Positions 1 through 47,311 of a DNA stretch of 47,311 nucleotides are shown one piece after another (the stretch's first letter is position 1; the number at the start of each line of letters is the position of its first letter). The translations under genes were made by a program, and so were the position numbers. The stretch is from UHGV virus genome UHGV-1541059, one strand, 5' to 3'. The notes beneath the pieces were generated by a model. The model had not been told where the DNA came from, did no database searches, and saw only the letters and a program-made list of their open reading frames with translations. This DNA comes from a virus.

Positions 1-126
1 CCGTTCTCTCTTAAGACAAACGTGGGTAAATCCCCGGACCTATCGGCAGACCAACAAGATACCACGCCAGCAACATCAGCAGCCATACCACCAAAAAGAT
101 AAGCGGATAACGCCATTTCTATCATT

Positions 127-209
127 TCACATCGTGTCACATCGTCACCGCTTCATCTTGATTTTAAAAGAAATATTTATTCTATCGTGTCATATCGTTT
201 TCTATCGTG
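127..209. repeat. Direct repeats of TCACATCGTG / TCTATCGTG-like 9-10-mers immediately upstream of integrase; candidate integrase arm-type or regulatory sites
   Basis: tcacatcgtg tcacatcgtc at 127-146; tctatcgtg at 181-189 and 201-209; tcatatcgt at 190-198. Confidence 0.3.
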
Positions 210-254
210 ATACTATCCATGCGTAAAATGTGTGTACCAAATAGTGACCAAATT

Positions 255-1454
255 ATGCTTACAGATACCAAATTACGAAACATCCACGGCAAGCCATATG
301 ACGGCCCGGAAGAAGTCCCGGACGCGGGCGGATTGTCTGCCAGGATAAGCCCGCGCGGAGTTATATCTTTCCAGTATCGCTACCGATTCAACGGCAAGCC
401 TCGACGGATGAAGATCGGCACATACGGAGAAATAACACTCAAAGAAGCCCGCGCGGCGGTGGCGGAGCATAAGGAAGTCTTAAACTCAGGACGAGATCCA
501 TCGATCGTAAAAAGAATGAACTTGTCACGCGTTACGACACGGGCAACGATTGAAGATATTGTTAGGGAGTACATGGAATCACCGCAGGCAAGAAACATGG
601 TCAACTATAAGCAAGTCGATGCGATGCTAAGTAAGCACATTGTCAGACCATGCGGTAGCTATATCGTCGATGATATGGACTCCATAATGTGGGAGGGGAT
701 TTTTAGAAAGGTAGCTAATGGTGGCGCGCCCGTTCAGGCCGGGATAGTCTTAAACAGGATGAAGGCGGTGATAAAATATGCCATGCGCCGCCGCCGCGTG
801 GAGCGTGACGACATATCATTACTACGCGTGAAAGACGTAGGCAAAAACCCGGCGCAAAGAAAACGCGTCTTATCAATACAAGAGATTCACCATCTAATCA
901 GCATTATAGACAGTTCAAAAATGGCGCGGCTAAATCAGATATTGATGAAGCTGATTATATTCACCGGATGCAGAACAAGCGAACTAACAAACGCAAGGCG
1001 CGAGCATTTCGATCTTGATAACTGTGTGTGGACCGTGCCGGGCGCATTGAGTAAGAACAGAAACGAGTTTAAACGCGGTTTATCCGACGTTAGCGTAGGT
1101 TTATTGCGTGAAGCTATGGATTTGCACGGCTTTAATTTTATCTTCGTTCCCGTGCTTTCTGGAAGGGATGAAGCGGTAGACAGGAGCGTACCGAAAACAG
1201 CCGCAAGGGATTTGATGCTAAGGATGGGCGGCGAGCCGTGGTCGTGTCACGATCTACGCCGCACTGTAAGGACAAACCTTTCAGCGCTTGGCATTGCGCC
1301 GCACGTAGCCGAAAAGGTCTTAGGTCATAAACTGGCGGGAATGATGGCTATATATGATCAGTATGATTACGTGAAGGAGCAAATCGAGGCGATGAATAAA
1401 CTGGCTGATTACTACATGAAGCCCATAGATTTACAAAATGAAATAACGTCCTGA
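255..1454 (+). CDS. int: Phage tyrosine integrase (P4-like, N-terminal arm-binding domain)
   Basis: N-terminus MLTDTKLRN...GGLSARISPRGVISFQYRYRF typical of P4-type integrases; C-terminal HDLRRT and AIYDQY catalytic region; track ORF 207 (GTG) trimmed to ATG 255. Confidence 0.88.
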   Translation: MLTDTKLRNIHGKPYDGPEEVPDAGGLSARISPRGVISFQYRYRFNGKPRRMKIGTYGEITLKEARAAVAEHKEVLNSGRDPSIVKRMNLSRVTTRATIEDIVREYMESPQARNMVNYKQVDAMLSKHIVRPCGSYIVDDMDSIMWEGIFRKVANGGAPVQAGIVLNRMKAVIKYAMRRRRVERDDISLLRVKDVGKNPAQRKRVLSIQEIHHLISIIDSSKMARLNQILMKLIIFTGCRTSELTNARREHFDLDNCVWTVPGALSKNRNEFKRGLSDVSVGLLREAMDLHGFNFIFVPVLSGRDEAVDRSVPKTAARDLMLRMGGEPWSCHDLRRTVRTNLSALGIAPHVAEKVLGHKLAGMMAIYDQYDYVKEQIEAMNKLADYYMKPIDLQNEITS

Positions 1455-1630
1455 TAACGGTAAAGAGATCCGCCGCGCTTTAATGCTGGCATCCCCTTAA
1501 CAGGTTCAGGGAAAGGAGTTCCCGCATCTTTCCATTTTTTAACGAGCTTAAAAAAGGCGGACTTGCTAAGCCCGCCTAACATTTTTTGCACTTGCTCGCG
1601 ATTAATAAGTATTGTGCCGATCTTATCCAT
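1412..1630 (-). CDS. xis: Excisionase / AlpA-like small DNA-binding protein
   Basis: 72 aa basic protein (REQVQKMLGGLSKSAFFKLVKKWKDAGTPFPEPVK) resembling Xis/AlpA winged-helix proteins; adjacent to int. Confidence 0.5.
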   Translation of the reverse strand: MDKIGTILINREQVQKMLGGLSKSAFFKLVKKWKDAGTPFPEPVKGMPALKRGGSLYRYQDVISFCKSMGFM

Positions 1631-2280
1631 TACTTATCACCATTGTAATTAGTAAAAGGAATATCGCCATTAATAATGGCTTTTGCCATATTGCGATAAT
1701 CACGCGAATAATCGTTTTCAGTTGAAAAATTAATATCGTCGGCGGCATCACTTCCCATCACTTCACCCGCCAGAGCCTTAGCAATTTTCGCAATAGCCTT
1801 ATCGATTGGGTTAACGTGCAAAAAATAATTGTAGATACCCCATCTGATCGTGGACTCGACAGATTCAGAGCCTTTCTCAACATAAACACCGTATTCACTG
1901 CCGATGAATTTAAACATGATTGTTCCGTAGTGATAACCATCAGAAAAATAACAATCAAGCCACACGCCGCATGGCGGCTTTTCTCCTGGCTTCCATTCCG
2001 TTTTTTCTGGTTGCGTTTCGCAGTCGCAGCGTTCATCTTCGATTAATTCATCAATAACTTCACTTTCTTTATTCATACCGTCATCATCCTTTTCAGAGAA
2101 ACGTATAAAGCGCCACGTATTAGCCATCAACGTATAAGATTCGCCGCCAACCTTAGATCCTGCGTAATACTCCGTACCAAAATCGTAATAGCTCGAAAAC
2201 GTTGTCACTTCGAAAGGCGGAATATCAACGCGGAACCTGTGAAGCATTGTGCCTATTGCACGAGGTGTTTTATTTGCCAT
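1630..2280 (-). CDS. Hypothetical phage protein (216 aa)
   Basis: Long ORF in co-directional gene string; no recognisable motif. Confidence 0.5.
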   Translation of the reverse strand: MANKTPRAIGTMLHRFRVDIPPFEVTTFSSYYDFGTEYYAGSKVGGESYTLMANTWRFIRFSEKDDDGMNKESEVIDELIEDERCDCETQPEKTEWKPGEKPPCGVWLDCYFSDGYHYGTIMFKFIGSEYGVYVEKGSESVESTIRWGIYNYFLHVNPIDKAIAKIAKALAGEVMGSDAADDINFSTENDYSRDYRNMAKAIINGDIPFTNYNGDK

Positions 2281-2281
2281 A

Positions 2282-2458
2282 TTACGCCACCGTTACATTG
2301 TCAACTTTGATAAAGTATTCAGGGTGATTTTCTATTTCGTGCTTGAAGTGCGCGTGACACAATCGCCACTCCCGCGCCTGGTTGTGGAAGTAATAAACAT
2401 ATTCGCCATCAACCTTATACAAAATTCCTGTAGGTTTAGCCATGTAATAACGCGCCAT
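2282..2458 (-). CDS. Hypothetical small protein
   Basis: Start moved to internal Met (MARYYMAKP...) preceded by GGGGG RBS, abutting the NinB stop. Confidence 0.4.
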   Translation of the reverse strand: MARYYMAKPTGILYKVDGEYVYYFHNQAREWRLCHAHFKHEIENHPEYFIKVDNVTVA

Positions 2459-2460
2459 TA

Positions 2461-2889
2461 TTACCCCCAGCGTTTTATGAATTCCTCGTTTAATTTCGTA
2501 TCGCCAGACCATTGAACATCATGTTCAGCGCCGAACGAGTAGATCAGCTCGATTAGTTCACTGAATTCTGATTTACTCATCCGGCTGGTTGATGTCCCCA
2601 ATACAACAAAGCCGGATTTATCCAGGTTAGGGACGACGCCATATTTCTTAAGTCCGGCAGTGAATACCGCTTTCCAGTCTTCCGGAGACAGCTTTTTACC
2701 GTACCAATTAACCTGATCGCTAATGTCGGTTAACAGCGCCCAAAGCAACGCGTTTTGACTCAGCGAGCGGGTTTTCTCCTGGATGGTAATTATCAGCGGG
2801 CTTTTGCTATCAGGCTGGATCTCTCTTATCTGCCTGATAGCATTTTCTTTCACGGCGTCGTTTACTATCTCAAATCTAATTTGCCTCAT
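2461..2889 (-). CDS. ninB: NinB (Orf) recombination mediator
   Basis: Sequence pattern ...IQEKTRSLSQNALLWALLTDISDQVNWYGKKLSPEDWKAVFTAGLKK...VVPNL..GFVVLGTSTSRM matches the lambda NinB/Orf family as recalled. Confidence 0.78.
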   Translation of the reverse strand: MRQIRFEIVNDAVKENAIRQIREIQPDSKSPLIITIQEKTRSLSQNALLWALLTDISDQVNWYGKKLSPEDWKAVFTAGLKKYGVVPNLDKSGFVVLGTSTSRMSKSEFSELIELIYSFGAEHDVQWSGDTKLNEEFIKRWG

Positions 2890-3083
2890 AATACACCGTT
2901 GCTATTTTTCCATTGCGCCCGTGCGTACATAATCGCCTGCAAAGAAATTAGCCGCGAGCTTGTCATGAAAGCGCCTTTTAAATATTTCATGTCAACCGTG
3001 ACAGGTTTATCAGGATCATCGCCGCGCATGTATTCAGCAATAGTGCTTAAATCCTCCACGGTTAACTCCAAATCCTTGTTCAT
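2886..3083 (-). CDS. Hypothetical small protein (65 aa)
   Basis: Co-directional ORF, stop/start coupled to neighbours. Confidence 0.4.
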   Translation of the reverse strand: MNKDLELTVEDLSTIAEYMRGDDPDKPVTVDMKYLKGAFMTSSRLISLQAIMYARAQWKNSNGVL

Positions 3084-3092
3084 AATTCCCCC

Positions 3093-3299
3093 TTACACAA
3101 TCCGCATTGTGTTTCGTAATTCCCCACGCAGCGCCCGTAATGCATCGCGCATTGGCACGAAAACACAGTTAAATTTTACGTGTTTATATTTCCGCATTAG
3201 TGGCGGTGTATACACCATTGCGTCGTATACTTCCCACGGATAATAAACACGCGTATCATCAACAAACGTTTCAACTGAATAAAAGATTACTCGTCTCAT
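3093..3299 (-). CDS. Hypothetical small protein (68 aa)
   Basis: Co-directional ORF in early-left operon. Confidence 0.4.
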   Translation of the reverse strand: MRRVIFYSVETFVDDTRVYYPWEVYDAMVYTPPLMRKYKHVKFNCVFVPMRDALRALRGELRNTMRIV

Positions 3300-3853
3300 A
3301 ATTCTAACCCCGTTTCCCCGTTAAGTTTTTCGATCTCAAATACTGGTTTATCCGGTAGCAGTCTGTTATTTTTCCGGTATTCGTTCAGGCGGCTGTCAAA
3401 GTCAAACGCGAGATCATTTGCGTGACCGAAGCGCCCAGGTTTAAACAGTGAGTAAAAATTAAGGCCATGTTTATTGGTATCGATGCAAAGTGTTTCATCC
3501 AGTACCATTAAACGCAGCGTGCGCGAAAGATAATTCCACGGAATACCAGTTTCCGCGCTAATGTCACGCATACGCTTTTTAACGCTGTAGTCACTAAATA
3601 ATGCCGCCACACGATCACGCCGTTGTGCATACAAATATTTAATTCGATACCCCAATAAGCGGCGGCGCGGTCCGAAATATGTATATACACGCTCGACAAT
3701 GCCAGTATCAATCAAGTGTTTAATTGTCTCAGGCAAACATCCGGCTTCGTCATATTCCGCTGATAATCCGGTTTTCTGGCGTAGCTGGTGCATTGTTGCG
3801 ATGCCGTCCAGTTCAAGGATATTGATAACTTTTGTTTCAAGTTCAATGCTCAT
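3296..3853 (-). CDS. Hypothetical protein (about 185 aa)
   Basis: ORF between DnaB and NinB; start set at MSIELETKV (track ORF extends to 3889). Confidence 0.45.
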   Translation of the reverse strand: MSIELETKVINILELDGIATMHQLRQKTGLSAEYDEAGCLPETIKHLIDTGIVERVYTYFGPRRRLLGYRIKYLYAQRRDRVAALFSDYSVKKRMRDISAETGIPWNYLSRTLRLMVLDETLCIDTNKHGLNFYSLFKPGRFGHANDLAFDFDSRLNEYRKNNRLLPDKPVFEIEKLNGETGLEL

Positions 3854-3931
3854 TGTTTTTCGCCTCGTTTTAAGCGCGAAAACAGCCACCAGAAAGCGGT
3901 AACTTTCCGGTAAGCCGTTTGCTCAAGTTAA

Positions 3932-5353
3932 TTAAAAAGATGCGTTATTCTGGTTGTTTCGTGGGGAGAATCGGCTTGTCGCCGGACGTTGTTGCATTGA
4001 CTGGATACAAGCTGACGCCGCGCGTGCCTGGTCGCATGGTAAAATGTTGCCGTTGTCGTCAAACCGCTGGTAAACAGTCCCCGTTTTCCCGTGACGGTTT
4101 TTTGAAACGATGATCTCCATGTATTCGCGGGCAACTGATTGTTCGTTGTAGTAGCCGTCGCGGTAGACCATGATGATCCGGTCTGCGTCTTGTTCAAGAT
4201 TACCGGAATCACGCAGATCGGAATTGTTCGGGCGCTTGTTCGGTCGTTCCTCAACGCGGCGGGATAATTGCGCCAGCGCCGCCACTGGCACGCGCAACTC
4301 TTTCGCCATCATTTTCAATGACCACGACAATTGCCCTACGGCGAGATCATGACGTTCGGCCTTAGCCAGCTTCATTAACCCGATGTAGTCAATCATTACC
4401 ATTCCCAGGTTAGGATGGTCCTGTTTCATCCGTTCGACGGTGGCGCGTATTTCCTCGACCGTTAACTGTGATGCGTCAACAATCCACACATCGAGATCGG
4501 CAAGGGCGCTCATTCCCTGGGCGACGTGCGCCCATCCTTCATCATCAAGTTTTACCGGATTACGTAGGCAATCCGTTGATAAGTTCCCAGCGCCAGCGAT
4601 CGCGCGTTCAGTCATCTGATCGAGTGACATTTCAAGCGTGAACAGTAAAACGCCTACCCGCTGACCTTCTCCGCCAGGGTATGGACGTTCAGCCGCCGCG
4701 CGGGCAATTGCCAGCGCCAATGCCGATTTACCAGACCCAGGGCGTCCGGCGATAAGTACCAGATCAGTAGCGTTAATGCCGCCTAACATTTCGTCGAGTG
4801 GGTCAATCCCTGTTTTGATGTTGTCAGAGTTCACGCCACACTCCATGCGTTTACTTAGCACTTCCGTGTATTCCTGGACCGCATCGCGCAACAGCACCGG
4901 GATAATCTTGTCTTTCGTTACTTTTAATTTTGAATACCGGGAATCAAAATATTTCATCGTCTCCCTGACAACTTCAAGCGTCCCGGTTTCCAGTTTGTAG
5001 CGAATATCTTCCATCAGTTCCAACATTTGCCGACGCTGATATTCCTCCTGTAATAGCGCGGCGTACCCCTTCAGGTTGGCAGCAGATGGACACGATCGCG
5101 CCGTTTGCATTAGCGGGACAAAATTTTCGTTACCGATTTCATCACCGACCATCAGAGCGTCAATAAGGTTTCTGTTTCTTGCTTGCGCCCGGATGATCTC
5201 AAACGCTCGTTTATATAGTGGAATGGTGAAGACTTCAGGATCGAGCGTAGCAAGAACATCTTGCGCGTTAGGAGTAAGCCCGCCCAACAGGAGGCCACCT
5301 ATCACAGCCGCTTCCCGTTCCTGGCGTAATGAGTTTATTTGCTCAGTCACCAT
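3932..5353 (-). CDS. dnaB: DnaB-family replicative DNA helicase
   Basis: Walker A GRPGSGKSALALAIA, DnaB-type N-terminal domain, C-terminal RecA-like core; GGAGG RBS. Confidence 0.9.
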   Translation of the reverse strand: MVTEQINSLRQEREAAVIGGLLLGGLTPNAQDVLATLDPEVFTIPLYKRAFEIIRAQARNRNLIDALMVGDEIGNENFVPLMQTARSCPSAANLKGYAALLQEEYQRRQMLELMEDIRYKLETGTLEVVRETMKYFDSRYSKLKVTKDKIIPVLLRDAVQEYTEVLSKRMECGVNSDNIKTGIDPLDEMLGGINATDLVLIAGRPGSGKSALALAIARAAAERPYPGGEGQRVGVLLFTLEMSLDQMTERAIAGAGNLSTDCLRNPVKLDDEGWAHVAQGMSALADLDVWIVDASQLTVEEIRATVERMKQDHPNLGMVMIDYIGLMKLAKAERHDLAVGQLSWSLKMMAKELRVPVAALAQLSRRVEERPNKRPNNSDLRDSGNLEQDADRIIMVYRDGYYNEQSVAREYMEIIVSKNRHGKTGTVYQRFDDNGNILPCDQARAASACIQSMQQRPATSRFSPRNNQNNASF

Positions 5354-5371
5354 TATGGTATAGCCTCCGGT

Positions 5372-6490
5372 TTACAAAATGGAATATTCAGGGTAATAAA
5401 CAAAGCGCCCGATCTCCCCGTGATCAGGACTGTAAATTATTACCGCCGCCAGCCGCCGCGACCGCCAGCCGCCATTCGTTGAATAAGCGTCTTTGCCAGC
5501 TAACGTGCCGTGGTACTCAACAACGCCCAACGATGATTCAATCAGCCGTTGGTGATGCCAGTGTCCACAATGAGCGTAAACAGACGACGACTTGCCGAAA
5601 TCCTCCCGCCAGTCAGAAACGCAGGCAGAAAGTAAATTTTCTGGCTTTTTGATAGTGTGCCCGTGGTGGTAAGCAAGAAATGTTTTGCCGTACTGTGTGT
5701 GATGGACGATAGCAGGTGACACATCAACCGTCACACGCGGTTCATCTTCGTAAAAAGCCGCCAGCGCAGCACGTAGCCAGATCATACCTGATTGGTCGTG
5801 ATTACCGGATAATACCTGGATCTCGACATCCTTATGATTTAGTAACATCTTCCCGACCGCACGCCGGACCGACCGGATCGCCACATAAACCAGTTTTGCG
5901 TAGCGTGAATCACAATCTAAAACGTGATTACTTGATGGCGTCACTGGTAACAGGCCGTCAGTGTGAAGCACATCACCGCCGAGAAGCAAAACAGCCTTTT
6001 CAGACATTGGCGCAGCGCCTACCGCGTAGTCGAAGAAGTCATTTAGCACGCGTTCAGCGATCCCGGTGTCGTAGCTCTCACCGCATTCAGCTTTATGAGC
6101 AAGCGCCCCGATATGCAGATCGAATACCGGATAAAGGGCCAGGCTTTTTTGAAAATCAATTTCCGGCACTGGCACGGCCTCCGCGCGGGGTATTTCTTCC
6201 GTGAAGGCGTCACAAGCAGATTGCATTAGCATTTCCATTTCATCGCGGTCACGGGCTGTTTTAATCCAGCTCATAATCACATTGCCATCCTTATCGACGA
6301 GCAATGACTCAGCATTGACGCCAAAACCCGGTGCGCGGCGCGTGGATATTAAACCGCGTTTCGCCAACCGTGCGCCCAGGCGTTCGACGTTGCGTTTTGC
6401 CATGCCATATTTTTCTGCGATCTGTTTATACGTCAGACCGTTATTATGTTCAGCGATTAACTGTTCATCGCTGATCTTTCTTTGTGACAT
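5372..6490 (-). CDS. Protein with N-terminal HTH fused to a calcineurin-like metallophosphoesterase domain
   Basis: HTH LTYKQIAEKYGMAKRNVERL; phosphoesterase motifs DLH, GGDVLHTDG, GNHD, HCGHWHH; GGAGG RBS. Confidence 0.6.
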   Translation of the reverse strand: MSQRKISDEQLIAEHNNGLTYKQIAEKYGMAKRNVERLGARLAKRGLISTRRAPGFGVNAESLLVDKDGNVIMSWIKTARDRDEMEMLMQSACDAFTEEIPRAEAVPVPEIDFQKSLALYPVFDLHIGALAHKAECGESYDTGIAERVLNDFFDYAVGAAPMSEKAVLLLGGDVLHTDGLLPVTPSSNHVLDCDSRYAKLVYVAIRSVRRAVGKMLLNHKDVEIQVLSGNHDQSGMIWLRAALAAFYEDEPRVTVDVSPAIVHHTQYGKTFLAYHHGHTIKKPENLLSACVSDWREDFGKSSSVYAHCGHWHHQRLIESSLGVVEYHGTLAGKDAYSTNGGWRSRRLAAVIIYSPDHGEIGRFVYYPEYSIL

Positions 6491-6651
6491 AACGTTAATT
6501 CCTCCGGTTTACAGAATGTATATTTATTTTCCGTAAAACGCGCTACAACGCAAAAACCCACCGCGTAACCCACTTGTAAGGGTGCAGTGTCTTTTTTGCG
6601 CCAGAAGCGCAATCAGGTGGCTAATTTTCGATTTTTAAAGTAGAAGGGTAG

Positions 6652-6753
6652 TTATGGATTAACTTGTAGATACAAGCCGCCGAACAAGGCGACGTTAACA
6701 GCGATAGCCATCGCGATCGCGAAAGCCAGGGCGAACATGCGTTTACCGTTCAT
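6652..6753 (-). CDS. Candidate 33-aa hydrophobic peptide (MNGKRMFALAFAIAMAIAVNVALFGGLYLQVNP)
   Basis: AGAGG RBS about 9 nt upstream of ATG, inside an otherwise non-coding 396-bp gap of the replication operon. Confidence 0.3.
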   Translation of the reverse strand: MNGKRMFALAFAIAMAIAVNVALFGGLYLQVNP

Positions 6754-6886
6754 AGCTAAATCCTCTCTGAAACGCTCCATAACGAGCTAATCGCAAAAAG
6801 GTAAGCAAGTGTAGCACCCCATGCGATTTAGCTCGCTGATGAGGTTGTTTTGTGGGTAATTTGGGATTTTTGCGGATCGTGATTGG

Positions 6887-7939
6887 TCAAAGAACGCCAG
6901 CGCGCGTATCACGTAGCGTTTTTGGTTTAAGCAGAAAATCAAGTGTCGCAGTGAAGCCATTGCCGAAGTAAAAATCTGAAGCCGTGTTTTTGAACGTTTC
7001 GAAGTAGGTGACAAAGCCGTTAATGCTTTTGTCTTTCAGGTAGTCAGTGAACGCATAGATCTTGCGTTCAAGATCCCGATCCAGTTCGGCAGGTGGTAAC
7101 AGGCCGTCAAACGTGCTGTTAAATGCTTCCACCACGTCGGCAGCGTTTACAGTAGCTGATAGCTTGCGCCATTGTTCAGCATCAGCCAAATACCCATCAA
7201 ACTTAGTTACCCGGCAAATGTTGATAGGCTTAGGTACTCCACCACGGCTACGCCATTGGGTTAAAGCCCACTCAATCACTAATGTGATCTCATCCTCCGT
7301 ATACGCTTTACGTGTTTTTGTTTCTGTCAGTAGTTCTACGAATGGCTTAGCATCACGACATTTGCATCCTGCCTTGTCGTTGTAGAAGGCAAGGCAACGC
7401 AATGCCGCTTCGTTTACGCCATCCTGATTGACCATTTTTTGTTCATTTTCGACAATACACGAAGTGTATATATCTTTTTCTCTTTCTTTTTCTACTTCTA
7501 ATTCTAATTCATGACCCTTTCCTGACCCGGTCATGACCCTATCATGACCTTTTTGTGTTGGATTGATTAACTTTTCTAATTTTAATTGCTCCTTCGCTGT
7601 GTTTATGGCGGCCCTGTAAGCGCTTTTAGAAGTCATTGATTGGTCCAGCCTTTTCAATAACTTTAAACAAGTTATGTGGCCTTGAGAACATTCAAACAAA
7701 CCAATTTCGATGAAGTATTTCATCATTTCTTCTATACGTTTTTCAGTAGATCCGACGTTTCGCGCAATTATTCTTGCGTCATGTCGTAGGTCAAAAGTTA
7801 GATTGTGCTGATCTACGTCATAAGTTATTAGTTCTAGGCAATACCAATAAAGCCCGTACCCTTCCAGGCCATAATCTAATAAAACGTTTTGAAGTTTTTC
7901 ATCGCGGTTCGCATCGCTATCATGCTTAAACCACTTCAT
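6887..7939 (-). CDS. Phage replication initiation / replisome organizer protein
   Basis: N-terminus MKWFKHDSDANRDEKLQNVLLDYGLEGYGLYWYCLEL typical of phage replisome-organizer N-terminal domain; GGAGG RBS; upstream of DnaB. Confidence 0.65.
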   Translation of the reverse strand: MKWFKHDSDANRDEKLQNVLLDYGLEGYGLYWYCLELITYDVDQHNLTFDLRHDARIIARNVGSTEKRIEEMMKYFIEIGLFECSQGHITCLKLLKRLDQSMTSKSAYRAAINTAKEQLKLEKLINPTQKGHDRVMTGSGKGHELELEVEKEREKDIYTSCIVENEQKMVNQDGVNEAALRCLAFYNDKAGCKCRDAKPFVELLTETKTRKAYTEDEITLVIEWALTQWRSRGGVPKPINICRVTKFDGYLADAEQWRKLSATVNAADVVEAFNSTFDGLLPPAELDRDLERKIYAFTDYLKDKSINGFVTYFETFKNTASDFYFGNGFTATLDFLLKPKTLRDTRAGVL

Positions 7940-7942
7940 AGA

Positions 7943-8197
7943 TCATTCCTCCGGCAATGCAATATCATAAATGTCGCCGTATTCGTCAGCGCGTTTAATG
8001 AATCCTTTGCGGATCAATGAATTTAATGCGTCAACAGTAGTATGCAGTGGCAGTTCGCACACTTTTGCGATCTCTTCGCGTGAAGCATGTGCGCGGCCTT
8101 TGTTGTCTGCCTTTTCTGCAAACGCAATTAAGACAAGTTTTTGGATCGGGCTGTTAAGTTTTACGTTCCATGCTTCATTCATCATGTGCATACTCAT
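7943..8197 (-). CDS. Small winged-HTH DNA-binding protein, first gene of leftward operon (Cro-like position)
   Basis: LVLIAFAEKADNKG...ASREEIAKVCELPLHTTVDALNSLIRKGFI resembles the HTH_36 fold; AGGAG RBS. Confidence 0.55.
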   Translation of the reverse strand: MSMHMMNEAWNVKLNSPIQKLVLIAFAEKADNKGRAHASREEIAKVCELPLHTTVDALNSLIRKGFIKRADEYGDIYDIALPEE

Positions 8198-8306
8198 CTT
8201 GTTTTTCTCCTATGGTTAGAGTGAACGCGCGGGCGGGCATCCCATTAGCATTAGATAGCAGTGACTGACCGCTCAACAGATCCCGCCGTTGCGTGATATT
8301 TGTTTT

Positions 8307-8339
8307 TCGCTTCGCAGCGACACCGGATTTTTAAAGAGC
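8307..8339 (-). promoter_or_regulatory. nutR-like element (boxA-like GCTCTTTAAAAA plus GNRA-loop hairpin) on the leftward transcript
   Basis: Minus strand reads GCTCTTTAAAAATCCGGTG then hairpin TCGCT-GCGA-AGCGA; lies between divergent promoter region and first leftward gene. Confidence 0.35.
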
Positions 8340-8417
8340 TTAAGGTAAGTGCCTTTTTGTGCCTTCCGTTATCTTTTTCCTTGCGTCTTTGCAAGTATGG
8401 CCTTACCTTGTCTGCAA

Positions 8418-8430
8418 GTTTACAAAATGG
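8418..8430 (+). promoter_or_regulatory. Copy of recurrent motif GTTTACAAAATGG in the divergent cI / leftward-operon control region
   Basis: Exact 13-mer; candidate promoter hexamers on both strands nearby. Confidence 0.4.
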
Positions 8431-8503
8431 AATTTTAAGATCAAGGCTTAAAATACACGTTTTGTGACTTGCATCAAACTTTTTGAGGTTATAGGGTAGC
8501 GAC

Positions 8504-9151
8504 ATGAAAACAAAATGGTATGACTTAGCAAAGCAGCTCATGCGGGCGCAGGGCATGAGTCAGGATTCACTCGCAGATCTCATGGGGATAACTAAAGGCG
8601 GCCTGTCACACTGGCTTAACGGTCGCCGCGAGCCAAATCTTGAAGATATTGCGCGGATTATGCGGGCGCTTGGGCGTCGTCAGTTCACTGTTACACATGA
8701 TGGTATGGTCATTGATGATTCTGTTTCTAATACACTTCAGGCCGCACCGCCGCGTGATTTAGGTAGTTACCCGGTTATTGACTGGAAGGACACAGTAAAC
8801 AATATGGATGACACAAGGCGATCAGCATTACCACACGTTACGACTAGCGTTATTTGTTCAGATGATAGTTACTGGCTGGTTGCCAAAGGTGAATCAATGA
8901 ACGCGCCGCAGGGGTTAAGCATCCCGGCGGGGACGATGATACTTGTTGACCCGCACGCGCCAGCTATTGACGGCAAACTGGTTATAGCCCAGCTTGAGGA
9001 AGGGCAGATACCGACGTTTAAACAGTTGATTATTGATGGAGGTCAAAGGCTTTTACGTTCGCTCAATCCTCTGTATCCGCCAATCCCTATGAATCCAGAA
9101 TCAAAAATTATAGGCGTGGTGGTTGATGCGAAGATCGTAAACCTGCCATAA
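8504..9151 (+). CDS. cI: CI-like repressor (HTH plus S24 LexA-type autopeptidase domain)
   Basis: N-terminal HTH (MSQDSLADLMGITKGGLSHWLNG), C-terminal S24 motifs (GESM ... DGKLVIAQL ... FKQL). Confidence 0.85.
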   Translation: MKTKWYDLAKQLMRAQGMSQDSLADLMGITKGGLSHWLNGRREPNLEDIARIMRALGRRQFTVTHDGMVIDDSVSNTLQAAPPRDLGSYPVIDWKDTVNNMDDTRRSALPHVTTSVICSDDSYWLVAKGESMNAPQGLSIPAGTMILVDPHAPAIDGKLVIAQLEEGQIPTFKQLIIDGGQRLLRSLNPLYPPIPMNPESKIIGVVVDAKIVNLP

Positions 9152-9156
9152 ACATT

Positions 9157-9182
9157 AGCCGCCGGATGGCGGCTTTTCTTTG
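9157..9182 (+). terminator. Intrinsic terminator after cI
   Basis: 7-bp GC stem (agccgcc-ggat-ggcggct) followed by TTTTCTTT. Confidence 0.6.
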
Positions 9183-9260
9183 CCTGGAAAACGCCAAAAC
9201 GTAAACAGAAAACGTTATTTATTGTTTAAATATCAATGACATATAAAATATTTTAAAAAA

Positions 9261-9303
9261 GTATACAAAATGGATTGACTCGATGTTTTACGGGGCGTAT
9301 ATT
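9261..9303 (+). promoter_or_regulatory. Strong sigma70 promoter (pL-like) with the 13-bp motif abutting the -35
   Basis: GTATACAAAATGG-a-TTGACT-17 bp-TATATT. Confidence 0.55.
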
Positions 9304-9557
9304 GCGAGTCAAAGGAAGGGCGCAGGTAACAAAAGCAACTTCCTGGCACTTTAAAAATCAGGCTTAACACCTTGTCAACCGTGGAGTAACTCCCCGATTG
9401 GGGACCGAAAGCGGCACTGATAACAAGGCGCATGGGGTGTTTAAAGCGTTACATCCCCCACGAAACCGCACGCAAGGCGACGAGTCAGCTTGCTTGGAGT
9501 GAGCAAGGTCACGCCGGGAACGGCGATGATTGCGGGATTAGTTGAAAGATGTTAAGC

Positions 9558-9595
9558 CGCTCATTAACAATCTGGTCAGCCGCTGGAAGTGCGGC
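9558..9595 (+). promoter_or_regulatory. nutL-like site (boxA-like CGCTCATTAACAA plus boxB-like hairpin)
   Basis: boxA-like at 9558-9570, 8-nt spacer, hairpin GCCGC-TGGAAGT-GCGGC at 9579-9595, about 55 nt upstream of the N-like gene. Confidence 0.4.
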
Positions 9596-9651
9596 AATTA
9601 ACGAAGATGATTTTTTATTAAGTATCATCAAGGATATACGGAGATCAGATT

Positions 9652-9942
9652 ATGAGCGTTACAATTATATATGGTAAATGTGATAGCAAAATGAATGCCA
9701 GGGAACGCAGAAGGATAAAAAGAGAAAACGAAAGAAAATCATCACCTGCAATCAATAAAACAGACAATGTGGATAAAGCTATTCGATTTGCAAACGAGGA
9801 AAGATGCAAACCAAATAGCATTAAAGAACGTCGCAAAGGATCAGTAAAATGGTATACGGAAAATGAAAGCGGCAGCTACTACCACGCAACGCAACCACGA
9901 CATTTAGGGGAAAAACCCCTGGATAAAGTCCGCTATCATTAA
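9652..9942 (+). CDS. N-like transcription antiterminator (P22 gene 24-like, arginine-rich motif)
   Basis: MSVTIIYGK...NARERRRIKRENERK resembles the P22 gp24 N-terminus and ARM; position after pL/nut. Confidence 0.55.
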   Translation: MSVTIIYGKCDSKMNARERRRIKRENERKSSPAINKTDNVDKAIRFANEERCKPNSIKERRKGSVKWYTENESGSYYHATQPRHLGEKPLDKVRYH

Positions 9943-9972
9943 TACAAAATGTAAACATCCGGAGATGACATT

Positions 9973-10092
9973 ATGGTTATTCAGGCGCTTCAATTCAAAC
10001 TGGCAGTAGCGGAAATGCTTCACGATGCCGAAATGTGGAGCGCCGCGAATAAAGCCTTATACATAGTGTTAACAGCACGGGAGATTAAATAG
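9973..10092 (+). CDS. Hypothetical 39-aa protein
   Basis: GGAG RBS; stop overlaps the erf GTG start. Confidence 0.3.
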   Translation: MVIQALQFKLAVAEMLHDAEMWSAANKALYIVLTAREIK

Positions 10093-10733
10093 TGAAAACA
10101 GAGTTACATAAAAAGCTATGGACGATTCAGCAAACGCTGAACGCGCCGAAAAATCAGCGTAATAATTTTGGTGGATATAATTACAGGTCGGCGGAGGATA
10201 TTTTAGAGGCGGTTAAACCACTGCTTCAAAATATCACGCTGACTGTTAGTGATGAAATTGTCCTGATCGGCAATCGCTATTATGTGAAAGCAACGGCGAC
10301 GCTAAGCGACGGTGAAGACGTAATAGCGGTAACTGCTTATGCCAGGGAGGAAGAGAGCAAGAAGGGTATGGACGCCAGCCAGCTAACAGGAGCAACATCA
10401 AGTTACGCGCGTAAATATGCTTTGAACGGTTTATTCTGTATAGATGATGCTCGCGATCCTGATACTGATGCTTACGCGAAGCAGACAGGCCAGCAGCCGC
10501 GACAACAGAAAAACCCACCAAAACAACAACCGCAGCAGAAGAAAGCGCCGCCAAATCCTGATGAAGTATTAGCACGTTTCTGTGATGCAGCAGCGAAAGC
10601 GCAGGACGCTAACAAGCTGCGTGAAATATTTGGCAAATGCTGGAAATTACTACCGGAAGGATCGGAGCATCGAATCAAGGCAAAAGATGTTTATGACATC
10701 CGGGTAGCAGAGCTTAACGGGGAGATGGGTTAA
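10092..10733 (+). CDS. erf: Erf single-strand annealing recombinase
   Basis: LNAPKNQ...FGGYNYRSAEDILEAVKPLL...IGNRYYVKATATLSDGE...KKGMDASQLTGATSSYARKYALNGLF matches P22 Erf as recalled; GTG start. Confidence 0.85.
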   Translation: MKTELHKKLWTIQQTLNAPKNQRNNFGGYNYRSAEDILEAVKPLLQNITLTVSDEIVLIGNRYYVKATATLSDGEDVIAVTAYAREEESKKGMDASQLTGATSSYARKYALNGLFCIDDARDPDTDAYAKQTGQQPRQQKNPPKQQPQQKKAPPNPDEVLARFCDAAAKAQDANKLREIFGKCWKLLPEGSEHRIKAKDVYDIRVAELNGEMG

Positions 10734-11149
10734 TGAGTTTAAATTCAATCACGCTGGGCGGGAATATCGGTAATGATATGGAGGTTCGCTACACACAAAA
10801 CGGGAAAGCGATTGGTAGTTTTCCGTTAGCTGTAACGAATGGCTACGGCGATAATAAGCGGACAATGTGGGTCACTTGCCTGGTATTTGGTGAGCGTGCG
10901 GAAAAATTAGCGCCACATATCCGCAAGGGTGGAAAAATAGTGGTAAGCGGTCGCCTAGATGTTCGGCAATATGACCGGAACGACGGCACGAAGGGGACGG
11001 CGGTAGAAGTGGCGGTTAACGAATTTGAATTCATGAACGTTAACCAACAAGGCCAGCAGCAAGGCCAGCAGCAGAAAGCGCCACCGCCTCAAAATAATAA
11101 CGTGAATAATCCGCCGCCGATGGACTTCGACGATGATATTCCGTTCTGA
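10733..11149 (+). CDS. ssb: Single-stranded DNA-binding protein
   Basis: OB-fold N-terminus, Gln/Pro-rich linker, acidic C-terminal tail DFDDDIPF. Confidence 0.9.
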   Translation: MSLNSITLGGNIGNDMEVRYTQNGKAIGSFPLAVTNGYGDNKRTMWVTCLVFGERAEKLAPHIRKGGKIVVSGRLDVRQYDRNDGTKGTAVEVAVNEFEFMNVNQQGQQQGQQQKAPPPQNNNVNNPPPMDFDDDIPF

Positions 11150-11158
11150 TTCAATAGG

Positions 11159-11443
11159 TTGGCGATGGGTGATTATTTAAAAGCACCGCCGCCGCCGCGA
11201 ACAAAAGAGCAAGTTTTAAGAGAAGCCCGTGATCAAATCGATCGCGGGCTTTTTTTATGCGGCACGGCAGCGGATCGAATGGCGAAAAGATTTAGTGACC
11301 TGTACGCAAAGCAAATATGGTTCGACAACTGGCAGGCAAGTTTTTACCCACTACAGAAAGCTGATGATATGCATTGGCCTGAATATGTCGATCCACGTAT
11401 GCGCAAATATCGCGGGCGTATGGGTCAGGTTATTAACGATTAA
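11159..11443 (+). CDS. Hypothetical protein (94 aa)
   Basis: Co-directional ORF. Confidence 0.45.
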   Translation: MAMGDYLKAPPPPRTKEQVLREARDQIDRGLFLCGTAADRMAKRFSDLYAKQIWFDNWQASFYPLQKADDMHWPEYVDPRMRKYRGRMGQVIND

Positions 11444-11457
11444 TGAGGTATTAAATC

Positions 11458-11682
11458 ATGATCGAAGATAAAGAAGTTGACGGAGAAATTCCTGACGGCG
11501 CTGATGAGCTTATCACTTTCGGCGGCGGGCTGTACGAATTCGAGACGTCTGCGGGCTGGGTTGATAAATGGCCTTTCCCTACTCGACAGGAATTAAGCGA
11601 ACGTAAATCATTCGGCGAAGATGCCGAACGGCTGGCTAATAACAAATGGCTTGATAAGTTCATTGCGGAGGGTGGCAAATGA
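11458..11682 (+). CDS. Hypothetical acidic protein (74 aa)
   Basis: Co-directional ORF. Confidence 0.45.
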   Translation: MIEDKEVDGEIPDGADELITFGGGLYEFETSAGWVDKWPFPTRQELSERKSFGEDAERLANNKWLDKFIAEGGK

Positions 11683-11786
11683 AAAAGATTGCAATGTTAT
11701 CCGCCGCCGTTGCTGTGGCGGCTGTTTACCTTAGTGCGTCACTCTATATCACTGTGGCGATTGTTAAGCTGATTACTGACATGTGA
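11679..11786 (+). CDS. Small membrane peptide (35 aa, MKKIAMLSAAVAVAAVYLSASLYITVAIVKLITDM)
   Basis: ATGA overlap with upstream stop; single hydrophobic helix. Confidence 0.35.
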   Translation: MKKIAMLSAAVAVAAVYLSASLYITVAIVKLITDM

Positions 11787-11793
11787 GGTTTAT

Positions 11794-11910
11794 ATGCGAG
11801 TCGACAAAAATACTGTCAAGGCTGTTTTCTGTGTGGTCGCTTTCGTCTTCATGGTGGTAATAGCTGGCGCGACTGCGGCAATTATTAGCTATATCGGCGG
11901 GGTGATGTGA
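11794..11910 (+). CDS. Small membrane peptide (38 aa, MRVDKNTVKAVFCVVAFVFMVVIAGATAAIISYIGGVM)
   Basis: Single hydrophobic helix; stop overlaps next gene start. Confidence 0.35.
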   Translation: MRVDKNTVKAVFCVVAFVFMVVIAGATAAIISYIGGVM

Positions 11911-12182
11911 TGCCATTCATGAATATCAAAACGGGTGATCTTGTTGTGCTCCCGGAATACCGTAAAGACCCTGGTCTGGTTGTGCTGAACAAGACATATA
12001 ACGATCTTGAGCGCCCGATCCTGGTTAAATATCTGGACGGAACAATTATAGAGCCGCGTTTCTTCGACAAGATTGAACTGAAGGCCCGCAATGTTCGCGT
12101 TAAGCCGTTCCGGGCTTATGTTGAAAACCACTGGCGGAAATTGTTCGCCGGACTGAATGGGATGTTCGGCGTATGGCTATAA
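11907..12182 (+). CDS. Hypothetical protein (91 aa)
   Basis: Co-directional ORF. Confidence 0.45.
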   Translation: MMPFMNIKTGDLVVLPEYRKDPGLVVLNKTYNDLERPILVKYLDGTIIEPRFFDKIELKARNVRVKPFRAYVENHWRKLFAGLNGMFGVWL

Positions 12183-12364
12183 AAGAAGTAAAGGTTAAAC
12201 ACCTGAAAGGTGGGGAGCGCTTAAAGGCGTGGTGGGGCCGTGAATTTACAGCCACTGCTTTCAGATTCAGGCAAGGCGGAGAGGTCATTATATACGACGA
12301 AAACATGGATGAAGTTGGTAAATGGCATCTTGAGCAATACGTCGAGGTGTTAAATGAAAATTAA
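12173..12364 (+). CDS. Hypothetical protein (63 aa)
   Basis: Co-directional ORF. Confidence 0.4.
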   Translation: MAIKEVKVKHLKGGERLKAWWGREFTATAFRFRQGGEVIIYDENMDEVGKWHLEQYVEVLNEN

Positions 12365-12686
12365 ATTCCATAAAGCATATGATAGCGAAACAAACAAGCT
12401 ATCACTATTTATCGAATTCGAACGCCGGATCGTGGTTGTGCCCTGGGCGCGGCGCTTCAATGACGCTGGCGGTCGGCGGCAATTCGCGGTCGATATGCTG
12501 TTACGCGGTTGCGGCCTTATGCGTCCGCTATCTGATTTAAAACGAATGATGCCAGGATCGTTCGGTCAGATTGATGAAATAGAAATAAGTCCGGAAGAAC
12601 TGAAACGGGAGCGTGATTTATTCCTTTCAAGCGAAGGAAACCCGTTTAATTCAGAAACAGAAATGAAATGGCATTACCCACTATAA
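12354..12686 (+). CDS. Hypothetical protein (110 aa)
   Basis: Co-directional ORF. Confidence 0.45.
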   Translation: MKIKFHKAYDSETNKLSLFIEFERRIVVVPWARRFNDAGGRRQFAVDMLLRGCGLMRPLSDLKRMMPGSFGQIDEIEISPEELKRERDLFLSSEGNPFNSETEMKWHYPL

Positions 12687-12699
12687 AAGGATAAATATC

Positions 12700-13320
12700 A
12701 TGAACGACATCAAAACAGCTTACTCTCTCGGTAATGAAGGCATGTTAATCACTCGCTATACAGATGATGCAAACTTTCACGAAGTGGAAATTAAAGATTA
12801 TCACGAAGTATTGAAAGATATGGAAGCTGGCGCGTATGACGCTGATTTGAATCTGGCGCTACAGGTTGTTGATATTGTGATGGGTGCGTCAATCCGCGAT
12901 TACGTGTCTTTAAGTATGGAAGAAAAAACATCGGTAGCGCGTTATGTATTCTCTCTTACTTTTGTGAAGCGCATGGAGGAAGAATTCGGACGCGTACCAG
13001 TGCCGGAAGAGGTTGATCCGCTCGCGTTCGGAAGTGCTGTTATTCTCCCGTTGAACAAGGATCAGTTTGGTAGTGTTTCACTGCATTCTATGCGCGGCCT
13101 GATGAAAAACATCTTTGAAGTTAAGATGTTGCAGAAATGCATTGAGGAAGGCCACAAAGAAGAAGAAGTAAAAGCGTTTATGCCGCTGTTTTACGGTGAA
13201 ATGGTTGGCAATGATATGCGCGCAAATGATTTCGGTGTGCAGGCGGCTATCGCTGTGCTTAATGATGCACGGAAAAACGCACAGCCGATGCCTGAACAGG
13301 AAAAACGTGTACTGCATTAA
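12700..13320 (+). CDS. Hypothetical protein (206 aa)
   Basis: Largest unknown ORF of the early accessory block. Confidence 0.5.
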   Translation: MNDIKTAYSLGNEGMLITRYTDDANFHEVEIKDYHEVLKDMEAGAYDADLNLALQVVDIVMGASIRDYVSLSMEEKTSVARYVFSLTFVKRMEEEFGRVPVPEEVDPLAFGSAVILPLNKDQFGSVSLHSMRGLMKNIFEVKMLQKCIEEGHKEEEVKAFMPLFYGEMVGNDMRANDFGVQAAIAVLNDARKNAQPMPEQEKRVLH

Positions 13321-13418
13321 CCGAGTGATTCCGATTACATAAATATACATTATGTATTGTGATCGCATATCCGTTTTGTAAGCCAAAATCAAAAGGTTTA
13401 CGGTGCGGAGGAAGCAAA

Positions 13419-13637
13419 ATGGAACGCGAATTGATGCTTTATTGCGTAGAAGGTGGCGTAGGTCACGATGCCTACGTCGCTGGGAAAGGCTATCCAGCCG
13501 ATGAAGTGCTTTCTAATATGCACTTCAGAGAAAATGAAAGCCAGGTGTCTGTGTGGAAACGGTGCATTGATGGTATTGAGGTTGTAAGTATAGAACGGTA
13601 TTTAGGCACGTTTGATTACGGTGTTATTGAGGCTTAA
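13419..13637 (+). CDS. Hypothetical protein (72 aa)
   Basis: Start set at MERELM with GGAGG RBS (track ORF starts 13359). Confidence 0.45.
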   Translation: MERELMLYCVEGGVGHDAYVAGKGYPADEVLSNMHFRENESQVSVWKRCIDGIEVVSIERYLGTFDYGVIEA

Positions 13638-13735
13638 TTATGGACGATACATTGTTTTATATGTGCTGTTGCTGGGGTTTTATTGCCTTATGCCTGTTTA
13701 TCAGGTGGTTTATTGAATACCATATGAGGTGATCT

Positions 13736-13927
13736 ATGAAAAAGGTTGGCGAATACATGATACCGGATAACGCTAAATTAGCCGGAATCGGTCAATTTGG
13801 TTGTTATTACTATAACTGCGTTGGTGATATTTATCAGGTCAGTATTGTTGGTGGTGTACAGCATTTTCGTCTTATGCACTTTGAATTGAGCGCACTTAAA
13901 AAGGCGGTGTTAATGTATGAAGTTTAA
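13736..13927 (+). CDS. Hypothetical protein (63 aa)
   Basis: Co-directional ORF. Confidence 0.4.
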   Translation: MKKVGEYMIPDNAKLAGIGQFGCYYYNCVGDIYQVSIVGGVQHFRLMHFELSALKKAVLMYEV

Positions 13928-14120
13928 ACACTATAGGGAATGGAAGATTCCAGAATCAGCAACAAAGGCAGCGCCCGGAAATGTTTCCGGCGTTTATTTT
14001 TATATGGAAGGTAAATGGTATTTCGGCAGCAGGCCGGATCACTATTATCAGGAAATGTGTGATTCTCATGTACTTGATATAAAATTTCGCGTGCAAGGCG
14101 GTGTGATTGAGGACGTTTAG
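13917..14120 (+). CDS. Hypothetical protein (67 aa)
   Basis: Co-directional ORF. Confidence 0.4.
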   Translation: MKFKHYREWKIPESATKAAPGNVSGVYFYMEGKWYFGSRPDHYYQEMCDSHVLDIKFRVQGGVIEDV

Positions 14121-14121
14121 A

Positions 14122-14349
14122 ATGATGCGTGCACTTATTGACTTCATTATGGGCTGGCTATTTTGTTCTTTTTTTGTATTCTCATGCATAGCTACGGTTC
14201 TTATTGGAATTTTATGCGGTGTGTCTTTTGTTACATGGGAACTACCAGAAATGCCATCACCTGATGATGCGCTTTATATGTTAAGGATCATTATTGCTGT
14301 TAGTGTATTTGTTGGGTTCTTTTTCGCTGATTTTACTGATTATTTATGA
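14122..14349 (+). CDS. Small membrane protein (75 aa, two predicted TM helices)
   Basis: MMRALIDFIMGWLFCSFFVFSCIATVLIGILCGVSFV...; start at ATG 14122. Confidence 0.45.
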   Translation: MMRALIDFIMGWLFCSFFVFSCIATVLIGILCGVSFVTWELPEMPSPDDALYMLRIIIAVSVFVGFFFADFTDYL

Positions 14350-14350
14350 A

Positions 14351-14584
14351 ATGGCTTTATTTAACCTGTCAGAGCCGCAATTTAACGCCGTAAAAGCTGC
14401 CGCCCGCGCAGCGCTTTCTGCCTGCAAAGCGGAGGTGGAGAAAAACGGCTACAGCGATAAAGCTACGCGGCTGATATTAGAAAAGCATTATCGCAAGGTC
14501 GCCCCGCTAATCAGTATTGAGCGTTTTGTGTGGTTGGTGGGGTATCTAAATAACCGCTGGGGGACTGATCAGGATTATTTCTAA
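14351..14584 (+). CDS. Hypothetical protein (77 aa)
   Basis: Start at MALFNLSEPQF immediately after upstream stop. Confidence 0.4.
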   Translation: MALFNLSEPQFNAVKAAARAALSACKAEVEKNGYSDKATRLILEKHYRKVAPLISIERFVWLVGYLNNRWGTDQDYF

Positions 14585-14593
14585 GGGGGCGTA

Positions 14594-15133
14594 ATGAAAA
14601 ATGATTACGGCGGCAGCCATACGCCGAAAGAAATAAAGGATTTATGGCAAACGCCAAAACCCGCTTTTAGAGGAATGGATCGTGAATTCGAATTCGTCGC
14701 TGATGTGGCGGCAAACAAGGCAAACGCATTAGTTCCGCGATATATAACAGAAGAAATGGACACGTTGCATTATCCGTGGGGAGCGGTGGCAATGCCTGGT
14801 GAGTATGTCTGGCTTAATCCACCATATTCTAATCCGGGGCCATTCGTTGATAAAGCGGCGCTTGAACACAGCCGAAACCATATCGGATGCGTAATGTTAT
14901 TGCCCGCTGATATTTCTGTTAACTGGTTTATGAACGGCGTGGAGACGGCAAACGAATGCCGATTAATTACGCGCGGGCGGCTGGCGTTTATCAATGCTGC
15001 GACGGGTAAACCAGCAAGCGGAAACAATAAAGGGAGTTTGTTCTTGATCTGGCATCCACGATGCAGACATGAATGTATTTTCACGCAGATAACACGTAAA
15101 GAGCTATATGCAAGAGGTGCAGAAAATGAGTAA
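14594..15133 (+). CDS. dam: Phage DNA N6-adenine methyltransferase (Dam-like)
   Basis: WQTPKPAF ... DVAANKANALVPRY ... catalytic NPPY (WLNPPYSN) typical of the phage N-6-adenine methyltransferase family. Confidence 0.85.
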   Translation: MKNDYGGSHTPKEIKDLWQTPKPAFRGMDREFEFVADVAANKANALVPRYITEEMDTLHYPWGAVAMPGEYVWLNPPYSNPGPFVDKAALEHSRNHIGCVMLLPADISVNWFMNGVETANECRLITRGRLAFINAATGKPASGNNKGSLFLIWHPRCRHECIFTQITRKELYARGAENE

Positions 15134-15617
15134 AGCGGCTGAATTGCTAAGACTTGCGGCTGAAACTATTGAGGCAAGAGGGGAACAAAACGGATACGAT
15201 CGAAAAGAAGAAAAATCAGCGCCAAAAATAGCCACTATTTACAACGCTAAGAAGGGGACAAATCTAACCCCGCTTGATGTATGGGATCTACTAATTTGTC
15301 TCAAGGAGGGGCGATTAGAGGCCATTTTAAGCAATGGTAGCGACCCGCTCGACACTCTTATAGACCTTATTGCTTATAACGCGCTAAAAGCGGAGCAAAT
15401 ATTAACGGAGCGGGAGGAAGAACAAAGAAAGAAACAGGCTGTTTTTGATATGCCGTTAAATTGCGGCTGCAAGAAAACATCAATACCAGGCGACTTGATC
15501 GCCGCCAGCGGGATAACGCTAAATGGTAGCCTTTCAAATAGGCTTGATGTGAAGTTTGACAACGAATCACTATTACGCGCGGCGGGGTATCATAAGAATG
15601 GAAAGGGTGACAATTGA
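15126..15617 (+). CDS. Hypothetical protein (163 aa)
   Basis: Start at MSKAAELLRL with AGAGGTG RBS, overlapping dam stop. Confidence 0.45.
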   Translation: MSKAAELLRLAAETIEARGEQNGYDRKEEKSAPKIATIYNAKKGTNLTPLDVWDLLICLKEGRLEAILSNGSDPLDTLIDLIAYNALKAEQILTEREEEQRKKQAVFDMPLNCGCKKTSIPGDLIAASGITLNGSLSNRLDVKFDNESLLRAAGYHKNGKGDN

Positions 15618-16101
15618 CAGGTTATTAGCCTGCGTTTATGTCGCCGTTTTCGTGATCATCAATCTTATTGTTAACCATTGCGGCCCGTGGGTAATTCCGA
15701 TCACCACGGTAGCCGCCGTGTGTGTCAATATGATGATCCGTGACTTCCTGTTATATGACGGCGGCTTGAGATGGTCGGCTACAACATGCGCCGCCGCTGG
15801 CGCAATCACTGTACTGATAAATTACGACGCCGGAATGGTGGCGATCGCGTCATTTGTCGCGGTTGTTTCCGGTGCGCTTATTTCTGGCGGCGTTTACCGG
15901 GTTTTGCCTGGTGACTTTGATTCTAAACGTTGGCCTGCAAATATAGCGTCCGCCATAGGTGATGCGTTAATTTTCCCGACGCTATCGTTTATGGCATTTA
16001 TGCCGGAAATATCAGCTATGCAATTCATCTCAAAAATGGCAGCGGTAACGGTGATTACTATCATCATGCGCCGCTATTTCACGTTTGAGGGTAGAAAATG
16101 A
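15598..16101 (+). CDS. Polytopic inner-membrane protein; weak resemblance to VUT/YhhQ-type transporters
   Basis: 4-5 predicted TM helices; start at MERVTIDRLL; sits between the two methyltransferase genes. Confidence 0.45.
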   Translation: MERVTIDRLLACVYVAVFVIINLIVNHCGPWVIPITTVAAVCVNMMIRDFLLYDGGLRWSATTCAAAGAITVLINYDAGMVAIASFVAVVSGALISGGVYRVLPGDFDSKRWPANIASAIGDALIFPTLSFMAFMPEISAMQFISKMAAVTVITIIMRRYFTFEGRK

Positions 16102-16862
16102 GCGGGCTTAGAAATTGGGTGGTGTGGTCGCTGTATGACGGCAGCGGGTACGCTGTTAAAGATTGGGCGGACGCTGGTTATAAATGTTATTGCTTCAACT
16201 ATGACGGCGCTAATCACGGTGATTATGACGGGGTAAAAATAATTCATCCAAATATTGAATATGTTAACGTCTGGATTGATAGCCATTTTCTGGTAATGTT
16301 CTCCCCTGAATTGTCTGTATATCCAGATCCTGACATTATCCTGGGCTTTCCTCCATGCGACAATCTCGCCGTTTCAGGCGCTCGCTGGTTCGCTGATAAA
16401 CGGAAAAAAGACCCTGACTTCCAGGTGAAGGCGGCGCATAACGCAAAACTGGTAGAAAAACTGGCGAATATGCATAACGTGCCGTGGATGGTGGAAAATC
16501 CGGTGGGCGCACTGTCAACGTTATGGCGTAAACCGGATTTTATCTTCAATCCGTGCGCTTACGGTGGCTACCTGCCGGAAGATGATAAGCATCCCGCTTT
16601 CCCGGAATACATTGCCGACCGCGACGCCTACACGAAGAAAACTTGTATTTGGTGCGGGAATGGATTTAAGCAGCCGCTATTCCGTCCTGTGCCGATGCCA
16701 GATGAATGGGAAGACAGTAAGCAGCACGCGAAGTTAGGCGGAAAATCAAAGCGAACAAAGATGATCCGCTCACTAACGCCGCGTGGCTTCGCCCGTGCTG
16801 TATTCCTGGCTAACGACCGGGCCATCAATCGTACTACGCTCAACCGCGTTTTGCCGGACTGA
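16098..16862 (+). CDS. Compact DNA cytosine-5 methyltransferase-like protein
   Basis: Motif IV-like GFPPCDNLAVSG and motif VI-like MVENPVG in canonical order; only 254 aa. Confidence 0.5.
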   Translation: MSGLRNWVVWSLYDGSGYAVKDWADAGYKCYCFNYDGANHGDYDGVKIIHPNIEYVNVWIDSHFLVMFSPELSVYPDPDIILGFPPCDNLAVSGARWFADKRKKDPDFQVKAAHNAKLVEKLANMHNVPWMVENPVGALSTLWRKPDFIFNPCAYGGYLPEDDKHPAFPEYIADRDAYTKKTCIWCGNGFKQPLFRPVPMPDEWEDSKQHAKLGGKSKRTKMIRSLTPRGFARAVFLANDRAINRTTLNRVLPD

Positions 16863-16863
16863 A

Positions 16864-16944
16864 GTTTACAAAATGGCGTCATTGTGTGATGAATGTCACA
16901 TAATGGCGCTTTGCACCTTGTTAGCACGTATCCATTTTGTATAC
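16864..16944. promoter_or_regulatory. Control region upstream of ninF/ninG: inverted pair of the 13-bp motif flanking a CRP-like palindrome
   Basis: GTTTACAAAATGG (16864-16876), TGTGATGAATGTCACA (16885-16900), reverse-complement motif CCATTTTGTATAC (16932-16944). Confidence 0.4.
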
Positions 16945-17021
16945 TTCAAGCAAACAAAATGCTCTTTAAAAATCCGGCAGCGCTGAAATGCGTAGAAATC
17001 ACCTGAAAAGGAGAGAGCATT

Positions 17022-17198
17022 ATGCCTTTTGATAATTACCAATGGCATGACGACTATGAACGAGAAAGCGTTATGCGTGCAATGTGCAATGTATGCAGCA
17101 CGAAGAAAGGAGGCTGTAACGAGTGCAACGAATGCTTAGAACATTGGCTAAGGGCCGGACACGCCGAAAGGCTGAACGAAACAGAGAATCAAAAATAA
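17022..17198 (+). CDS. ninF: NinF-like small Cys-rich protein (58 aa)
   Basis: ERESVMRAMCNVCSTKKGGCNECNEC resembles lambda NinF as recalled; sits directly upstream of ninG; GGAG RBS. Confidence 0.45.
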   Translation: MPFDNYQWHDDYERESVMRAMCNVCSTKKGGCNECNECLEHWLRAGHAERLNETENQK

Positions 17199-17212
17199 TC
17201 GGGGTGGTTTTT

Positions 17213-17818
17213 ATGCAAAACCCTAAAAAACCCATAAGACGCCGTTGCAAGTGCTGCGGCGTTTTTTTTGAGCCTAAATATCATAATCAAACGTGGTGCA
17301 GCGATGAATGTCTGGAAGAACTGAAGTTTGACCAGCTATGCCGCGACCGTGAAAAGGCTATGAAGGCGATGGAACGGAAGAAACGCCGCGATAGCCAGCG
17401 GGAAGAACGCAACCGGAAGCGGAAACAGTTAAATCCGCGCAGCTACTGGATCAAGCAAGTTCAAAACGTATTCAACGCCTATATCCGCGAACGTGACGCG
17501 CGCTTGCCGTGTATATCCTGCGGGACTTACTACGGTGAGCAATGCGGGTGGGATGCGGGCCATTACAGGACGGTTGCCGCCGCAGGACACCTTCGCTTTA
17601 ACGAGGATAATTGCCATAAACAATGCAGGCACTGCAACCAGACATTAGACGGAAACATAGGAGGGTATCGCCCAGCACTGATTCGAAAAATTGGCCTCGC
17701 CAGGGTGGTAGCTCTGGAGAACAACAACGATACGCATAAATGGACGATCGCAGAATGTAAGGAGCTAATAAACATCTATCAGGCTAAATTGGACGCCTTA
17801 AGGAGAAAGGCAGCATGA
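17213..17818 (+). CDS. ninG: NinG (Rap) recombination protein
   Basis: Cys-rich NinG pattern (CKCCGVFF...WCSDEC...CISCG...HYRTVAAAGHLRFNEDNCHKQCRHCN); track ORF 17123 trimmed to ATG 17213. Confidence 0.8.
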   Translation: MQNPKKPIRRRCKCCGVFFEPKYHNQTWCSDECLEELKFDQLCRDREKAMKAMERKKRRDSQREERNRKRKQLNPRSYWIKQVQNVFNAYIRERDARLPCISCGTYYGEQCGWDAGHYRTVAAAGHLRFNEDNCHKQCRHCNQTLDGNIGGYRPALIRKIGLARVVALENNNDTHKWTIAECKELINIYQAKLDALRRKAA

Positions 17819-18222
17819 ATGAATATTCTTTTAGCCTGCCTTACCCGCCATCGAATAATCGCTATTACCGACATTCGCGCGGTTTTCACTATATCAGCAA
17901 AGTGGGGAAGGAATACAGGGAACAGGTAAGAGACATCATCGAGCTATTAAATTTAAATATTAACCTACCTTGCCGACTGGCAATTGCCATTTACGCCGCG
18001 CCGCCGGATAACCGGATCAGAGATCTGGACAATATCCCTAAATGCCTTTTTGACAGCCTTACTTATGCCGGATTCTGGAAGGATGACGGGCAAATCGACT
18101 CAATAAAAATTGTTCGCTGCCGGAAGGTAAAAGGCGGACGCTTGTTTATTAAGATCCGCGAACGCGGCGACCTACTACCGGATATTGACGAATACGCGAC
18201 TAATATGTGGGGTGAGCAATGA
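17815..18222 (+). CDS. rusA: RusA Holliday-junction resolvase
   Basis: FSLPYPPSNNRYYR...IPKCLFDSLTYAGFWKDDGQI matches the RusA family. Confidence 0.85.
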   Translation: MNEYSFSLPYPPSNNRYYRHSRGFHYISKVGKEYREQVRDIIELLNLNINLPCRLAIAIYAAPPDNRIRDLDNIPKCLFDSLTYAGFWKDDGQIDSIKIVRCRKVKGGRLFIKIRERGDLLPDIDEYATNMWGEQ

Positions 18223-18401
18223 AAAACGAAGTTAAAGATCTGCAAATAGATATTCAGCGCGACGAGCGTGATTTAGAGACGGTCCGACAAATCCAGGCTT
18301 TCCACATGCGCGAATTACTTGCGCTGAAAGAGTTCGAAAGAAAGCTGGTGCAATCCATTTCTGATCGTAAACGGCTGGCGGCACGTTATGAGGGCAAATA
18401 A
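18219..18401 (+). CDS. Hypothetical small protein (60 aa)
   Basis: Coupled between rusA and Q. Confidence 0.4.
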   Translation: MKNEVKDLQIDIQRDERDLETVRQIQAFHMRELLALKEFERKLVQSISDRKRLAARYEGK

Positions 18402-19123
18402 TGAATTTAGAATCCATTCTAAAATTCCACTTTCCTAAATCACCGCGATTATCTGACGAAAGCCGGGGCACGTCCCCGGACGCTCTTAATACGACGGATG
18501 CGCTAACCGCTGCGGGTATGGCGCAATCGCGCGTAGAGCTTGGTTATAGCGCTTTTTTAGGGAAGATGGAACTATCACAAGCCGAAAAACACAGGGCCGT
18601 AGTTTTGCTTACAGAGCGTTTAAGGGCTATGGCGAAAGATTACGAATACGTGATGGAGTTAAACGAGGATCAGCGCAATGAACTTATTATTCTTGTTGCC
18701 GTTTTCGCGTTTCGGGATTATTGCCAGAGTGCCGCGACGGAAAAAACTTGCATGGAGTGCGGCGGATATAAATTTACGTTTGATGAATACGGTGAAAAAC
18801 ACCTTTGTAAAAAATGCAAGGGGCATGGGACAGTTCGCAATCATTGTAAACAATGCAAGGGTCGTGGCGAAGTACCGGATAAAACAGCCAGCGAAGCGGC
18901 GGAAATGCCAGTATTCAAAACGTGCCAGCATTGCGGCGGGCGCGGGTACTCGCGTTTCCCGGTAGATCTCGTCCGGCAGGCGGTTAATCAGCTTGTTTTC
19001 CCGGTAAGCCGATCAACATGGTGGAAGAAATACCGGGCTTTCTATGAAGACGCCATTGCTGAATTGTTCAAAGAAGAGGCGCGGGCTGACAACGAAATTA
19101 AACGAGTGACGCGGGGTGAATAA
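18401..19123 (+). CDS. Q: Lambda-type late antiterminator Q
   Basis: N-terminus MNLESILKFHFPKSPRLSDESRGTS resembles lambda Q MRLESVAKFHSPKSPMMSDSPRAT as recalled; zinc-binding Cys pairs; ...GYSRFPV... Confidence 0.8.
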   Translation: MNLESILKFHFPKSPRLSDESRGTSPDALNTTDALTAAGMAQSRVELGYSAFLGKMELSQAEKHRAVVLLTERLRAMAKDYEYVMELNEDQRNELIILVAVFAFRDYCQSAATEKTCMECGGYKFTFDEYGEKHLCKKCKGHGTVRNHCKQCKGRGEVPDKTASEAAEMPVFKTCQHCGGRGYSRFPVDLVRQAVNQLVFPVSRSTWWKKYRAFYEDAIAELFKEEARADNEIKRVTRGE

Positions 19124-19323
19124 TGGATAAGCTGGAAATAAACGATCAGTTTGCCGTTATCTTATTTGAAGATAAAACAGGCGGCGCATGGTGTAAGAAA
19201 GTCACTGGCGCGGAAGCGCGTTTAATATTGGGTATGGCAAGCGCGTTAAATGAAGGCGAATTGCCAGCCATCCCTATTAAGCCTGTAAAAATTTACAAGC
19301 GTGGTGACGATGATGAAGCCTAA
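19123..19323 (+). CDS. Hypothetical protein (66 aa)
   Basis: First gene of small-ORF block downstream of Q. Confidence 0.4.
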   Translation: MDKLEINDQFAVILFEDKTGGAWCKKVTGAEARLILGMASALNEGELPAIPIKPVKIYKRGDDDEA

Positions 19324-19582
19324 ATTAAAAGAACATCTATTTGCAAAGCTGGTTAATGACCTGACATTATCCGCGCGGTTGTGCCGTGATACACAACAAT
19401 TGAGGGCGTGGATAGCAAGGGATTTAAAAAAATATATTGAGCCTGGCGGGCCAGGTGGCGAAATCACGATGGACGAAGCCATCAAGCGCCGTTCGGCTGA
19501 ATGGTCAGTGAGTAACACCGGATTAACCGGATACATTGAAGGCTATAACGACTGTTTACAGGATCATAGCGATGGCAAGTAA
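19310..19582 (+). CDS. Hypothetical protein (about 90 aa)
   Basis: ORF; start uncertain (GTG 19301 or ATG 19310). Confidence 0.4.
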   Translation: MMKPKLKEHLFAKLVNDLTLSARLCRDTQQLRAWIARDLKKYIEPGGPGGEITMDEAIKRRSAEWSVSNTGLTGYIEGYNDCLQDHSDGK

Positions 19583-19883
19583 AGACCTGCATTTGAATCT
19601 GAAAGGGGAATATTTCCACGCCATATGGACTGGAAAGAAGGTGGAGGAATACCGGCTTTATAATGACTATTGGCGTAAACGTCTGGAAGGGCGGGAATAT
19701 GAACGCCTGATTATTAAATGGGGATACCCTGCCAACCACGAAAAACACAGGATTATTAACCTTCCTTATTTTGGGTACGAAGTAAAAACTATCACTCATC
19801 CATTATTCGGCCCTGATCCTGTTAAGGTATTCGCAATTAAATGTGACAGAAATTGGATGTTGAGAGGTAAAAATGAAAAGTAA
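19572..19883 (+). CDS. Hypothetical protein (about 103 aa)
   Basis: ORF; start at ATG 19572 (track uses TTG 19536). Confidence 0.4.
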   Translation: MASKDLHLNLKGEYFHAIWTGKKVEEYRLYNDYWRKRLEGREYERLIIKWGYPANHEKHRIINLPYFGYEVKTITHPLFGPDPVKVFAIKCDRNWMLRGKNEK

Positions 19884-20085
19884 CCGTAAACGCCTGGTAA
19901 GGGCGTATGACAAAGCGTTAAAGGCTTTTGATGATCTGCGACGCAATAAGCGCCAGCGCCGAAAATGGGCGCGATTACTTGTTAGTGAATGGCATGATGA
20001 GGATTTTTTCCTTGAGGCCAGACACATGACTCAGGATGACGCCGACTTATTAGCTGATGATAACGTTTATTATATGATGTGGTGA
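19873..20085 (+). CDS. Hypothetical protein (70 aa)
   Basis: Co-directional ORF. Confidence 0.4.
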   Translation: MKSNRKRLVRAYDKALKAFDDLRRNKRQRRKWARLLVSEWHDEDFFLEARHMTQDDADLLADDNVYYMMW

Positions 20086-20089
20086 CAAT

Positions 20090-20455
20090 ATGCAAATAAT
20101 CATTGATTATCTTTGCCACGCTGTAAATACGCTTTTTGGTTTTTATCAACAACCATTCCTCAAAGAATGGGACGAAATGCTCAATGACATTATTGATAAA
20201 GGGTTAATAGTTGAAGTCTGCGAGCTAACGATAAAATTCAATTACGAAGGCAAAGAATATGAAATATGGGTAGGCAATAGATGGTACTCATACGGGCATA
20301 TTTACTCAATTGGCGGTAAGTACATCAAACGCAGCCAGGAGTTCAGGCCACGATTCCGCACAATGCGCCGCCTGCGTGATCTGCATATAGGGATAGTTGA
20401 AGACCAGGAAGAGCGCGAACTATTCAAGATCTACGGGGATAAATCATGGAATTAA
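20090..20455 (+). CDS. Hypothetical protein (121 aa)
   Basis: Co-directional ORF. Confidence 0.45.
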   Translation: MQIIIDYLCHAVNTLFGFYQQPFLKEWDEMLNDIIDKGLIVEVCELTIKFNYEGKEYEIWVGNRWYSYGHIYSIGGKYIKRSQEFRPRFRTMRRLRDLHIGIVEDQEERELFKIYGDKSWN

Positions 20456-20676
20456 AAATCTGGCAGGCTATCGACGTTGTTGATAATGAATTGTCTATGT
20501 TCGCCACTAACGGGAAACGCGTTGTGATCGCTACATGGACACGTAACCATGATGATATTGCTTTTCGTCGCGCGGCGGCGGAATTGCTTTTCGCTGATGG
20601 CGGCTACACGATGAACATCGCACAGCTTGCCAGAATGAAAGATGAAAAGCTGGTGGATAGCTACATAACTGCTTAA
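20446..20676 (+). CDS. Hypothetical protein (76 aa)
   Basis: Co-directional ORF. Confidence 0.4.
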   Translation: MELKIWQAIDVVDNELSMFATNGKRVVIATWTRNHDDIAFRRAAAELLFADGGYTMNIAQLARMKDEKLVDSYITA

Positions 20677-20680
20677 CGAG

Positions 20681-20920
20681 GTGGATATGCGTATCTATGA
20701 ACACAAGCGGGATAAAACCCGCTTTTTTGTTCGTGCTGGCGTGGCGTACCAGTATCACGAATGCGGATACATTGAGGCACTTGCTTACGACCTGGATTTC
20801 GAACAAGAAAAAGAATGGTTTGATTTCAAGATTTACCGGAAGCGCAAGCCAACGCGCGACGAACGACACGCCATCCGGGACTTTTTAATCAGCATAGACC
20901 GCTGGGAGACAGACGAATGA
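20681..20920 (+). CDS. Hypothetical protein (79 aa)
   Basis: Co-directional ORF. Confidence 0.4.
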   Translation: MDMRIYEHKRDKTRFFVRAGVAYQYHECGYIEALAYDLDFEQEKEWFDFKIYRKRKPTRDERHAIRDFLISIDRWETDE

Positions 20921-21144
20921 AAGTTAAATTCTTGCACGATCACGGATACCCGTCATTAAAACGCGTAGTAGGGGAAACGGTAGACGTTGTTCACTCTGAT
21001 GATGTGACCTGCGTCATTTTGGGTAAAGACCTTATTGCTCACGGTGCTGATGATAATTATATCAATCCGGCGTGGTCGTATACGTTCAGCCTGGGCGGCT
21101 TCGTGGGCGACAAGGGGCGCGGGCTGCAAGTAGTCGAGGGTTAA
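20917..21144 (+). CDS. Hypothetical protein (75 aa)
   Basis: Co-directional ORF. Confidence 0.4.
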   Translation: MKVKFLHDHGYPSLKRVVGETVDVVHSDDVTCVILGKDLIAHGADDNYINPAWSYTFSLGGFVGDKGRGLQVVEG

Positions 21145-21148
21145 TATC

Positions 21149-21397
21149 ATGGACGTTTACGAAGATCTATACCTTCAGACAAATACCCACACTTTTTATT
21201 TTCTGAAAAACGGCGTCGTATATCGCAGTGACGACGGGGTGATAATGAAGGAGTGGTTATTTAAGCGTAAAGACCTACTCGATGATCTGGTTTTTGCCGG
21301 GATATTCCGTAAACGTCCGGCTAACCTGGAAGAAGAAATGCTGATCGAGGTAATTAAAAATGAAAATCAAGGTAAGTTATTTCAGGGCGAAAGATAA
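21149..21397 (+). CDS. Hypothetical protein (82 aa)
   Basis: Co-directional ORF. Confidence 0.4.
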   Translation: MDVYEDLYLQTNTHTFYFLKNGVVYRSDDGVIMKEWLFKRKDLLDDLVFAGIFRKRPANLEEEMLIEVIKNENQGKLFQGER

Positions 21398-21611
21398 GGC
21401 CACTGGAAGACTAATGTCTATCCTGGTTAACGAAGCGAATTACATGTTTTTTCTTCAGCCGTGGTGTATTGCGGATCTTAATGACGATTATCGCCGTCAC
21501 GCTGCGCGGAGTGCTGTAGGGATGAAAGGCTGGCAACCGCGCGACATGGAAAATTATTGTGAATGGAAGCTGATAGCAAAATACACGGTCGATTATAAAG
21601 GGGTTTTCTGA
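21360..21611 (+). CDS. Hypothetical protein (83 aa; start uncertain)
   Basis: Overlaps upstream ORF by 38 nt; true start may be internal Met at 21414. Confidence 0.35.
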   Translation: MKIKVSYFRAKDKATGRLMSILVNEANYMFFLQPWCIADLNDDYRRHAARSAVGMKGWQPRDMENYCEWKLIAKYTVDYKGVF

Positions 21612-21835
21612 TGTTTGTAAAATGTATAAAGTCTCGTTTCCCTGATCTTTTTGTAGTTGATGAGATTTACGACATAGAAACGCTAATAAGCAGAACTAAC
21701 GATATTCAGTACATTTATGATGAAGACGGCGATCCGTGGTTTTTTTATAACGATCTTGATGGTAGCGGATTCGTTGATGGCGCTGGCGGTAATGGTGTGC
21801 CAGTTGCGCTATTTATAAATCCAAATAGGGAATGA
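21611..21835 (+). CDS. Small protein, member 1 of tandem paralog array
   Basis: KCIKSRF...QYIYDEDGDPWFFY. Confidence 0.45.
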   Translation: MFVKCIKSRFPDLFVVDEIYDIETLISRTNDIQYIYDEDGDPWFFYNDLDGSGFVDGAGGNGVPVALFINPNRE

Positions 21836-22047
21836 ATATCATGTATGTCAGATGCACTGAATCAAAAACATCATGCTTTGAGGTTGGTGGAATATATACC
21901 GTAGATCACCTGACTGGTGATGAGCTTAACACTCAATACATTAAAGACGACCACGGCGACGCGTGGCGCTATTGGGATTGCTACGCGCGTGGACACGTTA
22001 CCAGTCAGTTTGGTACGGAACCGATCGCGCGTTTTGTTAAGTGGTGA
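21832..22047 (+). CDS. Small protein, member 2 of tandem paralog array
   Basis: RCTESKTSCF...QYIKDDHGDAWRYW. Confidence 0.45.
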   Translation: MNIMYVRCTESKTSCFEVGGIYTVDHLTGDELNTQYIKDDHGDAWRYWDCYARGHVTSQFGTEPIARFVKW

Positions 22048-22056
22048 GGTAGTGTC

Positions 22057-22296
22057 ATGAGCCGGAATCAGAGATACCAGTGCACATATTCACGATGTAG
22101 CGCGTTTTTTAAGAATGGCAAGATCTACGAAGTCGGCGCGGCATTGGTTGACGCAAAGAATCAGGAATATATTCACGCCATTACTGACGACCAGGGCCAG
22201 TTATGGCGATTTTATAAGATGGGGTGTGGCACGGCGCTTGTTTATGCGCGTGCTGGTGGTGGTGCTTTTGCTGCATTTTCGTATGTAGGGGCGTAG
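22057..22296 (+). CDS. Small protein, member 3 of tandem paralog array
   Basis: QCTYSRCSAFF...EYIHAITDDQGQLWRFY. Confidence 0.45.
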   Translation: MSRNQRYQCTYSRCSAFFKNGKIYEVGAALVDAKNQEYIHAITDDQGQLWRFYKMGCGTALVYARAGGGAFAAFSYVGA

Positions 22297-22299
22297 AAA

Positions 22300-22515
22300 A
22301 TGATTTTAACGTGTCACGGATCTGATCTTGATTGTTTCGAAGACGGTTGCCAGTACGAAGCGGAAAAACCAGGCGGATTACCGAAAAACCCGTTTTTAGT
22401 CGTTACAGACACTTACGGTCACTTATGGTATGCAGCGCCCAGCAAGGCGCGCGGCTGGTGGCTGATTCAGAATGACGATCGCGAGGTTGTAGTTGCCTTC
22501 AGGCATGACGAATAA
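22300..22515 (+). CDS. Small protein, member 4 of tandem paralog array
   Basis: LTCHGSDLDCF...FLVVTDTYGHLWYA. Confidence 0.45.
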   Translation: MILTCHGSDLDCFEDGCQYEAEKPGGLPKNPFLVVTDTYGHLWYAAPSKARGWWLIQNDDREVVVAFRHDE

Positions 22516-22537
22516 AAAGCGTGATCTACTCCGCAAA

Positions 22538-22575
22538 GTATACAAAATGGCATTGTTTTGGCAGTGCCATTTTGT
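22538..22575. promoter_or_regulatory. Inverted repeat built from the 13-bp motif in a 100-bp intergenic gap
   Basis: GTATACAAAATGGCA-ttgttttggcag-TGCCATTTTGT, followed by TTATAAAG. Confidence 0.4.
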
Positions 22576-22616
22576 TATAAAGAAGCTGAAGAGAGAACGA
22601 TGCGGAGGGTAGAAAA

Positions 22617-22889
22617 ATGAAACGCTGGATTAACGAAGAAACAGAGTCCCGCTTCAATGCAATTTGGGATCTGATTGAAAAAGAGGACGGCGTTTCTAGT
22701 CCCTACCTGAACAATCTTGAGTTCCACTATGTAGAAGCGATGAACGCAGAGCATGACCACGAAGGCGGTGCTGATGAATTCGCTAAAAAATACGGCTTCG
22801 ATGATGCAAACCATATGATTAACAACGTGGTGATGCAGGCAGAGGAAGACTACGAATGCAAATCACTTGAATTCGCACGCATGGCATAA
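22617..22889 (+). CDS. Hypothetical acidic protein (90 aa)
   Basis: ORF with GGAGGG RBS. Confidence 0.45.
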   Translation: MKRWINEETESRFNAIWDLIEKEDGVSSPYLNNLEFHYVEAMNAEHDHEGGADEFAKKYGFDDANHMINNVVMQAEEDYECKSLEFARMA

Positions 22890-22899
22890 GGGGGGAAAC

Positions 22900-23040
22900 A
22901 TGAACGCTAACGCTAAATATCCTGCCTGGGTCTTTGAACTATACGCCCGCTATTTTGAAGAACTGGCACCAGGTGAAGAAGCATTAAGCATTGACGAATA
23001 CGCGGAGTGTTTAGGATTCAAGGGGGACGAAGAAGAATAA
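22900..23040 (+). CDS. Hypothetical 46-aa acidic protein
   Basis: GGGGGG RBS then ATG; below the 60-aa cutoff of the ORF track. Confidence 0.35.
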   Translation: MNANAKYPAWVFELYARYFEELAPGEEALSIDEYAECLGFKGDEEE

Positions 23041-23083
23041 AACACGGGGCCGGATGGCCCCATCAAATCAGAAGGGTGTAATT

Positions 23084-23383
23084 ATGAAAAGCGCTAAATT
23101 CATTGCGTGCTGTTTTGTTGAAGTCCCTAACGATGATGTTTTCTGCAATTATGAATTTAAAGACAGCTTAGGCAGATCTCATGTTGTTGTTGGTAAGCGC
23201 GGCGATTGGTTATATATAACCGATGACGATATGATTTTTACCAGAAATCAACTATTTCACATACACTCAGTAAATAATTATGCGCCAGTTGCCGCTATAT
23301 CCACAATGGATATGCATTCTAATATGTGGCTTGAAAAGGACACTGTGCATAAAGCGCGTAGCTTACCTGGTGCGGAGTATTAA
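23084..23383 (+). CDS. Hypothetical protein (about 99 aa)
   Basis: Start at MKSAKF (track ORF 23054). Confidence 0.4.
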   Translation: MKSAKFIACCFVEVPNDDVFCNYEFKDSLGRSHVVVGKRGDWLYITDDDMIFTRNQLFHIHSVNNYAPVAAISTMDMHSNMWLEKDTVHKARSLPGAEY

Positions 23384-23385
23384 TT

Positions 23386-23643
23386 ATGGTTGTATTTAGA
23401 CTATGGCGCGGAGTTAGTAGGCTTGATGGTGAATACAGCCGCGTCATTGAAGATGTTAATCGTGGGCGTTTTTATGAACTGGCATACAATGAGGAATTGG
23501 AAAAAACATACTTGAATGAATCTCTCCCTATGTGGCGAAAAATGGCTGGTGAAATAGCTTTCGCAATGCGCCACGGATTTTATACAGATCATAACACGCT
23601 AATTGATGCCGAACTGGTGACGACTCTTTACGAAGGAGAATAA
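23386..23643 (+). CDS. Hypothetical protein (85 aa)
   Basis: Co-directional ORF. Confidence 0.4.
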   Translation: MVVFRLWRGVSRLDGEYSRVIEDVNRGRFYELAYNEELEKTYLNESLPMWRKMAGEIAFAMRHGFYTDHNTLIDAELVTTLYEGE

Positions 23644-23646
23644 ACA

Positions 23647-23970
23647 ATGAGTAAATTTATCAGCGTTAAAGTTTTCCGTGGAACTATTCCAGAAGGTAAG
23701 AAATACGGTAAATTCAGCGGAATGCCTGGCGCATGTTTCCGTGTAGCAACGGAAGACGACGAGCATGTTAAATGCTTCCACGTATCGGAGCCGCCTTTTA
23801 ATCAAGAACATCTTGAAGACCCTGATAAAGTTAAAATGTTCGCTTTCGCTTCACTGATGCTTAATCCTTACCCTGCTCTTGATGTCGAATTGGTTGGCGC
23901 GGAAATGTTCGCGGAATACAAAATAACGGAAGCAGAAGACGGAGATTCTAAAATTGAGCGCATCAAATAG
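23647..23970 (+). CDS. Hypothetical protein (107 aa)
   Basis: Co-directional ORF. Confidence 0.4.
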   Translation: MSKFISVKVFRGTIPEGKKYGKFSGMPGACFRVATEDDEHVKCFHVSEPPFNQEHLEDPDKVKMFAFASLMLNPYPALDVELVGAEMFAEYKITEAEDGDSKIERIK

Positions 23971-24208
23971 ACCTTACAAAATCCGTTGTAAAGGTGAATA
24001 CCCTGGCTTTACGACTGGTTGCGAATACCTGGGCCACATTGGTTACGGCCCTTTCGGTGAGTTAGGGATGAATACGATTGATGACGATGGCGACAGCAGG
24101 ACGCTTGATCTTGATTCTGATGATTTCGAATACATCCCGCCGATAACTTACAGCGACGTTGATGATTTCATGGCTGAACATGAAGACGATGAGGATGATT
24201 ATGATTGA
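23954..24208 (+). CDS. Hypothetical acidic protein (84 aa)
   Basis: Co-directional ORF. Confidence 0.4.
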   Translation: MSASNRPYKIRCKGEYPGFTTGCEYLGHIGYGPFGELGMNTIDDDGDSRTLDLDSDDFEYIPPITYSDVDDFMAEHEDDEDDYD

Positions 24209-24398
24209 ATGCCTTATTATTGCGGTAGTTATCATTTACCTGGCTGGCGTCATTTTAATGGGCGCTTTTCAGAAAGCTGTTGATAGTGACGGCATTATTT
24301 GGTTCGAGCTAGTCTTCTGGCCTTTCATTACGATATACGCATTCGGTGACGCCATGCGCATTAACATCATGCGAGCCATTAAGGAGCGTAAGAAATGA
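24201..24398 (+). CDS. Small membrane protein (65 aa, two TM helices)
   Basis: MIECLIIAVVIIYLAGVILMGAF...IIWFELVFWPFITIYAFG; GAGGA RBS. Confidence 0.4.
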   Translation: MIECLIIAVVIIYLAGVILMGAFQKAVDSDGIIWFELVFWPFITIYAFGDAMRINIMRAIKERKK

Positions 24399-24577
24399 TT
24401 GAAGATGGCGTGTACGAAGCAACAGTAGTAGACGGGCTGTTTTACCGCGTGGAAGGCGATGATATTCGTATCCGCGTTGGCTGTGGCGAGTGGGTAGCGC
24501 CAATCATTAAGACGACGCGAGAAACAATTAAAATATTTCTTGATGCTGGTGAACTGGTAAAGGTTAGCGACCTATGA
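24395..24577 (+). CDS. Hypothetical protein (60 aa)
   Basis: MIEDGVYEATVVDG...; shares IEDGVY N-terminus with next gene. Confidence 0.4.
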   Translation: MIEDGVYEATVVDGLFYRVEGDDIRIRVGCGEWVAPIIKTTRETIKIFLDAGELVKVSDL

Positions 24578-24750
24578 ACGAGATCGAAGATGGTGTTTAT
24601 TCACATGCTTTGTTCGGTATAGCCTACATGCTAAAAGGCGACAAAGTGATGATTATGACTATTGATGACCCATACTGGAAAGATTCACTAATGAGCCGCG
24701 AGCAAATGCAATTATTACTTGATAATGGTCTGTTAATCAGGAAACTGTAG
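24574..24750 (+). CDS. Hypothetical protein (58 aa)
   Basis: MNEIEDGVYSHALF...; ATGA-coupled to upstream gene. Confidence 0.35.
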   Translation: MNEIEDGVYSHALFGIAYMLKGDKVMIMTIDDPYWKDSLMSREQMQLLLDNGLLIRKL

Positions 24751-24813
24751 ACATAATCGCGCATAAAAAACAAATAGATTAAAATATTTCCTAACAATGC
24801 GAAATTGTAATTA

Positions 24814-24840
24814 CCCGGCACCGCGCCGGGTTTTTGCTTT
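24814..24840 (+). terminator. Strong intrinsic terminator immediately upstream of holin (tR'-like, candidate Q target)
   Basis: 6-bp GC stem CCCGGC-accgc-GCCGGG followed by TTTTTGCTTT. Confidence 0.65.
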
Positions 24841-24855
24841 GTTGGAGGTAAATCT

Positions 24856-25056
24856 ATGTTCGACAGAATACGGGAGGCGTGCGCGTATGTGACTGGGGCC
24901 GTAACTGCTTTTTTCGGCGCGATAACCATCAATGATATTGCCGTCTTTGTGGGTATCTTATCAACCATAGGCACATTTGCCGTTAACTATTACTTCAAAT
25001 CACAGGAGAACAAGCGAGCGCAAGAGGAACACGACGCGCGAATGGGGAATAAGTAA
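24856..25056 (+). CDS. Holin (class II pinholin-like)
   Basis: 66 aa, two TM helices, charged C-terminus [19 protein letters not shown] similar to phage 21 S-type pinholins; GGAGG RBS. Confidence 0.8.
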
Positions 25057-25057
25057 C

Positions 25058-25549
25058 ATGATTAGCCAATCGCTGAAGAATAAGATTATTGCTGCGGCGG
25101 CTGGTGGGGCGATCGCTATTGCGGCGGTGATGGTTAAACCATTAGAGGGCGTGGAGTACGATCCCTATCGTGATGTTATCGGCGTATGGACCGTTTGCTA
25201 TGGTCACACCGGAAAAGACATCATGCTTGGTAAGACTTACACGCAATCAGAATGCGATGCTTTGTTAAACAAGGATCTCCACAAAACCGCAAAAGCGATT
25301 GACCCATATATTAAAGTCGAAATATCAGATTTTACCCGCGCGGCGCTTTATTCATTCGCCTATAACGTAGGCGCTACCAACTTCAAAACATCAACCTTAT
25401 TGAAGCTACTCAATGACGGTAAGAAATCAGAAGCGTGCGCACAGCTTAAACGCTGGATATACGCTGGCGGTAAGAAGTGGCAAGGCCTGGTTAACCGCCG
25501 TGATGTTGAATATGCCGTTTGCGAATGGGGGGAAACGTGGACAAGGTGA
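25058..25549 (+). CDS. SAR endolysin (lysozyme with N-terminal signal-anchor-release domain)
   Basis: N-terminal [26 protein letters not shown] then lysozyme catalytic region ...[16 protein letters not shown]... Confidence 0.8.
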
Positions 25550-26007
25550 AGGCGTTAATCATCGCCGTTGTTGTTTGCATTATTGCCGGACTTACCGCCG
25601 TAACGTGTTATTACCAGGGTGAGGCGGCAAGGTTACAGGAAGAAGTCACGGTGACGCAAGGTGCACTAAAAACAGCAAGTAACACTATTCAGCAGATGAA
25701 GGAGCGAAACGCCGAACTGTCAAAACTTGATAAGAGGTATCACGATGAGATTAAAGCTATCAGATCTGACATTGCTGATCTGCGTGCTGGTATTGATAGC
25801 GGTGCTATCCGGTTGCACGTCAACGCAATACCCGTGCGAGTGTCAGACGCCACCGGAACCGCCAGCAGCATTGATGGAGCCGCCTGTAGACTCACTCCCG
25901 ACGCTGAATCGGCTTATCTATCCCTCAGAGAACAACTAAAAGAGAAAGACGCGAAGATCACCGGATTGCAGGACTACATCAAGACGCAGTGCATACGCAA
26001 AGAATAA
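25537..26007 (+). CDS. Rz: Rz i-spanin
   Basis: N-terminal TM helix, coiled-coil periplasmic domain, C-terminal Cys; GTG start with GGGGGG RBS (start uncertain, track 25519). Confidence 0.7.
25745..25939 (+). CDS. Rz1: Rz1 o-spanin lipoprotein embedded in Rz (+1 frame)
   Basis: [24 protein letters not shown] lipobox then Pro-rich mature peptide; AAGAGG RBS. Confidence 0.7.
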   Translation: MRLKLSDLTLLICVLVLIAVLSGCTSTQYPCECQTPPEPPAALMEPPVDSLPTLNRLIYPSENN

Positions 26008-26285
26008 CAGCGCGTGGACGTGTCGCCGTTTCCGCCAGCCAGCCATAACCGGGCCAATCCTTCCCGCGAGCGACGGCGGAAAAGTCAAAAACACGTAATA
26101 CCGGATCAACAGTCCCATTAACAGGTCGGCGCTACCTGGGTAGAAGAAAGCGCCATTCACCAATTTTATAAAATTCTGGAAACGGTACTGATGAAGCGCC
26201 GTTTTCAGTGTTTTATAGCTGTTTTCACTCCCTGCGGTGTCGAGTTTTGCGGGGGTTATATTTTTCAGAATAGGAGATTATTCTG

Positions 26286-26870
26286 ATGGCTAAGGCTAAA
26301 GGCATTAAATTGCCTCAATTCAAAGTACCGCTCTTTGAGCATACAACCGTTTTCTTTTGCCCGACCCGCGAGATGTTTTATGAATTTTGCGAAAAGGCAG
26401 GAATTCCAATTGAGCCTGATTTCGAACTGGCAGGAGGATTGACGCTTACTTGCACTGGCGAGAAAGGCGGTAACTTCTACGTGATCGCAGTATTCGACAA
26501 TGAGTTAGGAACGCTGGTACATGAATGCGCTCACACCACATTCCACGTTTTAAGTGATGTAGGCGTAGTGGCGACCACTGATCCAACTCACCCGGCGAAT
26601 GAGACTTACGCTTACATGGTGGGGCGCATCTTTGATGCATTTTTCCCTATCCTGGCAGAATCAAACGAAGCACAGGTAGCGGCAATGCAGGCGGCTGAAG
26701 TCGTCGAGCAGGCATTGGAGCAGGCAGAAAAGGCGACTGATGCAGCAGAACAGGCGGTAGAACGGGCAGATGAGCCGAAAGAAGAGAAAAAACCAGCTAA
26801 GAAAGGCAAACGTAAGCCTAAAGCAAAAGAAGCGCTTGTACCGCGTGTAATGAGCTTTAAGCGGGGGTGA
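26286..26870 (+). CDS. HExxH-motif protein with Ala/Glu/Lys-rich low-complexity C-terminal tail
   Basis: LVHECAHTTFHV (HExxH) in a roughly 120-aa N-domain, then an AEQA/EEKKPAKKGKRKPK tail. Confidence 0.5.
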   Translation: MAKAKGIKLPQFKVPLFEHTTVFFCPTREMFYEFCEKAGIPIEPDFELAGGLTLTCTGEKGGNFYVIAVFDNELGTLVHECAHTTFHVLSDVGVVATTDPTHPANETYAYMVGRIFDAFFPILAESNEAQVAAMQAAEVVEQALEQAEKATDAAEQAVERADEPKEEKKPAKKGKRKPKAKEALVPRVMSFKRG

Positions 26871-26872
26871 TT

Positions 26873-26968
26873 ATGGACGCTTATGCAATAGCCGGATTGA
26901 TCGGCGTTTCTGTATTCCTGGTATGTTTTGCTATCGCTGTACTGATAACCGTAAAAAGCAAATCATGA
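26873..26968 (+). CDS. Mini-gene 1 of 12: 31-aa single-TM peptide MDAYAIAGLIGVSVFLVCFAIAVLITVKSKS
   Basis: Begins 3 nt after upstream stop; hydrophobic helix. Confidence 0.4.
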   Translation: MDAYAIAGLIGVSVFLVCFAIAVLITVKSKS

Positions 26969-27039
26969 ATGCCTACGATCTCATTTGGTTATTTGTGCTC
27001 ATCATAGGTATTGGCGTGAACATTTACAGGCTATGGTGA
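26965..27039 (+). CDS. Mini-gene 2 of 12: 24-aa peptide MNAYDLIWLFVLIIGIGVNIYRLW
   Basis: ATGA overlap with mini-gene 1; paralog of mini-genes 4 and 6. Confidence 0.4.
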   Translation: MNAYDLIWLFVLIIGIGVNIYRLW

Positions 27040-27043
27040 AAAT

Positions 27044-27118
27044 ATGATTGACCCGCTCATTATCCTTTCTGCCTGCGTCGCTGTATGGCTGGCGATCATG
27101 ATATTCATTGAAAGCTGA
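27044..27118 (+). CDS. Mini-gene 3 of 12: 24-aa peptide MIDPLIILSACVAVWLAIMIFIES
   Basis: Hydrophobic helix; 4-nt spacer from previous stop. Confidence 0.4.
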   Translation: MIDPLIILSACVAVWLAIMIFIES

Positions 27119-27129
27119 AGGTATTCACC

Positions 27130-27204
27130 ATGAATATTTACGATCTCATCTGGTGGTCGTTGGTCGCCGTCATTATCTATTTCTGGTGGAAAAATGTTGT
27201 ATAG
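27130..27204 (+). CDS. Mini-gene 4 of 12: 24-aa peptide MNIYDLIWWSLVAVIIYFWWKNVV
   Basis: Paralog of mini-gene 2 (MNxYDLIW). Confidence 0.4.
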   Translation: MNIYDLIWWSLVAVIIYFWWKNVV

Positions 27205-27212
27205 GTGACGGC

Positions 27213-27311
27213 ATGGATATATTCGAATTACTGGCGATTATGTGCGGCATGATGTTAGGCATTGTCGCCATAATTATCATCATCGGCCTTGTTATGGGTA
27301 GCATCAAATGA
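27213..27311 (+). CDS. Mini-gene 5 of 12: 32-aa peptide MDIFELLAIMCGMMLGIVAIIIIIGLVMGSIK
   Basis: C-terminal part of track ORF 27108-27311, whose TTG-started N-terminus overlaps mini-genes 3-4. Confidence 0.4.
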   Translation: MDIFELLAIMCGMMLGIVAIIIIIGLVMGSIK

Positions 27312-27388
27312 ACGCATACGAAATGCTATTGCTGGTGGCTGTAGTTGTAGTCATTGCCGTAGATGTTTATCGGGAGTTTAAAAAATGA
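27308..27388 (+). CDS. Mini-gene 6 of 12: 26-aa peptide MNAYEMLLLVAVVVVIAVDVYREFKK
   Basis: ATGA overlap; paralog of mini-gene 2. Confidence 0.4.
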   Translation: MNAYEMLLLVAVVVVIAVDVYREFKK

Positions 27389-27453
27389 AATGGCTTGATT
27401 TCTTTTTCCTGATTGTTGCGATTGTTCTCACCATGACCTCGCTGACTCAATAG
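27385..27453 (+). CDS. Mini-gene 7 of 12: 22-aa peptide MKWLDFFFLIVAIVLTMTSLTQ
   Basis: ATGA overlap; hydrophobic helix. Confidence 0.4.
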   Translation: MKWLDFFFLIVAIVLTMTSLTQ

Positions 27454-27461
27454 GTGAGCGA

Positions 27462-27536
27462 ATGGATGTTATCGAAGCCGTATTATTCGTATGCATCGCC
27501 GCGTTAATTATCGTAGGGGTGATTATCAATGTCTGA
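27462..27536 (+). CDS. Mini-gene 8 of 12: 24-aa peptide MDVIEAVLFVCIAALIIVGVIINV
   Basis: Hydrophobic helix. Confidence 0.4.
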   Translation: MDVIEAVLFVCIAALIIVGVIINV

Positions 27537-27597
27537 CAGTGATTTCTTAATCATGGCTATAAGTTCGCTGTTAGTTGTTATTGTTTTCTTCGCATAA
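27529..27597 (+). CDS. Mini-gene 9 of 12: 22-aa peptide MSDSDFLIMAISSLLVVIVFFA
   Basis: Overlaps mini-gene 8 stop; hydrophobic helix. Confidence 0.4.
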   Translation: MSDSDFLIMAISSLLVVIVFFA

Positions 27598-27611
27598 ACA
27601 AGGTGGACAAT

Positions 27612-27680
27612 ATGAGAGAGTCAGATTTTATCTATATGGTTTTGGCTATCGTCCTTATTACATGGGCGCTCACGCTTTAA
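27612..27680 (+). CDS. Mini-gene 10 of 12: 22-aa peptide MRESDFIYMVLAIVLITWALTL
   Basis: AAGGTGG RBS; hydrophobic helix. Confidence 0.4.
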   Translation: MRESDFIYMVLAIVLITWALTL

Positions 27681-27692
27681 TCAGGGGTAAAT

Positions 27693-27836
27693 ATGTTTGA
27701 ATTTATCGATCTGTTAATGTTCTTAGTTTGCTCAGGCGTGCTTATTATCGCGTTAATGTTATGTGTATATGTGATCGTAATGATTACCGCGCTTATTTAC
27801 AAAGAAGCAAAACAGAGATTTAAGGGTAAACAATGA
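27693..27836 (+). CDS. Mini-gene 11 of 12: 47-aa peptide MFEFIDLLMFLVCSGVLIIALMLCVYVIVMITALIYKEAKQRFKGKQ
   Basis: GGGG RBS; 1-2 TM helices. Confidence 0.4.
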   Translation: MFEFIDLLMFLVCSGVLIIALMLCVYVIVMITALIYKEAKQRFKGKQ

Positions 27837-27916
27837 AAGAGCTATTCGACTGGCTTGAAGTATTAACATACTGCGCAAGTTTTGTTGCTTGCGTATATAT
27901 CATCAATAAATATTGA
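27833..27916 (+). CDS. Mini-gene 12 of 12: 27-aa peptide MKELFDWLEVLTYCASFVACVYIINKY
   Basis: ATGA overlap; ends 10 nt before terS. Confidence 0.4.
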   Translation: MKELFDWLEVLTYCASFVACVYIINKY

Positions 27917-27926
27917 GAGGTGAAAT

Positions 27927-28412
27927 ATGGCCCGCACTAAAAAGGCAAATGCTGACGATAAAAAGCCAGCCGCTAAAAAGGTGGGCCGTCCGCATGGTTA
28001 TACCGAAGAAAAAGCATTAGAAATCTGTGAGCTGGTGGCGGACGGTCAGAGTGTTAACAAAATTTCGAAAATGCCTGGTATGCCTACCCGTTCCACAATC
28101 CTGAAATGGTTTAGAGACGTGCCGGAATTCTCGGACATGTACATGCGCGCGAAGGAAATCGGCTTCGAGGTATTAGCTGATGAGATCCTCGATATAGCTG
28201 ATGATGCTAAGAACGTCGATAAAGACCAACTACGCCGCCACCAACTAATGATTGAAACGCGTAAATGGTTACTGGCAAAACTGCAACCGCGTAAATATGG
28301 CGAACGCGTCACACAGGAGATCGTCGGCAACAAGGAAGAAGCGCCCGTCCAGGTTGAAGTCACGAAAGAAGAGATCGCCCGCATCGTCCAGGAAGTAGAA
28401 GACGAGGTGTGA
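27927..28412 (+). CDS. Terminase small subunit
   Basis: N-terminal HTH (GRPHGYTEEKALEICELVADGQSVNKISKMPGMP), immediately upstream of and overlapping the large terminase gene. Confidence 0.8.
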   Translation: MARTKKANADDKKPAAKKVGRPHGYTEEKALEICELVADGQSVNKISKMPGMPTRSTILKWFRDVPEFSDMYMRAKEIGFEVLADEILDIADDAKNVDKDQLRRHQLMIETRKWLLAKLQPRKYGERVTQEIVGNKEEAPVQVEVTKEEIARIVQEVEDEV

Positions 28413-29893
28413 TTATGTTGTCCATCAAAGAAAGGGTTATTCAGTCAAAATGTGAAAACGATGGCCTGTTTTTCAACCGCTATTTCTACAAGCAAGCAAA
28501 CGGTACGAAGATGTTTGTCTCAGGTCATCACATAGCTATCCGCGATGCACTGCAACGCGTTATCAATGGTGAGATTACCCGACTCATCATTAACATCCCT
28601 CCAGGGTACGGTAAAACCATGATCGCAACCATCAATATGATGGCCCGGTCCCTCGCAATAAATCCCCGCACACGCTTCCTTCACGTTTCATACTCCGACA
28701 ACCTGGCATTACTTAATTCCTCGACAGTCAGAAGCATGGTTTGTTCGCAGGAATACCAAAAGCTATGGCCCATGAAGATCCGCAACGATGCCAACAGTAA
28801 ATCGATGTGGTGGACGGAACAGGGCGGCGGGATATATGCCGCATCGTCACACGGTCAGATTACGGGTTTTCGTGCTGGTTACATGGAGCCAGGTTTTAAC
28901 GGCGCGATGATTATCGACGACCCATTAAAGCCCGCTGACGCTTACTCTGATGTGATGCGGGATAAGGTAAAGAACAACTACAACGATACGCTTGCTTCAC
29001 GTCTGGCAGTGCAAACAACGCCTGTTATCGTCATTATGCAGCGTATCCACTACGATGATTTGTCCGGCTACCTGTTACGCGGTGGCAGTGGTGAGAAGTG
29101 GTATCACCTTAACCTGCCAGTGAAGATCGACAATAGCATCGACTATTGGGATCTGTACCCGGAAAACGAATTCGCTATTCCTATTGCTCATAACCTGCCG
29201 GACGGCTGGCTATGGCCTAAAAAGCACAATGACAGCCATGAAGCCGGACTGAAAGCACACCGCAGGTCATTCGAGGCGCAGTACATGCAGCGCCCGCGTA
29301 AATTCGACGAGGAAGGCGCGTTATGGACTGAAGCGATGATAACCGCAGCGCACCGGATGCAGATAACGCAGGACAAGATCCGCACGGTGATAGCCATCGA
29401 CCCGGCAACAACATCATCTGATGAGTCGGACGAAACCGGGATCGTAGCCTGTTCAGCCTATGGTGGCGGCAAGTACGCACAGTATTCTGTAGACGGTGAC
29501 TACTCAGGCCGCATGTCTCCTAACGACTGGGCGCAAGCATCAATGAACGCTTATAACATCCATGAAGCTGACGCGATAGTTATCGAAACCAACCAGGGCG
29601 GGGAAATGGCAGAGGCCACGCTACGTAACGCCGGATTCAAAGGCCGCATTGTTAAGGTGCACGCAAGCAAGGGTAAATTCGCCCGCGCCGAGCCAATATC
29701 GGCACTGTATGCACAAGGAAGGGTGGCCCACACAGGCAGCCTGTACACGCTGGAAAATCAAATGATGGAATACGTGCCAGCTACCGCTAAAAAATCCCCG
29801 GACCGCCTCGACGCAATGGTGTGGGGTATCACTGAATTAAGCCAACCACAGGCTATGGGCCTCATGTTACCGAAGCGCCTGCGCGGATTTTAA
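28409..29893 (+). CDS. Terminase large subunit
   Basis: 494 aa; Walker A-like PPGYGKT; ATPase N-domain and nuclease C-domain typical of TerL. Confidence 0.85.
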   Translation: MIMLSIKERVIQSKCENDGLFFNRYFYKQANGTKMFVSGHHIAIRDALQRVINGEITRLIINIPPGYGKTMIATINMMARSLAINPRTRFLHVSYSDNLALLNSSTVRSMVCSQEYQKLWPMKIRNDANSKSMWWTEQGGGIYAASSHGQITGFRAGYMEPGFNGAMIIDDPLKPADAYSDVMRDKVKNNYNDTLASRLAVQTTPVIVIMQRIHYDDLSGYLLRGGSGEKWYHLNLPVKIDNSIDYWDLYPENEFAIPIAHNLPDGWLWPKKHNDSHEAGLKAHRRSFEAQYMQRPRKFDEEGALWTEAMITAAHRMQITQDKIRTVIAIDPATTSSDESDETGIVACSAYGGGKYAQYSVDGDYSGRMSPNDWAQASMNAYNIHEADAIVIETNQGGEMAEATLRNAGFKGRIVKVHASKGKFARAEPISALYAQGRVAHTGSLYTLENQMMEYVPATAKKSPDRLDAMVWGITELSQPQAMGLMLPKRLRGF

Positions 29894-29971
29894 AAACCAT
29901 CCCACAATCACCCACAAGTTTTTCTATTTTTCGCGTAGCAACGCGTAAACATGTATTCAGGAGTAAACATT

Positions 29972-31345
29972 ATGCCATCCAATTTAGAATTGGCGGTTAA
30001 TGCTGCCTTGTCACAACGCCAGGCGGCCTTTGCCCGCTATGCAGCCGCTAACCCATTCACTATGGGGATCGATGCTAAACGTAACGCCGCGTGGAGTGAA
30101 TACGGATTCAAAGAAGAGCTTACCTATACTGATCTATATAAGCTGTATCGTCGCGGTGGTATTGCTCACGGGGCCATTGAAAAAATTATCACCACATGCT
30201 GGCGCGATAGCCCGGTGCTGATAGAAGGCACTGAAGACGAGAAAGCGGAAACGGAAACACCCTGGGAAAGAGAAATAAAGAAACAATTCGATAACCGATT
30301 CTGGCGTGTTATTGCTGAATGCGATCGCCGTCGCCTGGTTGGTCGTTATGCCGGACTATTGATTCACGTCAAAGATAACCAGCCGTGGGATCGTCCAGTA
30401 ACAAAAGGGGTAGGCATCGCTAAATTCACTCCTGTATGGGCTGGCGCACTAACACCAAAGGACTTCGATGAAAACCCGGATAGCGATAACTACGGTCTGC
30501 CGACATGGTGGGAATACAAAGAACGCATCAACAGCAAGACCATCGCAAGGAAAATACATCCAGACCGGATATTTATCTTTGGTGACTATTCTGATGATGC
30601 TATCGCTTTCCTTGAGCCATCCTATAACGCTTTCGTTTCGCTGGAGAAAGTGGAAGGTGGTAGCGGTGAGTCATTCCTGAAGAACGCCGCACGCCAGCTT
30701 GCTATCTCATTCGACAAAGAAATTGACTTCCGCTCACTGGCTGCAACGTATGACTGCGACGTCACAGAGTTACGCGAAAAATTCAATGAAGCCGCAGCGG
30801 AAATGAATAAAGGTAATGATGTGATGATGGCGTTACAGGGCGCAACAGTAAGCCCGCTGGTAACTGCCGTATCTGACCCGTCCGCAACCTATGATGTAAA
30901 CCTGCAAACCGCCGCCGCTGGTATCGACATTCCAACGCGTATCCTAGTTGGGAATCAACAGGGTGAACGAGCATCAACTGAAGATCTCCGCTATTTCAAT
31001 AACCGATGCATGACCCGCCGCCAGGAAATCGGAGGCGAGCTTGAAGAACTATTCCGCAAACTGGCAGATCTACGCCTTACCAGTGAGCCACGCGACATAT
31101 CAGTGCTATGGGATGACCTTAACGCTATGACCAAAGCCGAACTACTGGAAGCGGCACACAAGATGGCGCAAATCAATCAGGCATGTCTTGCTACTGGTGA
31201 GCAGGTATTCAGCGGTGATGAGATCCGCGAAGCTGCCGGATATGAAGGGCCAACGCAGGAAGTAGAAGTGGAAGACGAGGAAAACGATGATGAAGGTGAA
31301 GAAAATAATCAGGCGAATACCTCCAGCCGCGATAATGCCATCTAA
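29972..31345 (+). CDS. Portal protein
   Basis: About 457 aa following TerL; acidic C-terminus; AGGAG RBS before ATG 29972 (track start 29951). Confidence 0.7.
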   Translation: MPSNLELAVNAALSQRQAAFARYAAANPFTMGIDAKRNAAWSEYGFKEELTYTDLYKLYRRGGIAHGAIEKIITTCWRDSPVLIEGTEDEKAETETPWEREIKKQFDNRFWRVIAECDRRRLVGRYAGLLIHVKDNQPWDRPVTKGVGIAKFTPVWAGALTPKDFDENPDSDNYGLPTWWEYKERINSKTIARKIHPDRIFIFGDYSDDAIAFLEPSYNAFVSLEKVEGGSGESFLKNAARQLAISFDKEIDFRSLAATYDCDVTELREKFNEAAAEMNKGNDVMMALQGATVSPLVTAVSDPSATYDVNLQTAAAGIDIPTRILVGNQQGERASTEDLRYFNNRCMTRRQEIGGELEELFRKLADLRLTSEPRDISVLWDDLNAMTKAELLEAAHKMAQINQACLATGEQVFSGDEIREAAGYEGPTQEVEVEDEENDDEGEENNQANTSSRDNAI

Positions 31346-32231
31346 CACCGAAGACCCGACCATGACAGGTAGGTTGCGGTCGGGAGCTATTAAGCGTTTT
31401 AAGTCCTGCCTGAAGAAAATAGCCGATCCATATATCGCCATACTGGACAGAATACAATATAGCCTGGCTGTTAATAAAAAATACACCTTCCAGATTTACA
31501 TGGATGAATTGCACGACATGCTGGAGGACGCCAGCGACATGATTGATGAGATATTCGAGCTAACCGACCCGGAAAGTTTTTGGTTTTGGCAGGAATACGT
31601 GAAGGTGGCATATCAGCGCGGCACGGCACAGGAATACGCCAACCTTGCCAACCAGTCTGTTACTTACTCAAGCGCTTATCCTGATGTATCCGCCGTGCTA
31701 TCAAGTACGACTTACCGCACGCGCCTTGCCCTTGTTCGTACCCGTGTATTTGAGGAAATGCGCGGGCTAACAGCACAGATCAAGAAGGATATGGCCCGAC
31801 GATTAACCGAAGGGATGGCCCGTGGTTTAAATCCACTGGAAATAGCGCGCACATTGCAGCAGGAAACGCAATTGCCGCTATACAGGTGCAAACGTATTGC
31901 CCGAACTGAAATATGCACAGCGTTACGCACAGCGCGTATGGATGAGGCAGAAGCGGCGACAGAAGAGCTTAATCTGCGCACCATGCAAATGCACATTTCG
32001 GCATTGTCACCGACTACCAGGCTATCGCACGCGCAGCGGCACGGGAAAACATACACCATAGATGAGCAGCGCGAATGGTGGAGCAGATCCCCAAATTCAA
32101 TTAACTGCAAATGTAGCACGATTACCGTATTGGTTGACGAAGACGGTAACATATTAAACAAACGAATATTAGATCGGGCGCAAGAAAACTATAAGGTTGC
32201 GCACGCTAAATATGGCGAAGATTGGGAGTAA
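31335..32231 (+). CDS. Head morphogenesis protein (Mu F-like / SPP1 gp7 family)
   Basis: About 298 aa following portal; assigned by position and family resemblance; start overlaps portal stop. Confidence 0.6.
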   Translation: MPSNTEDPTMTGRLRSGAIKRFKSCLKKIADPYIAILDRIQYSLAVNKKYTFQIYMDELHDMLEDASDMIDEIFELTDPESFWFWQEYVKVAYQRGTAQEYANLANQSVTYSSAYPDVSAVLSSTTYRTRLALVRTRVFEEMRGLTAQIKKDMARRLTEGMARGLNPLEIARTLQQETQLPLYRCKRIARTEICTALRTARMDEAEAATEELNLRTMQMHISALSPTTRLSHAQRHGKTYTIDEQREWWSRSPNSINCKCSTITVLVDEDGNILNKRILDRAQENYKVAHAKYGEDWE

Positions 32232-32235
32232 AACC

Positions 32236-33507
32236 GTGAGTAAAGAACTGATTCAGGTTAATACCAAATTAACCGCTAATACAATCCGCCGGGAAACGTA
32301 TAACGGGCGTGAACATATTGTCGTCCCGTCCTACACGTTACCATTCAATATCGTTATGAATCGGGAATATTACCCGGAAGCTGAAATTATCGCTAATTAC
32401 CAGTCGCTGGAGGGAACACTCGCCCCGTTAGGTCATCCTACCGTGGACGGTAAATTTGTTTCCGCATTTAGCCCGGAAGGATTAAACACGGGTTTTTGTG
32501 GAGCGTGGAACAGAAACGTTGAATTACGCGGCAACCGTGTTTATGTGGAAAAATGGGTGGATGTGGAAACCGCCAGCCATTCAGAGCAAGGCCGCGAATT
32601 ATTAAGCCGACTGGAAGCACTGGAGAAAGGAGAAAGCAAAGATCCGATCTGGTCATCCGTCGCTGTATATCGTCAACGTATGCCAGCTACTGAAGAGATG
32701 AAAGCCCAGGGGGCCGACCATGTGGTGAAAATCATGTCTATCGACCATGACGCTATTTTGCTGCATGAGCCGCCAGCCGCTTCACCAGAGCAAGGCGTTG
32801 GCCTGATGGTTAATACAGACCAGGCGAAACCGTTAATGTCGGTGGCAATGAAAGAAAACAGCTACCGCACACTTGAGAAACAATTAACCGACGCCGCGCG
32901 GGAATTATTCCCTGATGCCGATTATGTGTATGTGGTGGACTTCACTGATAAAGAAGTGACGATCGCCACTAATACTGAAAGTGCTCAAGTTTGCGCATAT
33001 GAAAAACAGGCTGATAAAATTATTCTCAATAATGGCGAGCTTGCAACCAACGAGGAAAGTAAATCCTGGTTTACTCAGTTCGCTGAACACCTTTCTAATC
33101 TTTTCTCCCTGAATGAAAAAATTAAGGCCAATAAATCGGAGGACGATCCCATGCCTTTGACCAAAGAAGAACGCGCCGAACTGGTAAAAGAAATTAACGA
33201 AGGCTTAGCCGCTAATATCGCTAATGCAGTAGCAGAGGCATTAAAACCAGTACAGGCAAGCGTTGAAGAATTACAGACCAATCAGAAAGCGATCAAAGAA
33301 GAGATCGCAGCAAACGCAAATAAAGAAGAAGCAGAAAAACGCGCCGCAGTTGCGAAAGTACACGGCGAAATTGTTGCTAACGCATTAAGCGGTGAAGCGT
33401 TAGAAGCAATGTTTAAATCCCTGGGTAAAGCAGCACCAATGGCAGCAAACTCAGCCGCTGGTGGAAATAAACCTGCTACCCCTGACATTAACAACTATTT
33501 CGCATAA
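32236..33507 (+). CDS. Putative prohead protease / scaffolding protein
   Basis: Globular N-domain plus C-terminal Ala/Glu/Lys-rich coiled coil; GTG start after GGGAG; upstream of decoration-like gene and capsid. Confidence 0.5.
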   Translation: MSKELIQVNTKLTANTIRRETYNGREHIVVPSYTLPFNIVMNREYYPEAEIIANYQSLEGTLAPLGHPTVDGKFVSAFSPEGLNTGFCGAWNRNVELRGNRVYVEKWVDVETASHSEQGRELLSRLEALEKGESKDPIWSSVAVYRQRMPATEEMKAQGADHVVKIMSIDHDAILLHEPPAASPEQGVGLMVNTDQAKPLMSVAMKENSYRTLEKQLTDAARELFPDADYVYVVDFTDKEVTIATNTESAQVCAYEKQADKIILNNGELATNEESKSWFTQFAEHLSNLFSLNEKIKANKSEDDPMPLTKEERAELVKEINEGLAANIANAVAEALKPVQASVEELQTNQKAIKEEIAANANKEEAEKRAAVAKVHGEIVANALSGEALEAMFKSLGKAAPMAANSAAGGNKPATPDINNYFA

Positions 33508-33517
33508 GAGGTGAATT

Positions 33518-33919
33518 ATGGCCCGTTTTCGTCGTGTGAATATTGACGGTAAATCTATTACCGAAACCGCAGTATCTGCCGCAGAGCTTAAACCAGGCAC
33601 CCCGGTAAAAATGACGGCTGGTAAATTCGTTGCCGCCACCGATACCGTAGGCCGTATTTATGTTGTTAATCCAGCATACCATGAAGGCCTGGGTATTGAA
33701 GATGCAATTCCGGCTGGTCATTCCGTGGTCGCTGACTACGCAGAAGAAGCCCGCGAATTCGCAATCCTGCTTCCTGAAGGTGCTTACACCAAAGATGCTG
33801 CCATCACCATCGGTGAAGGTGGATTTAAATTGGTAGCATCTGATGAACCAGTTTTTGCTTTCTGCCAGGAAGCTGTAACCCTTGAAGCGGCTGATTTTGT
33901 ACGTGTCCGCGTTGCATAA
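33518..33919 (+). CDS. Putative head decoration / capsid accessory protein
   Basis: 133 aa directly upstream of major capsid gene (synteny with lambda D). Confidence 0.45.
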   Translation: MARFRRVNIDGKSITETAVSAAELKPGTPVKMTAGKFVAATDTVGRIYVVNPAYHEGLGIEDAIPAGHSVVADYAEEAREFAILLPEGAYTKDAAITIGEGGFKLVASDEPVFAFCQEAVTLEAADFVRVRVA

Positions 33920-33938
33920 TAATAAGAGGTGAAAAACT

Positions 33939-34991
33939 ATGTTGTTTAATAAACACAACCTTGCTACCAACAGCCGCATTCGTGCTCAGTGGGATCACCT
34001 GTGGGCGCAGCGCAACATGTTCAATGATCGTGACGGCGCTCTTATTGCCGCAAATATGGCAAACATGACCGCTGACATCCTGGCATGTAATGCCGTTGGC
34101 GGCTTCGATCAGGAATTTTGGAAAGCTGTCGATAACCAGATTATCGAAATGAGCACCGAAGAGACTGGTATTGAAATTGTAAACGATCTAATGGCTGTAC
34201 AAACCGTATTACCGATCGGTAAAACAGAGAAAATGTACAGCGTATCCGGTGATATTAACGATGAAGTCGTCGTTAGTATTGATGGTCAAGCCCCGCATGG
34301 CTTTGATCACACTGAATATGGCAGCGATGGCGACCCGATCCCGATGTTCGCAGCGGGTTACGGTGTTAACTGGCGTCATTCCGAAGGTCTGAAAACTGTA
34401 GGCATCGACCTCGCCCTGGACAGCCAGCGCCTGAAACTGCAAAAATTCAACAAGGCCCGCGTTGATTATTACCTTAACGGTAACGCAAAAATCAACGTCA
34501 ACGGTAAACCTGGCCAGGGTATTAAAAATCACCGCAATACCCAGCAACTAGTCATGACCTCCGAAGATCTCACCACTGACGGATTCGACGCTCTCATCAA
34601 ATTCTTCACCACTGGTGCATTCGGTGTTATGGCCCGCAACAACCGCGTTGACCAGTATGATCTCATGTGGGTGTCACCTGAAATTATGGCTAACCTGGCA
34701 GCGCCGCACATTGCTAACGGTACTGTCGTAGGCAGTGTTCTGAATATCGTTAAACCGTTTATTCCGGTTAAAGAAATCCGTCAGACCTATGCACTGAAAG
34801 GCAACGAGTTCATTGCTTATCAACGCCGCCGCAATGTCATCACCCCACTGGTTGGTATGACCACTGGTGTAGTACCCCTGCCGCGCTTTATGCCGACTGA
34901 TAACTACAACTTCAAAATCATGTCTGCCGAAGGTTTACAAATCACCTGCGACATGCTGGGCCGTTCCGGTGTCGTTTACGGTCACAAATAA
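33939..34991 (+). CDS. Major capsid protein
   Basis: 350 aa, strong RBS, followed by a strong terminator; position between scaffold/decoration and head-tail joining genes. Confidence 0.7.
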   Translation: MLFNKHNLATNSRIRAQWDHLWAQRNMFNDRDGALIAANMANMTADILACNAVGGFDQEFWKAVDNQIIEMSTEETGIEIVNDLMAVQTVLPIGKTEKMYSVSGDINDEVVVSIDGQAPHGFDHTEYGSDGDPIPMFAAGYGVNWRHSEGLKTVGIDLALDSQRLKLQKFNKARVDYYLNGNAKINVNGKPGQGIKNHRNTQQLVMTSEDLTTDGFDALIKFFTTGAFGVMARNNRVDQYDLMWVSPEIMANLAAPHIANGTVVGSVLNIVKPFIPVKEIRQTYALKGNEFIAYQRRRNVITPLVGMTTGVVPLPRFMPTDNYNFKIMSAEGLQITCDMLGRSGVVYGHK

Positions 34992-35010
34992 TTTTGTATT
35001 TCCTGTAACT

Positions 35011-35038
35011 CCCCGGCGCGATGCCGGGGATTTTTTTT
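35011..35038 (+). terminator. Intrinsic terminator after major capsid gene
   Basis: CCCCGGC-gcgat-GCCGGGG followed by TTTTTTTT. Confidence 0.7.
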
Positions 35039-35056
35039 GTATGTGGAGCAAACAAA

Positions 35057-35443
35057 ATGGTCACTACAGAACAGGCGCGGGAATATCTTGAAAGCCAGGG
35101 TATTGACCTGCCAGACATTATCTTATCTTTGCTGGTGGAACAGGCAAATAGCGTTAATGAATGCCTTGATGCTAACTATCCGGCCTCCACCGCAACATTG
35201 ATTCAGCTTTATCTGATCGGGCTGTTAGGACTCACACAGGCGAATAAATACGTTTCATCACACACAGGTCCGAACGGTGCAAGCCAGTCCTACCGCTATG
35301 TTGATTTCAATAAAAAATGGAAGGCGGCTTGTTCGTTGCTCCGCTCGATTGATAAACATAATTGCACAGCAGAACTGATTCCCGCAGATCCTGAAGCCAC
35401 CGCACATGCCGGACTATGGATCGGTAAGAGTGGGAGGATGTAA
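35057..35443 (+). CDS. Putative head-tail connector / head completion protein
   Basis: Start at MVTTEQAREY (track ORF 35021 begins inside the terminator); position. Confidence 0.45.
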   Translation: MVTTEQAREYLESQGIDLPDIILSLLVEQANSVNECLDANYPASTATLIQLYLIGLLGLTQANKYVSSHTGPNGASQSYRYVDFNKKWKAACSLLRSIDKHNCTAELIPADPEATAHAGLWIGKSGRM

Positions 35444-35445
35444 CC

Positions 35446-35631
35446 ATGTGGAACGACCTAACGTTACCGGACCCGGTATTACCTAAGCTATTCACCCGCG
35501 TATGGGTGAAGACTGACACCGGGCGACAGGTTGCCGCCTATCTCAATGATGCTGGCGAATGGGTAATTCTTTGCCCGCGCGTGGCGAAAACCCATCCGAA
35601 AATTGTTAAATGGAGCTATGGCTATGAGTAA
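35446..35631 (+). CDS. Hypothetical small protein (61 aa)
   Basis: Coupled ORF in head-tail joining region. Confidence 0.4.
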   Translation: MWNDLTLPDPVLPKLFTRVWVKTDTGRQVAAYLNDAGEWVILCPRVAKTHPKIVKWSYGYE

Positions 35632-35992
35632 GATTGCGCGATTCAGCTACAAGGCATTAGCCACCATTTACCCCGTAACGCGTGACGACTGGACAAACTC
35701 CGATGTATACGGTGCACCATACCTGATTGATTGCTCATGGGAGCGCACAGACGGCACTGCAACAGACACAAACGGCAATGAGGTTAGCAATACAATAACT
35801 GTATTTACCGAACTGCTTCACAATATGCAGCCAGTGCAGCGCCCGGAAAAAGGCTGGATGATTGCCACTGGCGACACCACTGATATTTCCGACCCGCTGG
35901 CGGCAGGTGCGAACGTTATAACCGGAATCGTTGAATGGGATATGAGCATGTTTAACGACACGCCGGATTATAAGATCGTGACAGGGGGTTAA
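35618..35992 (+). CDS. Putative head-tail joining protein
   Basis: Start at MAMSKIARF after GGAG (track TTG 35603); position. Confidence 0.45.
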   Translation: MAMSKIARFSYKALATIYPVTRDDWTNSDVYGAPYLIDCSWERTDGTATDTNGNEVSNTITVFTELLHNMQPVQRPEKGWMIATGDTTDISDPLAAGANVITGIVEWDMSMFNDTPDYKIVTGG

Positions 35993-35994
35993 TC

Positions 35995-36435
35995 ATGCCT
36001 ATCAAGGGTGTTAAACGTGTCAGGGAGCGATTAAAGCAGGAGCTAAAGGAAATCACAGATAAGAAAACTCATGAGGTGTTATGGCGAGTAGGGATGCTGG
36101 CTGGTGGCTTCGCGGCGAACATGACCCCCGTTGATACGGGTTTTTTAATTAACAGCCAATTTCAGTATATAGGTAGCACGGCGGAGGGTATGCAGTTACG
36201 GCTGGGATATACGGCCCGGTATGCTGAATGGGTGCACAATATGCCAGGTAAATTAAAAGGACAGCCGCGCGAACATTTCGGCAAGACTAGCGAAGGGGTT
36301 GAATTCGGCGGCGGTACTGGAAAAGGTAAATATTGGGACCCAAACGCGGAGCCGGAATTTTTGCGCAAGGCATTCGAAGATCCAAACAACGCTGACGATA
36401 TTTATAAAGAGATTGTAGAAGGTTACAAAACATGA
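35995..36435 (+). CDS. Putative tail-connector / neck protein
   Basis: 146 aa; assigned by position upstream of tail genes. Confidence 0.45.
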   Translation: MPIKGVKRVRERLKQELKEITDKKTHEVLWRVGMLAGGFAANMTPVDTGFLINSQFQYIGSTAEGMQLRLGYTARYAEWVHNMPGKLKGQPREHFGKTSEGVEFGGGTGKGKYWDPNAEPEFLRKAFEDPNNADDIYKEIVEGYKT

Positions 36436-36818
36436 AACGCAGCGAAGTATACGACGAAATAAGGGATTGGATTAAATCCCACGGGTACGATGAAGGCTAT
36501 ATTTTGCAGGCCCGTTTCTGGAATGAGCGATCCAATTCAAATAACGACAGATACATTGTCATCCAGCAAAACGGCGGCGCGGCTGGTGAGGAAGCAATAA
36601 CCCGTGATTATTTCCGCATCCTGGTTATTTCGGCGCGGAATGACGCAAATATTAGTGAAGTGGAAGACCTCGCCGACGCAATACGTCAAAGTATGTTAAC
36701 AGAATATAAAACTGATAAAATTACACACATGAAGCCAGTTGGCGCTATTCCTGCGATGCAGACAAGAGAAGGGCGCTTTATTTTTACCGTAGCTTTTCAA
36801 ACCATCATATCTAGATAA
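36432..36818 (+). CDS. Putative tail completion / terminator protein
   Basis: 128 aa directly upstream of major tail gene. Confidence 0.45.
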   Translation: MKRSEVYDEIRDWIKSHGYDEGYILQARFWNERSNSNNDRYIVIQQNGGAAGEEAITRDYFRILVISARNDANISEVEDLADAIRQSMLTEYKTDKITHMKPVGAIPAMQTREGRFIFTVAFQTIISR

Positions 36819-36830
36819 GAGGTAATAAAC

Positions 36831-37307
36831 ATGTCTCAGACTTGCGAAAAAGGCGCGTTTTTGGGCCGCGACGTGGCTGTATTCTTCGCTATCGCTTGTC
36901 CTAACGCGAAGCCGTTAGATGACGACTACAAAGCGTTAGGAATGATGCGCGGCAAAACGCTCTCAGTCGAATGGGAAACCGCAGACGCCACCGCTGATAA
37001 ATCAGCAGACTACACGAAAGAATCAATGGTTACTTACAAATCTGTTTCTTTCTCCGGCGATGGTGTATCGCGTACTGAAGCAATCCATAATCAGAAAGAA
37101 CTGAAGCGTCACGTTATTAACCCTGGTGAAACAACCGGATCTCAGCCTTATGTGTGGCTTAAACTTGTTTCTCCGGTTGATGTAACTGAAGGTCCATTCC
37201 TTTGCACTTCCTTTAAAGAGGAAGACCCGAACGATGATGTCTCCACCTGGTCTATTGAGTGCTCAAGCGCTGGTAAGGTGACGGTTGGCGACATCCCAGC
37301 AGCATAA
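36831..37307 (+). CDS. Major tail (tube) protein
   Basis: 158 aa followed by strong terminator, upstream of chaperone and tape measure (lambda V position). Confidence 0.65.
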   Translation: MSQTCEKGAFLGRDVAVFFAIACPNAKPLDDDYKALGMMRGKTLSVEWETADATADKSADYTKESMVTYKSVSFSGDGVSRTEAIHNQKELKRHVINPGETTGSQPYVWLKLVSPVDVTEGPFLCTSFKEEDPNDDVSTWSIECSSAGKVTVGDIPAA

Positions 37308-37325
37308 TAATCAATATTAATAATC

Positions 37326-37348
37326 GGGGCCGTTGGCCCCTTTCTTTT
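37326..37348 (+). terminator. Intrinsic terminator after major tail gene
   Basis: GGGGCC-gtt-GGCCCC followed by TTTCTTTT. Confidence 0.65.
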
Positions 37349-37360
37349 AGGGTGAAAACT

Positions 37361-38038
37361 ATGATTCATGTTCGAACAGGACAATTTGCGGCGGTGGTAG
37401 ACGGCAGGCGGTATGTGTTTAATCCCTGTTTCGCTGCAATGGCTAAGATCGGCAGTGACAGAGAACTGGTCGAATACTTCGCAACCATCCACGGTGGCAA
37501 ATATCCATCACGATTGCCAGCAGATCCAGACCTACGCAATCGCATTCTGGCGCGGTGTTATGGTGAGATAGTGCAAACGTCAATACACATCCTGAAATGT
37601 TGCTCAGAAGACGAAATAGGCCCGTTATTGGGTGAATGTAGGTTTACTCCTTCCGGCAAATTGCGACTAAAACCCGGACTGATGCCGACCAGTGACGTTA
37701 TCACGCTGGCGCAACATTGCATGTACCACGGGTTAATCGGTGACGGGCCAGAAGAAGACGCCGGAGAGATCCGGGAAGGGGAATATAAGCCGACTTTTAA
37801 CGTGCTGGAATTCGTTTATTCTGCCGTAGCTCACCTGGGATTATCTGAATCAGAAGCGTGGAATATGACAATGACCGGATATAGGGCCGCTGTACGCGCT
37901 AAAACGCCGCCAGACGAAAGAAACGAGAGAAGCAAGCCAAACGTTCACATAAATAAACGTGCTTATGACGAGCAAATGGAGGCCGCTAAAAAGGCACTAG
38001 AAAGAATGAAAAATAGCAAGCAAGAAAAAGCCCGGTAG
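37361..38038 (+). CDS. Putative tail assembly chaperone (G/T position)
   Basis: Single 226-aa ORF between major tail and tape measure; no frameshift partner seen. Confidence 0.35.
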   Translation: MIHVRTGQFAAVVDGRRYVFNPCFAAMAKIGSDRELVEYFATIHGGKYPSRLPADPDLRNRILARCYGEIVQTSIHILKCCSEDEIGPLLGECRFTPSGKLRLKPGLMPTSDVITLAQHCMYHGLIGDGPEEDAGEIREGEYKPTFNVLEFVYSAVAHLGLSESEAWNMTMTGYRAAVRAKTPPDERNERSKPNVHINKRAYDEQMEAAKKALERMKNSKQEKAR

Positions 38039-38046
38039 ATCCGGGC
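38030..38046. terminator. Bidirectional hairpin between convergent genes
   Basis: GCCCGG-tagat-CCGGGC; A-run on one side gives a U-run for the minus-strand transcript. Confidence 0.4.
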
Positions 38047-38053
38047 GTTCATC

Positions 38054-38473
38054 TTATTTGATTCTAACAATATCAATAAAACCGTTACCCAAATCTACAA
38101 TTGCGTGATTTTTTGCACCCGCGCCGCCTTCATTAAAAATTCTTTCCGCGAAAGCAACTTTATTTGCCTTACACTCGTTTGCTATCCTGTTTTTTATTTC
38201 GCTATTATTTTCAAAGACTGCGCCTACAGCGGCCTCGTTTACAAGGCCATAATTAAACCAACGAGCATAAACTGGTTTACCTTCAAATTTTTTATCAATT
38301 GCCTTAAAAAGAATTGCTGGCGCGGCAGGTTCTTTTTTGATCATGTCGTGATATGCGGCTACATGGTTTGCCACTTCTTCACAGTTAATGCTTATGGCCT
38401 CGTTAGCGTTCGCGTTAAATGCGAGTGCGGCAATCACAGTAAGTGCCATTTTTGCTAACCGTTTCATAATCAA
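38054..38473 (-). CDS. Secreted protein, reverse-oriented moron in tail module
   Basis: N-terminal signal peptide MKRLAKMALTVIAALAFNANA; two Cys in mature part; opposite strand to flanking tail genes. Confidence 0.6.
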   Translation of the reverse strand: MIMKRLAKMALTVIAALAFNANANEAISINCEEVANHVAAYHDMIKKEPAAPAILFKAIDKKFEGKPVYARWFNYGLVNEAAVGAVFENNSEIKNRIANECKANKVAFAERIFNEGGAGAKNHAIVDLGNGFIDIVRIK

Positions 38474-38535
38474 CTCCTACCGCTTATTCTAATTTGCTAA
38501 ATGCTTCATTTAACTTAGTTATACACGCATATTGT

Positions 38536-38619
38536 TTATTTTTTAAGTGCTTTTAACATTTCTTCGATGAAGTCCGCATAGCGTTCATGTTCATTGGGGC
38601 GGTAGTTTACGTTTTTCAT
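38536..38619 (-). CDS. 27-aa peptide (MKNVNYRPNEHERYADFIEEMLKALKK) upstream of the secreted-protein gene
   Basis: Strong GGAGG RBS 7-8 nt upstream of ATG on minus strand. Confidence 0.35.
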   Translation of the reverse strand: MKNVNYRPNEHERYADFIEEMLKALKK

Positions 38620-38696
38620 TTTCTTATCCTCCTTCTCTCCCCCCCGGTTAATCCGGCCTTTTAAATCCCTTTGCTCTATCCCTTTCCTTTAGCCTC

Positions 38697-38740
38697 TTTA
38701 TACAAAATGGAGTCGTTACAGTAAAGCCATTTTGTATAAA
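38697..38740. promoter_or_regulatory. Perfect inverted repeat of the recurrent motif; candidate divergent promoters for tape measure (+) and the moron (-)
   Basis: TTTATACAAAATGG-16 nt-CCATTTTGTATAAA; on each strand motif, 1 nt, hexamer, 17 nt, TATAAA. Confidence 0.45.
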
Positions 38741-38777
38741 ATAGAGGCATAGATCACATTTTGTATGAGGTTAAATC

Positions 38778-41120
38778 ATGGCTACCAGTGTAGGTACAAT
38801 TTATTACGAAGTTGATGCAAAAACTGGTCAACTTCTCGTTGCACAACGACAGGCAGACCAGGCCTTTGACCGTATAGAGCGCGGCGCAAAACAGGCTGAC
38901 CGCCAGGTAAACACCCTGAAAACATCCATCAAGGCACTGACCAGGGTTATCCATTTGCTAATTGCTGCGGAGGCTGTGCGCCAATTCATGGATATGGCGG
39001 AGCAAGCAAAAATGCTTCGCGTAAAAATCAAAATGCTTACGGGCGATGCGGAGTCCGCCGGACGGGTTTTTGATGGCCTGAAAGCAATATCAAAAGAAAC
39101 AGGCCAAAGCATGAAGGATACCGGGGATCTGTGGCAAGGCTTAGCTATCTCACTGAAGAACACGTCCGCCACTGAAGGGCAATTGCTTAACCTGGTAGGT
39201 ACGATTCAGAAAATGGGGGCGTTGGGCGGCGCGTCAGCGGAGCAGATGTCAAACTCAATGCGTCAATTCCGTCAGTCTATCGACGGTGGCGTGTTGCGTG
39301 CTGAAGAATTCAACAGCCTGTTAGAAAACACCCCGACCATCGTACAGACAATGGCACGCCAGATGGGGTTATCAATGGGCCAATTCCGCGCCGAAATGCT
39401 GGACGGTAAGATCACGGCAGAAAGGATGGTTAACGCAATCCAGGCGGCTACGCAGGAAACAAACGAGAAGTTTGCGCAGTTGCCGCGCACATCCGGCATG
39501 GCCCTGAATGAGCTTAAAGTCGAGGTTATGGGACTTGTTGAGCAATTGGATGATCTTTTCGGTGTATCCGATACGGTTGTTGCTGGTATCGATCTTGTAA
39601 CGAAAGGTGTTAAGGCTTTAGGTGAAGGCGCTGATTTCGCTAAAACCTGCTTTAACACCCTGAAGACGGCTGGTGGCGAATTCATCGACATGTTTGAAGA
39701 TGTCAGAATCAAGGCTGGCGAGGTAGCCGAGAAGATCATCGCAATGGTGACGCCAATCAAGGCACTAATGGATGCCTACAAATGGATGAAGGAGGTCGTA
39801 GGAGAGAAAACCGACGAATATAACAGCAACTACGAGAAGAAATACGGTAAGACTGTTGGCAAGGTCATGCAACTACAGGATGATCTGACCGCAGCAATCC
39901 AGGCTACAGAAGAAGCAAGGAAAAATGAACAGAATGCCGCCAATGACGGAGCGATTACCGGATTCGACAAGCCAGTAGACAAACCGAAAAAACAGAAAAA
40001 AGAGAAGAAATCTGAAGCTGATCGTCTTGGCGATAAAGGTATAAGCGTTTCTGACCAGTACAACAAAGACGCCGCCGCTATGCGCAAAGCGTTAGAGAAC
40101 GGCAAGGCCATTGATGCTGCATTCGCCCAGGGTAAAATCACTCTCCTTGAGTACCGCGCCGCGCAAAAAGGGATAGGTAAGGAACTGAAGGAAGAATTAG
40201 CGCAAATTCCGGTAGATGAATTGCGTGATAAATGGGCGCAAATAGTAAGCCCGATGGATCAGCTTAAAGGCGAGGTTGACCCTATTCAGCAGGCACAAAA
40301 TGAATGGGCCGTTCGTAAGCAAATGCTTATCGACCTGGGAGCTACCGAAGCGCAACAGAAACAGGAATTGTTAGCCTATGAGCAACAGATCCGCGATCTG
40401 AAGTGGGAGCAGTGGCAAGCGCAAAGCGACACTAACGGCCTGATCGGTGATTGCGTTAATGGCCTTAAAGGTGGTATGAGCAATGCACTTGTTGGCCTGT
40501 TAAACGGTACTCAATCATTAAGCGATGTTTTTGCTAACTTAGGTAGCAATATCCTCGGCAATATTGGTAGCAGACTTTCAGATATAGCCGCTGACTGGAT
40601 AGCAGATCAAATCATGATGGAGACACAAAGCAAGGCCACGCAAGCAAGTACAACGGCGGGCGCGGTAGCGGCGCAAGGCCAGATTGCTGCGGCGGCGGCC
40701 CCGGCGGCGGCGGCAACAGCGGCGTCAACTGGCGGCGCATGGGCTGCGGCTGGTTCTGCGGCACTCACTGCGATCATGTCGCTGGCTACGTCAATTTTCG
40801 GCGGTGGTCGCTTTAATGGTGGTAGCGTTATTGGTGGCAATATGTACCGCGTAGGGGAACACAACAGGCCGGAGCTATTCCAGACATCTAACGGAAATCA
40901 ATATATGATCCCAGGCGAGAATGGCAGGGTTATTCCTGGGCGTGATATTGGCGGTGGCGGCGGCATTAGTATGCCTGTCAATATCAACATTCAGACCACA
41001 AACGGATTTAGCGACGAAGACAGTCGCAGACTTGAGCAAACAATGGAACGTGTAGCAATGAAGATGATAACAAGGGAATCACAAAGACCTGGAGGAATAT
41101 TGCAACCGCGCCGCAAATAA
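38778..41120 (+). CDS. Tail tape measure protein
   Basis: 780 aa, coiled-coil rich, Ala/Gly-rich hydrophobic segment near C-terminus; position. Confidence 0.85.
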   Translation: MATSVGTIYYEVDAKTGQLLVAQRQADQAFDRIERGAKQADRQVNTLKTSIKALTRVIHLLIAAEAVRQFMDMAEQAKMLRVKIKMLTGDAESAGRVFDGLKAISKETGQSMKDTGDLWQGLAISLKNTSATEGQLLNLVGTIQKMGALGGASAEQMSNSMRQFRQSIDGGVLRAEEFNSLLENTPTIVQTMARQMGLSMGQFRAEMLDGKITAERMVNAIQAATQETNEKFAQLPRTSGMALNELKVEVMGLVEQLDDLFGVSDTVVAGIDLVTKGVKALGEGADFAKTCFNTLKTAGGEFIDMFEDVRIKAGEVAEKIIAMVTPIKALMDAYKWMKEVVGEKTDEYNSNYEKKYGKTVGKVMQLQDDLTAAIQATEEARKNEQNAANDGAITGFDKPVDKPKKQKKEKKSEADRLGDKGISVSDQYNKDAAAMRKALENGKAIDAAFAQGKITLLEYRAAQKGIGKELKEELAQIPVDELRDKWAQIVSPMDQLKGEVDPIQQAQNEWAVRKQMLIDLGATEAQQKQELLAYEQQIRDLKWEQWQAQSDTNGLIGDCVNGLKGGMSNALVGLLNGTQSLSDVFANLGSNILGNIGSRLSDIAADWIADQIMMETQSKATQASTTAGAVAAQGQIAAAAAPAAAATAASTGGAWAAAGSAALTAIMSLATSIFGGGRFNGGSVIGGNMYRVGEHNRPELFQTSNGNQYMIPGENGRVIPGRDIGGGGGISMPVNINIQTTNGFSDEDSRRLEQTMERVAMKMITRESQRPGGILQPRRK

Positions 41121-41126
41121 ACGAAA

Positions 41127-41156
41127 CCCCGGTACAATGCCGGGGTTATCTTTTAG
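41127..41156. terminator. Bidirectional intrinsic terminator after tape measure gene
   Basis: CCCCGG-tacaatg-CCGGGG followed by TTATCTTTTAGTT; also downstream of minus-strand gene 41153-41329. Confidence 0.6.
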
Positions 41157-41329
41157 TTATTCTCAAAACTTGTATATCCTCTTTCAATTTTCCCGCCTCT
41201 TACACTTCTTGCAAATACTGCATCATTATGTTTGAAAAATGGTTCAGTATATGTGTCTCCTTTACTATCCATCCATTTCACGATCCAGGCTATACGTTTT
41301 ACATTGCTTTTATTTGCCGGGTTTTTCAT
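41153..41329 (-). CDS. Hypothetical 58-aa protein (reverse-oriented cassette gene 3)
   Basis: GGAGGAAAATAAA-ATG on minus strand; MKNPANKSNVKRIAWIVKWMDSKGDTYTEPFF... Confidence 0.4.
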   Translation of the reverse strand: MKNPANKSNVKRIAWIVKWMDSKGDTYTEPFFKHNDAVFARSVRGGKIERGYTSFENN

Positions 41330-41447
41330 TTTATTTTCCTCCGCAAATTACAATCTTCCGTTTCTGGCTATATAGCTGCGAGAAAACATTACCAACCAAA
41401 TATTCCAGATCTCCCTCCAGGTGAATTTATCGTCCTCCATACCCACC

Positions 41448-41702
41448 TCACTTATGGCAACCGCGAACGCCAGACAATTCATTGAATTTATGGTGTTCAA
41501 CAATCACCCACTCTTTCAGATCCTGGCTATAGACTCGCCAGTCTAAATTGGCGCGGAAGGCGTAGCCGTAACCGTCTTTCAATTTTTTGGGTGACGCATT
41601 CTTGTTTAAAAACGCGTTCAAAAGTTCCTTTGCTTTTTTGACTACATGTCCCGGCGCGTTTTTCTGTGCTTTCAGATTTTTGTCAATCGCTACCAGTTTC
41701 AT
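41448..41702 (-). CDS. Hypothetical 84-aa basic protein (reverse-oriented cassette gene 2)
   Basis: GGGGTGAG RBS; ...GYGYAFRANLDWRVYSQDLKEWVIVEHHKFN... Confidence 0.5.
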   Translation of the reverse strand: MKLVAIDKNLKAQKNAPGHVVKKAKELLNAFLNKNASPKKLKDGYGYAFRANLDWRVYSQDLKEWVIVEHHKFNELSGVRGCHK

Positions 41703-41719
41703 AACTCACCCCATCATCC

Positions 41720-41875
41720 TTAGTTAAGTGCCTTCAGGAAGAAGTCCCGGTATTCATCTTCTTTTGCATTCATCATGAATTGACCGTATTTGAATGCGTC
41801 GTCGAAACCCTTAACGATTGCTATTTCCACTTGTTCGAATGCGTTGTTTAGCATTACCACTACATAGCGTTTCAT
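41720..41875 (-). CDS. Hypothetical 51-aa protein (reverse-oriented cassette gene 1)
   Basis: GGAGG RBS then ATG; MKRYVVVMLNNAFEQVEIAIVKGFDDAFKYGQ... Confidence 0.45.
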   Translation of the reverse strand: MKRYVVVMLNNAFEQVEIAIVKGFDDAFKYGQFMMNAKEDEYRDFFLKALN

Positions 41876-41946
41876 TTTGGGCCTCCTTCGTTGGTACTGC
41901 TTTTCTTCTTGCTTTCTGTATACATCTTGTTGCGAACTATGTGAAG

Positions 41947-41969
41947 CCATTTTGTAAACTAGCTATAAT
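41947..41969 (-). promoter_or_regulatory. Motif copy plus candidate promoter for the 41875-41153 minus-strand cassette
   Basis: Minus strand: GTTTACAAAATGG-c-TTCACA-17 nt-TATACA. Confidence 0.4.
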
Positions 41970-42043
41970 CATTGTGATGAAGATCTCATTTTTCGCGTAG
42001 AAGCGCGTAAATATATATACAAAATGTAACTTATGGGGGTTTT

Positions 42044-42397
42044 ATGCCGGAAGTTTTCAGATGGACGCCGCAAAGAAGCTACAGCGTGACCAGGGAGCCA
42101 AACGTATCTGTCATTAAACTTGGTGATGGGTATGAACAACGCCAGGCGAAAGGGATTAACACATTACTTGATAGTTACACCCTGGTTTTTAAAGGCAGTA
42201 GTGCAGGATGCGGCGATGGTGGGAATGTAGCGATCCAGGCGGAAGCATTCTTGAGGGCGCGCGGCGCTGTCGAGGCTTTTTACTGGTCGCCGTCGATGGA
42301 TAACGTGCAAAGGCTTTTTGTTTGCCGCCGATGGAGCATGACTAAAGACGGGTCTTTGTACACGCTAAACGCAACGTTTGAGCAGGTCGTCAGATGA
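42044..42397 (+). CDS. M: Minor tail protein M
   Basis: FRW...GDGYEQR...FEQVV matches lambda gpM as recalled; 117 aa. Confidence 0.75.
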   Translation: MPEVFRWTPQRSYSVTREPNVSVIKLGDGYEQRQAKGINTLLDSYTLVFKGSSAGCGDGGNVAIQAEAFLRARGAVEAFYWSPSMDNVQRLFVCRRWSMTKDGSLYTLNATFEQVVR

Positions 42398-42594
42398 TGG
42401 AGGTTAATATGTATGGTATTTGTGTAGTGGACCGCACTGGCGCTTTTACATTGTTTGACGACTATGAAATCAACGATCTTACTGTAAAGGCTGATAATGG
42501 CGAGATCTGGTATCTTCATGATGTTGGTGACGGGTATGTCGGATGCAGATCGAGAGAGGGTAGGGAAGTTTTATTTTTACTTGATGGCGTATAA
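42394..42594 (+). CDS. Hypothetical 66-aa protein coupled to M
   Basis: ATGA overlap with M stop; followed by terminator. Confidence 0.4.
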   Translation: MMEVNMYGICVVDRTGAFTLFDDYEINDLTVKADNGEIWYLHDVGDGYVGCRSREGREVLFLLDGV

Positions 42595-42600
42595 ACACGA

Positions 42601-42628
42601 CCCCGCGCGAAGCGGGGTTATTATTATT
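42601..42628. terminator. Intrinsic terminator (bidirectional) between the M operon and the reverse cassette
   Basis: CCCCGCG-cgaa-GCGGGG followed by TTATTATTATT. Confidence 0.6.
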
Positions 42629-42740
42629 CCATTTCCATTAATGCTATATTTTCCGCTATCGTTTTCCAGTCCAGATTTACAGCATGAACACCAAATACTA
42701 TCAATCCCATTGCGATTAGTGCTAAAACTTCGATTTTCAT
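42624..42740 (-). CDS. 38-aa membrane peptide (MKIEVLALIAMGLIVFGVHAVNLDWKTIAENIALMEME)
   Basis: GAGG RBS on minus strand; hydrophobic helix; last gene of reverse cassette. Confidence 0.35.
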   Translation of the reverse strand: MKIEVLALIAMGLIVFGVHAVNLDWKTIAENIALMEME

Positions 42741-42831
42741 AATCAACCTCACTTAATTAAGAAAGGCATAAACGATGGCAATCGCGCCAGCCACTACCAA
42801 AACATTTCGATCACTTCGTCTACTTTATTGA

Positions 42832-43035
42832 TTAAGGTAACTCCACTTCGTTAAATGTAACAAGCACCCCTTGATTTTCTTTATTTATAATTATGAAGGC
42901 ATTAATTGAAGGCAGACATCTTTCCACGCGGTAAACGTCACCAATATCTAAACTGTAATATTCTGTTAATTCTCTATTGTTCCCTTTAGCAAAACCCGTA
43001 AACCTAACCATTTTTTGACCGTCGTACTTTAACAT
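42832..43035 (-). CDS. Hypothetical 67-aa protein (reverse cassette)
   Basis: Minus-strand ORF coupled to upstream gene. Confidence 0.45.
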   Translation of the reverse strand: MLKYDGQKMVRFTGFAKGNNRELTEYYSLDIGDVYRVERCLPSINAFIIINKENQGVLVTFNEVELP

Positions 43036-43043
43036 ATACAGTC

Positions 43044-43292
43044 CTATAGGTTATCACGCAGATAATTAACGCCTTTGTCAGTGACGAATGAGTGATTAAC
43101 CTGGTTTTCATCCGTCATGATGATGAATAACTTTTCCTGTAGGTATTTCGCTTTTGGGTACAGCGTTAAACAGACCTGGTACAGTATCCCGCGCTCAATC
43201 AGCAAATCAATAAATTCGTGCTCATGATAACCGACGAGGCGGGCGGCTTGTTTCAACGTGTACACATAATCGCCGTGATTGCGCCGCCCCAT
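43044..43292 (-). CDS. Hypothetical 82-aa protein, possible HTH (reverse cassette)
   Basis: YTLKQAARLVGYHEHEFIDLLIERGIL resembles a DNA-binding helix-turn-helix. Confidence 0.45.
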   Translation of the reverse strand: MGRRNHGDYVYTLKQAARLVGYHEHEFIDLLIERGILYQVCLTLYPKAKYLQEKLFIIMTDENQVNHSFVTDKGVNYLRDNL

Positions 43293-43301
43293 GTTGCCGC
43301 C

Positions 43302-43652
43302 TTATTTATCGAATGCGCCCAGGTTATCTATGCAGAAGTCTTTCGCAGCTTTTTCGTATTCGCGTTTTGCTTGCGGATCGTCTGCCGGGAAACCTTTTGC
43401 GTGTATTTCACCAGGGCAAGACTGATCCATAGAGTCTGCAAATTCAACATTGACGTTAAAGTTAATATCTTTCGGGTTCATCTCTTCCACCTTATCCGGC
43501 ACTTGCACCGGAGTAATATCAAAATCACGAGCGTTAGACCAACAGCGAAGTAACTCACGACCTTCATCACGCGCTGCGACGTATGTGTCGAACAGGCCCA
43601 TGCGCTCCCATTCACATTTATCAGTCCATATTTCTAAACTATATTTTTGCAT
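43302..43652 (-). CDS. Hypothetical 116-aa acidic protein (reverse cassette)
   Basis: Minus-strand ORF; no recognisable motif. Confidence 0.5.
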   Translation of the reverse strand: MQKYSLEIWTDKCEWERMGLFDTYVAARDEGRELLRCWSNARDFDITPVQVPDKVEEMNPKDINFNVNVEFADSMDQSCPGEIHAKGFPADDPQAKREYEKAAKDFCIDNLGAFDK

Positions 43653-43664
43653 TTTGTTAAACCA

Positions 43665-43820
43665 TCATTTGACAGGTTCGAGTCTGTATCCCAAAACTCT
43701 TTCGTCTTCAGCGAGTAAGAGCGCGTCAGTAAGTGCATCGCCTTCATCTTTATACAGGGCAACAGTCATTTCCCTGCCGTCTGTCAGAAATACCTTCAAC
43801 CTCCACACCTTATCAGCCAT
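43665..43820 (-). CDS. Hypothetical 51-aa protein, first gene of reverse cassette
   Basis: GGAGGTGTGAG-ATG on minus strand; motif copy GTTAACAAAATGG immediately upstream (43835-43847); track ORF extends to 43895. Confidence 0.45.
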   Translation of the reverse strand: MADKVWRLKVFLTDGREMTVALYKDEGDALTDALLLAEDERVLGYRLEPVK

Positions 43821-43949
43821 CTCACACCTCCGCGCCATTTTGTTAACTGTGCTTCCGTTTGAGTAAAATATACATATTGTATAAACCGTGATCAATCCAT
43901 TATGGTATGATTTAGCGTGACGCAGATCACAAAATCAGAAGGTGAGAAA

Positions 43950-44654
43950 ATGCGCAATATACCTACAGAGATGATTATTGATTCCGTGGACGCTGGTGTG
44001 GGCGCGGTGATTGACTTGTTCGAACTGGACTTGTCGCCCCTGGGTGGCGAGGTTATCCGCTTCCATTCCGGAGCGAATGGCTATTACGGCCCGGTTATCT
44101 GGAAGGGCTTAACTTACAACAGCTACCCGATCGAGGCTACTGGCTTCGAAATGAAAAACGAGGGCGTTTATTCGCGGCCTCAAATGGTTGTAGCCAATAT
44201 CGGCGGGCTAATCACAGGGATGAATAACGACTTCAACGACCTGCGAGGAATGAAGGTTACGCGCCGCCAGGTGGAAGTAAAATACCTGGACGCCGTTAAC
44301 TTCCCAAACGGCAATCCAGATGCAGATCCATCTATTGAGGCTGTATCTTTTTACGTCGTGGAGGCCATGAGCGAGGAAACAGCGGATCAGGTGCAATATG
44401 AACTGTCAACACCAATTGATGCTGACAAGGCCGTTATCCCTGGGCGCACCATCCTTGCTGACGTTTGTCAGTGGCAATACAGAGGCGACGGATGTATGTA
44501 CTCTGGCGGACCAGTGGCAAACGATAAAGACGAGCCGACAAGCGATCCTAAAGCCGACAGATGCAGCCACCGTCTAAGCGGTTGTCGTTTGCGTTTCCCG
44601 CGTCCAAATCCGTTACCGATTTCCTGTTTCCCTGGTTCCAGCAAGGTAGGTTAA
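43950..44654 (+). CDS. L: Minor tail protein L
   Basis: ...RRQVEVKYLDAVNFPNGNPDADP... and C-terminal Cys cluster (CQWQYRGDGCMYSG...CSHRLSGC) match lambda gpL; AGGTGAG RBS (track GTG 43917). Confidence 0.8.
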   Translation: MRNIPTEMIIDSVDAGVGAVIDLFELDLSPLGGEVIRFHSGANGYYGPVIWKGLTYNSYPIEATGFEMKNEGVYSRPQMVVANIGGLITGMNNDFNDLRGMKVTRRQVEVKYLDAVNFPNGNPDADPSIEAVSFYVVEAMSEETADQVQYELSTPIDADKAVIPGRTILADVCQWQYRGDGCMYSGGPVANDKDEPTSDPKADRCSHRLSGCRLRFPRPNPLPISCFPGSSKVG

Positions 44655-44656
44655 TC

Positions 44657-45388
44657 ATGGTAATGGAAGACAAAATGTTGCGTTATGCCGCCGCGCATCC
44701 GTTTGAAGAAGTTTGCGGACTGGTAATAGATAACGAATATTTTTACCCGTGCGCTAACGCGTCTGAAACACCCTACAACAGCTTCAAAATTTCGCCGGAC
44801 GATTACATCAAAGCTGACGAATTGGGCGTTATAACCGCCGTTTTCCACTCTCACGTTGATGATATTCCGGTATTGTCGGCACGGGATCGACAACAGCAAG
44901 TTATTTCAGGGCTACCCTGGCTTTTGTATTCAGGCGGTAGGATCAGGAAATTCCGTCCGGTAGCGCACCTGTTAGGCCGTAAATTCGTACACGGAACGAC
45001 AGATTGTTACGCGCTTTTCCGCGACGCATATCACCTTTGCGGCGTGGATCTTCCTGACTTCGAGCGTCTTGATGGGTGGTGGTTGCGTGGTGAAAACCTG
45101 TATTTAAAAAACTTGCCTCTAAACGGGTTTTTCCAGGTTGACGCTAAAAGCATACAGCCTGGAGATGTAATTATCCGGCAGCCGTTTAAAGGCGCGGACC
45201 CATGCCACGCGATGATTTACCTGGGCGATAACACTGTTTTGCATCATGACAATGCCGGACTGCTAAGCCGCCGCGAGCAAATGCGGCCCGCTTATGTTCG
45301 ACAAACGCATTCAATATGGAGATCTGATAAATGCTCAAATTTAGATTTACGGGCAATCTTCGAAGATATTACAGCAAAGTGTGTTTAA
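44657..45388 (+). CDS. K: Tail assembly protein K (MPN/JAB plus NlpC/P60-like)
   Basis: HSHVDD JAMM-like motif, then Cys/His region TDCYALFRDAYH...HAMIY; lambda K position. Confidence 0.75.
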   Translation: MVMEDKMLRYAAAHPFEEVCGLVIDNEYFYPCANASETPYNSFKISPDDYIKADELGVITAVFHSHVDDIPVLSARDRQQQVISGLPWLLYSGGRIRKFRPVAHLLGRKFVHGTTDCYALFRDAYHLCGVDLPDFERLDGWWLRGENLYLKNLPLNGFFQVDAKSIQPGDVIIRQPFKGADPCHAMIYLGDNTVLHHDNAGLLSRREQMRPAYVRQTHSIWRSDKCSNLDLRAIFEDITAKCV

Positions 45389-45861
45389 ACGTTGAAACGC
45401 CAGCGCAAGGACTTCGCTTGTTGACCGCGCAGAATCAGGAATTCAAGAAGGCGTTTTTAAATACACCTTTGCGTTTACGAATTTCCGGGAAAGATTACGA
45501 CGAAAAGACCGCGCCCGCTGCGGTTAATAGCAAATATCCAGATGGGACTACGGTAATTATTGCGCCAATAGTGGAAGGTGGTATTGCAGGGATCGGTGTG
45601 GTCGGTTGGATTATGATCGGAATATCAGTTGTTAGTGTCGCATTTTCTATTTTCATGTCTCGCAACATGAAGGTGAAAACATCATCAGAAAGCGCACAGG
45701 ATAACACCATAACAAACAACAGTTACACCAGCATAGAAAACAGGGTGGGCCAGGGTAGACCAGTGCCAATTTTATTGGGTGAAATGAAAGTAGGTTCAAA
45801 CGTCGGATCGTTAGGCATAGACACAACCAACAATAAAGACGCCTTAGACGTTGTAAGTTAA
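45331..45861 (+). CDS. I: Tail assembly protein I
   Basis: Central hydrophobic Gly-rich segment; C-terminal PVPILLGEMKVGSNV resembles lambda gpI VLPVLYGEMRVGSRV. Confidence 0.7.
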   Translation: MLKFRFTGNLRRYYSKVCLNVETPAQGLRLLTAQNQEFKKAFLNTPLRLRISGKDYDEKTAPAAVNSKYPDGTTVIIAPIVEGGIAGIGVVGWIMIGISVVSVAFSIFMSRNMKVKTSSESAQDNTITNNSYTSIENRVGQGRPVPILLGEMKVGSNVGSLGIDTTNNKDALDVVS

Positions 45862-45875
45862 CAGGAGAAAAAGCC

Positions 45876-47311
45876 ATGAGTAGCGGCGGCGGCAAAGCAA
45901 AAACACCAACATTGATAAATGATAACCTGTATCACAAACAATTTTATCGTGTACTGGATATTATTTCTGAAGGTCCGATTTATGGCCCTGTCAATACAAA
46001 AGCGCCATTAAACAGCGTAATGCTTAATGACACCCCTGTAACTGACGCGAACGGCAATACCAGCATCCCCGGTATTAGCGTAGCGTGGCGCAATGGTACG
46101 ATAGATCAATCACCGATTAACGGTTTTAACGCCATTGAATCAACCGTTATTGTTAACGCACAGGTTAAACACGATACACCAATAATCAGGACCGTTTCCG
46201 ATCCTAACGTAAACCGCGTTCGCCTGAATATCGGCGTCGATTCACTTGTACAATCTGACGAGCAAAGCAATCAACATAACACATCGGTTATGATGATGAT
46301 TGACGTGAAGCCTTCGTCTTCTTCTACGTGGACGCTTGTTAAAGACGTCACTATAGGCCCAGGTAAGATCAGCGGAGAATATCTTGAAGCGCATATTATC
46401 AACGCGCCGGATGAAAAACCGTTTGATATTCGCGTTCGCCGCGTAACGGCTGATAGCACAAGCGATCTGTTGCAGAATGATACGCGATGGAGTAGCTACA
46501 GCGAAATAATCGACGATAATTTGTCTTATCCTCACACCGCTGTAGCTGGCGCGGTAATTGACCATGATCAGTACGCTGACACGCCTACCCGCACCTATCA
46601 CCTGCGCGGGCTGATCGTTGATGTTCCTGATAACTACGACCCGGAAAAGCGGACTTATTCCGGTTTGTGGCTTGGTGGTTTCAAGCAGGCGTACACCAAT
46701 AACCCAGCATGGATCTTTCGCTATCTTGTTAAAAACGAGCGTTTCGGCCTTGCTCGTCACGCTGGCTATATTGACGTTGACGACGGCGCATTATATACGC
46801 TTTCTCAATACTGCGACCAGTTGGTTGATGATGGCTACGGCGGCCTTGAGCCTCGCATGACGCTTAACGCTTACATCACAGAGCAAATGAGCGCCCGCGA
46901 CTTACTGGACAATATCGCCGGGATGTTCAGGGGTATCGCGTTATGGGACGGGCAACGCCTTACCGTGATGATTGATGCACCACAAGACCCGATCGCCACC
47001 ATTACAAATGCAAACGTCGTTGATGGCGCGTTTACTCGTTCAAGTATCGCCCGCGCAGAATGCTACAACGCCGTGATCGTATCATGGACTGACCCGGAAA
47101 ACGGATGGGAGCAATCAAAAGAGTATGTAGCAGACGATGAACTGATCGCCCGTGATGGTTACAACGAAACCACGTTAGAGGCGTTCGGGTGCACATCACG
47201 CGGGCAAGCATACCGCGCGGGCAAGTGGCTGATAGAAACAGCAAAACGCGAGCCGTCAAAATTCACGTTTAAAATGGCGCGTGACGCGATTCACTTTACG
47301 CCAGGGGATAT
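45876..47311 (+). CDS. J: Host specificity protein J (central tail fibre), 5' partial; runs off window end
   Basis: AGGAG RBS; ISEGPIYGPV, HDTPIIRTV, TYHLRGLIVDVPDNYDP, LEAFGCTSRGQAYRAGKWLIET match lambda gpJ N-terminal region as recalled. Confidence 0.85.
   Translation, partial: MSSGGGKAKTPTLINDNLYHKQFYRVLDIISEGPIYGPVNTKAPLNSVMLNDTPVTDANGNTSIPGISVAWRNGTIDQSPINGFNAIESTVIVNAQVKHDTPIIRTVSDPNVNRVRLNIGVDSLVQSDEQSNQHNTSVMMMIDVKPSSSSTWTLVKDVTIGPGKISGEYLEAHIINAPDEKPFDIRVRRVTADSTSDLLQNDTRWSSYSEIIDDNLSYPHTAVAGAVIDHDQYADTPTRTYHLRGLIVDVPDNYDPEKRTYSGLWLGGFKQAYTNNPAWIFRYLVKNERFGLARHAGYIDVDDGALYTLSQYCDQLVDDGYGGLEPRMTLNAYITEQMSARDLLDNIAGMFRGIALWDGQRLTVMIDAPQDPIATITNANVVDGAFTRSSIARAECYNAVIVSWTDPENGWEQSKEYVADDELIARDGYNETTLEAFGCTSRGQAYRAGKWLIETAKREPSKFTFKMARDAIHFTPGD

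Follow-up and report, generated by a model that had tools for sequence, protein, structure and literature searches.

Gene content and control sites of the early region

The window analysed here is the whole 47,311-nt stretch of the viral genome UHGV-1541059, and the features of its early region are listed in Table 1. Domain searches (Pfam and PHROGs) place the replication genes and NinB toward the integrase, and the N-like, recombination, methyltransferase, NinG, RusA and Q genes toward the late genes, as the original prediction had read from the letters, and the immunity region does separate NinB from NinG. The gene identities and strands given there hold wherever domains support them, while xis is putative only and the assignment of NinF is weak.

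Table 1. Features of the early region (coordinates and strands of the window)
Feature	Position	Strand	Evidence
Host abgT 3' fragment and attL region	1-110		sequence
TCTATCGTG-type repeats, before int	~120-215		sequence
Tyrosine integrase, P4-type	207-1454	+	Pfam Arm-DNA-bind_3 2e-19, Phage_integrase 6e-17
Small wHTH protein, 72 aa, putative excisionase	1412-1630	-	phrog_4745 'DNA binding protein' 4e-4
NinB	2461-2889	-	Pfam NinB 1.3e-46
Replicative DnaB-type helicase, P22 gene 12 counterpart	3932-5353	-	Pfam DnaB_C 1e-75
phrog_704 protein (PHROGs label 'DNA repair exonuclease'), function uncertain	5372-6490	-	phrog_704 4.5e-138
Replication initiator, Lin1244_N domain, O-like C-terminus	6887-7939	-	Pfam Lin1244_N 7e-11; phrog_345 'replication initiation O-like' 2e-18
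HTH_36 protein, cro position, first gene of leftward operon	7943-8197	-	Pfam HTH_36 1.8e-7
nutL: boxA GCTCTTTAAAAATC (8326-8339), boxB-like hairpin UCGCU-GCGA-AGCGA (8307-8320)	8307-8339	-	pattern search
Candidate leftward early promoter TTGATC-16-TAAACT, overlapped by 15-nt motif (8416-8430)	8417-8444	-	sequence and conservation
CI-type repressor, immunity group I	8504-9151	+	Pfam HTH_3 5e-13, Peptidase_S24 4e-19
Intrinsic terminator t1, after cI	9157-9182	+	terminator scan: 7-bp stem (9157-9174), 6 GC pairs, then TTTCTTT
Candidate rightward early promoter of N operon TTGACT-17-TATATT	9275-9303	+	promoter scan, 10/12 matches
nutR1: boxA GCTCATTAACAATC (9559-9572), boxB-like hairpin GCCGC-UGGAAGU-GCGGC (9579-9595)	9559-9595	+	pattern search
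N-like antiterminator, Gp17 homologue	9652-9942	+	phrog_271 1.3e-13
Recombination module	10092-11443	+	Erf 10092-10733 (Pfam ERF 4e-42), SSB 10733-11149 (1.6e-23), Abc2 11159-11443 (phrog_656 1.3e-31)
Terminator t2	11703-11730	+	terminator scan: 8-bp stem, 6 GC pairs
Dam methyltransferase	14594-15133	+	Pfam Dam 4e-50
DUF6378 protein	within 14594-16862	+	Pfam
181-aa ORF without Pfam/NCBIfam match; mEp021 homologue annotated putative membrane protein	within 14594-16862	+
Second DNA methyltransferase	16098-16862	+	phrog_757 1e-87
Junction cassette	16862-16993	+	alignment to leftward cassette, conservation
(a) 15-nt motif	16862-16876
(b) conserved hairpin, predicted t4	16880-16905
(c) candidate promoter TTGTTA-16-TATACT, overlapped by inverted motif copy (16932-16946)	16918-16945
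(d) nutR2: boxA (16961-16974), boxB-like hairpin (16980-16993)	16961-16993	+
NinF-sized ORF	17022-17198	+	weak P22 NinF similarity, E=0.005
NinG	17123-17818	+	Pfam NinG 1e-66
RusA	17815-18222	+	Pfam RusA 4e-15
60-aa ORF	between RusA and Q	+
Q antiterminator, leading into late genes	18401-19123	+	Pfam Antiterm PF03589, 4e-30

The integrase gene and the leftward early operon are transcribed toward each other. The last gene of that arm, the small wHTH ORF, matches AlpA only at E=0.19 and found no match in PDB or NCBIfam searches; its position, size and sequence pattern make it a putative xis. At the other end of the operon, there is no room upstream of the HTH_36 gene for a separate cro-sized ORF.

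A pattern search for boxA gave five matches (0.65 expected). Those in nutL, nutR1 and nutR2 recur at the same sites in phage mEp021, each followed by a small hairpin; the nutL boxA is identical there and in the same place, and nutR1, which sits upstream of gp17 in mEp021, is 100% conserved. The nut hairpins were no more stable than shuffled controls, and even the nutL hairpin, which is the minimum-free-energy fold, did not exceed its shuffles. A promoter scan of the whole region showed no excess of sites (31, against 35.8 in shuffled sequence). Consensus and conservation suggest that all three candidate promoters are active: their -35 and -10 hexamers are kept while the spacers vary (17-29 distinct sequences). 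At the leftward promoter, comparison of 7 phages and 33 genomes showed invariant hexamers and a spacer variable in its 5' half, and at the N-operon promoter, whose -35 is abutted by a copy of the 15-nt motif (9259-9273), the hexamers are kept and the spacer is variable against mEp021 and across 35 genomes.

The original prediction had also drawn a rightward transcript carrying cI and then N. The two genes do share a strand, but t1 and a strong promoter-like site lie between them, so that they would not obviously form one transcript. In the mEp021 annotation, t1 appears as TERM_1, and the position of t2 is that of TERM_2.

A layout shared with the mEpimmI coliphages

Negrete-Mendez et al. (2025; PMC11893012) described mEpimmI as a group of Nus-dependent, "non-lambdoid" siphoviruses defined by a common immunity, with repressors about 96% similar; depending on the type of integrase, they integrate in ydaM, abgT or mppA. 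The window is very probably such an mEp021-like prophage sitting in E. coli abgT, for it has the synteny, the repressor, the Gp17 arginines, the three nut sites and the abgT site of the group. Six phages (mEp021, MH706966, a genome deposited in 2018; mEp010, mEp013, mEp044, mEp515 and mEp554, PP180001-PP180005) align colinearly on one strand with both halves of the window at 86-88% nucleotide identity, covering 77-89% of positions 1-20000 and 74-94% of positions 22400-47311. Order and strands agree from int to the tail genes, and three boxA/nut sites are placed alike. The difference in mEp021 is that its replication arm has genes for an HNH endonuclease, a zinc-ribbon protein and an N4/N6 methyltransferase, which the window arm lacks. 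A seventh phage, MagusPhagus (PP925836), is likewise colinear and matches the window at 96-100% nucleotide identity across the immunity region and N operon, at the junction and in the late genes, although its sequence is recorded in circular permutation and from the opposite strand. In the comparison of phage records over positions 1-20000 and 22400-47311, no matching records were found beyond the mEp-type phages and MagusPhagus.

The window repressor is identical to the mEp021 repressor ORF at 207 of 215 residues (96%), and repressor function has been demonstrated by experiment for Rep021 (PMC11893012). The same paper lists terminator t1 as demonstrated by experiment and also describes t2 and t5; it reports nutL upstream of the repressor gene and nutR1 upstream of gp17, and both positions agree with the window (PMC11893012). 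In mEpimmI an N-like antitermination acts at three nut sites, and the conserved arginines of Gp17 are R17, R19, R20 and R24 (PMC11893012). The N-like protein of the window is 93% identical to mEp021 Gp17 and carries the arginine-rich motif ...NARERRRIKRE... (R17, R19, R20, R21, R24); its N-terminus resembles that of P22 gp24. Gp17 and the nut sites were reportedly characterised in Arch Virol in 2023.

The abgT fragment at the window's left end has a match in 5,402 of 5,426 E. coli genomes, and in E. coli 09-00049 the homologous prophage, placed between ogt/abgT' and int, adjoins a truncated AbgT pseudogene beside ogt. That prophage is the closest chromosomal match (97%; no record is identical to the window), and its RefSeq annotation gives the same gene order. 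The int region matches mEp010, mEp013 and mEp044 and not mEp021, mEp515 and mEp554, and the integrase corresponds to mEpimmI integrase type II, that of the abgT site.

Among the complete E. coli genomes, 34 of 5,426 contain a prophage that aligns colinearly with 80% or more of window positions 1-20000, and the same order is found in 33 of the 34 IMG/VR contigs with an Erf of at least 84% identity, the remaining contig being cut short. No support was found for the view that the order stems from faulty assembly, or from an inversion around the immunity region that arose recently in one strain of an otherwise ordinary lambdoid prophage; with the same order and strands in seven independently sequenced phages, 34 complete chromosomes and 33 contigs, an artefact is excluded and the explanation as a whole has a negligible probability. 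The sequences that carry it range from 84 to 100% identity, which marks the arrangement as old and inherited. Unusual as it is, the gene order is confirmed as genuine, yet it is the conserved, usual layout of an already described coliphage group; the order that had been put forward as non-canonical was already known from the 2025 description of mEpimmI (PMC11893012).

An early block inverted relative to P22 and lambda

The lambdoid order att-int-xis-recombination-N-cI-cro-replication-nin-Q-lysis-morphogenesis is not that of the window, in which the block Erf...cI...NinB is inverted. When the window proteins were compared with P22 by tblastn, Erf, cI, the O-like protein, DnaB and NinB were reversed in both order and strand, while NinG and Q were unchanged, and the markers that lambda shares with the window gave the same pattern. 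The block from Erf through cI to O-like/DnaB/NinB keeps its internal order and is flipped in orientation against att/int and against NinG-RusA-Q and the late genes. Synteny with lambda, P22 and other prophages upholds a difference in order, in the form of an inverted block; the early arms, described in the original prediction as swapped, have not been exchanged independently, since the block including cI is flipped as a unit.

The canonical order (Erf(+) preceded by cI(+) and followed by int, with NinG/RusA/Q past NinB on the other strand) was found, wherever the markers were visible, at all 46 IMG/VR loci with an Erf of 54-59% identity, and also at the Erwinia, Cedecea and Enterobacterales loci. 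The position of cI upstream of and co-directional with the N operon, which had been listed as non-canonical, is in fact the lambda/P22 arrangement: in lambda, cI (37227-37940), rexA/B, oL/pL, nutL and N (35037-35438) are all on the minus strand, as are c2, OL/pL, nutL and gene 24 in P22, and the same relation holds at every P22-like Erf locus examined.

The homologues in P22 (BK000583) are Erf (53%; strand opposite relative to Q), c2/cI (40%), the gp18 C-terminus (34%, to the initiator), the gp12 helicase (57%), NinB (53%; opposite strand), NinG (51%) and Q/gp23 (33%), the last two without a change of strand. Like the window, P22 has the internal order Erf...c2...NinB, a cI co-directional with the N/erf operon, an N-like protein with an N-terminal arginine-rich motif, and nut sites just past the early promoters. 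The window differs from P22 in the inversion of Erf...NinB relative to NinG-Q-late and att/int, in that homologues of cro, c1 and c3 were not detected in the window, in an SSB in place of Abc1, in three nut sites rather than two, in a P4-type, convergently transcribed int, and in unrelated virion genes. With lambda (J02459) it shares a CI with an S24 domain (33%), NinB (52%; opposite strand), NinG (53%), a Q-family protein (34%) and a layout in which two divergent early operons, each with a nut site, flank the repressor gene; against lambda, its early block has the other orientation, Erf/SSB/Abc2 stand for Exo/Bet/Gam, and a DnaB-type helicase stands for P. As judged from its domains and sites (phrog_271, PF03589 and S24; promoter-like and nut sites flanking cI), the window appears to have the lambdoid N/Q antitermination with CI between divergent early promoters. 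Nus-factor dependence is common to lambda and mEpimmI in the literature, and no recombinants of mEpimmI with lambda have been reported (PMC11893012).

We infer that the block was turned round in one inversion, an origin indistinguishable from stepwise module exchange. The early block, int/att and the nin-Q-late modules might instead have had separate origins and been joined by re-assortment, with the junction promoter-nut cassette acquired or duplicated separately. Four integrase types occur at the same end within the group (PMC11893012), so the int module is exchangeable, and in four canonical prophages (L022, L055, L095 and L100) a homologous P4-type integrase gene converges with the Erf operon. 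In their DNA the late genes resemble those of neither lambda nor P22, positions 22400-47311 being matched by mEp-type phages only, and the extra promoter-nut cassette requires a duplication whatever the scenario. Against this, the five block markers stand in the exact internal order of P22, which is most economically described by one inversion, and NinB on one side with NinF-like/NinG on the other resembles a split nin region. We regard re-assortment as a tentative possibility.

The junction cassette and the expression of Q

The early region is a lambda/P22-type control block with its usual internal logic, in which the CI gene is flanked by two candidate early promoters. In one early operon a nut site and the N-like antiterminator come before Erf-SSB-Abc2; in the divergent one a nut site comes before the genes for the replication initiator, DnaB helicase and NinB. 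The whole block is opposite in orientation to att/int and to the ninF/ninG-rusA-Q-lysis-structural genes, and because of this reversal the replication operon runs to the integrase and ends at the putative xis, while the N/recombination operon runs to Q. Q would then be expressed by N-modified read-through from the N-operon promoter across t2-t4, from the junction, where nutR2 forms part of a third promoter-nut cassette 1.4 kb before Q, or by both routes.

Local alignment of the junction with the leftward promoter-nutL cassette scored 32.2 (null 10.3 +/- 2.0, about 11 sd above), and by this alignment the junction cassette is an inverted-orientation paralogue of the leftward one. In its candidate promoter, compared over 7 phages and 35 genomes, the TTG of the -35 and the entire -10 never change, and variation is free in the first half of the 16-nt spacer (29 distinct sequences). 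The paralogous cassette suggests a third early transcription unit at the junction, just upstream of ninF-ninG-rusA-Q. The published account places nutR2 after a cytosine methyltransferase gene, together with a predicted terminator t4, and mentions no promoter there (PMC11893012). The junction element may accordingly be a nut site preceded by a terminator, with all rightward early transcription, Q included, coming from the promoter downstream of cI, and what is conserved in it could be bound by protein or act as RNA rather than serve as -35/-10 hexamers. The alignment with the leftward promoter region beyond nutL alone, the pattern of invariant hexamers and free spacer, and the fact that in lambda and P22 a promoter closely precedes each nut site speak against a terminator-nut element, to which we give a little less than an even chance. 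The 15-nt motif overlapping the candidate promoters need not be a repressor operator, because it is also present upstream of the helicase gene and of the tail genes M and L.

Gene content and relatives

Pfam and PHROG matches placed the early genes as listed in the table, and the gene content and strands of the original prediction were correct. Its leftward operon does carry the replication genes and NinB, but xis is only putative, as searches of Pfam, NCBIfam, PHROGs and PDB sequences returned AlpA at a sub-threshold E-value of 0.19, a generic DNA-binding PHROG and nothing else. Similarly, NinG, RusA and Q were recovered on the rightward run, while the ninF label is soft, the NinF-sized ORF bearing a weak resemblance to P22 NinF. 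The putative xis ORF and the convergent int share 43 nt at the 3' end of int (1412-1454). On the strand of the xis ORF, close to its 5' end, lies a strong terminator-like hairpin (1577-1555, a 10-bp stem followed by TTTTTT), which may play a regulatory part in excision or arise by chance.

Features of the early region and copies of the dispersed motif
Feature	Position	Strand	Basis
Tyrosine integrase, P4-type	207-1454	+	Pfam/PHROG
wHTH ORF, 72 aa, putative xis	1412-1630	-	Generic DNA-binding PHROG; AlpA sub-threshold
216-aa ORF	Between 72-aa wHTH ORF and NinB	Leftward run	
NinB	2461-2889	-	Pfam/PHROG
Several small ORFs	Between NinB and DnaB-type helicase	Leftward run	
DnaB-type helicase	3932-5353	-	Pfam/PHROG
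phrog_704 protein	5372-6490	-	PHROG
Replication initiator, O-like/Lin1244_N	6887-7939	-	Pfam/PHROG
HTH_36 protein	7943-8197	-	Pfam
Intergenic region, 306 bp, separating leftward and rightward runs	8198-8503		
boxA of nutL, GCTCTTTAAAAATC	8326-8339	-	Pattern search
Candidate leftward promoter, TTGATC-16-TAAACT, upstream of nutL	8444-8417	-	Sequence
CI-type repressor, HTH_3 + Peptidase_S24	8504-9151	+	Pfam
Intrinsic terminator t1, behind cI	9157-9174 + T-run	+	Sequence scan
Candidate N-operon promoter, strong, TTGACT-17-TATATT	9275-9303	+	Sequence
boxA of nutR1, GCTCATTAACAATC	9559-9572	+	Pattern search
N-like protein	9652-9942	+	PHROG
Erf, SSB, Abc2	10092-11443	+	Pfam/PHROG
Accessory ORFs	Between Abc2 and Dam	Rightward run	
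Dam	14594-15133	+	Pfam/PHROG
Second methyltransferase	16098-16862	+	Pfam/PHROG
Candidate junction promoter, TTGTTA-16-TATACT, upstream of nutR2	16918-16945	+	Sequence
boxA of nutR2, GCTCTTTAAAAATC	16961-16974	+	Pattern search
NinF-sized ORF, NinG, RusA, small ORF, Q antiterminator (PF03589 family)	17022-19123	+	Pfam/PHROG
Matches to AAGTWTACAAAATGG	5368-5382, 8416-8430, 9259-9273, 16862-16876, 16932-16946(-), 22536-22550, 41947-41961(-), 43835-43849(-)		

The HTH_36 gene is the first of the leftward operon and is tightly coupled to the replication initiator gene. No cro-, cII- or cIII-sized ORFs or homologues were found in 8198-8503. An ORF at 8251-8556(-), overlapping the cI start, was rejected as spurious; it has no family match and spans the promoter region. 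Because a weak -10-like TATAGG (8489-8494) lies only a few bases ahead of the cI start codon, the sequence suggests that the cI mRNA has little or no leader, like that from lambda pRM.

When window 1-20000 was compared by megablast with 50,697 phage records, only eight matched. Six phages (mEp010, mEp013, mEp021, mEp044, mEp515 and mEp554) were colinear on one strand with 77-89% coverage and 86-88% identity, MagusPhagus reached 96.7% identity in a permuted record, and the eighth record was a 1,450-bp mEp021 fragment (JQ072023.1). Matches to the second half of the window came from these seven full-length phages again. Of 5,426 complete E. coli genomes, 34 carried a colinear prophage with 80% or more of the first 20 kb covered, the best match being strain 09-00049 (97%), where the prophage lies between ogt/truncated abgT and the integrase and the RefSeq annotation gives an identical gene order. 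Since many independent assemblies are colinear, misassembly or local inversion is ruled out.

These phages belong to mEpimmI, the mEp021-like coliphages, which were isolated in 1999, with the mEp021 genome deposited in 2018 and the group described in 2025 (PMC11893012). That description covers 48 highly syntenic genomes, whose integrases fall into four types, and reports a demonstrated CI-like repressor along with N-like antitermination at three nut sites (PMC11893012). The repressor of the window is 96% identical to that of mEp021, and its N-like protein is 93% identical to Gp17, the N-like antiterminator of mEp021, with R17, R19, R20, R21 and R24 present. Every group feature that could be checked here was found, and the window is a further mEpimmI member with an abgT-specific type II integrase. 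The gene order expected of a lambdoid phage was not found; the N/Q/CI logic is common to both groups. The replication arm varies within mEpimmI (window 2886-6886 versus 2836-9600 in mEp021): that of mEp021 encodes an N4/N6 methyltransferase, an HNH endonuclease and a 495-aa zinc-ribbon protein, all three of which the window lacks.

Two gene orders and their relation

The spread of the order was surveyed in IMG/VR with Erf as anchor and 10-kb flanks. Among the 34 loci with Erf of at least 84% identity, 33 had the order of the window, and the other ends ahead of the informative genes. Relative to Erf, these 33 loci read NinB(-), DnaB(-), O-like(-), HTH(-), then cI(+), N-like(+), Erf(+), SSB, Abc2 and Dam, and finally NinG(+), RusA(+) and Q(+), so the predicted separation of NinB from NinG by the immunity region recurs in all of them. 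In contrast, all 46 loci with Erf of 54-59% identity showed a P22-like order where markers were visible, with cI(+) upstream of Erf, int downstream of it, and NinB followed by Dam/NinG/RusA/Q on the opposite strand. An Erf search of one genome per species in GTDB found the canonical order also in Erwinia, Cedecea and an Enterobacterales MAG; that search, made to look for the order of the window outside E. coli, returned no mEp-type locus, probably because the E. coli representative lacks this prophage.

Window proteins were then placed on P22 and lambda by tblastn. In P22, the homologues of Erf (53% identical, 27269-27862) and cI/c2 (40%, 31016-31609) lie on the minus strand, and those of the O-like C-terminus (34%, 33028-33300), the helicase (57%, 33294-34625) and NinB (53%, 34750-35175) on the plus strand. 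The order and strands of all five are reversed in the window, whereas NinG (51%) and Q (33%) keep their P22 strand; cI, NinB, NinG and Q of lambda gave the same pattern. The Erf...cI...NinB block, as these matches place it, is therefore canonical inside and flipped as a unit relative to att/int and to ninF/ninG-rusA-Q-late. Thus the order that had been noticed is real, but its reading as two swapped arms does not hold, and the layout is most simply read as a lambdoid early block flipped as a unit. One inversion or an exchange of modules could have produced the present order, and the data fit both.

That cI lies upstream of the N operon and runs in its direction had also been taken as an oddity. 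It is the normal state: the lambda minus strand carries cI, rexA, rexB, oL/pL, nutL and N in that order, and P22 carries c2, OL/pL, nutL and gene 24 on one strand (minus). In four canonical loci with a related P4-type integrase (L022, L055, L095 and L100), int is convergent with the Erf operon, while in the window its convergent partner is the replication/NinB operon, so the integrase module keeps its polarity towards the incoming early operon. Read as flipped, the block accounts for the lack of productive recombination between lambda and these Nus-, N- and Q-dependent phages.

The literature was also searched for lambdoid phages with an inverted early region, with no relevant result, and PMC11893012 does not discuss the order as an inversion. 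The order itself is already known from public maps of a named group. The original observation is confirmed and its interpretation partly supported, but what was flagged as anomalous is the ordinary arrangement of mEpimmI, an outcome that the original prediction had named as its refutation. As the hallmark of a published and fairly common gut coliphage group, it should not be taken as a sign of anomaly or misassembly in E. coli genomes, and as a finding it has little importance. Two modest points are of use to phage biologists: the reading as a block flipped whole, with its bearing on recombination with lambda, and the split of Q from the replication operon, which offers a rationale for the unusual third nut site and a testable prediction of a third early promoter.

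Candidate promoters and nut sites of the early units

A boxA-like pattern matched five times against 0.65 expected. The boxA sites of nutL, nutR1 and nutR2 also occur in mEp021 at the published positions (PMC11893012), and behind each lies a short hairpin whose loop is GNRA-like. The predicted boxB stems of nutL and nutR2 are MFE folds with z-scores of only -0.3 to -0.6 against shuffles; such hairpins are too small to exceed shuffles, and folding alone is no proof.

The leftward promoter-nutL and junction promoter-nutR2 regions align as inverted paralogues over their promoter-like and nut parts, except for a 63-nt insertion in the leftward leader (local alignment score 32.2, versus 10.3 +/- 2.0 for random segment pairs). 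Across seven phages and 33-35 genomes (17-29 distinct sequences), the -35 TTG and the -10 hexamers of both candidates are invariant or nearly so, and the first half of each spacer varies freely. This pattern is consistent with working promoters, although it is not proof. The two cassettes bracket the 8.4-kb cI-N-recombination-methyltransferase segment.

With a terminator and a promoter-like site between them, cI and N appear to form separate units, as in lambda; t1 is listed as experimentally demonstrated in mEp021 (PMC11893012). The leader of about 340 nt from the N-operon promoter to the N-like gene (9304-9651) is 96-100% identical to mEp021, versus about 88% for the genome overall; within it lie a further boxA-like sequence (9346-9359) and GC-rich hairpins. 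The leader may be structured or undergo processing, as for lambda N. No Rfam family was detected in the window, N leader included, at gathering thresholds.

In a lysogen, the repressor would keep the early promoters off, as its function in mEpimmI indicates (PMC11893012). On derepression, leftward transcripts would pass nutL into the HTH_36, initiator, helicase and NinB genes and on to the putative xis beside the convergent int, and the promoter 3' of cI would drive transcription through nutR1 and the N-like gene into the recombination and methyltransferase genes. Together with host Nus factors, the N-like protein would suppress the group's terminators t2-t4, a step with a basis in the literature. 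The distance from the promoter downstream of cI to Q is 9 kb, and Q might be reached by N-modified read-through, by initiation in the junction cassette (16862-16993) with modification at nutR2, or by both; it would then turn on the late genes. With the early block in its reversed orientation, nin-Q is no longer downstream of the nut site of the replication operon, which would be the reason for the third nut site, and a third unit would reconnect ninF-ninG-rusA-Q to early control. We tentatively propose, at somewhat less than even confidence, that mEp021-type phages have three early transcription units, each with a promoter and a nut site, the third being the promoter-nutR2 cassette, and that AAGTWTACAAAATGG is a shared control element.

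Between the second methyltransferase gene and the junction promoter candidate lies a hairpin (16880-16905), predicted as t4 in mEp021. Its stem is kept in all seven phages with loop variants TGAATG, GTGG, GCGG and GCTG. Since GGCGC separates it from a short T-run, it is no textbook intrinsic terminator.

A dispersed 15-nt motif

Five exact copies of AAGTWTACAAAATGG were found in the window (8416, 9259, 16862, 16932 on the minus strand, and 22536), and eight matches with up to two mismatches against 0.26 expected. The motif overlaps the spacer/-10 of the leftward and junction promoter candidates and abuts the -35 of the candidate N-operon promoter. Candidate roles are a promoter class, an operator and an RNA stem. 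A CI operator was considered and not adopted, because near-copies also lie upstream of the helicase gene and tail genes M and L; the motif is also non-palindromic. PMC11893012 describes neither a junction promoter nor AAGTWTACAAAATGG. The inverted duplicate promoter-nut cassette and this motif are the only elements that we did not find described, a modest lead and not a discovery.

Read as CCATTTTGTAWACTT, the motif stands just 5' of the leftward early operon, the helicase gene, ninF, and tail genes M and L. Three copies (9259, 16862 and 22536) have the opposite orientation; that at 16862 pairs in inverted fashion with the exact downstream copy at 16932-16946, and that at 22536 with a degenerate one (3 mismatches, ~22567-22583). 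The copies at tail genes M and L come after leftward gene insertions: small leftward ORF clusters break the run of rightward tail genes at two places, from the tape-measure gene to M (41153-41950) and from M to L (42832-43895). With low G+C (0.41-0.44) and reversed skew, these clusters look like moron insertions. Superinfection-exclusion lipoprotein genes sit in the late region of mEpimmI genomes (PMC11893012).

Follow-up and report, generated by a model that had tools for sequence, protein, structure and literature searches.

Dispersed repressor sites are known from the C1 operators of phage P1, the gp71 'stoperators' of mycobacteriophage L5 and the conserved inverted repeats of phiC31. In these phages, one immunity repressor has many genome-wide sites with an asymmetric consensus, some at promoters and some in short gaps within operons, and the stoperators are oriented with transcription. 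Lambda CI at OR2 activates pRM from a position near -42, and phi29 p4 activates or represses depending on the strength of the -35 hexamer. The C2/CI proteins of the Salmonella phages L and ST64T are HTH and S24 repressors with 15-mer operators, adjacent ones lying 25-26 bp apart, one over a lytic -10 and another abutting the -35 of the repressor promoter. Immunity conferred by Rep021 has been shown experimentally (PMC11893012), and the operators of this repressor are undescribed in the literature.

The window analysed here, the whole stretch of 47,311 nucleotides, belongs to the mEp-immI prophages (mEp021-like), with a backbone unrelated to the P22-like and lambda-like phages. On mainly comparative evidence, a motif recurring in it is most likely the site bound by the prophage's own CI-type repressor. 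That repressor resembles the HTH and S24 protein of L and ST64T (about 54% identity in the N-terminal domain), as do the 15-mer type, the 25-26 bp spacing and the placement over a lytic -10 and beside the repressor promoter -35. Whereas ST64T has such sites at OL/OR only, the window holds about two dozen candidates at eight or nine loci, late region included, and most copies are half-symmetric, unlike those of L and ST64T. It is a known kind of element, unusually dispersed, with about eight or nine places versus two classical control regions. One immunity repressor, many genome-wide sites, an asymmetric consensus and positions both at promoters and in short intra-operon gaps recall P1, L5 and phiC31, but the repressor families are unrelated, many sites here form 25-bp two-operator units over promoters, and their orientation relative to transcription is mixed, unlike that of the stoperators. 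As with lambda OR2 and phi29 p4, the centre of the upstream operator falls near -41 or -42 and the same site type stands beside strong and weak -35 hexamers; unlike there, the -10 is in most cases covered by a second operator.

Enrichment of the Motif in the Window

We counted 13 exact matches to ACAAAATGG on both strands of the window, against 0.85 expected, and none of 100 dinucleotide shuffles reached 13 copies. Against an order-3 background of the window, ACAAAATG and TACAAAATG ranked first among 8- and 9-mers. An earlier note on this DNA had claimed an enriched motif with at least 12 copies, which we confirmed: all 12 listed positions carry it, the copy placed at 5373 actually lying at 5374, and one copy, at 8510, had been missed. 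Its statement that most copies carry GTWTAC also held, as this flank is present on 11 of the 13 copies of the 9-mer, and the same 11 keep their positions in related phages. Exact GTWTACAAAATGG stands at 5370, 8418, 9261, 16864, 16932(-), 22538 and 41947(-), and with one mismatch at 38698, 38727(-) and 43835(-); the flank of the 22567(-) copy reads TATAAC. The two unflanked copies lie in cI codons 3-5 (8510-8518, +; M-K-T-K-W) and across a start codon (35052-35060, +), and both are probably coincidental, since they lack the flank and two such copies match the chance expectation. In the 42.6 kb of E. coli host DNA used for the background check that the note had proposed, the 9-mer occurred once and the 13-mer was not found.

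The Candidate Operator and Its Proposed Repressor

The 13-mer quite probably represents the conserved part, two-thirds, of a candidate 15-bp operator, TWTAC-N5-GKWWW, for the CI-type repressor Rep021, in which TWTAC would be the consensus half-site. The copies listed earlier have the centre AAAAT and a degenerate other half (GGnnn), and about six further sites of the window are fully symmetric (...TGTATA). The cI-type repressor gene (8504-9151, +) encodes a 215-aa orthologue of Rep021, which we propose as the motif-binding protein. Its product contains the Pfam domains HTH_3 and Peptidase_S24, its closest solved structure is that of lambda repressor (3BDN), and over the N-terminal 71 aa it shares 100% identity with the mEp021, mEp010 and mEp013 repressors. 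We infer that Rep021 binds the candidate sites and silences the extra ones in the lysogen.

The family of this N-terminal domain has members in otherwise ordinary lambdoid prophages of Enterobacter, Serratia, Tatumella and Citrobacter. A canonical three-site OR was found in all four prophages and two OL sites in three of the four, and all these sites are 15-mers of the form TATAC-N5-GTATA (OL AATACAAAACGGATT and OR AATACAAAATGGAAC in the Citrobacter prophage). The same site type is present in phages L and ST64T (OL = AATACAAAATGTACT), and a negative-control prophage, with a homologous C-terminal domain and a P22-C2-type N-terminal domain, contained none of these sites. Using a matrix built from the four other-genera prophages only, we obtained seven sites scoring 14 bits or more across the window, versus 0.40 expected, four of which are motif copies of the earlier note or close variants. 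The same matrix gave no sites in the 42.6 kb of E. coli DNA, and only five matches of at least 12 bits in ST64T, all of them at OL/OR and none elsewhere in its 40.7 kb.

In a sister group with only 55% identity in cI, the recognition helix is identical and the motif stands at the same places. A relative with a different repressor specificity was not found among those searched. Conservation of the candidate sites only slightly exceeds that of the flanking sequence (92.4% vs 89.6%), and symmetric and asymmetric forms interchange at orthologous positions: the 38699 site reads TATACAAAATGGAGT here and symmetric TATACAAAATGTATT in mEp010 and mEp021, and orthologues of the 6508 site keep the half-sites while the centre flips. 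The protein at the Cro position was excluded as the binder, being replaced by a different protein in the sister group while the motif stays.

Among 110 offsets tested, the best offset for a partner operator was +25 bp, in agreement with the 25-26 bp spacing in the other phages, and the inverted pairs with 16-nt spacers are adjacent candidate operators 25 bp apart. Two operators often form a unit, 25 bp centre to centre, on which two repressor dimers could bind cooperatively, as at lambda OR1-OR2. The first operator of such a unit would abut or overlap the -35, and the strong half of the second (GTATAC or GTAAAC, then T) would supply the -10 hexamer, so that bound repressor would occlude the promoter. 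The position of the second operator over the -10 favours repression by promoter occlusion over pure activation. We propose repressor units at the leftward promoter (leading to nutL), the rightward promoter (leading to nutR1) and a predicted third promoter (before nutR2), and further ones in an intergenic gap at 13.3 kb, at pair B (22.5 kb) and at the promoters of all three reverse-oriented cassettes. All transcription start sites used here are predicted.

Sites at the Early Promoters

In the immunity region, the strong half of an OR1-like candidate operator, TTTACAAAATGGAAT (8419-8433, +), forms the -10 TAAACT (minus strand, 8419-8414) of a putative leftward early promoter, TTGATC-16-TAAACT, with nutL downstream at 8339-8323. 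This promoter scores 8/12, under the scan threshold, and the divergent relative L035 has the same layout with TTGAAC-16-TAAACT. An OR2-like candidate operator, TACACGTTTTGTGAC (8454-8468, -; inverted repeat I1; 9.1 bits with the other-genera matrix), abuts the -35 TTGCAT (8469-8474) of a pRM-like promoter, with its centre at about -42, and its right half GTGAC resembles GTGTC in the middle operator of the Enterobacter, Serratia and Tatumella prophages. The -10 of the pRM-like promoter, TAGGGT (8491-8496), places the predicted start at the cI ATG, so the message would be leaderless. Directly past the cI terminator lies a distal operator-like site, TTTACGTTTTGGCGT (minus strand, 9191-9205), which is kept in all relatives.

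The near-consensus promoter TTGACT-17-TATATT that the earlier note had described beside the 9261 copy as pL was found as stated, and is the rightward early promoter (9275-9303, +). The candidate operator TATACAAAATGGATT (9262-9276, +; 16.4 bits with the other-genera matrix; invariant in five genomes) covers its first two -35 bases, with a centre at about -41, and is almost the same as the OL site of the Citrobacter prophage. The candidate operator TTTACGGGGCGTATA (9287-9301), 25 bp away, has two consensus half-sites and a GC-rich centre, and covers the spacer and -10. Past the promoter follow the boxA-like nutR1 (9346-9362) and the N-like gene (9652-9942). The strongest site at this promoter stands at about -41, an activating position in lambda, and repression would depend on the second operator.

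Intercistronic Sites and Pairs A and B

The sequence TTTACAAAATGGAAT recurs at 5371-5385 (+), across the stop codon of gene 5372-6490(-) and immediately ahead of the helicase ribosome-binding site; mEp010 and mEp021 have HNH endonuclease genes inserted next to this site. The symmetric site TTTACAGAATGTATA (6508-6522; 14.4 bits) immediately precedes the ribosome-binding site of gene 5372-6490(-), and a half-matching 15-mer (6523-6537) abuts it. The segment of about 25 bp described earlier as duplicated at 5364-5388 and 6501-6525 is real, and the label 'phosphoesterase' given to gene 5372-6490 has no Pfam support. Another site, AATACAAAATGTAAA (9941-9955, +; 16.8 bits; invariant in five genomes), is located at the stop codon of the N-like gene, just ahead of the next ribosome-binding site, and its L035 equivalent is TATACAAAACGTATA; upstream of the erf gene lies TATACATAGTGTTAA (10058-10072). 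An intergenic gap of the rightward early operon contains a two-operator unit (13344-13382) composed of TATACATTATGTATT (13344-13358; 19.9 bits) and TATCCGTTTTGTAAG (13368-13382; 9.3 bits), 24 bp apart, which in relatives overlaps TTGTGA-16-TAAACT and has its L035 equivalent at 16023 and 16048.

The left copy of pair A, TTTACAAAATGGCGT (16865-16879, +), directly follows a cytosine-methyltransferase-like gene. The right copy, TATCCATTTTGTATA (16929-16943, -; 16.3 bits; invariant in five genomes), covers the spacer and -10 of a predicted promoter, TTGTTA-16-TATACT (16918-16945), just upstream of nutR2, whose 17-mer (16961-16977) is identical to that of nutL. Pair B, TATACAAAATGGCAT and GTGCCATTTTGTTAT (22539-22578; 25 bp apart), lies upstream of gene 22617-22889 and was found in some relatives only.

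Late Region and Reverse-Oriented Cassettes

All three reverse-oriented cassettes sit inside the tail-gene region. Pair C (38699-38713 and 38724-38738, 25 bp apart), with a third, weaker site at 38753-38767, occupies the region between a reverse-oriented gene (38054-38473) and the tape-measure gene (38778-41120). Two promoter-like sequences diverge here, and each has its -10 under one operator of the pair. A unit upstream of reverse cassette b (a small protein, a ParE-like toxin and a small protein) consists of a strong site (41944-41958, -) and a weak partner 25 bp away (41919-41933), whose GTATA half supplies the -10 of TTCACA-17-TATACA. The arrangement of motif, 1 nt, hexamer and 17 nt that the earlier note had described is readable, with TATAnn, at 38698(+), 38727(-) and 41947(-), but the hexamers fall below the scan threshold, which several cassette promoters miss. 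The site TATACAAAATGTAAC (42016-42030, +; 15.9 bits) is separated by 13 nt from the tail-gene ATG at 42044 and is degenerate in mEp010, mEp021 and mEp013. Reverse cassette c, with a KilAC/ANT-domain gene among its members, has its control region at 43832-43908 (-). Here the perfect palindrome TATACATATTGTATA (43869-43883; 19.9 bits) lies over the spacer and -10 of TTGATC-17-TATATT (43895-43867), a second site (43832-43846) falls at roughly +13 to +27 and closely precedes the ribosome-binding site, and a weak site occupies 43894-43908.

Alternative Readings of the Motif

The earlier note had proposed a phage-specific, promoter-proximal element. A protein-binding site linking early promoters and reverse cassettes stands, with the repressor option, whereas the UP-like option fails, since the motif has invariant G and C positions and is also found overlapping -10 hexamers and past a predicted start site. 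An activator site or UP-like element, where the early and cassette promoters would be stimulated by the RNA polymerase alpha subunit or by a protein bound near -43, is a rather unlikely reading; were that protein CI, the cassettes would be on in the lysogen, like lambda pRM. Activation would suit the six copies in the fixed arrangement with hexamer and TATAnn, the poor -35 hexamers of several promoters (GTCGTT, ACTGCC), typical of activator dependence, the operator centre at about -41 with the OR2-like site at about -42 of the cI promoter, and a further cluster upstream of an Lpp-like exclusion gene expected to be active in lysogens. However, the second operator of the same units lies over the -10, the cassette c promoter lies under a perfect palindrome followed by a site at about +19, and the rightward early promoter, whose -35 is near-consensus as it stands, has to be silenced if there is to be immunity; an UP element would need no invariant G/C and would not occur over a -10 or between cistrons, as at 5371, 6508 and 9941.

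Eleven copies have a single recognisable half-site, yet AAAATGG is almost invariant, a pattern not expected of a symmetric dimer, and a second reader or an uncommon way of binding could account for it. The asymmetric AAAATGG copies might be read by another protein, of phage or host origin, leaving only the symmetric sites to CI; candidates are the HTH_36 protein at the Cro position, a winged-helix protein (3296-3889) and a host factor, and CRP-like sequences accompany several units. We consider this improbable, because GG-type sites stand at ordinary OR/OL positions of the Citrobacter prophage, GG and GT forms swap at orthologous positions, the motif is unchanged where the Cro-position protein is replaced, and the site is absent from host DNA and from ST64T outside OL/OR. 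A role in RNA or recombination, with the inverted pairs as hairpins that stop or stabilise transcripts or the shared sequence as a homology patch for swapping accessory cassettes, is highly improbable. The pairs do fold at -20.5, -14.3 and -32.6 kcal/mol (z-scores near -5.5), the pair A hairpin is annotated as a predicted terminator in mEp021, and sites lie at the boundaries of variable cassettes and beside HNH insertions; but any inverted repeat folds automatically, no U-run follows any of the pairs, and most copies are single and mixed in orientation. Recombination would only follow from the operators being shared, and would leave the homology to the OR/OL of other phages unexplained. Measured between the 9-mer cores, the spacers of the inverted pairs, earlier reported as 12, 16 and about 55 bp, are 16, 16 and 55 nt.

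Enrichment of the motif in the prophage genome

The window is a prophage of the mEp-immI group, with 86-91% identity to the phages mEp021, mEp010, and mEp013 and 96-99.7% identity to MagusPhagus, and the motif copies are syntenic in all four. Phages of this group are reported to be common in the human gut, and plasmid-expressed Rep021, a CI-like repressor, blocks infection by all group members; its operator sequences are stated there as unknown (PMC11893012). Literature searches with the motif and operator strings returned nothing relevant, and no paper giving Rep021 operators was found.

The 9-mer core ACAAAATGG occurs 13 times on both strands, compared with a mean of 0.85 in dinucleotide-preserving shuffles, none of which (0/100) reached 13. 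Against an order-3 background, ACAAAATG was the most over-represented 8-mer in the window (21 versus 2.8 expected) and TACAAAATG the most over-represented 9-mer (13 versus 0.7 expected). The 13-mer GTWTACAAAATGG is present at seven exact sites and at three more with one mismatch. All twelve coordinates listed in an earlier note, made from the sequence alone, were right within one base, and one copy, at 8510, had been overlooked. This copy (cI codons 3-5) and that at 35052 (across a start codon) lack the flanks, and two flankless copies is the number expected by chance. Equal frequency in host DNA, which that note had set against a phage-specific element, was not observed: the control, 42.6 kb of E. 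coli sequence adjoining a near-identical prophage, contained one 9-mer and no 13-mer.

Several simpler identities were rejected. A coding or start-codon feature fits only the copies at 8510, 35052, and 43650, the ATG in the other copies opening ORFs of just 2-21 codons. When the motif was read as a promoter itself, with TWTACA as -35 or TATACA as -10, no consistent partner hexamer was found at 16-18 nt, and the consensus sequences of alternative sigma factors (sigma 32, 54, 28, and E) did not fit it. Another 8-mer, GCCGGACT, is also over-represented (8 copies versus about 0.75 expected; 2651, 12147, 16853, 25585, 29243, 30350, 35408, and 45254), mostly in coding regions and nearly always on the plus strand.

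The motif as part of a 15-bp candidate operator

Sequence comparison identifies the 13-mer as positions 0-12 of a 15-bp candidate operator (TWTAC-N5-GKWWW), in which the strong half is TWTAC, the centre AAAAT, and the weak half GGnnn. Symmetry was seen in about six sites (6508, 9287, 9941, 13344, 42016, and 43869), and 11 motif copies have one consensus half only. The two forms swap at orthologous positions: the site at 38699 is TATACAAAATGGAGT in the window and TATACAAAATGTATT in mEp010 and mEp021, and orthologues of the 6508 site retain the half-sites while the centre flips. This swapping ties the motif to palindromic operators. In the 11 copies with a single good half-site AAAATGG is nonetheless almost invariant, which is not obviously required by a symmetric dimer. 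Conservation was modestly higher in the sites than in their flanks (92.4% versus 89.6%).

The motif had been described as forming inverted pairs with variable spacers. Pairs B (22.5 kb) and C (38.7 kb) have exactly 16 nt between cores, and they are re-read here as two candidate operators 25 bp apart. When 110 offsets were tested, +25 proved the best for a partner site, and five two-operator units with a spacing of 24-25 bp are present in the window, matching the spacing in phage ST64T and in Citrobacter, Enterobacter, and Serratia prophages. A spacing of about 24-26 bp would allow pairwise cooperativity of the candidate operators. A scan of viral contigs for ACAAAATGG-N16-CCATTTTGT, intended for other phage groups with this pair geometry, returned only relatives and two chance coding matches.

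The candidate operators number about two dozen, and their orientation relative to surrounding genes is mixed. Strong sites outside OL/OR lie at 6.5, 9.9, 13.3, 16.9, 22.5, 38.7, 41.9-42.0, and 43.8 kb, and intercistronic ones at 5371, 6508, 9941, and 10058. When T follows it, the strong half (GTATAC or GTAAAC) also supplies a -10 hexamer (TATACT or TAAACT), a design that appears to recur at the predicted lytic promoter of the Serratia prophage.

Sites of the same type accompany homologous repressors in other phages

The candidate binder is the Rep021 orthologue encoded at 8504-9151(+). By Pfam it has HTH_3 and Peptidase_S24 domains (the latter a LexA-like C-terminal domain), its closest solved structure is the lambda repressor 3BDN, and the family signature of its N-terminal domain, obtained by homology search, is MK.KW..LAK...SQE.LAE..GITKG..SHWLN.RREP. 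We compared the genomic contexts of family members from Enterobacter, Serratia, Tatumella, and Citrobacter, all four of which come from ordinary lambdoid prophages with no other relationship to the window. The cro-cI gap of each contained three 15-mers TATAC-N5-GTATA (TATACATATCGTATT, TATACATATTGTGTC, and TATACAAAACGTATA in Serratia), and two further 15-mers, 25 bp apart, followed cI in all but the Tatumella prophage, where the region after the gene yielded none. The Citrobacter sites AATACAAAATGGAAC and AATACAAAACGGATT almost match TATACAAAATGGATT of the window. The C2 repressors of Salmonella phages L and ST64T, with an N-terminal domain about 54% identical to that of the window repressor, go together with the same site type at OR and OL; among these sites, AATACAAAATGTACT is present in two copies with a spacing of 25 bp. 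A control prophage that shares the repressor C-terminal domain and has a P22-C2-type N-terminal domain had none of these 15-mers and instead carried the P22-type ATTTAAG/CTTAAAT. Across the four genera, L, ST64T, and this one control, homologous repressors were thus accompanied by homologous operators and a different DNA-binding domain by none.

A symmetric position weight matrix was then trained solely on the four prophages of other genera, which contributed 19 OR/OL sites. The results showed seven sites of at least 14 bits in the window (6508, 9262, 9941, 13344, 16929, 42016, and 43869) versus 0.40 expected, with a maximum of three in 100 shuffles, and nine sites of at least 12 bits versus 1.36 expected. 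None of the seven fell in a gene body, all being in intergenic gaps or at gene ends, and four were the motif or close variants of it. In ST64T (40.7 kb, outside the training set), the only five matches of at least 12 bits were the two OL and three OR operators, and no sites were found in the 42.6 kb of host DNA, indicating that the matrix is specific. The same scan revealed the unusual trait of the window, namely that its sites are spread round the genome.

Candidate reader of the sites

Through a repressor of 55% identity, we found a sister group among Logan assemblies (L035-L038, contigs of 46-54 kb) that has the gene order of the window, an N-like protein of greater length (115 aa), and an integrase region unlike that of the window. 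In these genomes the motif is retained at the two early promoters and the helicase junction, following the N-like gene, at the position of pair A (16.9 kb), and upstream of an inserted Rha/ANT gene. Their repressor has a recognition helix and N-terminal arm identical to those of the window, whereas the gene at the Cro position (L035 9649-9876(-)) encodes a Cro-like HTH_3 protein unrelated to the HTH_36 protein of the window. Because the motif is shared while the Cro-position proteins differ, the repressor N-terminal domain is the only DNA-binding module common to all site-carrying genomes, which is strong circumstantial evidence, at the level of sequence, that this domain reads the sites. The evidence is circumstantial rather than proof since no relative with changed specificity was found: all 35 E. 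coli prophages with this backbone carry the same cI, searching species-representative genomes with the N-like protein yielded no relative with a different repressor, and the sister group does not discriminate, its recognition helix being identical despite the 55% repressor identity.

Candidate operators at the early promoters and nutR2

Four candidate operators lie around cI, two on the side of the leftward promoter (8419-8433 and 8454-8468) and two downstream of the gene (9262-9276 and 9287-9301), at the -35 or -10 of promoters whose starts are predicted from sequence. The copy at 8418-8430 faces a degenerate inverted copy (8457-8469) within a 27-nt imperfect inverted repeat. This putative layout resembles lambda OR, in that one operator would cover the -10 of the leftward lytic promoter and the second, at about -42, would adjoin the -35 of a weak promoter for cI. 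The predicted cI promoter (TTGCAT ... TAGGGT, 8469-8506) is lambda-pRM-like, with a start at or next to the ATG, which would give a leaderless cI mRNA; the same layout was seen in the sister group (L035) and the Serratia prophage. Judged by consensus, the leftward promoter is weak, as are several of the cassette promoters. On the rightward side, the near-consensus early promoter TTGACT-17-TATATT was found as described, at 9275-9303 with the motif one base upstream of the -35, and a second candidate operator, TTTACGGGGCGTATA (9287-9301), has consensus in both half-sites and lies 25 bp from the first, over the -10.

The first gene of the leftward early operon, 7943-8197(-), encodes an HTH_36/DnaD_N-like protein, not a Cro-type HTH_3 protein. 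The gene 5372-6490(-) had been called a phosphoesterase, a name left unconfirmed since it has no Pfam match at E<=0.001. A motif copy lies between a 372-aa gene and the helicase gene (5353-5390), and HNH/homing endonuclease genes are inserted exactly beside it in mEp010 (L001 5280-5870) and mEp021 (L002 6080-6583), an insert absent from the window and mEp013.

The copies of pair A (16864 and 16932) flank a 15-bp hairpin, annotated in mEp021 as a predicted terminator. A promoter-like sequence, TTGTTA-16-TATACT (16918-16945), takes its -10 from the right copy and lies directly upstream of the 17-mer GCTCTTTAAAAATCCGG, which also occurs at nutL (8323-8339, minus strand). At 16961-16977 this 17-mer is the boxA region of nutR2 described for the group. 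The predicted promoter immediately before nutR2 (16918-16977) means that the third nut site may be on a separate transcript, which may start after the hairpin (16876-16909). This suggests that the puzzling third nut site follows a repressor-controlled promoter of its own.

Reverse-oriented cassettes of the tail region

A motif copy upstream of every reverse-oriented cassette had been proposed, and it was seen for all three in the tail region (38054-38473, 41153-41875, and 42832-43820). The first encodes a secreted protein, cassette b a ParE-like toxin domain protein (41448-41702(-)), and cassette c a KilAC/ANT antirepressor-domain protein (43044-43292(-)). The promoter of cassette c, TTGATC-17-TATATT, is covered by the perfect palindrome TATACATATTGTATA (43869-43883), with the motif copy at about +19. 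These results suggest that the cassettes are connected to the immunity switch and are not free-standing morons. The first gene of each of cassettes b and c encodes a 51-aa protein without a family match, and an Arc-like repressor identity for them had no Pfam support. A further operator-like cluster was observed past the window end in the E. coli 09-00049 prophage (L048 3660-3790: ACCACATTTCGTATA; AATACATTTTGTATG, 17.9 bits; GATCACAAAATGG; TTAACATAATGG), between the tail-fibre gene and a reverse-oriented small gene positioned like the Lpp exclusion gene of the group.

A proposed dispersed operator system and its alternatives

The most far-reaching interpretation, which we consider rather unlikely, is that one lambda-like CI directly governs at least eight dispersed promoters instead of two: three early ones, one per nut site, and those of the reverse cassettes in the tail operon. 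Through half-symmetric operators at about -41, CI would shut down strong promoters and stimulate weak ones, and loops bridged by CI could bring many of the sites together.

In the two-operator units the candidate operators flank the -35 and overlie the -10, which makes repression in the lysogen the simplest expectation. On this view the phage would have several repressor-controlled promoters rather than two, one before each of the three nut sites and one per reverse-oriented cassette, and the single sites just upstream of RBSs (5371, 6508, 9941, and 10058) could act as roadblocks or looping anchors. Activation at some promoters is nevertheless retained as a live rival, because operators with their centre at about -41 may have an activating instead of a repressing role, and because the additional cluster is found upstream of the Lpp-like exclusion gene, a gene expected to function in lysogens. 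The earlier suggestion of an UP-like element is excluded: an UP element (alpha-CTD site) is an A/T-rich tract of loose sequence at -40 to -60 and lies only upstream of promoters, whereas the motif has an invariant C and GG, and copies of it also overlie -10 hexamers, lie at about +19 of a predicted promoter, and occur between cistrons. RNA hairpins formed by the pairs were set aside; the pairs do fold stably, but so would any inverted repeat, they have no U-runs, and most copies are single. Reading of the motif by a host factor is not supported, neither by host DNA nor by ST64T outside OL/OR.

The window shares with the CI/C2 systems of the phage L/ST64T type an HTH and S24 repressor adjacent to sites and operators at both early control regions, but the sites of those systems are confined to OL and OR. 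Like stoperator/P1-type systems, it has more than 10 dispersed sites (about two dozen candidates), including ones in short intra-operon gaps; unlike theirs, whose orientation follows transcription, its sites are mixed in orientation, and its lambda-CI-like HTH_3 and S24 repressor is not a member of the L5 gp71 or P1 C1 families. The dispersed layout resembles P1 C1 operators or L5 stoperators, but with a lambda-type repressor.

Operators of repressors are textbook elements, and phages L and ST64T already have the type described here. What is new is the assignment of candidate operators to Rep021, for which none was found in the literature searched, together with the half-symmetric operator form and the dispersed layout with a lambda-type repressor. 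As the candidate operators are proposed at base resolution, they are testable at once with the published Rep021 plasmid. A CI-governed promoter before each nut site, if true, would explain the need for a third one, and, together with cassettes linked to the immunity switch, it would make these phages a compact case of a genome-wide regulon under a lambda-type repressor.

CRP-like sequences in the window

The CRP-like sequence GTGA-N6-TCAC occurs five times in the window versus 0.34 expected (9499-9512, 16885-16900, 22517-28, 38750-38761(-), and 43917-43930). The copy between the two sites of pair A has a perfect TGTGA-N6-TCACA core and is conserved in relatives as GTGA-N6-TCAC; the predicted start of the promoter preceding nutR2 is about 61 bp downstream of it. 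Pairs B and C have a half-site, AAATGTGATCTA, equally far from their promoters.

Follow-up and report, generated by a model that had tools for sequence, protein, structure and literature searches.

A helix-turn-helix metallophosphoesterase of the PHROG 704 family encoded next to dnaB in a temperate coliphage

Gene organization of the replication operon

The stretch of DNA analysed here (the window) comprises 47,311 nucleotides of virus UHGV-1541059, a member of the temperate mEp021/mEp010 "mEpimmI" group of coliphages (PMC11893012). Protein identity to Escherichia phage MagusPhagus is 97.5-99.7% over the three genes compared. The gene under study encodes a protein of 372 amino acids that joins an N-terminal helix-turn-helix (HTH) to a metallophosphoesterase (MPE) core. 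Its MagusPhagus homologue is 99.7% identical and is annotated as "DNA repair exonuclease"; the gene is not discussed in the mEpimmI genome paper (PMC11893012). The MPE protein is a member of PHROG 704, also named "DNA repair exonuclease", the profile of which matches residues 4-368 over positions 2-387 of 390 with an E-value of 4.5e-138. The name of the PHROG stems from automatic annotation.

The MPE gene occupies positions 5372-6490 of the minus strand, starts with ATG and is preceded by a Shine-Dalgarno sequence, GGAGG (6501-6505, minus strand), which was read 10 nt 5' of the start codon. It is part of a replication operon on the same strand, in which the order in the direction of transcription is a small HTH_36 protein, a replication initiator, a spacer, the MPE gene, dnaB, a MarR/Ren-like gene and NinB. 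The HTH_36 protein (84 aa, 7943-8197, minus strand; HTH_36 E = 1.8e-7) resembles the N-terminus of replication initiators and matches PHROG replication-initiation families. The initiator, or replication organizer (350 aa, 6887-7939, minus strand), consists of an N-terminal Lin1244_N domain (PF14297, E = 6.6e-11) and a C-terminal domain similar to P22 gp18, and its PHROG matches are O-like replication-initiation families. An iteron region lies at 7509-7549. The spacer (6491-6886, minus strand; 397 bp) is variable and contains three small open reading frames. The gene downstream of the MPE gene encodes a DnaB-type replicative helicase similar to P22 gp12 (3932-5353, minus strand; Pfam DnaB_C E = 1.2e-75). 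The sequence-only reading had described a 372-aa open reading frame between the replication organizer and DnaB, and this holds at 5372-6490; the gene adjoins dnaB but is separated from the initiator gene by the spacer of about 397 bp. Other genes of the phage encode Erf, SSB, Abc2, NinB, NinG and Q-like and N-like antiterminators.

The start of dnaB lies 18 nt past the stop codon of the MPE gene. An identical context of 13 nt, TGTAAACCGGAGG, is found 5' of both genes in the region of the ribosome-binding site, and both have a GC content of 0.51, against 0.42 for the initiator gene. The common GC content and the identical ribosome-binding context suggest that the MPE gene moves as a unit with dnaB or has been adjusted to it. 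A simple consensus scan of the region from the initiator gene to dnaB detected neither a convincing strong promoter nor a convincing terminator, which makes co-transcription likely. The MPE gene is thus probably co-transcribed and co-translated with dnaB.

Domain architecture, catalytic motifs and fold

The N-terminal domain (residues 1-110; 6161-6490, minus strand) was delimited from the secondary structure of AlphaFold2 (AF2) models. It is built of a tri-helical HTH at residues 8-44 (nt 6359-6469; helices 8-16, 21-28 and 32-44), a beta-hairpin at residues 58-78 and a long helix at residues 79-97, and conservation exceeds 90% at W75 and G69. Pfam HTH matches for this protein alone are weak (E = 0.003-0.04, residues 11-55) but are stronger in relatives: across 81 diverse homologues the families HTH_1/LysR, HTH_8/Fis, Sigma70_r4_2 and GerE are matched, with a best E-value of 1.5e-9. 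The N-terminal HTH that had been read from the sequence is therefore confirmed by the three helices of the model and by the matches of the relatives.

The MPE core (residues 114-372; 5375-6151, minus strand) was delimited from conservation and Foldseek alignments and contains the five motifs of the superfamily: D124-x-H126 (I), G172-D173-V-L-H176-x-D178 (II), G229-N230-H231-D232 (III), H276-G277 (IV) and G309-H310-x-H312 (V). It also carries a conserved family-specific insert, T184...D192-x-D194-x-R196, and a loop, D334...R346. Conservation was measured in 150 representatives with pairwise identities of no more than 50%, and again in a second alignment of 81 sequences with a mean identity of 37%. 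The catalytic residues are intact, and D124, H126, D173, N230, H231, H276, H310 and H312 are 95-100% conserved in both samples. H176, at position +3 from the motif II aspartate, is conserved at 98%, and H231, which follows the motif III asparagine, at the level of a ligand. The motif set had been called complete from the sequence, and it is; no loss of metal-ligand conservation was seen among the 150 representatives. Because the ligands are conserved to this degree, the domain is better regarded as an enzyme than as a scaffold, and it is apparently an active metal-dependent phosphoesterase, as judged from its residues.

The Pfam Metallophos models (PF00149 and PF12850) do not match the MPE protein at E <= 0.1, the score being below the gathering score. 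When the 81 relatives were scanned singly, Metallophos was found in 22 and Metallophos_2 in 13 (E <= 0.01); the miss is attributed to the divergence of the PHROG 704 family, which is too great for the Pfam models. Two AF2 models were built, one with a pLDDT of 74 and a second, from a more diverse alignment, with a pLDDT of 82.6, in which the strand and helix blocks of the MPE core mostly have a mean pLDDT above 87. In both, an alpha/beta sandwich begins near residue 114 and extends to the end of the chain, and the second gave no sharper fold assignment than the first despite its higher pLDDT. A Foldseek search of the PDB with the second model returned 107 matches at E <= 1e-3, of which the best 50 are all MPEs or inactive proteins of the MPE fold. 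The inactive ones include Vps29 and the Pol delta B-subunit. The best match is archaeal Mre11 (4tug and the MjMre11-DNA complexes), with an E-value of about 7e-7, a TM-score of 0.40-0.48 and about 12% identity; the Mre11 matches are weak (TM < 0.5) and barely ahead of those to LpxH, Rv0805, GpdQ and Vps29. YfcE-like proteins, the Ap4A hydrolase SapH and the PolD subunit DP1 are matched as well. By its motifs and its fold the MPE protein belongs to the calcineurin-like metallophosphoesterase superfamily. The domain search and structure prediction that had been proposed as a check thus recovered the MPE fold through Foldseek on the AF2 models, a fold that Pfam misses for this protein.

A relocated NinI-type enzyme fused to an HTH, that is a Ser/Thr protein phosphatase like that of lambda, was one of the two identities offered by the sequence-only reading. 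Lambda NinI belongs to the same superfamily, and the nin regions of lambdoid phages carry an MPE phosphatase in the early region, but NinI is of the PPP subfamily and no specific similarity to it was detected. A profile alignment with hhalign gave a probability of 0.1% with the alignment out of register, the PPP signature GDxHG / GDxVDRG / GNHE is absent, and no PPP structure is among the best 50 fold matches. This identity is hardly credible and was rejected.

Size, distribution and annotation of the PHROG 704 family

Homologues of the MPE protein were found by tblastn in 2044 phage records. An exhaustive profile search yielded 5949 clusters at 50% identity with E <= 1e-3, and 1739 with E <= 1e-30, nearly all of proteins of 370-420 aa. 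Identity to the relatives is about 53-66% in T1-like Drexlerviridae and about 44% in Jerseyvirus; further carriers are Kagunavirus, Dhillonvirus, Jedunavirus, and phages of Vibrio, Rhodobacter, Campylobacter and Thermus. The annotations in the source records are scattered and include hypothetical protein, phosphoesterase, DNA repair exonuclease, winged-HTH protein, oxidoreductase and DNA polymerase II small subunit. The relatives in the family, among them bas01_0050 of phage Bas1, tunus gp72 and Jersey_24, have the same full-length HTH and MPE architecture. The fusion is no novelty; it is already catalogued as the standard architecture of a very large phage family, and the gene lies mostly outside replication-initiation operons.

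No biochemical study of the family was found in the literature, and the papers on RAZR, Metis and PUA-Cal-HAD do not concern the MPE gene. The PADLOC profiles of anti-phage defence gave no match to the MPE protein, and the idea that it is a component of a defence system was dropped for want of support. PHROG 704 is among the commonest families of phage DNA-metabolism genes that lack a demonstrated function.

In a pangenome study of 2026 it was a persistent gene of the Drexlerviridae, carried by 508 of 522 members and in each case immediately upstream of the lysis cassette (PMC13164509); it counts as a core gene of these T1-like phages. In virulent relatives of this kind, the gene ends the DNA-metabolism block and is followed by lysis or packaging genes, whereas in the window it lies between the initiator and DnaB genes of a temperate phage. 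In many virulent phages the lysis, terminase or head genes follow directly, which would suit a protein that acts mainly as a transcription regulator through its HTH (e.g., an activator of middle or late genes), with the MPE domain as a sensor, and the Sigma70 region 4, LysR and Fis-type HTH matches of the relatives point the same way. Such a role is very unlikely, as the near-invariant catalytic residues argue for catalysis, the phage has Q-like and N-like antiterminators of its own, and the gene is here mid-operon among early genes.

A phenotype has been described for bas01_0050 of Bas1, whose full-length identity to the MPE protein of the window is 53%. The protein is toxic in E. coli and hence could not be expressed there. 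Missense or frameshift mutations in bas01_0050 leave Bas1 viable and allow it to evade the DRT7/UG10 defence (bioRxiv 10.64898/2026.02.16.706125). Toxicity and escape are thus properties of a 53%-identical protein of a virulent phage, and neither identifies a substrate.

Genomic position in the window and in other lineages

Eighty IMG/VR loci with the MPE gene were grouped into 29 clades at 80% identity. The order initiator-MPE-DnaB is confined to the clade of the window (14 loci), and the 28 other clades have the gene elsewhere. In 13 of the 14 loci, 18-19 nt separate the MPE gene from dnaB. An HNH homing endonuclease gene is located between the two genes in the remaining locus, in mEp010 and in one related prophage. 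The spacer between the initiator and MPE genes ranges from 400 to about 1480 bp in relatives. A DnaB homologue is absent from 25 of the 28 other clades within the approximately 6 kb fetched per side, and in the other three (L078, L086 and L091) it is 2.7-4.5 kb upstream.

Residues 264-350 of the initiator (the C-terminal 90 or so) share 34% identity with the C-terminus of the P22 gene 18 product, and the helicase is 57% identical to P22 gp12 and the helicases of the P22 group. In P22-group phages the initiator and helicase genes abut or overlap with no MPE gene between them. The same arrangement, abutting and without an MPE gene, is found in Stenotrophomonas phage BUCT708, with identities of 49% for the C-terminal half of the initiator and 40% for DnaB. 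Since these pairs abut, nothing is "missing" at the position of the MPE gene. On these comparisons the MPE gene is an insertion into an initiator-helicase pair of the P22 type, and its position is lineage-specific.

The sequence-only reading had expected a helicase loader or primase at this position. The expectation does not suit a pair of the P22 gp18/gp12 type, and the MPE protein as a substitute for a loader or primase was rejected, since P22 and BUCT708 have no gene there, the family is mostly found elsewhere, and Pfam, PHROGs and NCBIfam gave no match to a known helicase loader. The broader proposal of a true replisome component, either a helicase loader or adaptor or a partner like DP1 or the B-subunit by which DnaB would be linked to the origin or the polymerase of the host, draws on the tight linkage to dnaB, with its short gap, common Shine-Dalgarno context and common GC content, on the presence of PolD DP1 and the Pol delta B-subunit among the fold matches, and on the requirement of the mycobacteriophage MPE Bxb1 gp47 for DNA replication. 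Only a slender chance can be given to it, in view of the abutting pairs of P22 and BUCT708, the absence or distance of DnaB homologues in the 28 other clades, the HNH genes tolerated between the MPE gene and dnaB, the lack of matches to the DnaC, lambda P and DnaD loader families in the three collections, and the dispensability of the Bas1 homologue.

The neighbours of the gene in other lineages include primase, SNF2 and DUF3987 helicases, VRR-NUC, Dam methylase and Erf/SSB, as well as a HAD polynucleotide 3'-phosphatase and a dNMP kinase, followed by lysis, terminase or head genes; DNA-metabolism neighbours were found in every lineage examined. In several lineages an adjacent gene is called "polynucleotide kinase" (PNK), but the similarity of its product to T4 Pnkp is confined to the HAD 3'-phosphatase half, as shown by phrog_415, by phrog_505 at positions 159-291 of 295, and by a DxDGT motif. 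In Drexlerviridae without SH3, PNK and dNMP kinase are the commonest downstream genes (PMC13164509). With such neighbours the protein could be an end-healing enzyme resembling the MPE domain of bacterial Pnkp, with 3'-phosphatase or 2',3'-cyclic phosphodiesterase activity, that would act with the neighbouring polynucleotide phosphatase or kinase on nicked DNA or cleaved tRNA. We consider this quite improbable, because no gene for a PNK, HAD phosphatase or ligase lies near it in the window, motifs of the Pnkp or lambda-phosphatase type are absent from the protein, and such an enzyme, acting alone, would not be expected to be toxic.

Comparison with known metallophosphoesterase nucleases

The motifs of the MPE protein resemble those of Mre11/SbcD, DxH(I/L)G, GDxxH and GNHD, of which G172-D-V-L-H176 and G229-N-H-D232 are the conserved counterparts. 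GDxxH is the Mre11 form of motif II (His52 of PfMre11). Mre11/SbcD proteins are also the best, though weak, fold matches. The C-terminal capping domain and the Rad50/SbcC-binding region of Mre11/SbcD are absent, the protein ending with the MPE core at residue 372; its extra domain is N-terminal rather than C-terminal. No Rad50/SbcC-like gene, i.e., one for an SMC-like ATPase, was found in the window or in any of the contexts examined. Searches of the PDB with the protein and with its profile returned nothing significant; the sole MPE matches of the profile were to SbcD/Mre11 of T. maritima, at non-significant hmmsearch E-values of 0.64-1.5, and hhalign against E. coli SbcD gave a probability of 3%. 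On three counts (cap, SMC partner and sequence similarity) the protein falls outside Mre11/SbcD, although its mode of action may be that of the Mre11 nuclease core. The Mre11/SbcD-like nuclease of the sequence-only reading is the best of the options offered there, on the strength of the motifs, the top fold matches and the sole, non-significant, profile matches in the PDB.

Two further comparisons concern stand-alone MPEs. The Pseudomonas putida MPE of the Lhr-MPE repair operon is a stand-alone ssDNA endonuclease without a cap, in which His81 and His113 are essential for cleavage of ssDNA and dispensable for hydrolysis of bis-pNPP (PMC7826289). Compared at the motifs, these two residues correspond to H176 and H231; the P. 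putida enzyme differs in having no HTH and in being a cellular repair enzyme tied to the Lhr helicase. The second group is formed by MPEs of cluster A mycobacteriophages (Bxb1 gp47, L5 gp54 and A10ZJ24 gp48), which are also stand-alone proteins, are encoded within the replication gene cluster and have Mre11 and DP1 as structural neighbours, as here, but are about 255 aa long and have no HTH domain. A10ZJ24 gp48 acts as a DNase both in vitro and in vivo, is toxic, and is needed for replication of the phage genome in Mycobacterium tuberculosis (PMC12287305). Bxb1 gp47 is needed for phage DNA replication (PMC11795197) and also moonlights as the RDF of the serine integrase. Overall, the stand-alone mycobacteriophage MPEs are described as DNases or as weak or limited exonucleases (PMC12287305; PMC11795197). 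The hhalign match to Bxb1 gp47 is weak (probability 29.5%, E = 5.7e-4, 102 columns over motifs III-V) and is suggestive of a relation at the level of the superfamily only.

Proposed function of the MPE protein

On balance we lean towards the reading that the MPE protein is an accessory, HTH-tethered, Rad50-independent nuclease, Mre11-like and Mn-dependent, that is co-expressed with the replication genes. It would be an early-expressed phosphodiesterase with a binuclear metal centre (probably Mn2+) acting on DNA. The N-terminal HTH would tether the MPE core to nucleic acid, replacing both the capping domain and the Rad50/SbcC partner. Given the probable co-transcription and co-translation with dnaB, the protein would be made when replication starts. 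Its job may be to cut or trim DNA, either that of the host chromosome or DNA with ends or structures such as flaps and hairpins, to the benefit of phage DNA replication, recombination or host takeover, and the firing of the origin and the loading of the helicase would proceed independently of it.

We infer the DNA substrate and the biological role from several lines of evidence. The occurrence of the HTH throughout the family fits a nucleic-acid substrate. The conservation of H176 and H231, the apparent equivalents of the histidines required for DNA cleavage in P. putida, argues for a nuclease, with the proviso that a histidine after the motif III asparagine is common to most MPEs, so that H231 does not discriminate. 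In the predicted models, Mre11 provides the best fold matches, and DP1 of PolD, an editing exonuclease, is matched too. The DNA-metabolism neighbours, the toxicity of bas01_0050, the DRT7 escape of its mutants and the DNase activity of the stand-alone mycobacteriophage MPEs are consistent with a nuclease. Toxicity, dispensability, escape from DRT7, DNase activity and a role in replication have been reported for homologues or analogues. As the phage already encodes Erf, SSB, Abc2, NinB and NinG, its need for a further DNA-processing enzyme is not obvious.

A different substrate class would be small nucleotides. Rv0805 (a cyclic-nucleotide phosphodiesterase), GpdQ, SapH and LpxH have fold E-values within about tenfold of that of Mre11, and dNMP kinase and HAD phosphatase genes are frequent neighbours in other phages, as would suit a phosphodiesterase or pyrophosphatase of cyclic or linear signalling nucleotides, Ap4A or dNTP-related compounds that serves in counter-defence or salvage while the HTH regulates or localises it. 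The anti-signalling phage enzymes Acb1 and Apyc1 have folds other than that of MPEs, which counts against this assignment. It would also leave the conserved HTH of DNA-binding type unexplained; H176 of the nuclease-type GDxxH is 98% conserved; and toxicity of the Bas1 homologue in uninfected E. coli fits damage to nucleic acids more easily. A small-nucleotide enzyme is for these reasons unlikely.

If the protein is an HTH-tethered, Rad50-independent nuclease like Mre11, a guessed and widely copied annotation would be corrected, a new architecture would be added to the MPE nucleases, and a trigger or sensitivity determinant of DRT7 would be explained. The interest lies in the family as a whole, with its lack of biochemistry and its link to DRT7; the copy in the window adds the lineage-specific position alone.

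Possible relation to DRT7/UG10 defence

Phage lambda escapes DRT7 through loss of Gam, an inhibitor of RecBCD (bioRxiv 10.64898/2026.02.16.706125). A more speculative and rather improbable extension of the nuclease reading would have the HTH-MPE protein act as a DNA-guided, Mre11-like nuclease together with the phage helicase, making or processing the DNA ends and structures by which the phage changes over to recombination-dependent or sigma-mode replication; what it does to DNA, or to the substrates of RecBCD in functional parallel to Gam, would be the signal that activates DRT7/UG10. Were this so, a very common phage gene would be a general "danger" determinant for the DRT7/UG10 reverse-transcriptase defence.

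Gene organization around the metallophosphoesterase gene

The initiator encoded at 6887-7939 (-) is a mosaic protein. Its N-terminal half (Lin1244_N/DUF4373) is common to Vibrio, Pseudoalteromonas and Pseudomonas phages with up to approximately 67% identity, whereas its C-terminal half is common to the mEpimmI-group phage mEp010, Stenotrophomonas phage BUCT708 and P22 gene 18. The initiator of mEp010 has the same C-terminus as that of the window, but a different N-terminus. The initiator gene also contains a repeat array (7496-7587) composed of three overlapping 19-nt direct repeats of the TCATGACCCttTCcTGACC type with 11-bp spacing (7509-7549) and two copies of the AT-rich element TTCTAATT(C/T)TAATT, which are located on either side of the repeats at 7496 and 7574. 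The 19-nt repeats are palindromic in part. Judged from sequence, the array looks like an iteron-type origin within the initiator gene, and the origin of phage lambda is likewise located inside its initiator gene, O.

The metallophosphoesterase (MPE) gene (5372-6490) and the helicase gene dnaB (3932-5353) are both preceded by an identical 13-nt sequence, TGTAAACCGGAGG (within 6491-6515 and 5354-5371, respectively). The GC content of these two genes is 0.51, whereas that of the initiator gene and spacer is 0.42-0.45. The MPE gene and dnaB look like one unit with an origin other than that of the initiator gene.

An HNH homing-endonuclease gene has been inserted precisely between the MPE gene and dnaB in related phages and prophages (L009:7115-7660; mEp010, L014:7040-7630; and L024). 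HNH genes also flank the MPE homologues of phage Bas1 (bas01_0051) and a Vibrio phage (L006:6208-6717).

In other phages, MPE homologues adjoin genes annotated as polynucleotide kinase (L005:6223-6681, L004:4410-4709 and neighbour-gene cluster c18, e.g., L071). The similarity of these genes to T4 Pnkp is confined to its HAD 3'-phosphatase half, with the DxDGT motif present and the P-loop absent, which hints at a nuclease/3'-phosphatase pair.

Family-specific loops of the MPE protein

Residues 179-196 (about 5903-5956) and 332-346 (about 5453-5497) form two loops of low model confidence, yet contain near-invariant family-specific residues (T184, L191, D192, D194 and R196 in the first; D334, G341 and R346 in the second). 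The canonical MPE motifs hold no equivalent of these residues. They may constitute the substrate site or a partner-binding site.

Other small elements

A 33-codon open reading frame (6652-6753, -) in the spacer between the initiator and MPE genes encodes a strongly hydrophobic predicted peptide, MNGKRMFALAFAIAMAIAVNVALFGGLYLQVNP; the MagusPhagus and mEp010 annotations list this reading frame as a CDS. Upstream of the gene for the CI-like repressor (8504-9151, +), the divergent region contains an imperfect 27-nt inverted repeat (8413-8473), which is plausibly an operator.

What the first reader, a model, noticed from the sequence alone, without database searches (positions are those of the whole stretch)
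11159..14584. About 3.4 kb of 14 small unknown genes between ssb and dam, including three mini membrane or Cys-rich peptides
The segment downstream of erf-ssb carries uncharacterised genes, with 35-aa and 38-aa single-TM peptides at 11679-11786 and 11794-11910 and a 25-aa Cys-rich peptide at 13639-13716 (MDDTLFYMCCCWGFYCLMPVYQVVY). This is the equivalent of the early-expressed region where lambdoid phages keep host-takeover and anti-defence functions; none matches a family I recognise.
Basis: partly seen in the sequence, partly recalled or inferred. Interest (0 to 1): 0.5.

Follow-up and report, generated by a model that had tools for sequence, protein, structure and literature searches.

The report
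Early-operon small-gene block of mEp021-like prophage
The 3.4 kb segment is a real, tightly packed block of 14 small phage genes, kept in every relative of the recently described mEp021 group of E. coli phages; two of them already have names (an Abc2-type RecBCD modifier and the haemolysis-inducing Ipe protein), so it is mostly ordinary, though most functions remain unknown.

Summary
The window is an mEp021-like (mEpimmI group) E. coli prophage. It is 99.7% identical to the E. coli GF66.2 chromosome and 84-96% identical to the published phages MagusPhagus and mEp010-mEp554.

What holds up:
- The 14 plus-strand ORFs between ssb and dam are real. All 14 occur in 40 of 40 distinct related loci.
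- All are under purifying selection in their own frame (dN/dS 0.06-0.48) and not in the other frames.
- The 35-aa and 38-aa membrane peptides are confirmed at the stated coordinates.

What does not hold up:
- The "25-aa Cys-rich peptide" is a frameshifted misreading. The real ORF is 30 aa (13640-13732, MDDTLFYMCCCWGFIALCLFIRWFIEYHMR).
- "No recognisable family" is wrong for three genes:
  - g1 is Abc2-like (anti-RecBCD).
  - g14 is 96% identical to mEp021 Ipe, which has been characterised experimentally.
  - g12 is DUF7274.

The other genes are narrow, phage-restricted families. Both AlphaFold models failed. The public "toxin" label on g5 has no support from any profile library I searched.

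New details:
- mEp021 terminator t2, reported as experimentally demonstrated, lies inside the 35-aa ORF.
- A second terminator-like hairpin, supported by one covarying base pair, lies inside g12.
- The only intergenic gap (13321-13418) is a conserved, structured leader that covers the start of the g9 ribosome-binding site.

Verdict: a new member of a known kind, of modest interest.

The parts
11165..11443 (+). g1, 92 aa, Abc2-like RecBCD modifier
   Evidence: phrog_656 'abc2 anti-RecBCD' E 2.3e-31. 38% identity over 81 aa to JEP4 'anti-RecBCD 2' and 51% over the C-terminal 37 aa to Sf6 Abc2, with a shared PEY[VI]DPR[ML]RxYRxRxG..ND tail. Pfam PF11043 scores only 15.2 bits, below the 25-bit cut-off. 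dN/dS 0.17.
11458..11682 (+). g2, 74 aa, acidic (net -9); weak DUF2737 relative
   Evidence: phrog_28542 E 3e-49 and phrog_4684 E 1e-5. Pfam DUF2737 scores 13 bits, below cut-off. 39% identity over 36 aa to Sf6 gp23, a DUF2737 protein. An allele is named DUF2737 by PGAP. dN/dS 0.19.
11679..11786 (+). g3, 35-aa single-pass membrane peptide; its start overlaps the g2 stop (ATGA)
   Evidence: ORF intact in 35/39 relatives. Variable columns by codon position are 21/16/32, and dN/dS is 0.18 against 1.0 and 1.45 in the other frames. GGAGGG lies 8 nt upstream. Hydropathy 2.19. Not annotated by PGAP. Called as a gene on about 420 contigs by other pipelines.
11703..11732 (+). Terminator-like hairpin GCCGCCGTTGCTGTGGCGGC plus TGTTTACCTT inside g3; positional equivalent of mEp021 TERM_2 (t2)
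   Evidence: Found by the scan tool. mEp021 TERM_2 (L002 3530-3546, GCCGCATTGCTTGCGGC) covers codons 7-12 of the g3 orthologue. t2 is listed as experimentally demonstrated in PMC11893012 Fig. 7 legend. A hairpin with a T-rich tail is present in 31/40 relatives.
11794..11910 (+). g4, 38-aa single-pass membrane peptide
   Evidence: Intact in 33/39 relatives. dN/dS 0.34 against 0.76 and 1.02 in the other frames. Alleles range from 44 to 100% identity but all are hydrophobic with a basic N-terminus. Hydropathy 2.76.
11910..12182 (+). g5, 90 aa, basic; labelled 'toxin-antitoxin system toxin subunit' in RefSeq
   Evidence: Conserved ATG at 11910 overlaps the g4 stop. phrog_28396, function unknown. 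No Pfam, NCBIfam or PADLOC hit. Only 46 close homologues, all from E. coli prophages or metagenomes. AlphaFold pLDDT 43. dN/dS 0.19.
12173..12364 (+). g6, 63 aa, unknown
   Evidence: phrog_34199 E 6e-31. dN/dS 0.16. Overlaps g5 by 10 nt.
12354..12686 (+). g7, 110 aa, unknown, strongly conserved
   Evidence: phrog_34371 E 1e-75. dN/dS 0.10. No PDB sequence match.
12700..13320 (+). g8, 206 aa, acidic (net -13), unknown; narrow family
   Evidence: phrog_1515 E 1e-59. Only 5 representatives at 50% identity among 1.8 billion proteins. In GenBank phages it occurs only in the mEp group. AlphaFold pLDDT 48.8. dN/dS 0.17.
13321..13418 (+). Conserved non-coding leader of g9: two hairpins, the second covering the start of the g9 Shine-Dalgarno sequence
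   Evidence: Pairwise identity 0.85-0.90, although flanking genes have pS 0.3-0.5. MFE -29.2 kcal/mol with z -3.7 in the window, and -33.5 with z -4.3 in mEp021. 27 consensus pairs with 98% of cells paired, but covariation is not significant. About 65 nt are paralogous to the spacer upstream of the boxA-like site near 16960.
13419..13637 (+). g9, 72 aa, acidic, unknown
   Evidence: phrog_28996 E 5e-54. Intact in 37/39 relatives from ATG 13419. The GTG 13359 extension is not conserved. dN/dS 0.15.
   Evidence: Restricted to mEp-group phages by tblastn. A divergent copy that keeps the CCWG and RWxIE motifs is present in the most distant relative, L047.
13736..13927 (+). g11, 63 aa, unknown, several divergent alleles
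   Evidence: phrog_37004 E 3e-9. Alleles range from 37 to 100% identity. dN/dS 0.27. Weak similarity to g12 (E 0.009 in a single comparison).
13917..14120 (+). g12, 67 aa, DUF7274
   Evidence: Pfam PF23939 scores 33.5 bits, above the 24.5-bit cut-off, E 3.8e-8. phrog_36823. dN/dS 0.13.
13975..14000 (+). Terminator-like hairpin CCGGAAATGTTTCCGG plus CGTTTATTTT inside g12; positional equivalent of mEp021 TERM_3 (t3, predicted)
   Evidence: Present in 40/40 relatives. One stem pair varies as AU 7, CG 6, GU 1, UG 1, at two four-fold degenerate codon positions. Covariation score is 0.138 against 0.055 +/- 0.019, reached by 0/500 shuffles.
14122..14349 (+). g13, 75 aa, two hydrophobic segments, fast-evolving (named 'cell division protein FtsK' by PGAP in some genomes)
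   Evidence: phrog_14059 E 5e-14. Hydropathy 2.56. Alleles range from 27 to 100% identity, dN/dS 0.48. The PGAP name appears; it is a 75-78-aa protein, far shorter than FtsK.
14351..14584 (+). g14, 77 aa, orthologue of mEp021 Ipe ('inducer of pleiotropic effects')
   Evidence: 96% identical to mEp021_29. phrog_303 E 2.7e-24. dN/dS 0.06. 35-48% identical homologues in about 290 records, mostly Drexlerviridae (T1-like phages). The 77-aa ORF-4.3 is the active form (PMC6379469).

Best explanation
The segment is the conserved middle part of the rightward early operon of an mEp021-like (mEpimmI) temperate phage integrated in E. coli.

What it contains:
- 14 real protein-coding genes. They are packed with overlapping or near-touching stop and start codons, and lie between the recombination genes (erf, ssb) and the methyltransferase genes (dam, dcm).
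- The first gene is an Abc2-type protein. By homology it would bind and retune host RecBCD so that the phage Erf pathway can work.
- The last gene is Ipe. In mEp021, overexpressed Ipe causes haemolysis through HlyE-containing vesicles, shape changes and cell death.
- Four products (g3, g4, g10, g13) are small inner-membrane proteins.
- The other eight (g2, g5, g6, g7, g8, g9, g11, g12) are small soluble proteins. Apart from the DUF7274 domain in g12, they belong to families seen almost only in this phage group.

How it is probably expressed:
- Transcription most likely starts at the early promoter near 9275.
- It must pass two intrinsic-terminator hairpins embedded in coding sequence: t2 inside g3 and t3 inside g12.
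- It does so with the help of the N-like Gp17 protein and host Nus factors. This makes g3-g14 delayed-early genes.

Status of each step:
- Shown here: the genes are real, conserved and selected; g1, g12 and g14 have family assignments; the hairpins and the structured g9 leader are present.
- Taken from the literature on mEp021: Gp17 antitermination, t2 activity and the Ipe phenotypes.
- Inferred only: that the membrane peptides and the other small proteins act on host envelope or host takeover.
For: Identity of the element:
- 99.7% identical to an E. coli chromosome and 84-96% to mEp-group phages.

Coding status:
- 14/14 genes are present in 40/40 loci.
- dN/dS is 0.06-0.48 in frame and about 1 or more out of frame.
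- ORFs are intact in most relatives.
- Shine-Dalgarno motifs and ATGA/TGATG overlaps are present.

Family assignments:
- Abc2.
- Ipe.
- DUF7274.

Synteny with P22-like phages:
- Sf6 has kil, erf, ssb, abc2, DUF2737, then ea genes.
- S9-5 has ssb, abc2-like, dam, dcm.

Regulation:
- N-like gene at 9652-9942.
- Promoter-like TTGACT-17-TATATT at 9275-9303, and the hairpins at 11703 and 13975.
- GenBank TERM_2 and TERM_3 positions in mEp021.
- Gp17 antitermination, with t2 experimentally demonstrated and t3 predicted (PMC11893012).
- The t3 hairpin is conserved 40/40 with a covarying pair.
Against: - No transcript or protein data for this prophage were available, so expression is inferred.
- That GenBank TERM_2 equals the paper's t2 is my reading of the numbering. 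The primary paper (Arch Virol 168:92) could not be read.
- Nine of 40 relatives lack a T-rich tail after the g3 hairpin, so t2 may not work in all of them.
- g1 fails the Pfam Abc2 threshold.
- No function could be assigned to g2-g11 or g13: both structure models were unusable and there were no PDB sequence matches.
- A block kept in every relative could serve a core phage function (for example replication or regulation) rather than host takeover.
Confidence: 0.72

Rival explanations
1. The three mini-ORFs (g3, g4, g10) are not genes. Their conservation reflects overlapping RNA or DNA signals, such as terminator t2, and the ORFs are incidental.
For: - RefSeq/PGAP never annotates them.
- The mEp021 GenBank record places a terminator where g3 lies.
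- g3 carries a GC-rich hairpin in most relatives.
- No family library knows these peptides.
Against: - dN/dS is 0.18, 0.34 and 0.15 in frame, against about 0.8-2.2 out of frame.
- Variation is biased to third codon positions along the whole ORFs, including the parts of g3 outside the hairpin.
- The ORFs are intact in 35, 33 and 37 of 39 relatives.
- Divergent alleles keep the pattern of a basic N-terminus followed by a hydrophobic helix.
- Each has a Shine-Dalgarno motif and is coupled to its neighbours.
- A 50%-identical g10 copy keeps the CCWG and RWxIE motifs.
Confidence: 0.07
2. The block is a variable anti-defence or moron island. Individual genes would be exchangeable cargo that counter specific host immune systems.
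For: - It lies next to abc2 in the early operon, as the ea regions of P22-like phages do.
- g4, g11 and g13 occur as strongly divergent alleles shuffled among relatives.
- Some relatives carry homing-endonuclease and extra-ORF insertions here.
- The gene families are narrow.
Against: - All 14 genes are present in the same order in 40/40 loci, unlike typical accessory islands.
- Most genes are under strong purifying selection.
- No hit to any defence-related model. PADLOC models defence systems rather than anti-defence proteins, so this test is weak.
Confidence: 0.15
3. g5, perhaps together with g6, is a toxin-antitoxin module, as the RefSeq product name 'toxin-antitoxin system toxin subunit' implies.
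For: - The name is carried by hundreds of RefSeq and GenBank entries.
- g5 is small and basic, and g6 overlaps it by 10 nt.
Against: - No Pfam, NCBIfam or PADLOC family matches g5 or g6, even at relaxed thresholds.
- A profile of 17 homologues finds no solved toxin structure.
- The structure model is unusable.
- g5 is translationally coupled to g4 inside a long operon and has no promoter of its own.
Confidence: 0.08

Closest known systems
mEp021 genes gp21-gp29 (MH706966) and the same block in mEp010, mEp013, mEp044, mEp515, mEp554 and MagusPhagus
   Same: Orthologous and syntenic, at 84-96% nucleotide identity. It includes the putative anti-RecBCD gene (gp21), the 'toxin-antitoxin subunit' (gp23) and ipe (gp29).
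   Different: The 2018 mEp021 record leaves g3, g4, g6, g10 and g12 unannotated and places terminators where g3 and g12 lie. mEp021 also carries an extra 174-aa ORF with an HNH motif between ssb and gp21, which the window lacks.
The region from abc2 to the ea genes in the PL operon of P22-like phages (Sf6, JEP4, S9-5)
   Same: The order is the same: kil, erf, ssb, abc2, DUF2737, then small early genes read by N-type antitermination. g1 and g2 are sequence relatives of Abc2 and DUF2737.
   Different: g3-g13 have no counterparts there. In S9-5, abc2 is followed directly by dam and dcm. The P22-like ea regions differ in gene content between the phages examined, whereas this block is fixed across the mEp group.
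Ipe-like proteins (phrog_303) of Drexlerviridae (T1-like virulent phages)
   Same: Full-length 35-48% identity. They likewise sit in an array of small early genes.
   Different: In the T1-like phages the gene lies upstream of the small terminase gene, not next to dam. No phenotype has been reported for those homologues.
Type I toxins and other small hydrophobic peptides of E. coli (Hok, Ldr, TisB, Ibs; comparison from my own knowledge)
   Same: 30-38 aa, a single hydrophobic helix and charged termini.
   Different: No sequence similarity was found. The peptides are translationally coupled inside a long operon rather than transcribed alone with an antisense RNA. Toxicity is untested.

Membership tests
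Abc2 (P22 anti-RecBCD protein 2; Pfam PF11043, phrog_656), for g1 | Significant match to the family profile | tested here: inconclusive
   PHROG profile E 2.3e-31 over the full length. The Pfam model gives only 15.2 bits against a 25-bit cut-off, and only for the C-terminus.
Abc2, for g1 | Conserved C-terminal motif and pairwise similarity to annotated Abc2 proteins | tested here: met
   38% identity over 81 aa to JEP4 Abc2. 51% over 37 aa to Sf6 Abc2, sharing PEY[VI]DPR[ML]RxYRxRxG..ND.
Abc2, for g1 | Located beside erf and ssb in the early recombination module | tested here: met
Abc2, for g1 | Binds RecC and alters RecBCD activity | not testable with these tools
   Needs biochemistry or genetics.
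Ipe (mEp021 gp29), for g14 | Orthology to the 77-aa active form (ORF-4.3) | tested here: met
   96% identity, same length, same position directly upstream of dam.
Ipe, for g14 | Overexpression causes HlyE-vesicle haemolysis and cell death | not testable with these tools
   Phenotype reported for mEp021 (Martinez-Penafiel 2012, cited in PMC11893012 and PMC6379469).
DUF7274 (PF23939), for g12 | Score above the Pfam gathering threshold | tested here: met
   33.5 bits against 24.5.
DUF2737 (PF10930), for g2 | Score above the Pfam gathering threshold | tested here: not met
   13 bits against 25. There is only a 36-aa, 39% similarity to Sf6 gp23.
Type II toxin-antitoxin toxin, for g5 (public label) | Match to any toxin family profile or solved toxin structure | tested here: not met
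   No Pfam, NCBIfam, PADLOC or PDB match.
Type II toxin-antitoxin toxin, for g5 | Recognisable cognate antitoxin with a DNA-binding domain next to it | tested here: not met
   Neighbours g4 and g6 have no such domain.
Type I toxin peptides, for g3, g4 and g10 | Stand-alone gene with its own promoter and an overlapping antisense RNA | tested here: not met
   Start codons overlap or abut the neighbouring genes. No Rfam antitoxin RNA in the window. No antisense promoter-like site overlaps them.
Intrinsic terminators t2 and t3 of the mEp021 early operon | GC-rich hairpin followed by a T-rich tail at the orthologous position | tested here: met
   Window 11703-11732 and 13975-14000. Orthologous to TERM_2 and TERM_3. 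t3 has a covarying pair.
Intrinsic terminators t2 and t3 | Termination activity and read-through by Gp17 | not testable with these tools
   t2 is reported as demonstrated and t3 as predicted, for mEp021 only.
Variable early accessory ('ea' or moron) island | Gene content differs between related phages | tested here: not met
   All 14 genes are present in 40/40 loci. Only alleles differ, and insertions are rare.

The most novel reading that the evidence does not exclude
The block could be a regulated envelope-remodelling module.
- Four conserved small inner-membrane proteins (g3, g4, g10, g13), ignored by standard annotation, would act together with Ipe on the host envelope (vesiculation, permeability or exclusion).
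- Expression would be gated in an unusual way: terminators t2 and t3 sit inside translated ORFs, so ribosomes reading g3 and g12 would decide whether the hairpins can form.
- The conserved g9 leader would be a translational switch that hides the ribosome-binding site.
Probability: 0.1. Interest if true: 0.55.

Novelty: new member of a known kind. Interest (0 to 1): 0.3.

Why it matters
- mEp021-like phages are reported to be as common as lambdoid phages in the human-faeces isolate collection in which they were found (PMC11893012). Yet 11 of these 14 universally conserved early genes still have no family or function beyond an uncharacterised PHROG cluster.
- Three mini-proteins are missing from RefSeq annotation, although selection clearly maintains them.
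- Corrected gene starts, the true 30-aa peptide, the unsupported 'toxin' and 'FtsK' labels and the positions of the embedded terminators give a clean map for deletion and expression screens.
- The payoff is incremental. It would not change how phage early regions are understood.

Tried and rejected
- AlphaFold2 of g8 (17-sequence alignment) gave pLDDT 48.8, and of g5 gave pLDDT 43.2. Both are too poor for fold searches, so none were run.
- An exhaustive HMMER search with g8 found only 5 representatives, so no deeper profile could be built.
- Word-based homologue searches for g5 and Ipe returned only close relatives.
- PDB sequence searches for g1, g5, g7, g8, g12 and Ipe gave nothing significant. 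The best was the Ipe profile against the ribbon-helix-helix N-terminus of FitA, at E 0.18, kept only as a weak lead.
- Pfam, NCBIfam and PADLOC gave nothing for g3-g11 or g13, and nothing above a curated cut-off for g1 and g2.
- Rfam gave no hit in the window.
- tblastn with g3 was blanked by the low-complexity filter.
- The primary papers on Gp17 and on Ipe are not in the library. The supplements of the 2025 paper do not mention these genes.
- I first thought g10 was replaced by an unrelated peptide in two distant relatives. This was wrong: they carry an insertion and keep a divergent g10.
- A sigma-70 promoter in the g8-g9 spacer was considered. The substitutions in its putative -10 element are those that preserve RNA pairing, so I favour an RNA element, without proof.

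Full report
**What the window is.** The 3.4 kb segment matches the E. coli GF66.2 chromosome at 99.7% and phage MagusPhagus at 96%. It matches the Mexican coliphages mEp010, mEp013, mEp021, mEp044, mEp515 and mEp554 at 84-87%. These belong to the Nus-dependent, non-lambdoid mEpimmI group, described in 2025 as a new branch of tailed phages (PMC11893012). Public annotation of the neighbourhood, all on the plus strand, reads as follows:
- a LexA/CI-type repressor
- an N-like antiterminator (Gp17)
- a short Kil-like ORF
- erf and ssb
- the block in question
- dam, a DUF6378 gene, a membrane-protein gene, dcm and ninG

**Check of the observation.** The ORF list shows 14 plus-strand ORFs between ssb and dam.

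The third peptide is a reading error. The ORF that starts at ATG 13640 reads MDDTLFYMCCCWGFIALCLFIRWFIEYHMR (30 aa, ending at 13732).

Several starts also need correcting, judged by conservation in relatives. g5 begins at ATG 11910, overlapping the g4 stop as TGATG. g9 begins at ATG 13419, and the GTG 13359 extension is intact in none of 39 relatives.

**Are the ORFs genes?** I fetched 46 related loci from IMG/VR using g8 as bait and cut out the ssb-to-dam stretch. With the window and the annotated loci L001-L002 this gave 40 distinct sequences, which I aligned.
- All 14 genes are present in all 40 sequences.
- Pooled Nei-Gojobori dN/dS in the annotated frame runs from 0.06 (g14) to 0.48 (g13). 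The controls dam and ssb give 0.06 and 0.11. The same stretches read in the other two frames give about 0.75 to 5.9.
- The three mini-ORFs behave like the rest:

| ORF | dN/dS | Intact in relatives |
|---|---|---|
| g3 | 0.18 | 35/39 |
| g4 | 0.34 | 33/39 |
| g10 | 0.15 | 37/39 |

- Divergent alleles of g3 and g4 keep a basic N-terminus followed by one long hydrophobic stretch.
- The most distant relative keeps a g10 copy that shares only the CCWG and RWxIE motifs.
- Each mini-ORF has a Shine-Dalgarno motif and abuts or overlaps its neighbour.
- RefSeq never annotates them. Other pipelines do, on about 420 contigs each.

**Gene-by-gene annotation.**
- g1 matches the PHROG family 'abc2 anti-RecBCD' at E 2e-31. 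It is 38% identical over 81 residues to the Abc2 of phage JEP4 and shares the C-terminal PEY[VI]DPR[ML]RxYRxRxG..ND tail with Sf6 Abc2. It falls below the Pfam threshold.
- g2 is a weak relative of DUF2737.
- g12 passes the Pfam threshold for DUF7274.
- g14 is 96% identical to mEp021 Ipe. The 77-aa form of Ipe induces haemolysis through HlyE-containing vesicles, shape changes and cell death when overexpressed (Martinez-Penafiel 2012, as summarised in PMC11893012 and PMC6379469).
- Ipe relatives at 35-48% identity occur in about 290 phage records, mostly T1-like Drexlerviridae, again within arrays of small early genes.
- g5 carries the RefSeq name 'toxin-antitoxin system toxin subunit'. No Pfam, NCBIfam, PADLOC or PDB search supports that name.
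- g13 is called 'cell division protein FtsK' in some genomes, but it is a 75-78-aa protein with two hydrophobic segments.
- g6, g7, g8, g9 and g11 match only uncharacterised PHROG families.
- g8, the largest gene, has just five representatives at 50% identity among 1.8 billion proteins.

**Regulatory anatomy.** In mEp021, Gp17 with host Nus factors antiterminates early transcription. Terminators t1, t2 and t5 are reported as experimentally demonstrated, and t3 and t4 as predicted (PMC11893012 section 3.5).
- The GenBank feature TERM_2 of mEp021 (GCCGCATTGCTTGCGGC) covers codons 7-12 of the unannotated g3 orthologue.
- The window has a hairpin in the same place (11703-11722, then TGTTTACCTT). 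A hairpin with a T-rich tail is present in 31 of 40 relatives.
- TERM_3 falls inside g12. Its hairpin is present in 40 of 40 relatives.
- One stem pair of that hairpin switches among A-U, C-G, G-U and U-G at two four-fold degenerate codon positions. No shuffle out of 500 reaches the observed covariation score.
- So both terminators are embedded in translated sequence. That TERM_2 is the paper's t2 is my inference from the numbering.

**The g8-g9 spacer.** The only real gap, 13321-13418, is as conserved as the coding sequence around it (0.85-0.90 pairwise identity, against synonymous divergence of 0.3-0.5 in the flanking genes).
- It folds far better than shuffled controls (z -3.7 and -4.3).
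- It forms two hairpins, and the second pairs with the first bases of the g9 Shine-Dalgarno sequence.
- Nearly all substitutions are wobble-compatible, but formal covariation is not significant.
- About 65 nt of this spacer recur upstream of the boxA-like TGCTCTTTAA at 16960.

**Comparison with known systems.**
- The P22-like phage Sf6 has kil, erf, ssb, abc2, DUF2737 and then 'ea' genes. Phage S9-5 has ssb, an abc2-like gene, and then dam and dcm directly.
- Unlike typical accessory regions, its gene content is fixed across the group.
- Only g4, g11 and g13 show strongly divergent, shuffled alleles. Rare insertions of ORFs with HNH motifs and of extra small membrane ORFs occur.

**Most likely mechanism.** This is a delayed-early operon segment. 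Its products probably prepare the host for phage recombination and replication (Abc2 alongside Erf and Ssb) and act on the envelope (Ipe plus four small membrane proteins). The first part rests on homology and the second on the published Ipe phenotype. The roles of the remaining genes are inference only.

**What failed.**
- Remote-homology searches found nothing beyond the phage group.

**Verdict.** The feature is real, and its description needs correcting as set out above. It is a new member of a known kind and of modest interest. The embedded terminators, the structured g9 leader and the unannotated but selected mini-proteins are the points worth an experiment.

Noticed in passing
window 13321-13418 and 16868-16960: The g8-g9 spacer and the spacer between dcm and the boxA-like TGCTCTTTAA (16960) share about 65 nt (GTGAT..TCACATAA ... 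TTGT[GT]A-N16-TA[AT]AC). The 13-mer TATCCRTTTTGTA is exact at 13368 and 16929, and has one mismatch at 9264(-), next to the early promoter. There are 19 hits at up to 2 mismatches, against 3.2 +/- 1.8 in shuffles. Whether this is a promoter/operator family or an RNA element is unresolved.
   Followed up: partly
window 11679-11786 (g3) and 13917-14120 (g12): Both intrinsic-terminator hairpins of this operon segment lie inside translated ORFs. Translation might therefore influence termination. This idea is untested.
   Followed up: partly
L002 (mEp021) 2487-3011: An unannotated 174-aa ORF with a C-terminal HNH-type motif ([25 protein letters not shown]) fills the roughly 540-nt gap between ssb and the abc2-like gene in mEp021. 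The window lacks it. It looks like a homing-endonuclease insertion.
   Followed up: no
L047 4721-5710 (L045 has matching insertions at both sites): The most divergent relatives carry an extra 60-aa membrane ORF before g9. Between g9 and g10 they also carry an extra hydrophobic peptide reading frame (MWLIDLILACWLIVLVGFVGYFAWEEGKHNGRY) and an ORF with an HNH-like motif. The block tolerates insertions at these two junctions.
   Followed up: partly
window 9973-10092: A 39-aa ORF between the N-like gene and erf matches phrog_34942 (E 7e-31), and weakly matches the Kil septation-inhibitor family (E 0.0014). This is another small early gene outside the finding.
   Followed up: no
window 14351-14584 (g14, Ipe): A profile of Ipe homologues gives a weak, non-significant match (E 0.18) to the ribbon-helix-helix N-terminus of the FitA antitoxin (NLSEAxxNAxKxxA). 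If real, Ipe could be a DNA-binding protein.
   Followed up: partly
window 14122-14349 (g13) and 11910-12182 (g5): The RefSeq product names 'cell division protein FtsK' (a 75-78-aa protein with two hydrophobic segments) and 'toxin-antitoxin system toxin subunit' appear to be propagated labels. No family model supports them.
   Followed up: yes

Follow-up and report, generated by a model that had tools for sequence, protein, structure and literature searches.

Four overlapping genes of an mEp021-type coliphage encode two DNA methyltransferases, a DUF6378 protein and a YhhQ-family transporter without adjacent DpdA

The four overlapping genes at positions 14594-16862 of the window (the whole 47,311-nucleotide stretch of viral DNA that was analysed) probably make up an accessory operon, coupled in translation, that lies in the early-right (nin-like) part of the genome of an mEp021-type phage, and not a single integrated pathway. 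The source of the window is a temperate coliphage of this type: it exhibits 85-96% nucleotide identity with mEp021, mEp010 and MagusPhagus, and the phage type was found in 35 of 5426 complete E. coli genomes. The genes of the cluster are as follows:

14594..15133, + strand: phage Dam-type N6-adenine DNA methyltransferase, 179 aa (PF05869, TIGR01712, phrog_111)
15126..15617, + strand: DUF6378 protein, 163 aa (PF19905, phrog_9871, phrog_474)
15598..16101, + strand: short divergent YhhQ/VUT-family (COG1738) membrane protein, 167 aa (phrog_4899)
16098..16862, + strand: compact DNMT3-like 'phage Dcm-like' C5-cytosine DNA methyltransferase, 254 aa (fold, motifs)

All four open reading frames are present at these positions on the + strand, as the original prediction of a single cluster had proposed, and each overlaps the next. 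The Dam stop and the DUF6378 start share 8 nt (ATGAGTAA, 15126-15133), the DUF6378 and membrane protein genes share 20 nt (15598-15617), and an ATGA overlap (16098-16101) leads into the C5 gene. Two of the genes possess alternative starts, at 15108 for the DUF6378 gene (169 aa, as against 163 aa from the ATG at 15126, with the end at 15617) and at a TTG at 15556 for the membrane protein gene (181 aa, as against 167 aa from 15598). The operon boundaries were not defined by a scan for terminators and promoters. Comparison with mEp021-like relatives revealed purifying selection on all four genes, with dN/dS at 0.06-0.10 in Dam, 0.10-0.14 in the DUF6378 domain, 0.035-0.10 (about 0.04) in the transporter and, where divergence is useful (dS 0.3-0.8), 0.07-0.17 in the C5 gene. 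Since these ratios are low, the four reading frames represent real genes and not chance ORFs. Public records already carry annotations for the cluster, whose parts are known and, apart from the orphan transporter, ordinary.

The first gene was originally described as a canonical phage Dam, and this description is upheld. Its translation carries WLNPPYS, which includes the NPPY catalytic motif, and exceeds both curated cutoffs, with a full-length match to PF05869 (E 3.8e-50; 170.3 bits, cutoff 28.1) and a score of 137 bits against the TIGR01712 equivalog (cutoff 97.05). The enzyme would place m6A on the phage genome, the expected target being GATC by analogy with the T1/HP1 family.

Gene 4 encodes a compact DNMT3-like C5-cytosine methyltransferase of a very common phage family, which has members in 1516 of 50,697 phage records and bears the label "Dcm-like". 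The protein contains GFPPCDNLAVSG and ENPVG, and its proposed motifs are motif I (YDGSG, 13-17), motif IV (PPC, 85-87), motif VI (ENP, 133-135), the lysines K180/K181 and a motif IX-like stretch (IRSLTPRG, 223-230). Residues G15, S16, P85-P86-C87 and E133-N134-P135 are invariant across 36 family members. The motifs IV and VI that had been recognised in the 254-aa protein are thereby borne out, and the catalytic cysteine context, for which an alignment had been suggested, is found at C87 within the invariant P85-P86-C87. The protein has a Rossmann-like methyltransferase fold in common with solved C5 DNA methyltransferases. Its sequence IRSLTPRGFARAVFxAN is similar to the motif IX RxLTPRE, most family members stop 2-5 residues later, and no GN-type motif X is recognisable by sequence in the family. 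Furthermore, N34, H40, G41, Y43 and H50 are invariant residues unique to this family.

Standard profiles capture the C5 family only in part. The window protein has no match to PF00145 at E <= 1 and fails the Pfam threshold, whereas two relatives, P0096 (28.5 bits) and P0021 (24.7 bits), exceed the 22-bit cutoff with matches that span only profile positions 4-94 of 324, corresponding to motifs I-IV. A direct search of PDB sequences with the 254-aa protein returned nothing useful, and the family profile reached only E ~0.5 against the PDB, with all matches being to C5 methyltransferases over motifs I-IV. Orthology of the family to E. coli Dcm was considered and rejected; because the hhalign alignment to this enzyme covers motif IV only, "Dcm-like" is to be read as a functional label and not as a statement of orthology.

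The C5 enzyme would generate 5mC, with CCWGG as the target expected from its homologue in phage K42, and the two methyltransferases would be orphan enzymes, each marking the phage genome independently of the other. Both expected target sequences, GATC and CCWGG, rest on homologues. The window holds 235 GATC and 125 CCWGG sites, neither of which is avoided, and with this many sites self-methylation would shield replicating and packaged DNA from restriction systems that cut there. An anti-restriction role of the methylation is plausible. Such protection would hold whatever the Dam/Dcm status of the host, its cost being detection by defences of the retron Ec86 type. Phages and prophages of the mEp021 type are predicted to carry out their own methylation of CCWGG and GATC and, given that retron Ec86 is triggered by the family of their C5 enzyme, to be sensed by this retron. 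E. coli possesses its own Dam, Dcm and YhhQ, so that any benefit of each phage copy is a presumed one.

The DUF6378 protein passes the PF19905 cutoff at the borderline (27.1 bits, exactly the cutoff of 27.1), and precomputed matches to this profile were present for all of the 120 homologues listed. In the alignment, an N-terminal domain of approximately 105 aa is invariant and the C-terminus is variable and mosaic. The protein probably consists of a helical N-terminal domain and a disordered C-terminus, as suggested by an AlphaFold2 model of low confidence (mean pLDDT 56.7) that contains four helices and falls below 50 at the C-terminus. Foldseek comparison of this model with the PDB gave no fold match at E <= 0.001, and a direct search of PDB sequences with the protein gave nothing useful. 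A MazG-like neighbour of the transporter in another locus (L003) had raised the idea that DUF6378 is a MazG-like pyrophosphohydrolase; hhalign returned a 12-residue local match at 2.5% probability, and the idea was dropped as unproven. DUF6378 is a recurrent companion of Dam and C5 methyltransferases in unrelated phages, and the three genes occur together without the transporter in five loci (L156 and L158-L161) and in one Faecalibacterium phage.

The product of gene 3 had been described as a membrane protein of four to five transmembrane segments with weak VUT/YhhQ-like features. The family assignment stands, but the number of segments does not: six hydrophobic segments are apparent by eye, and the mEp021 record also gives six transmembrane helices. 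The protein matches phrog_4899 with an E-value of 1.4e-46, and its own match to Vut_1 (PF02592) is below threshold (11.8 bits, cutoff 27.2, E 0.31) while extending over profile positions 6-149 of 152. An exhaustive HMMER search identified 285 relatives. Vut_1 is matched by 63 of 67 sampled distant homologues (best E 2.5e-15), the family profile aligns with E. coli YhhQ in hhalign (93% probability, E 3.5e-7, 143 columns), and the family HMM recovers CAjan gp41 at 3.6e-17. The window protein retains the core family residues N22, G29, R48, D49, N115, D122, F131 and K146, with G29, R48, D122, F131 and K146 being invariant in the family.

A YhhQ-type transporter together with DpdA constitutes a known 7-deazaguanine DNA-modification module. 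Consistent with this, about 75 of 80 viral loci have a phrog_887 DpdA-like gene that shares the strand of the transporter and lies no more than about 0.5 kb away, the distance being within 150 nt in 64 of these. In the window, the DpdA-like HMM matched no ORF at E <= 1; DpdA is likewise not annotated in mEp021, MagusPhagus or the prophage, nor did it turn up when the remaining large early ORFs were scanned against PHROG. Neither that scan nor the annotations of close relatives contain FolE or QueC/D/E (preQ0 genes). A neighbour-joining tree groups the window protein with P0132-P0135 in one clade, none of whose members has an adjacent DpdA, and the sister group of this clade comprises DpdA-linked Drexlerviridae proteins. 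The window's transporter thus comes from a small clade that has lost DpdA. Partners differ within this clade, and include MazG-like and endolysin-like proteins as well as an N6/N4 methyltransferase alongside phrog_2510 paralogues. In L003 and L004, the gene that follows the transporter had been considered a candidate for the same C5 enzyme, but it encodes the MazG-like protein.

The membrane protein would be a working YhhQ-family transporter, the ancestors of which served a DpdA 7-deazaguanine module. Its predicted cargo is most likely still a 7-deazaguanine-type base (preQ0, preQ1 or queuine) or a related nucleobase, which could feed host pathways only, for example tRNA queuosine, and not phage DNA. 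To our knowledge, every characterised member of COG1738 is a transporter of a queuosine precursor or of queuine. The function of this conserved YhhQ-type transporter, kept by phages that have no DpdA, may reveal which advantage 7-deazaguanine uptake offers them beyond DNA modification.

It is also conceivable, if rather unlikely, that the transporter was repurposed after the loss of DpdA, be it for another solute or for nutrient uptake, exclusion or membrane effects in the lysogen or during infection. Six positions that are conserved in DpdA-linked relatives (H52, D96, N112, S114, S123 and W153) are replaced throughout the window's clade, including D96, which is present in E. coli YhhQ, and both the varying neighbours within the clade and the strong purifying selection would fit a new task. 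This must be set against the retention of all core family residues and the substrates of the characterised COG1738 members. We regard it as improbable that the DpdA-less clade has taken on a new role in the import of a base or cofactor for an unrecognised modification, involving DUF6378 and/or the C5 enzyme, or in the reprogramming of tRNA queuosine. If the former were true, the four-gene operon would be a functional unit and not a mosaic, while the latter would mean that host queuosine is reprogrammed during infection or lysogeny.

The missing DpdA, the sub-threshold Pfam score and unrecognised motif X of the window C5 protein, and the existence of deletion variants could also be read as signs of decay, with the transporter as the remnant of a transporter-DpdA cassette and the 254-aa protein as an inactive or RNA-directed C5 relic. 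This is extremely improbable, given that both genes exhibit low dN/dS at dS 0.3-0.8 (0.035-0.06 for the transporter, 0.07-0.17 for the C5 gene), that dozens of phages have intact reading frames, that the catalytic Cys and Glu are invariant, and that a C5 homologue is active on DNA.

Because the overlaps are so tight and the gene order is kept in a divergent relative, a functional tie among the four genes is possible. The order is seen only in mEp021-like phages and in this one more distant relative (L169), where it is kept at only 53% and 64% protein identity. The four genes might then form one non-canonical DNA-modification pathway, in which an imported precursor is installed by DUF6378 and/or the C5-like enzyme, one route being that the latter employs a cofactor other than the usual one, in the way that CmoX uses carboxy-SAM. 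The overlapping starts and stops suggest co-translation, relatives of the transporter sit in DNA hypermodification modules, and the unrecognised motif X and unique invariant residues of the C5 family point in the same direction. However, while the C5 family occurs in 1516 phage genomes, the transporter is absent from all 56 C5 loci that were sampled beyond the mEp021 group, and the C5 gene is found in only two of 80 transporter loci. A natural deletion variant retains the C5 gene and has lost Dam, DUF6378 and most of the transporter, partners vary within the transporter's own clade, and the characterised K42 homologue makes plain 5mC. Such a pathway is, in our estimation, quite improbable. The precursor-uptake link hinted at in the original prediction, taken as one between the transporter and the two methyltransferases, is not sustained by these loci, by the deletion variant or by the absence of the usual partner DpdA, and a mosaic accessory operon is the reading that we prefer.

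CmoX (PDB 8yf3) is a phage DNA cytosine C5-carboxymethyltransferase, with phage CmoA and CmoY as partners, that bears an SPPC motif and has Arg where motif X would carry Asn. The window C5 protein has FPPC instead, and no CmoA or ligase was found among the annotated genes of close relatives or among the remaining large early ORFs scanned against PHROG; these features speak against a CmoX-type activity. The Dam protein shows no notable difference from T1/HP1-type phage Dam, sharing the full-length HMM match and the NPPY motif. The transporter is homologous to the preQ0/preQ1 transporter YhhQ and to the transporter of phage YhhQ-DpdA modules (for example CAjan gp41, paired with gp35), in the short phage form of ~160 aa; unlike these modules, it belongs to a separate clade (phrog_4899) and is flanked by DUF6378 and the C5-methyltransferase.

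The C5 protein is only 13-16% identical to the catalytic domain of DNMT3A/DNMT3B and has no regulatory domains; unlike those enzymes, its chain stops just past the motif IX-like helix, and motif X is not recognisable. Its closer counterparts are in phages. The BASEL collection annotates the family as "Dcm-like C5 cytosine methyltransferase", as in the case of bas01_0030 of Bas01, to which the window protein is 58% identical over 234 aa. The Dcm proteins of phages K42 and KarlJaspers fall in the same size class (229-254 aa) and likewise resemble DNMT3, the K42 protein being placed in the family by gene length, exact published residue numbering and the BASEL annotation. The catalytic residues are equivalent, with C87/E133/K180/K181 in the window corresponding to C82/E128/K175/K176 in K42. 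The K42 Dcm was found by LC-MS to produce 5mC on msDNA, with a catalytic mutant as the control; it requires the CCWGG site and triggers retron Ec86. In contrast to the K42 and BASEL enzymes, the window C5 protein is encoded in a four-gene operon of a temperate mEp021-type phage and possesses an extra C-terminal tail of 15 aa.

The four genes of the cluster lie at the positions given in the original prediction:

14594-15133, + strand: gene 1, Dam
15126-15617, + strand: gene 2, DUF6378 protein (163 aa)
15598-16101, + strand: gene 3, YhhQ/VUT-type membrane protein (the transporter)
16098-16862, + strand: gene 4, compact C5-cytosine methyltransferase (C5; 254 aa)

The DUF6378 start codon (ATG, 15126) is located within the final codons of Dam, the ATG of the membrane protein (15598) lies 20 nt ahead of the DUF6378 stop, and the C5 gene begins in an ATGA that overlaps the membrane protein's stop. 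Comparison with mEp021-like relatives at dS 0.3-1.0 yielded dN/dS ratios of 0.06-0.10 for Dam, 0.10-0.14 for the DUF6378 N-domain, 0.035-0.06 for the membrane protein, and 0.07-0.17 for the C5 gene; these low values argue that all four are functional genes.

At the DNA level, the cluster region shares 85-96% identity with Escherichia phages MagusPhagus, mEp010, mEp554, and mEp021; among 5426 complete E. coli genomes, 35 carry it, in every case on the chromosome. The mEp021-type phages are Nus-dependent, non-lambdoid 'mEpimmI' temperate phages (PMC11893012). The mEp021 record lists the four genes as gp30 (gene 1; putative N6-adenine methyltransferase), gp31 (gene 2; hypothetical protein), gp32 (gene 3; putative membrane protein, 6 TM), and gp33 (gene 4; putative cytosine methyltransferase). 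Small early genes are found upstream, while NinF, NinG, RusA, and a Q-like antiterminator follow downstream. This antiterminator (18401-19123, 240 aa) contains four CxxCxGxG-type, DnaJ zinc-finger-like repeats (CMECGGYK, CKKCKGHG, CKQCKGRG, and CQHCGGRG), and its homologue in the divergent relative L169 produces faint Pfam matches to DnaJ_CXXCXGXG. The 96%-identical prophage L088 adjoins ogt and a truncated AbgT-family transporter gene (L088 5379-6822), suggesting that it integrated into, or beside, the latter gene. For the 464-aa product of 29951-31345, the annotations conflict: the L088 equivalent (35321-36694) is named 'anti-CBASS protein Acb1 family protein' by PGAP, whereas its mEp021 equivalent is recorded as the portal protein.

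The gene 3 product matches Vut_1 weakly (E 0.31), though over almost its full length. A word-indexed search returned just 12 relatives, and an exhaustive HMMER search from a small alignment returned 285. The predicted VUT/YhhQ likeness was corroborated by Vut_1 matches in 63 of 67 sampled relatives (best 2.5e-15) and by a 93%-probability alignment between the family profile and E. coli YhhQ. Furthermore, CAjan gp41, the annotated preQ0 transporter of that phage, matches the family HMM (3.6e-17), and a QueF-like domain occurs in one of the 67. About 75 of 80 viral transporter loci carry a same-strand gene of ~245 aa within ~0.5 kb (within 150 nt in 64), which corresponds to phrog_887, 'queuine tRNA-ribosyltransferase', a short protein resembling the DNA transglycosylase DpdA. 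The same pairing is seen in isolates Phleasolo, LHE71, and RCIP0319, and is a known 7-deazaguanine salvage arrangement (PMC6884629, PMC7544227).

No window ORF matched a DpdA-like HMM at E <= 1, the other large early window ORFs matched only replication, lysis, and unknown families when scanned against PHROG, and no DpdA is annotated in mEp021, MagusPhagus, or the 96%-identical prophage. In a neighbour-joining tree (no bootstrap values), the window transporter clusters with P0132-P0135, all phrog_4899, and the sister of this clade comprises DpdA-linked Drexlerviridae proteins. The phrog_4899 clade retains the family core, with replacements at H52, D96, N112, S114, S123, and W153; D96 occurs in E. 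coli YhhQ as well. Within the clade, the transporter has varied neighbours: DNA ligase in both L003 and L174, joined by a MazG-like protein in the former and an endolysin-like protein in the latter, whereas L169 has the order Dam-DUF6378-transporter-C5. Another phage group (L170, 5516-7258; also L171-L173) has the transporter followed by two phrog_2510 paralogues and an N6/N4 DNA methyltransferase, a second instance of this DpdA-less clade near a DNA methyltransferase.

The full four-gene order was found in 24 of 80 viral C5 loci, all mEp021-like, a deletion variant included. The remaining 56 C5 loci contain no transporter and no DpdA-like gene, with Dam in six and DUF6378 in five; conversely, the 80 transporter loci include a C5 gene in two and Dam in three. 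In the deletion variant (L091, IMGVR_UViG_3300045988_049781; 3657-4004), the Dam N-terminus is joined to the last ~80 transporter residues in a 115-aa protein (P0129, on seven contigs); DUF6378 is deleted and the C5 gene alone is intact. The parts of the cluster are therefore separable, and are combined only in the mEp021 lineage, divergent L169 included. The original description was accurate, with its three recognisable proteins (Dam, YhhQ-like, and C5) rightly identified; these same counts and the L091 variant lend no support to its suggestion of a non-canonical modification by the cluster that the transporter would supply. The YhhQ-type transporter, orphaned from DpdA, is nonetheless strongly conserved here.

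The gene 2 product scores exactly on the Pfam cutoff for DUF6378. Its N-terminal ~105 residues are near-invariant in relatives, while the C-terminal ~60 (15441-15617) vary in mosaic fashion between relatives that are otherwise 65-95% identical, with at least three unrelated tails, and none in the distant L169 (99 aa). In the structure model, which is of modest confidence, four helices precede a disordered tail; neither fold nor PDB searches gave a match. Comparison with MazG-like proteins gave no support for a relationship. In L156 and L158-L161, DUF6378 again lies near Dam and a compact C5 gene, with the transporter absent. ORFs 57-61 of Faecalibacterium phage vB_Fpr_FP01 include consecutive genes for a cytosine methyltransferase of 225 aa, a Dam (PF05869), ThyX, and DUF6378 (PMC13432834), an order hinting that DUF6378 generally accompanies the DNA-methylation and nucleotide genes of phages.

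The gene 1 product is a Dam protein: it scores far over cutoff both for PF05869 (170 bits) and for TIGR01712 (137 bits), an NCBIfam equivalog, and it carries an NPPY motif. T1/HP1-type Dam enzymes target GATC, which is by analogy the predicted target here. The whole window holds 235 GATC sites (167 +/- 11 in dinucleotide-preserving shuffles) and 125 CCWGG sites (52 +/- 8), both strong excesses. Neither site is avoided by the phage, whose DNA, if unmethylated, would offer many such targets for restriction; the likely source of the excess is an oligonucleotide usage resembling that of the host. A third DNA methyltransferase of mEp021 (N4/N6 type, 246 aa; mEp021_05, L181 2836-3573) lies in the left arm beside NinB (2461-2889 in the window). 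Its place in L088 holds only a 228-bp hypothetical ORF, and the methyltransferase set therefore varies within the group.

Sequence searches of Pfam, NCBIfam, and the PDB gave no match for the gene 4 product, which belongs to phrog_757 (E 1e-87), a family for which 2371 homologues, 225-260 aa long, were detected. The family occurs in 1516 of 50,697 phage records (tblastn), chiefly Escherichia, Klebsiella, and Salmonella phages. Motifs IV (P85-P86-C87) and VI (E133-N134-P135), both predicted originally, are invariant across 36 aligned members, as are G15/S16 (motif I), T220, and several residues in I223-G230. Two members pass the PF00145 cutoff, over motifs I-IV only. The target-recognition region comprises only ~35 residues between strand 182-187 and the motif IX-like IRSLTPRG; since most members stop a few residues past this helix, motif X is not seen by sequence in the alignment.

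The BASEL collection labels this family 'Dcm-like C5 cytosine methyltransferase', its Bas01 copy being 58% identical to the window protein. In a retron Ec86 preprint on K42, a KarlJaspers-like phage, the product of its 711-bp dcm gene was modelled on DNMT3A with C82, E128, K175, and K176 assigned, and 5mC was detected on msDNA by LC-MS; the authors also reported a CCWGG-dependent effect and the loss of dcm in phage mutants escaping the retron (10.1101/2023.08.16.553469). In family member P0096 (236 aa), Cys 82, Glu 128, and Lys-Lys 175/176 fall exactly on the K42 numbering, and the window counterparts are C87, E133, K180, and K181. From this matching numbering, we infer that K42 Dcm and gene 4 belong to one family. 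Both methyltransferases of the cluster are ordinary and already annotated, and for the family of one of them activity has been published.
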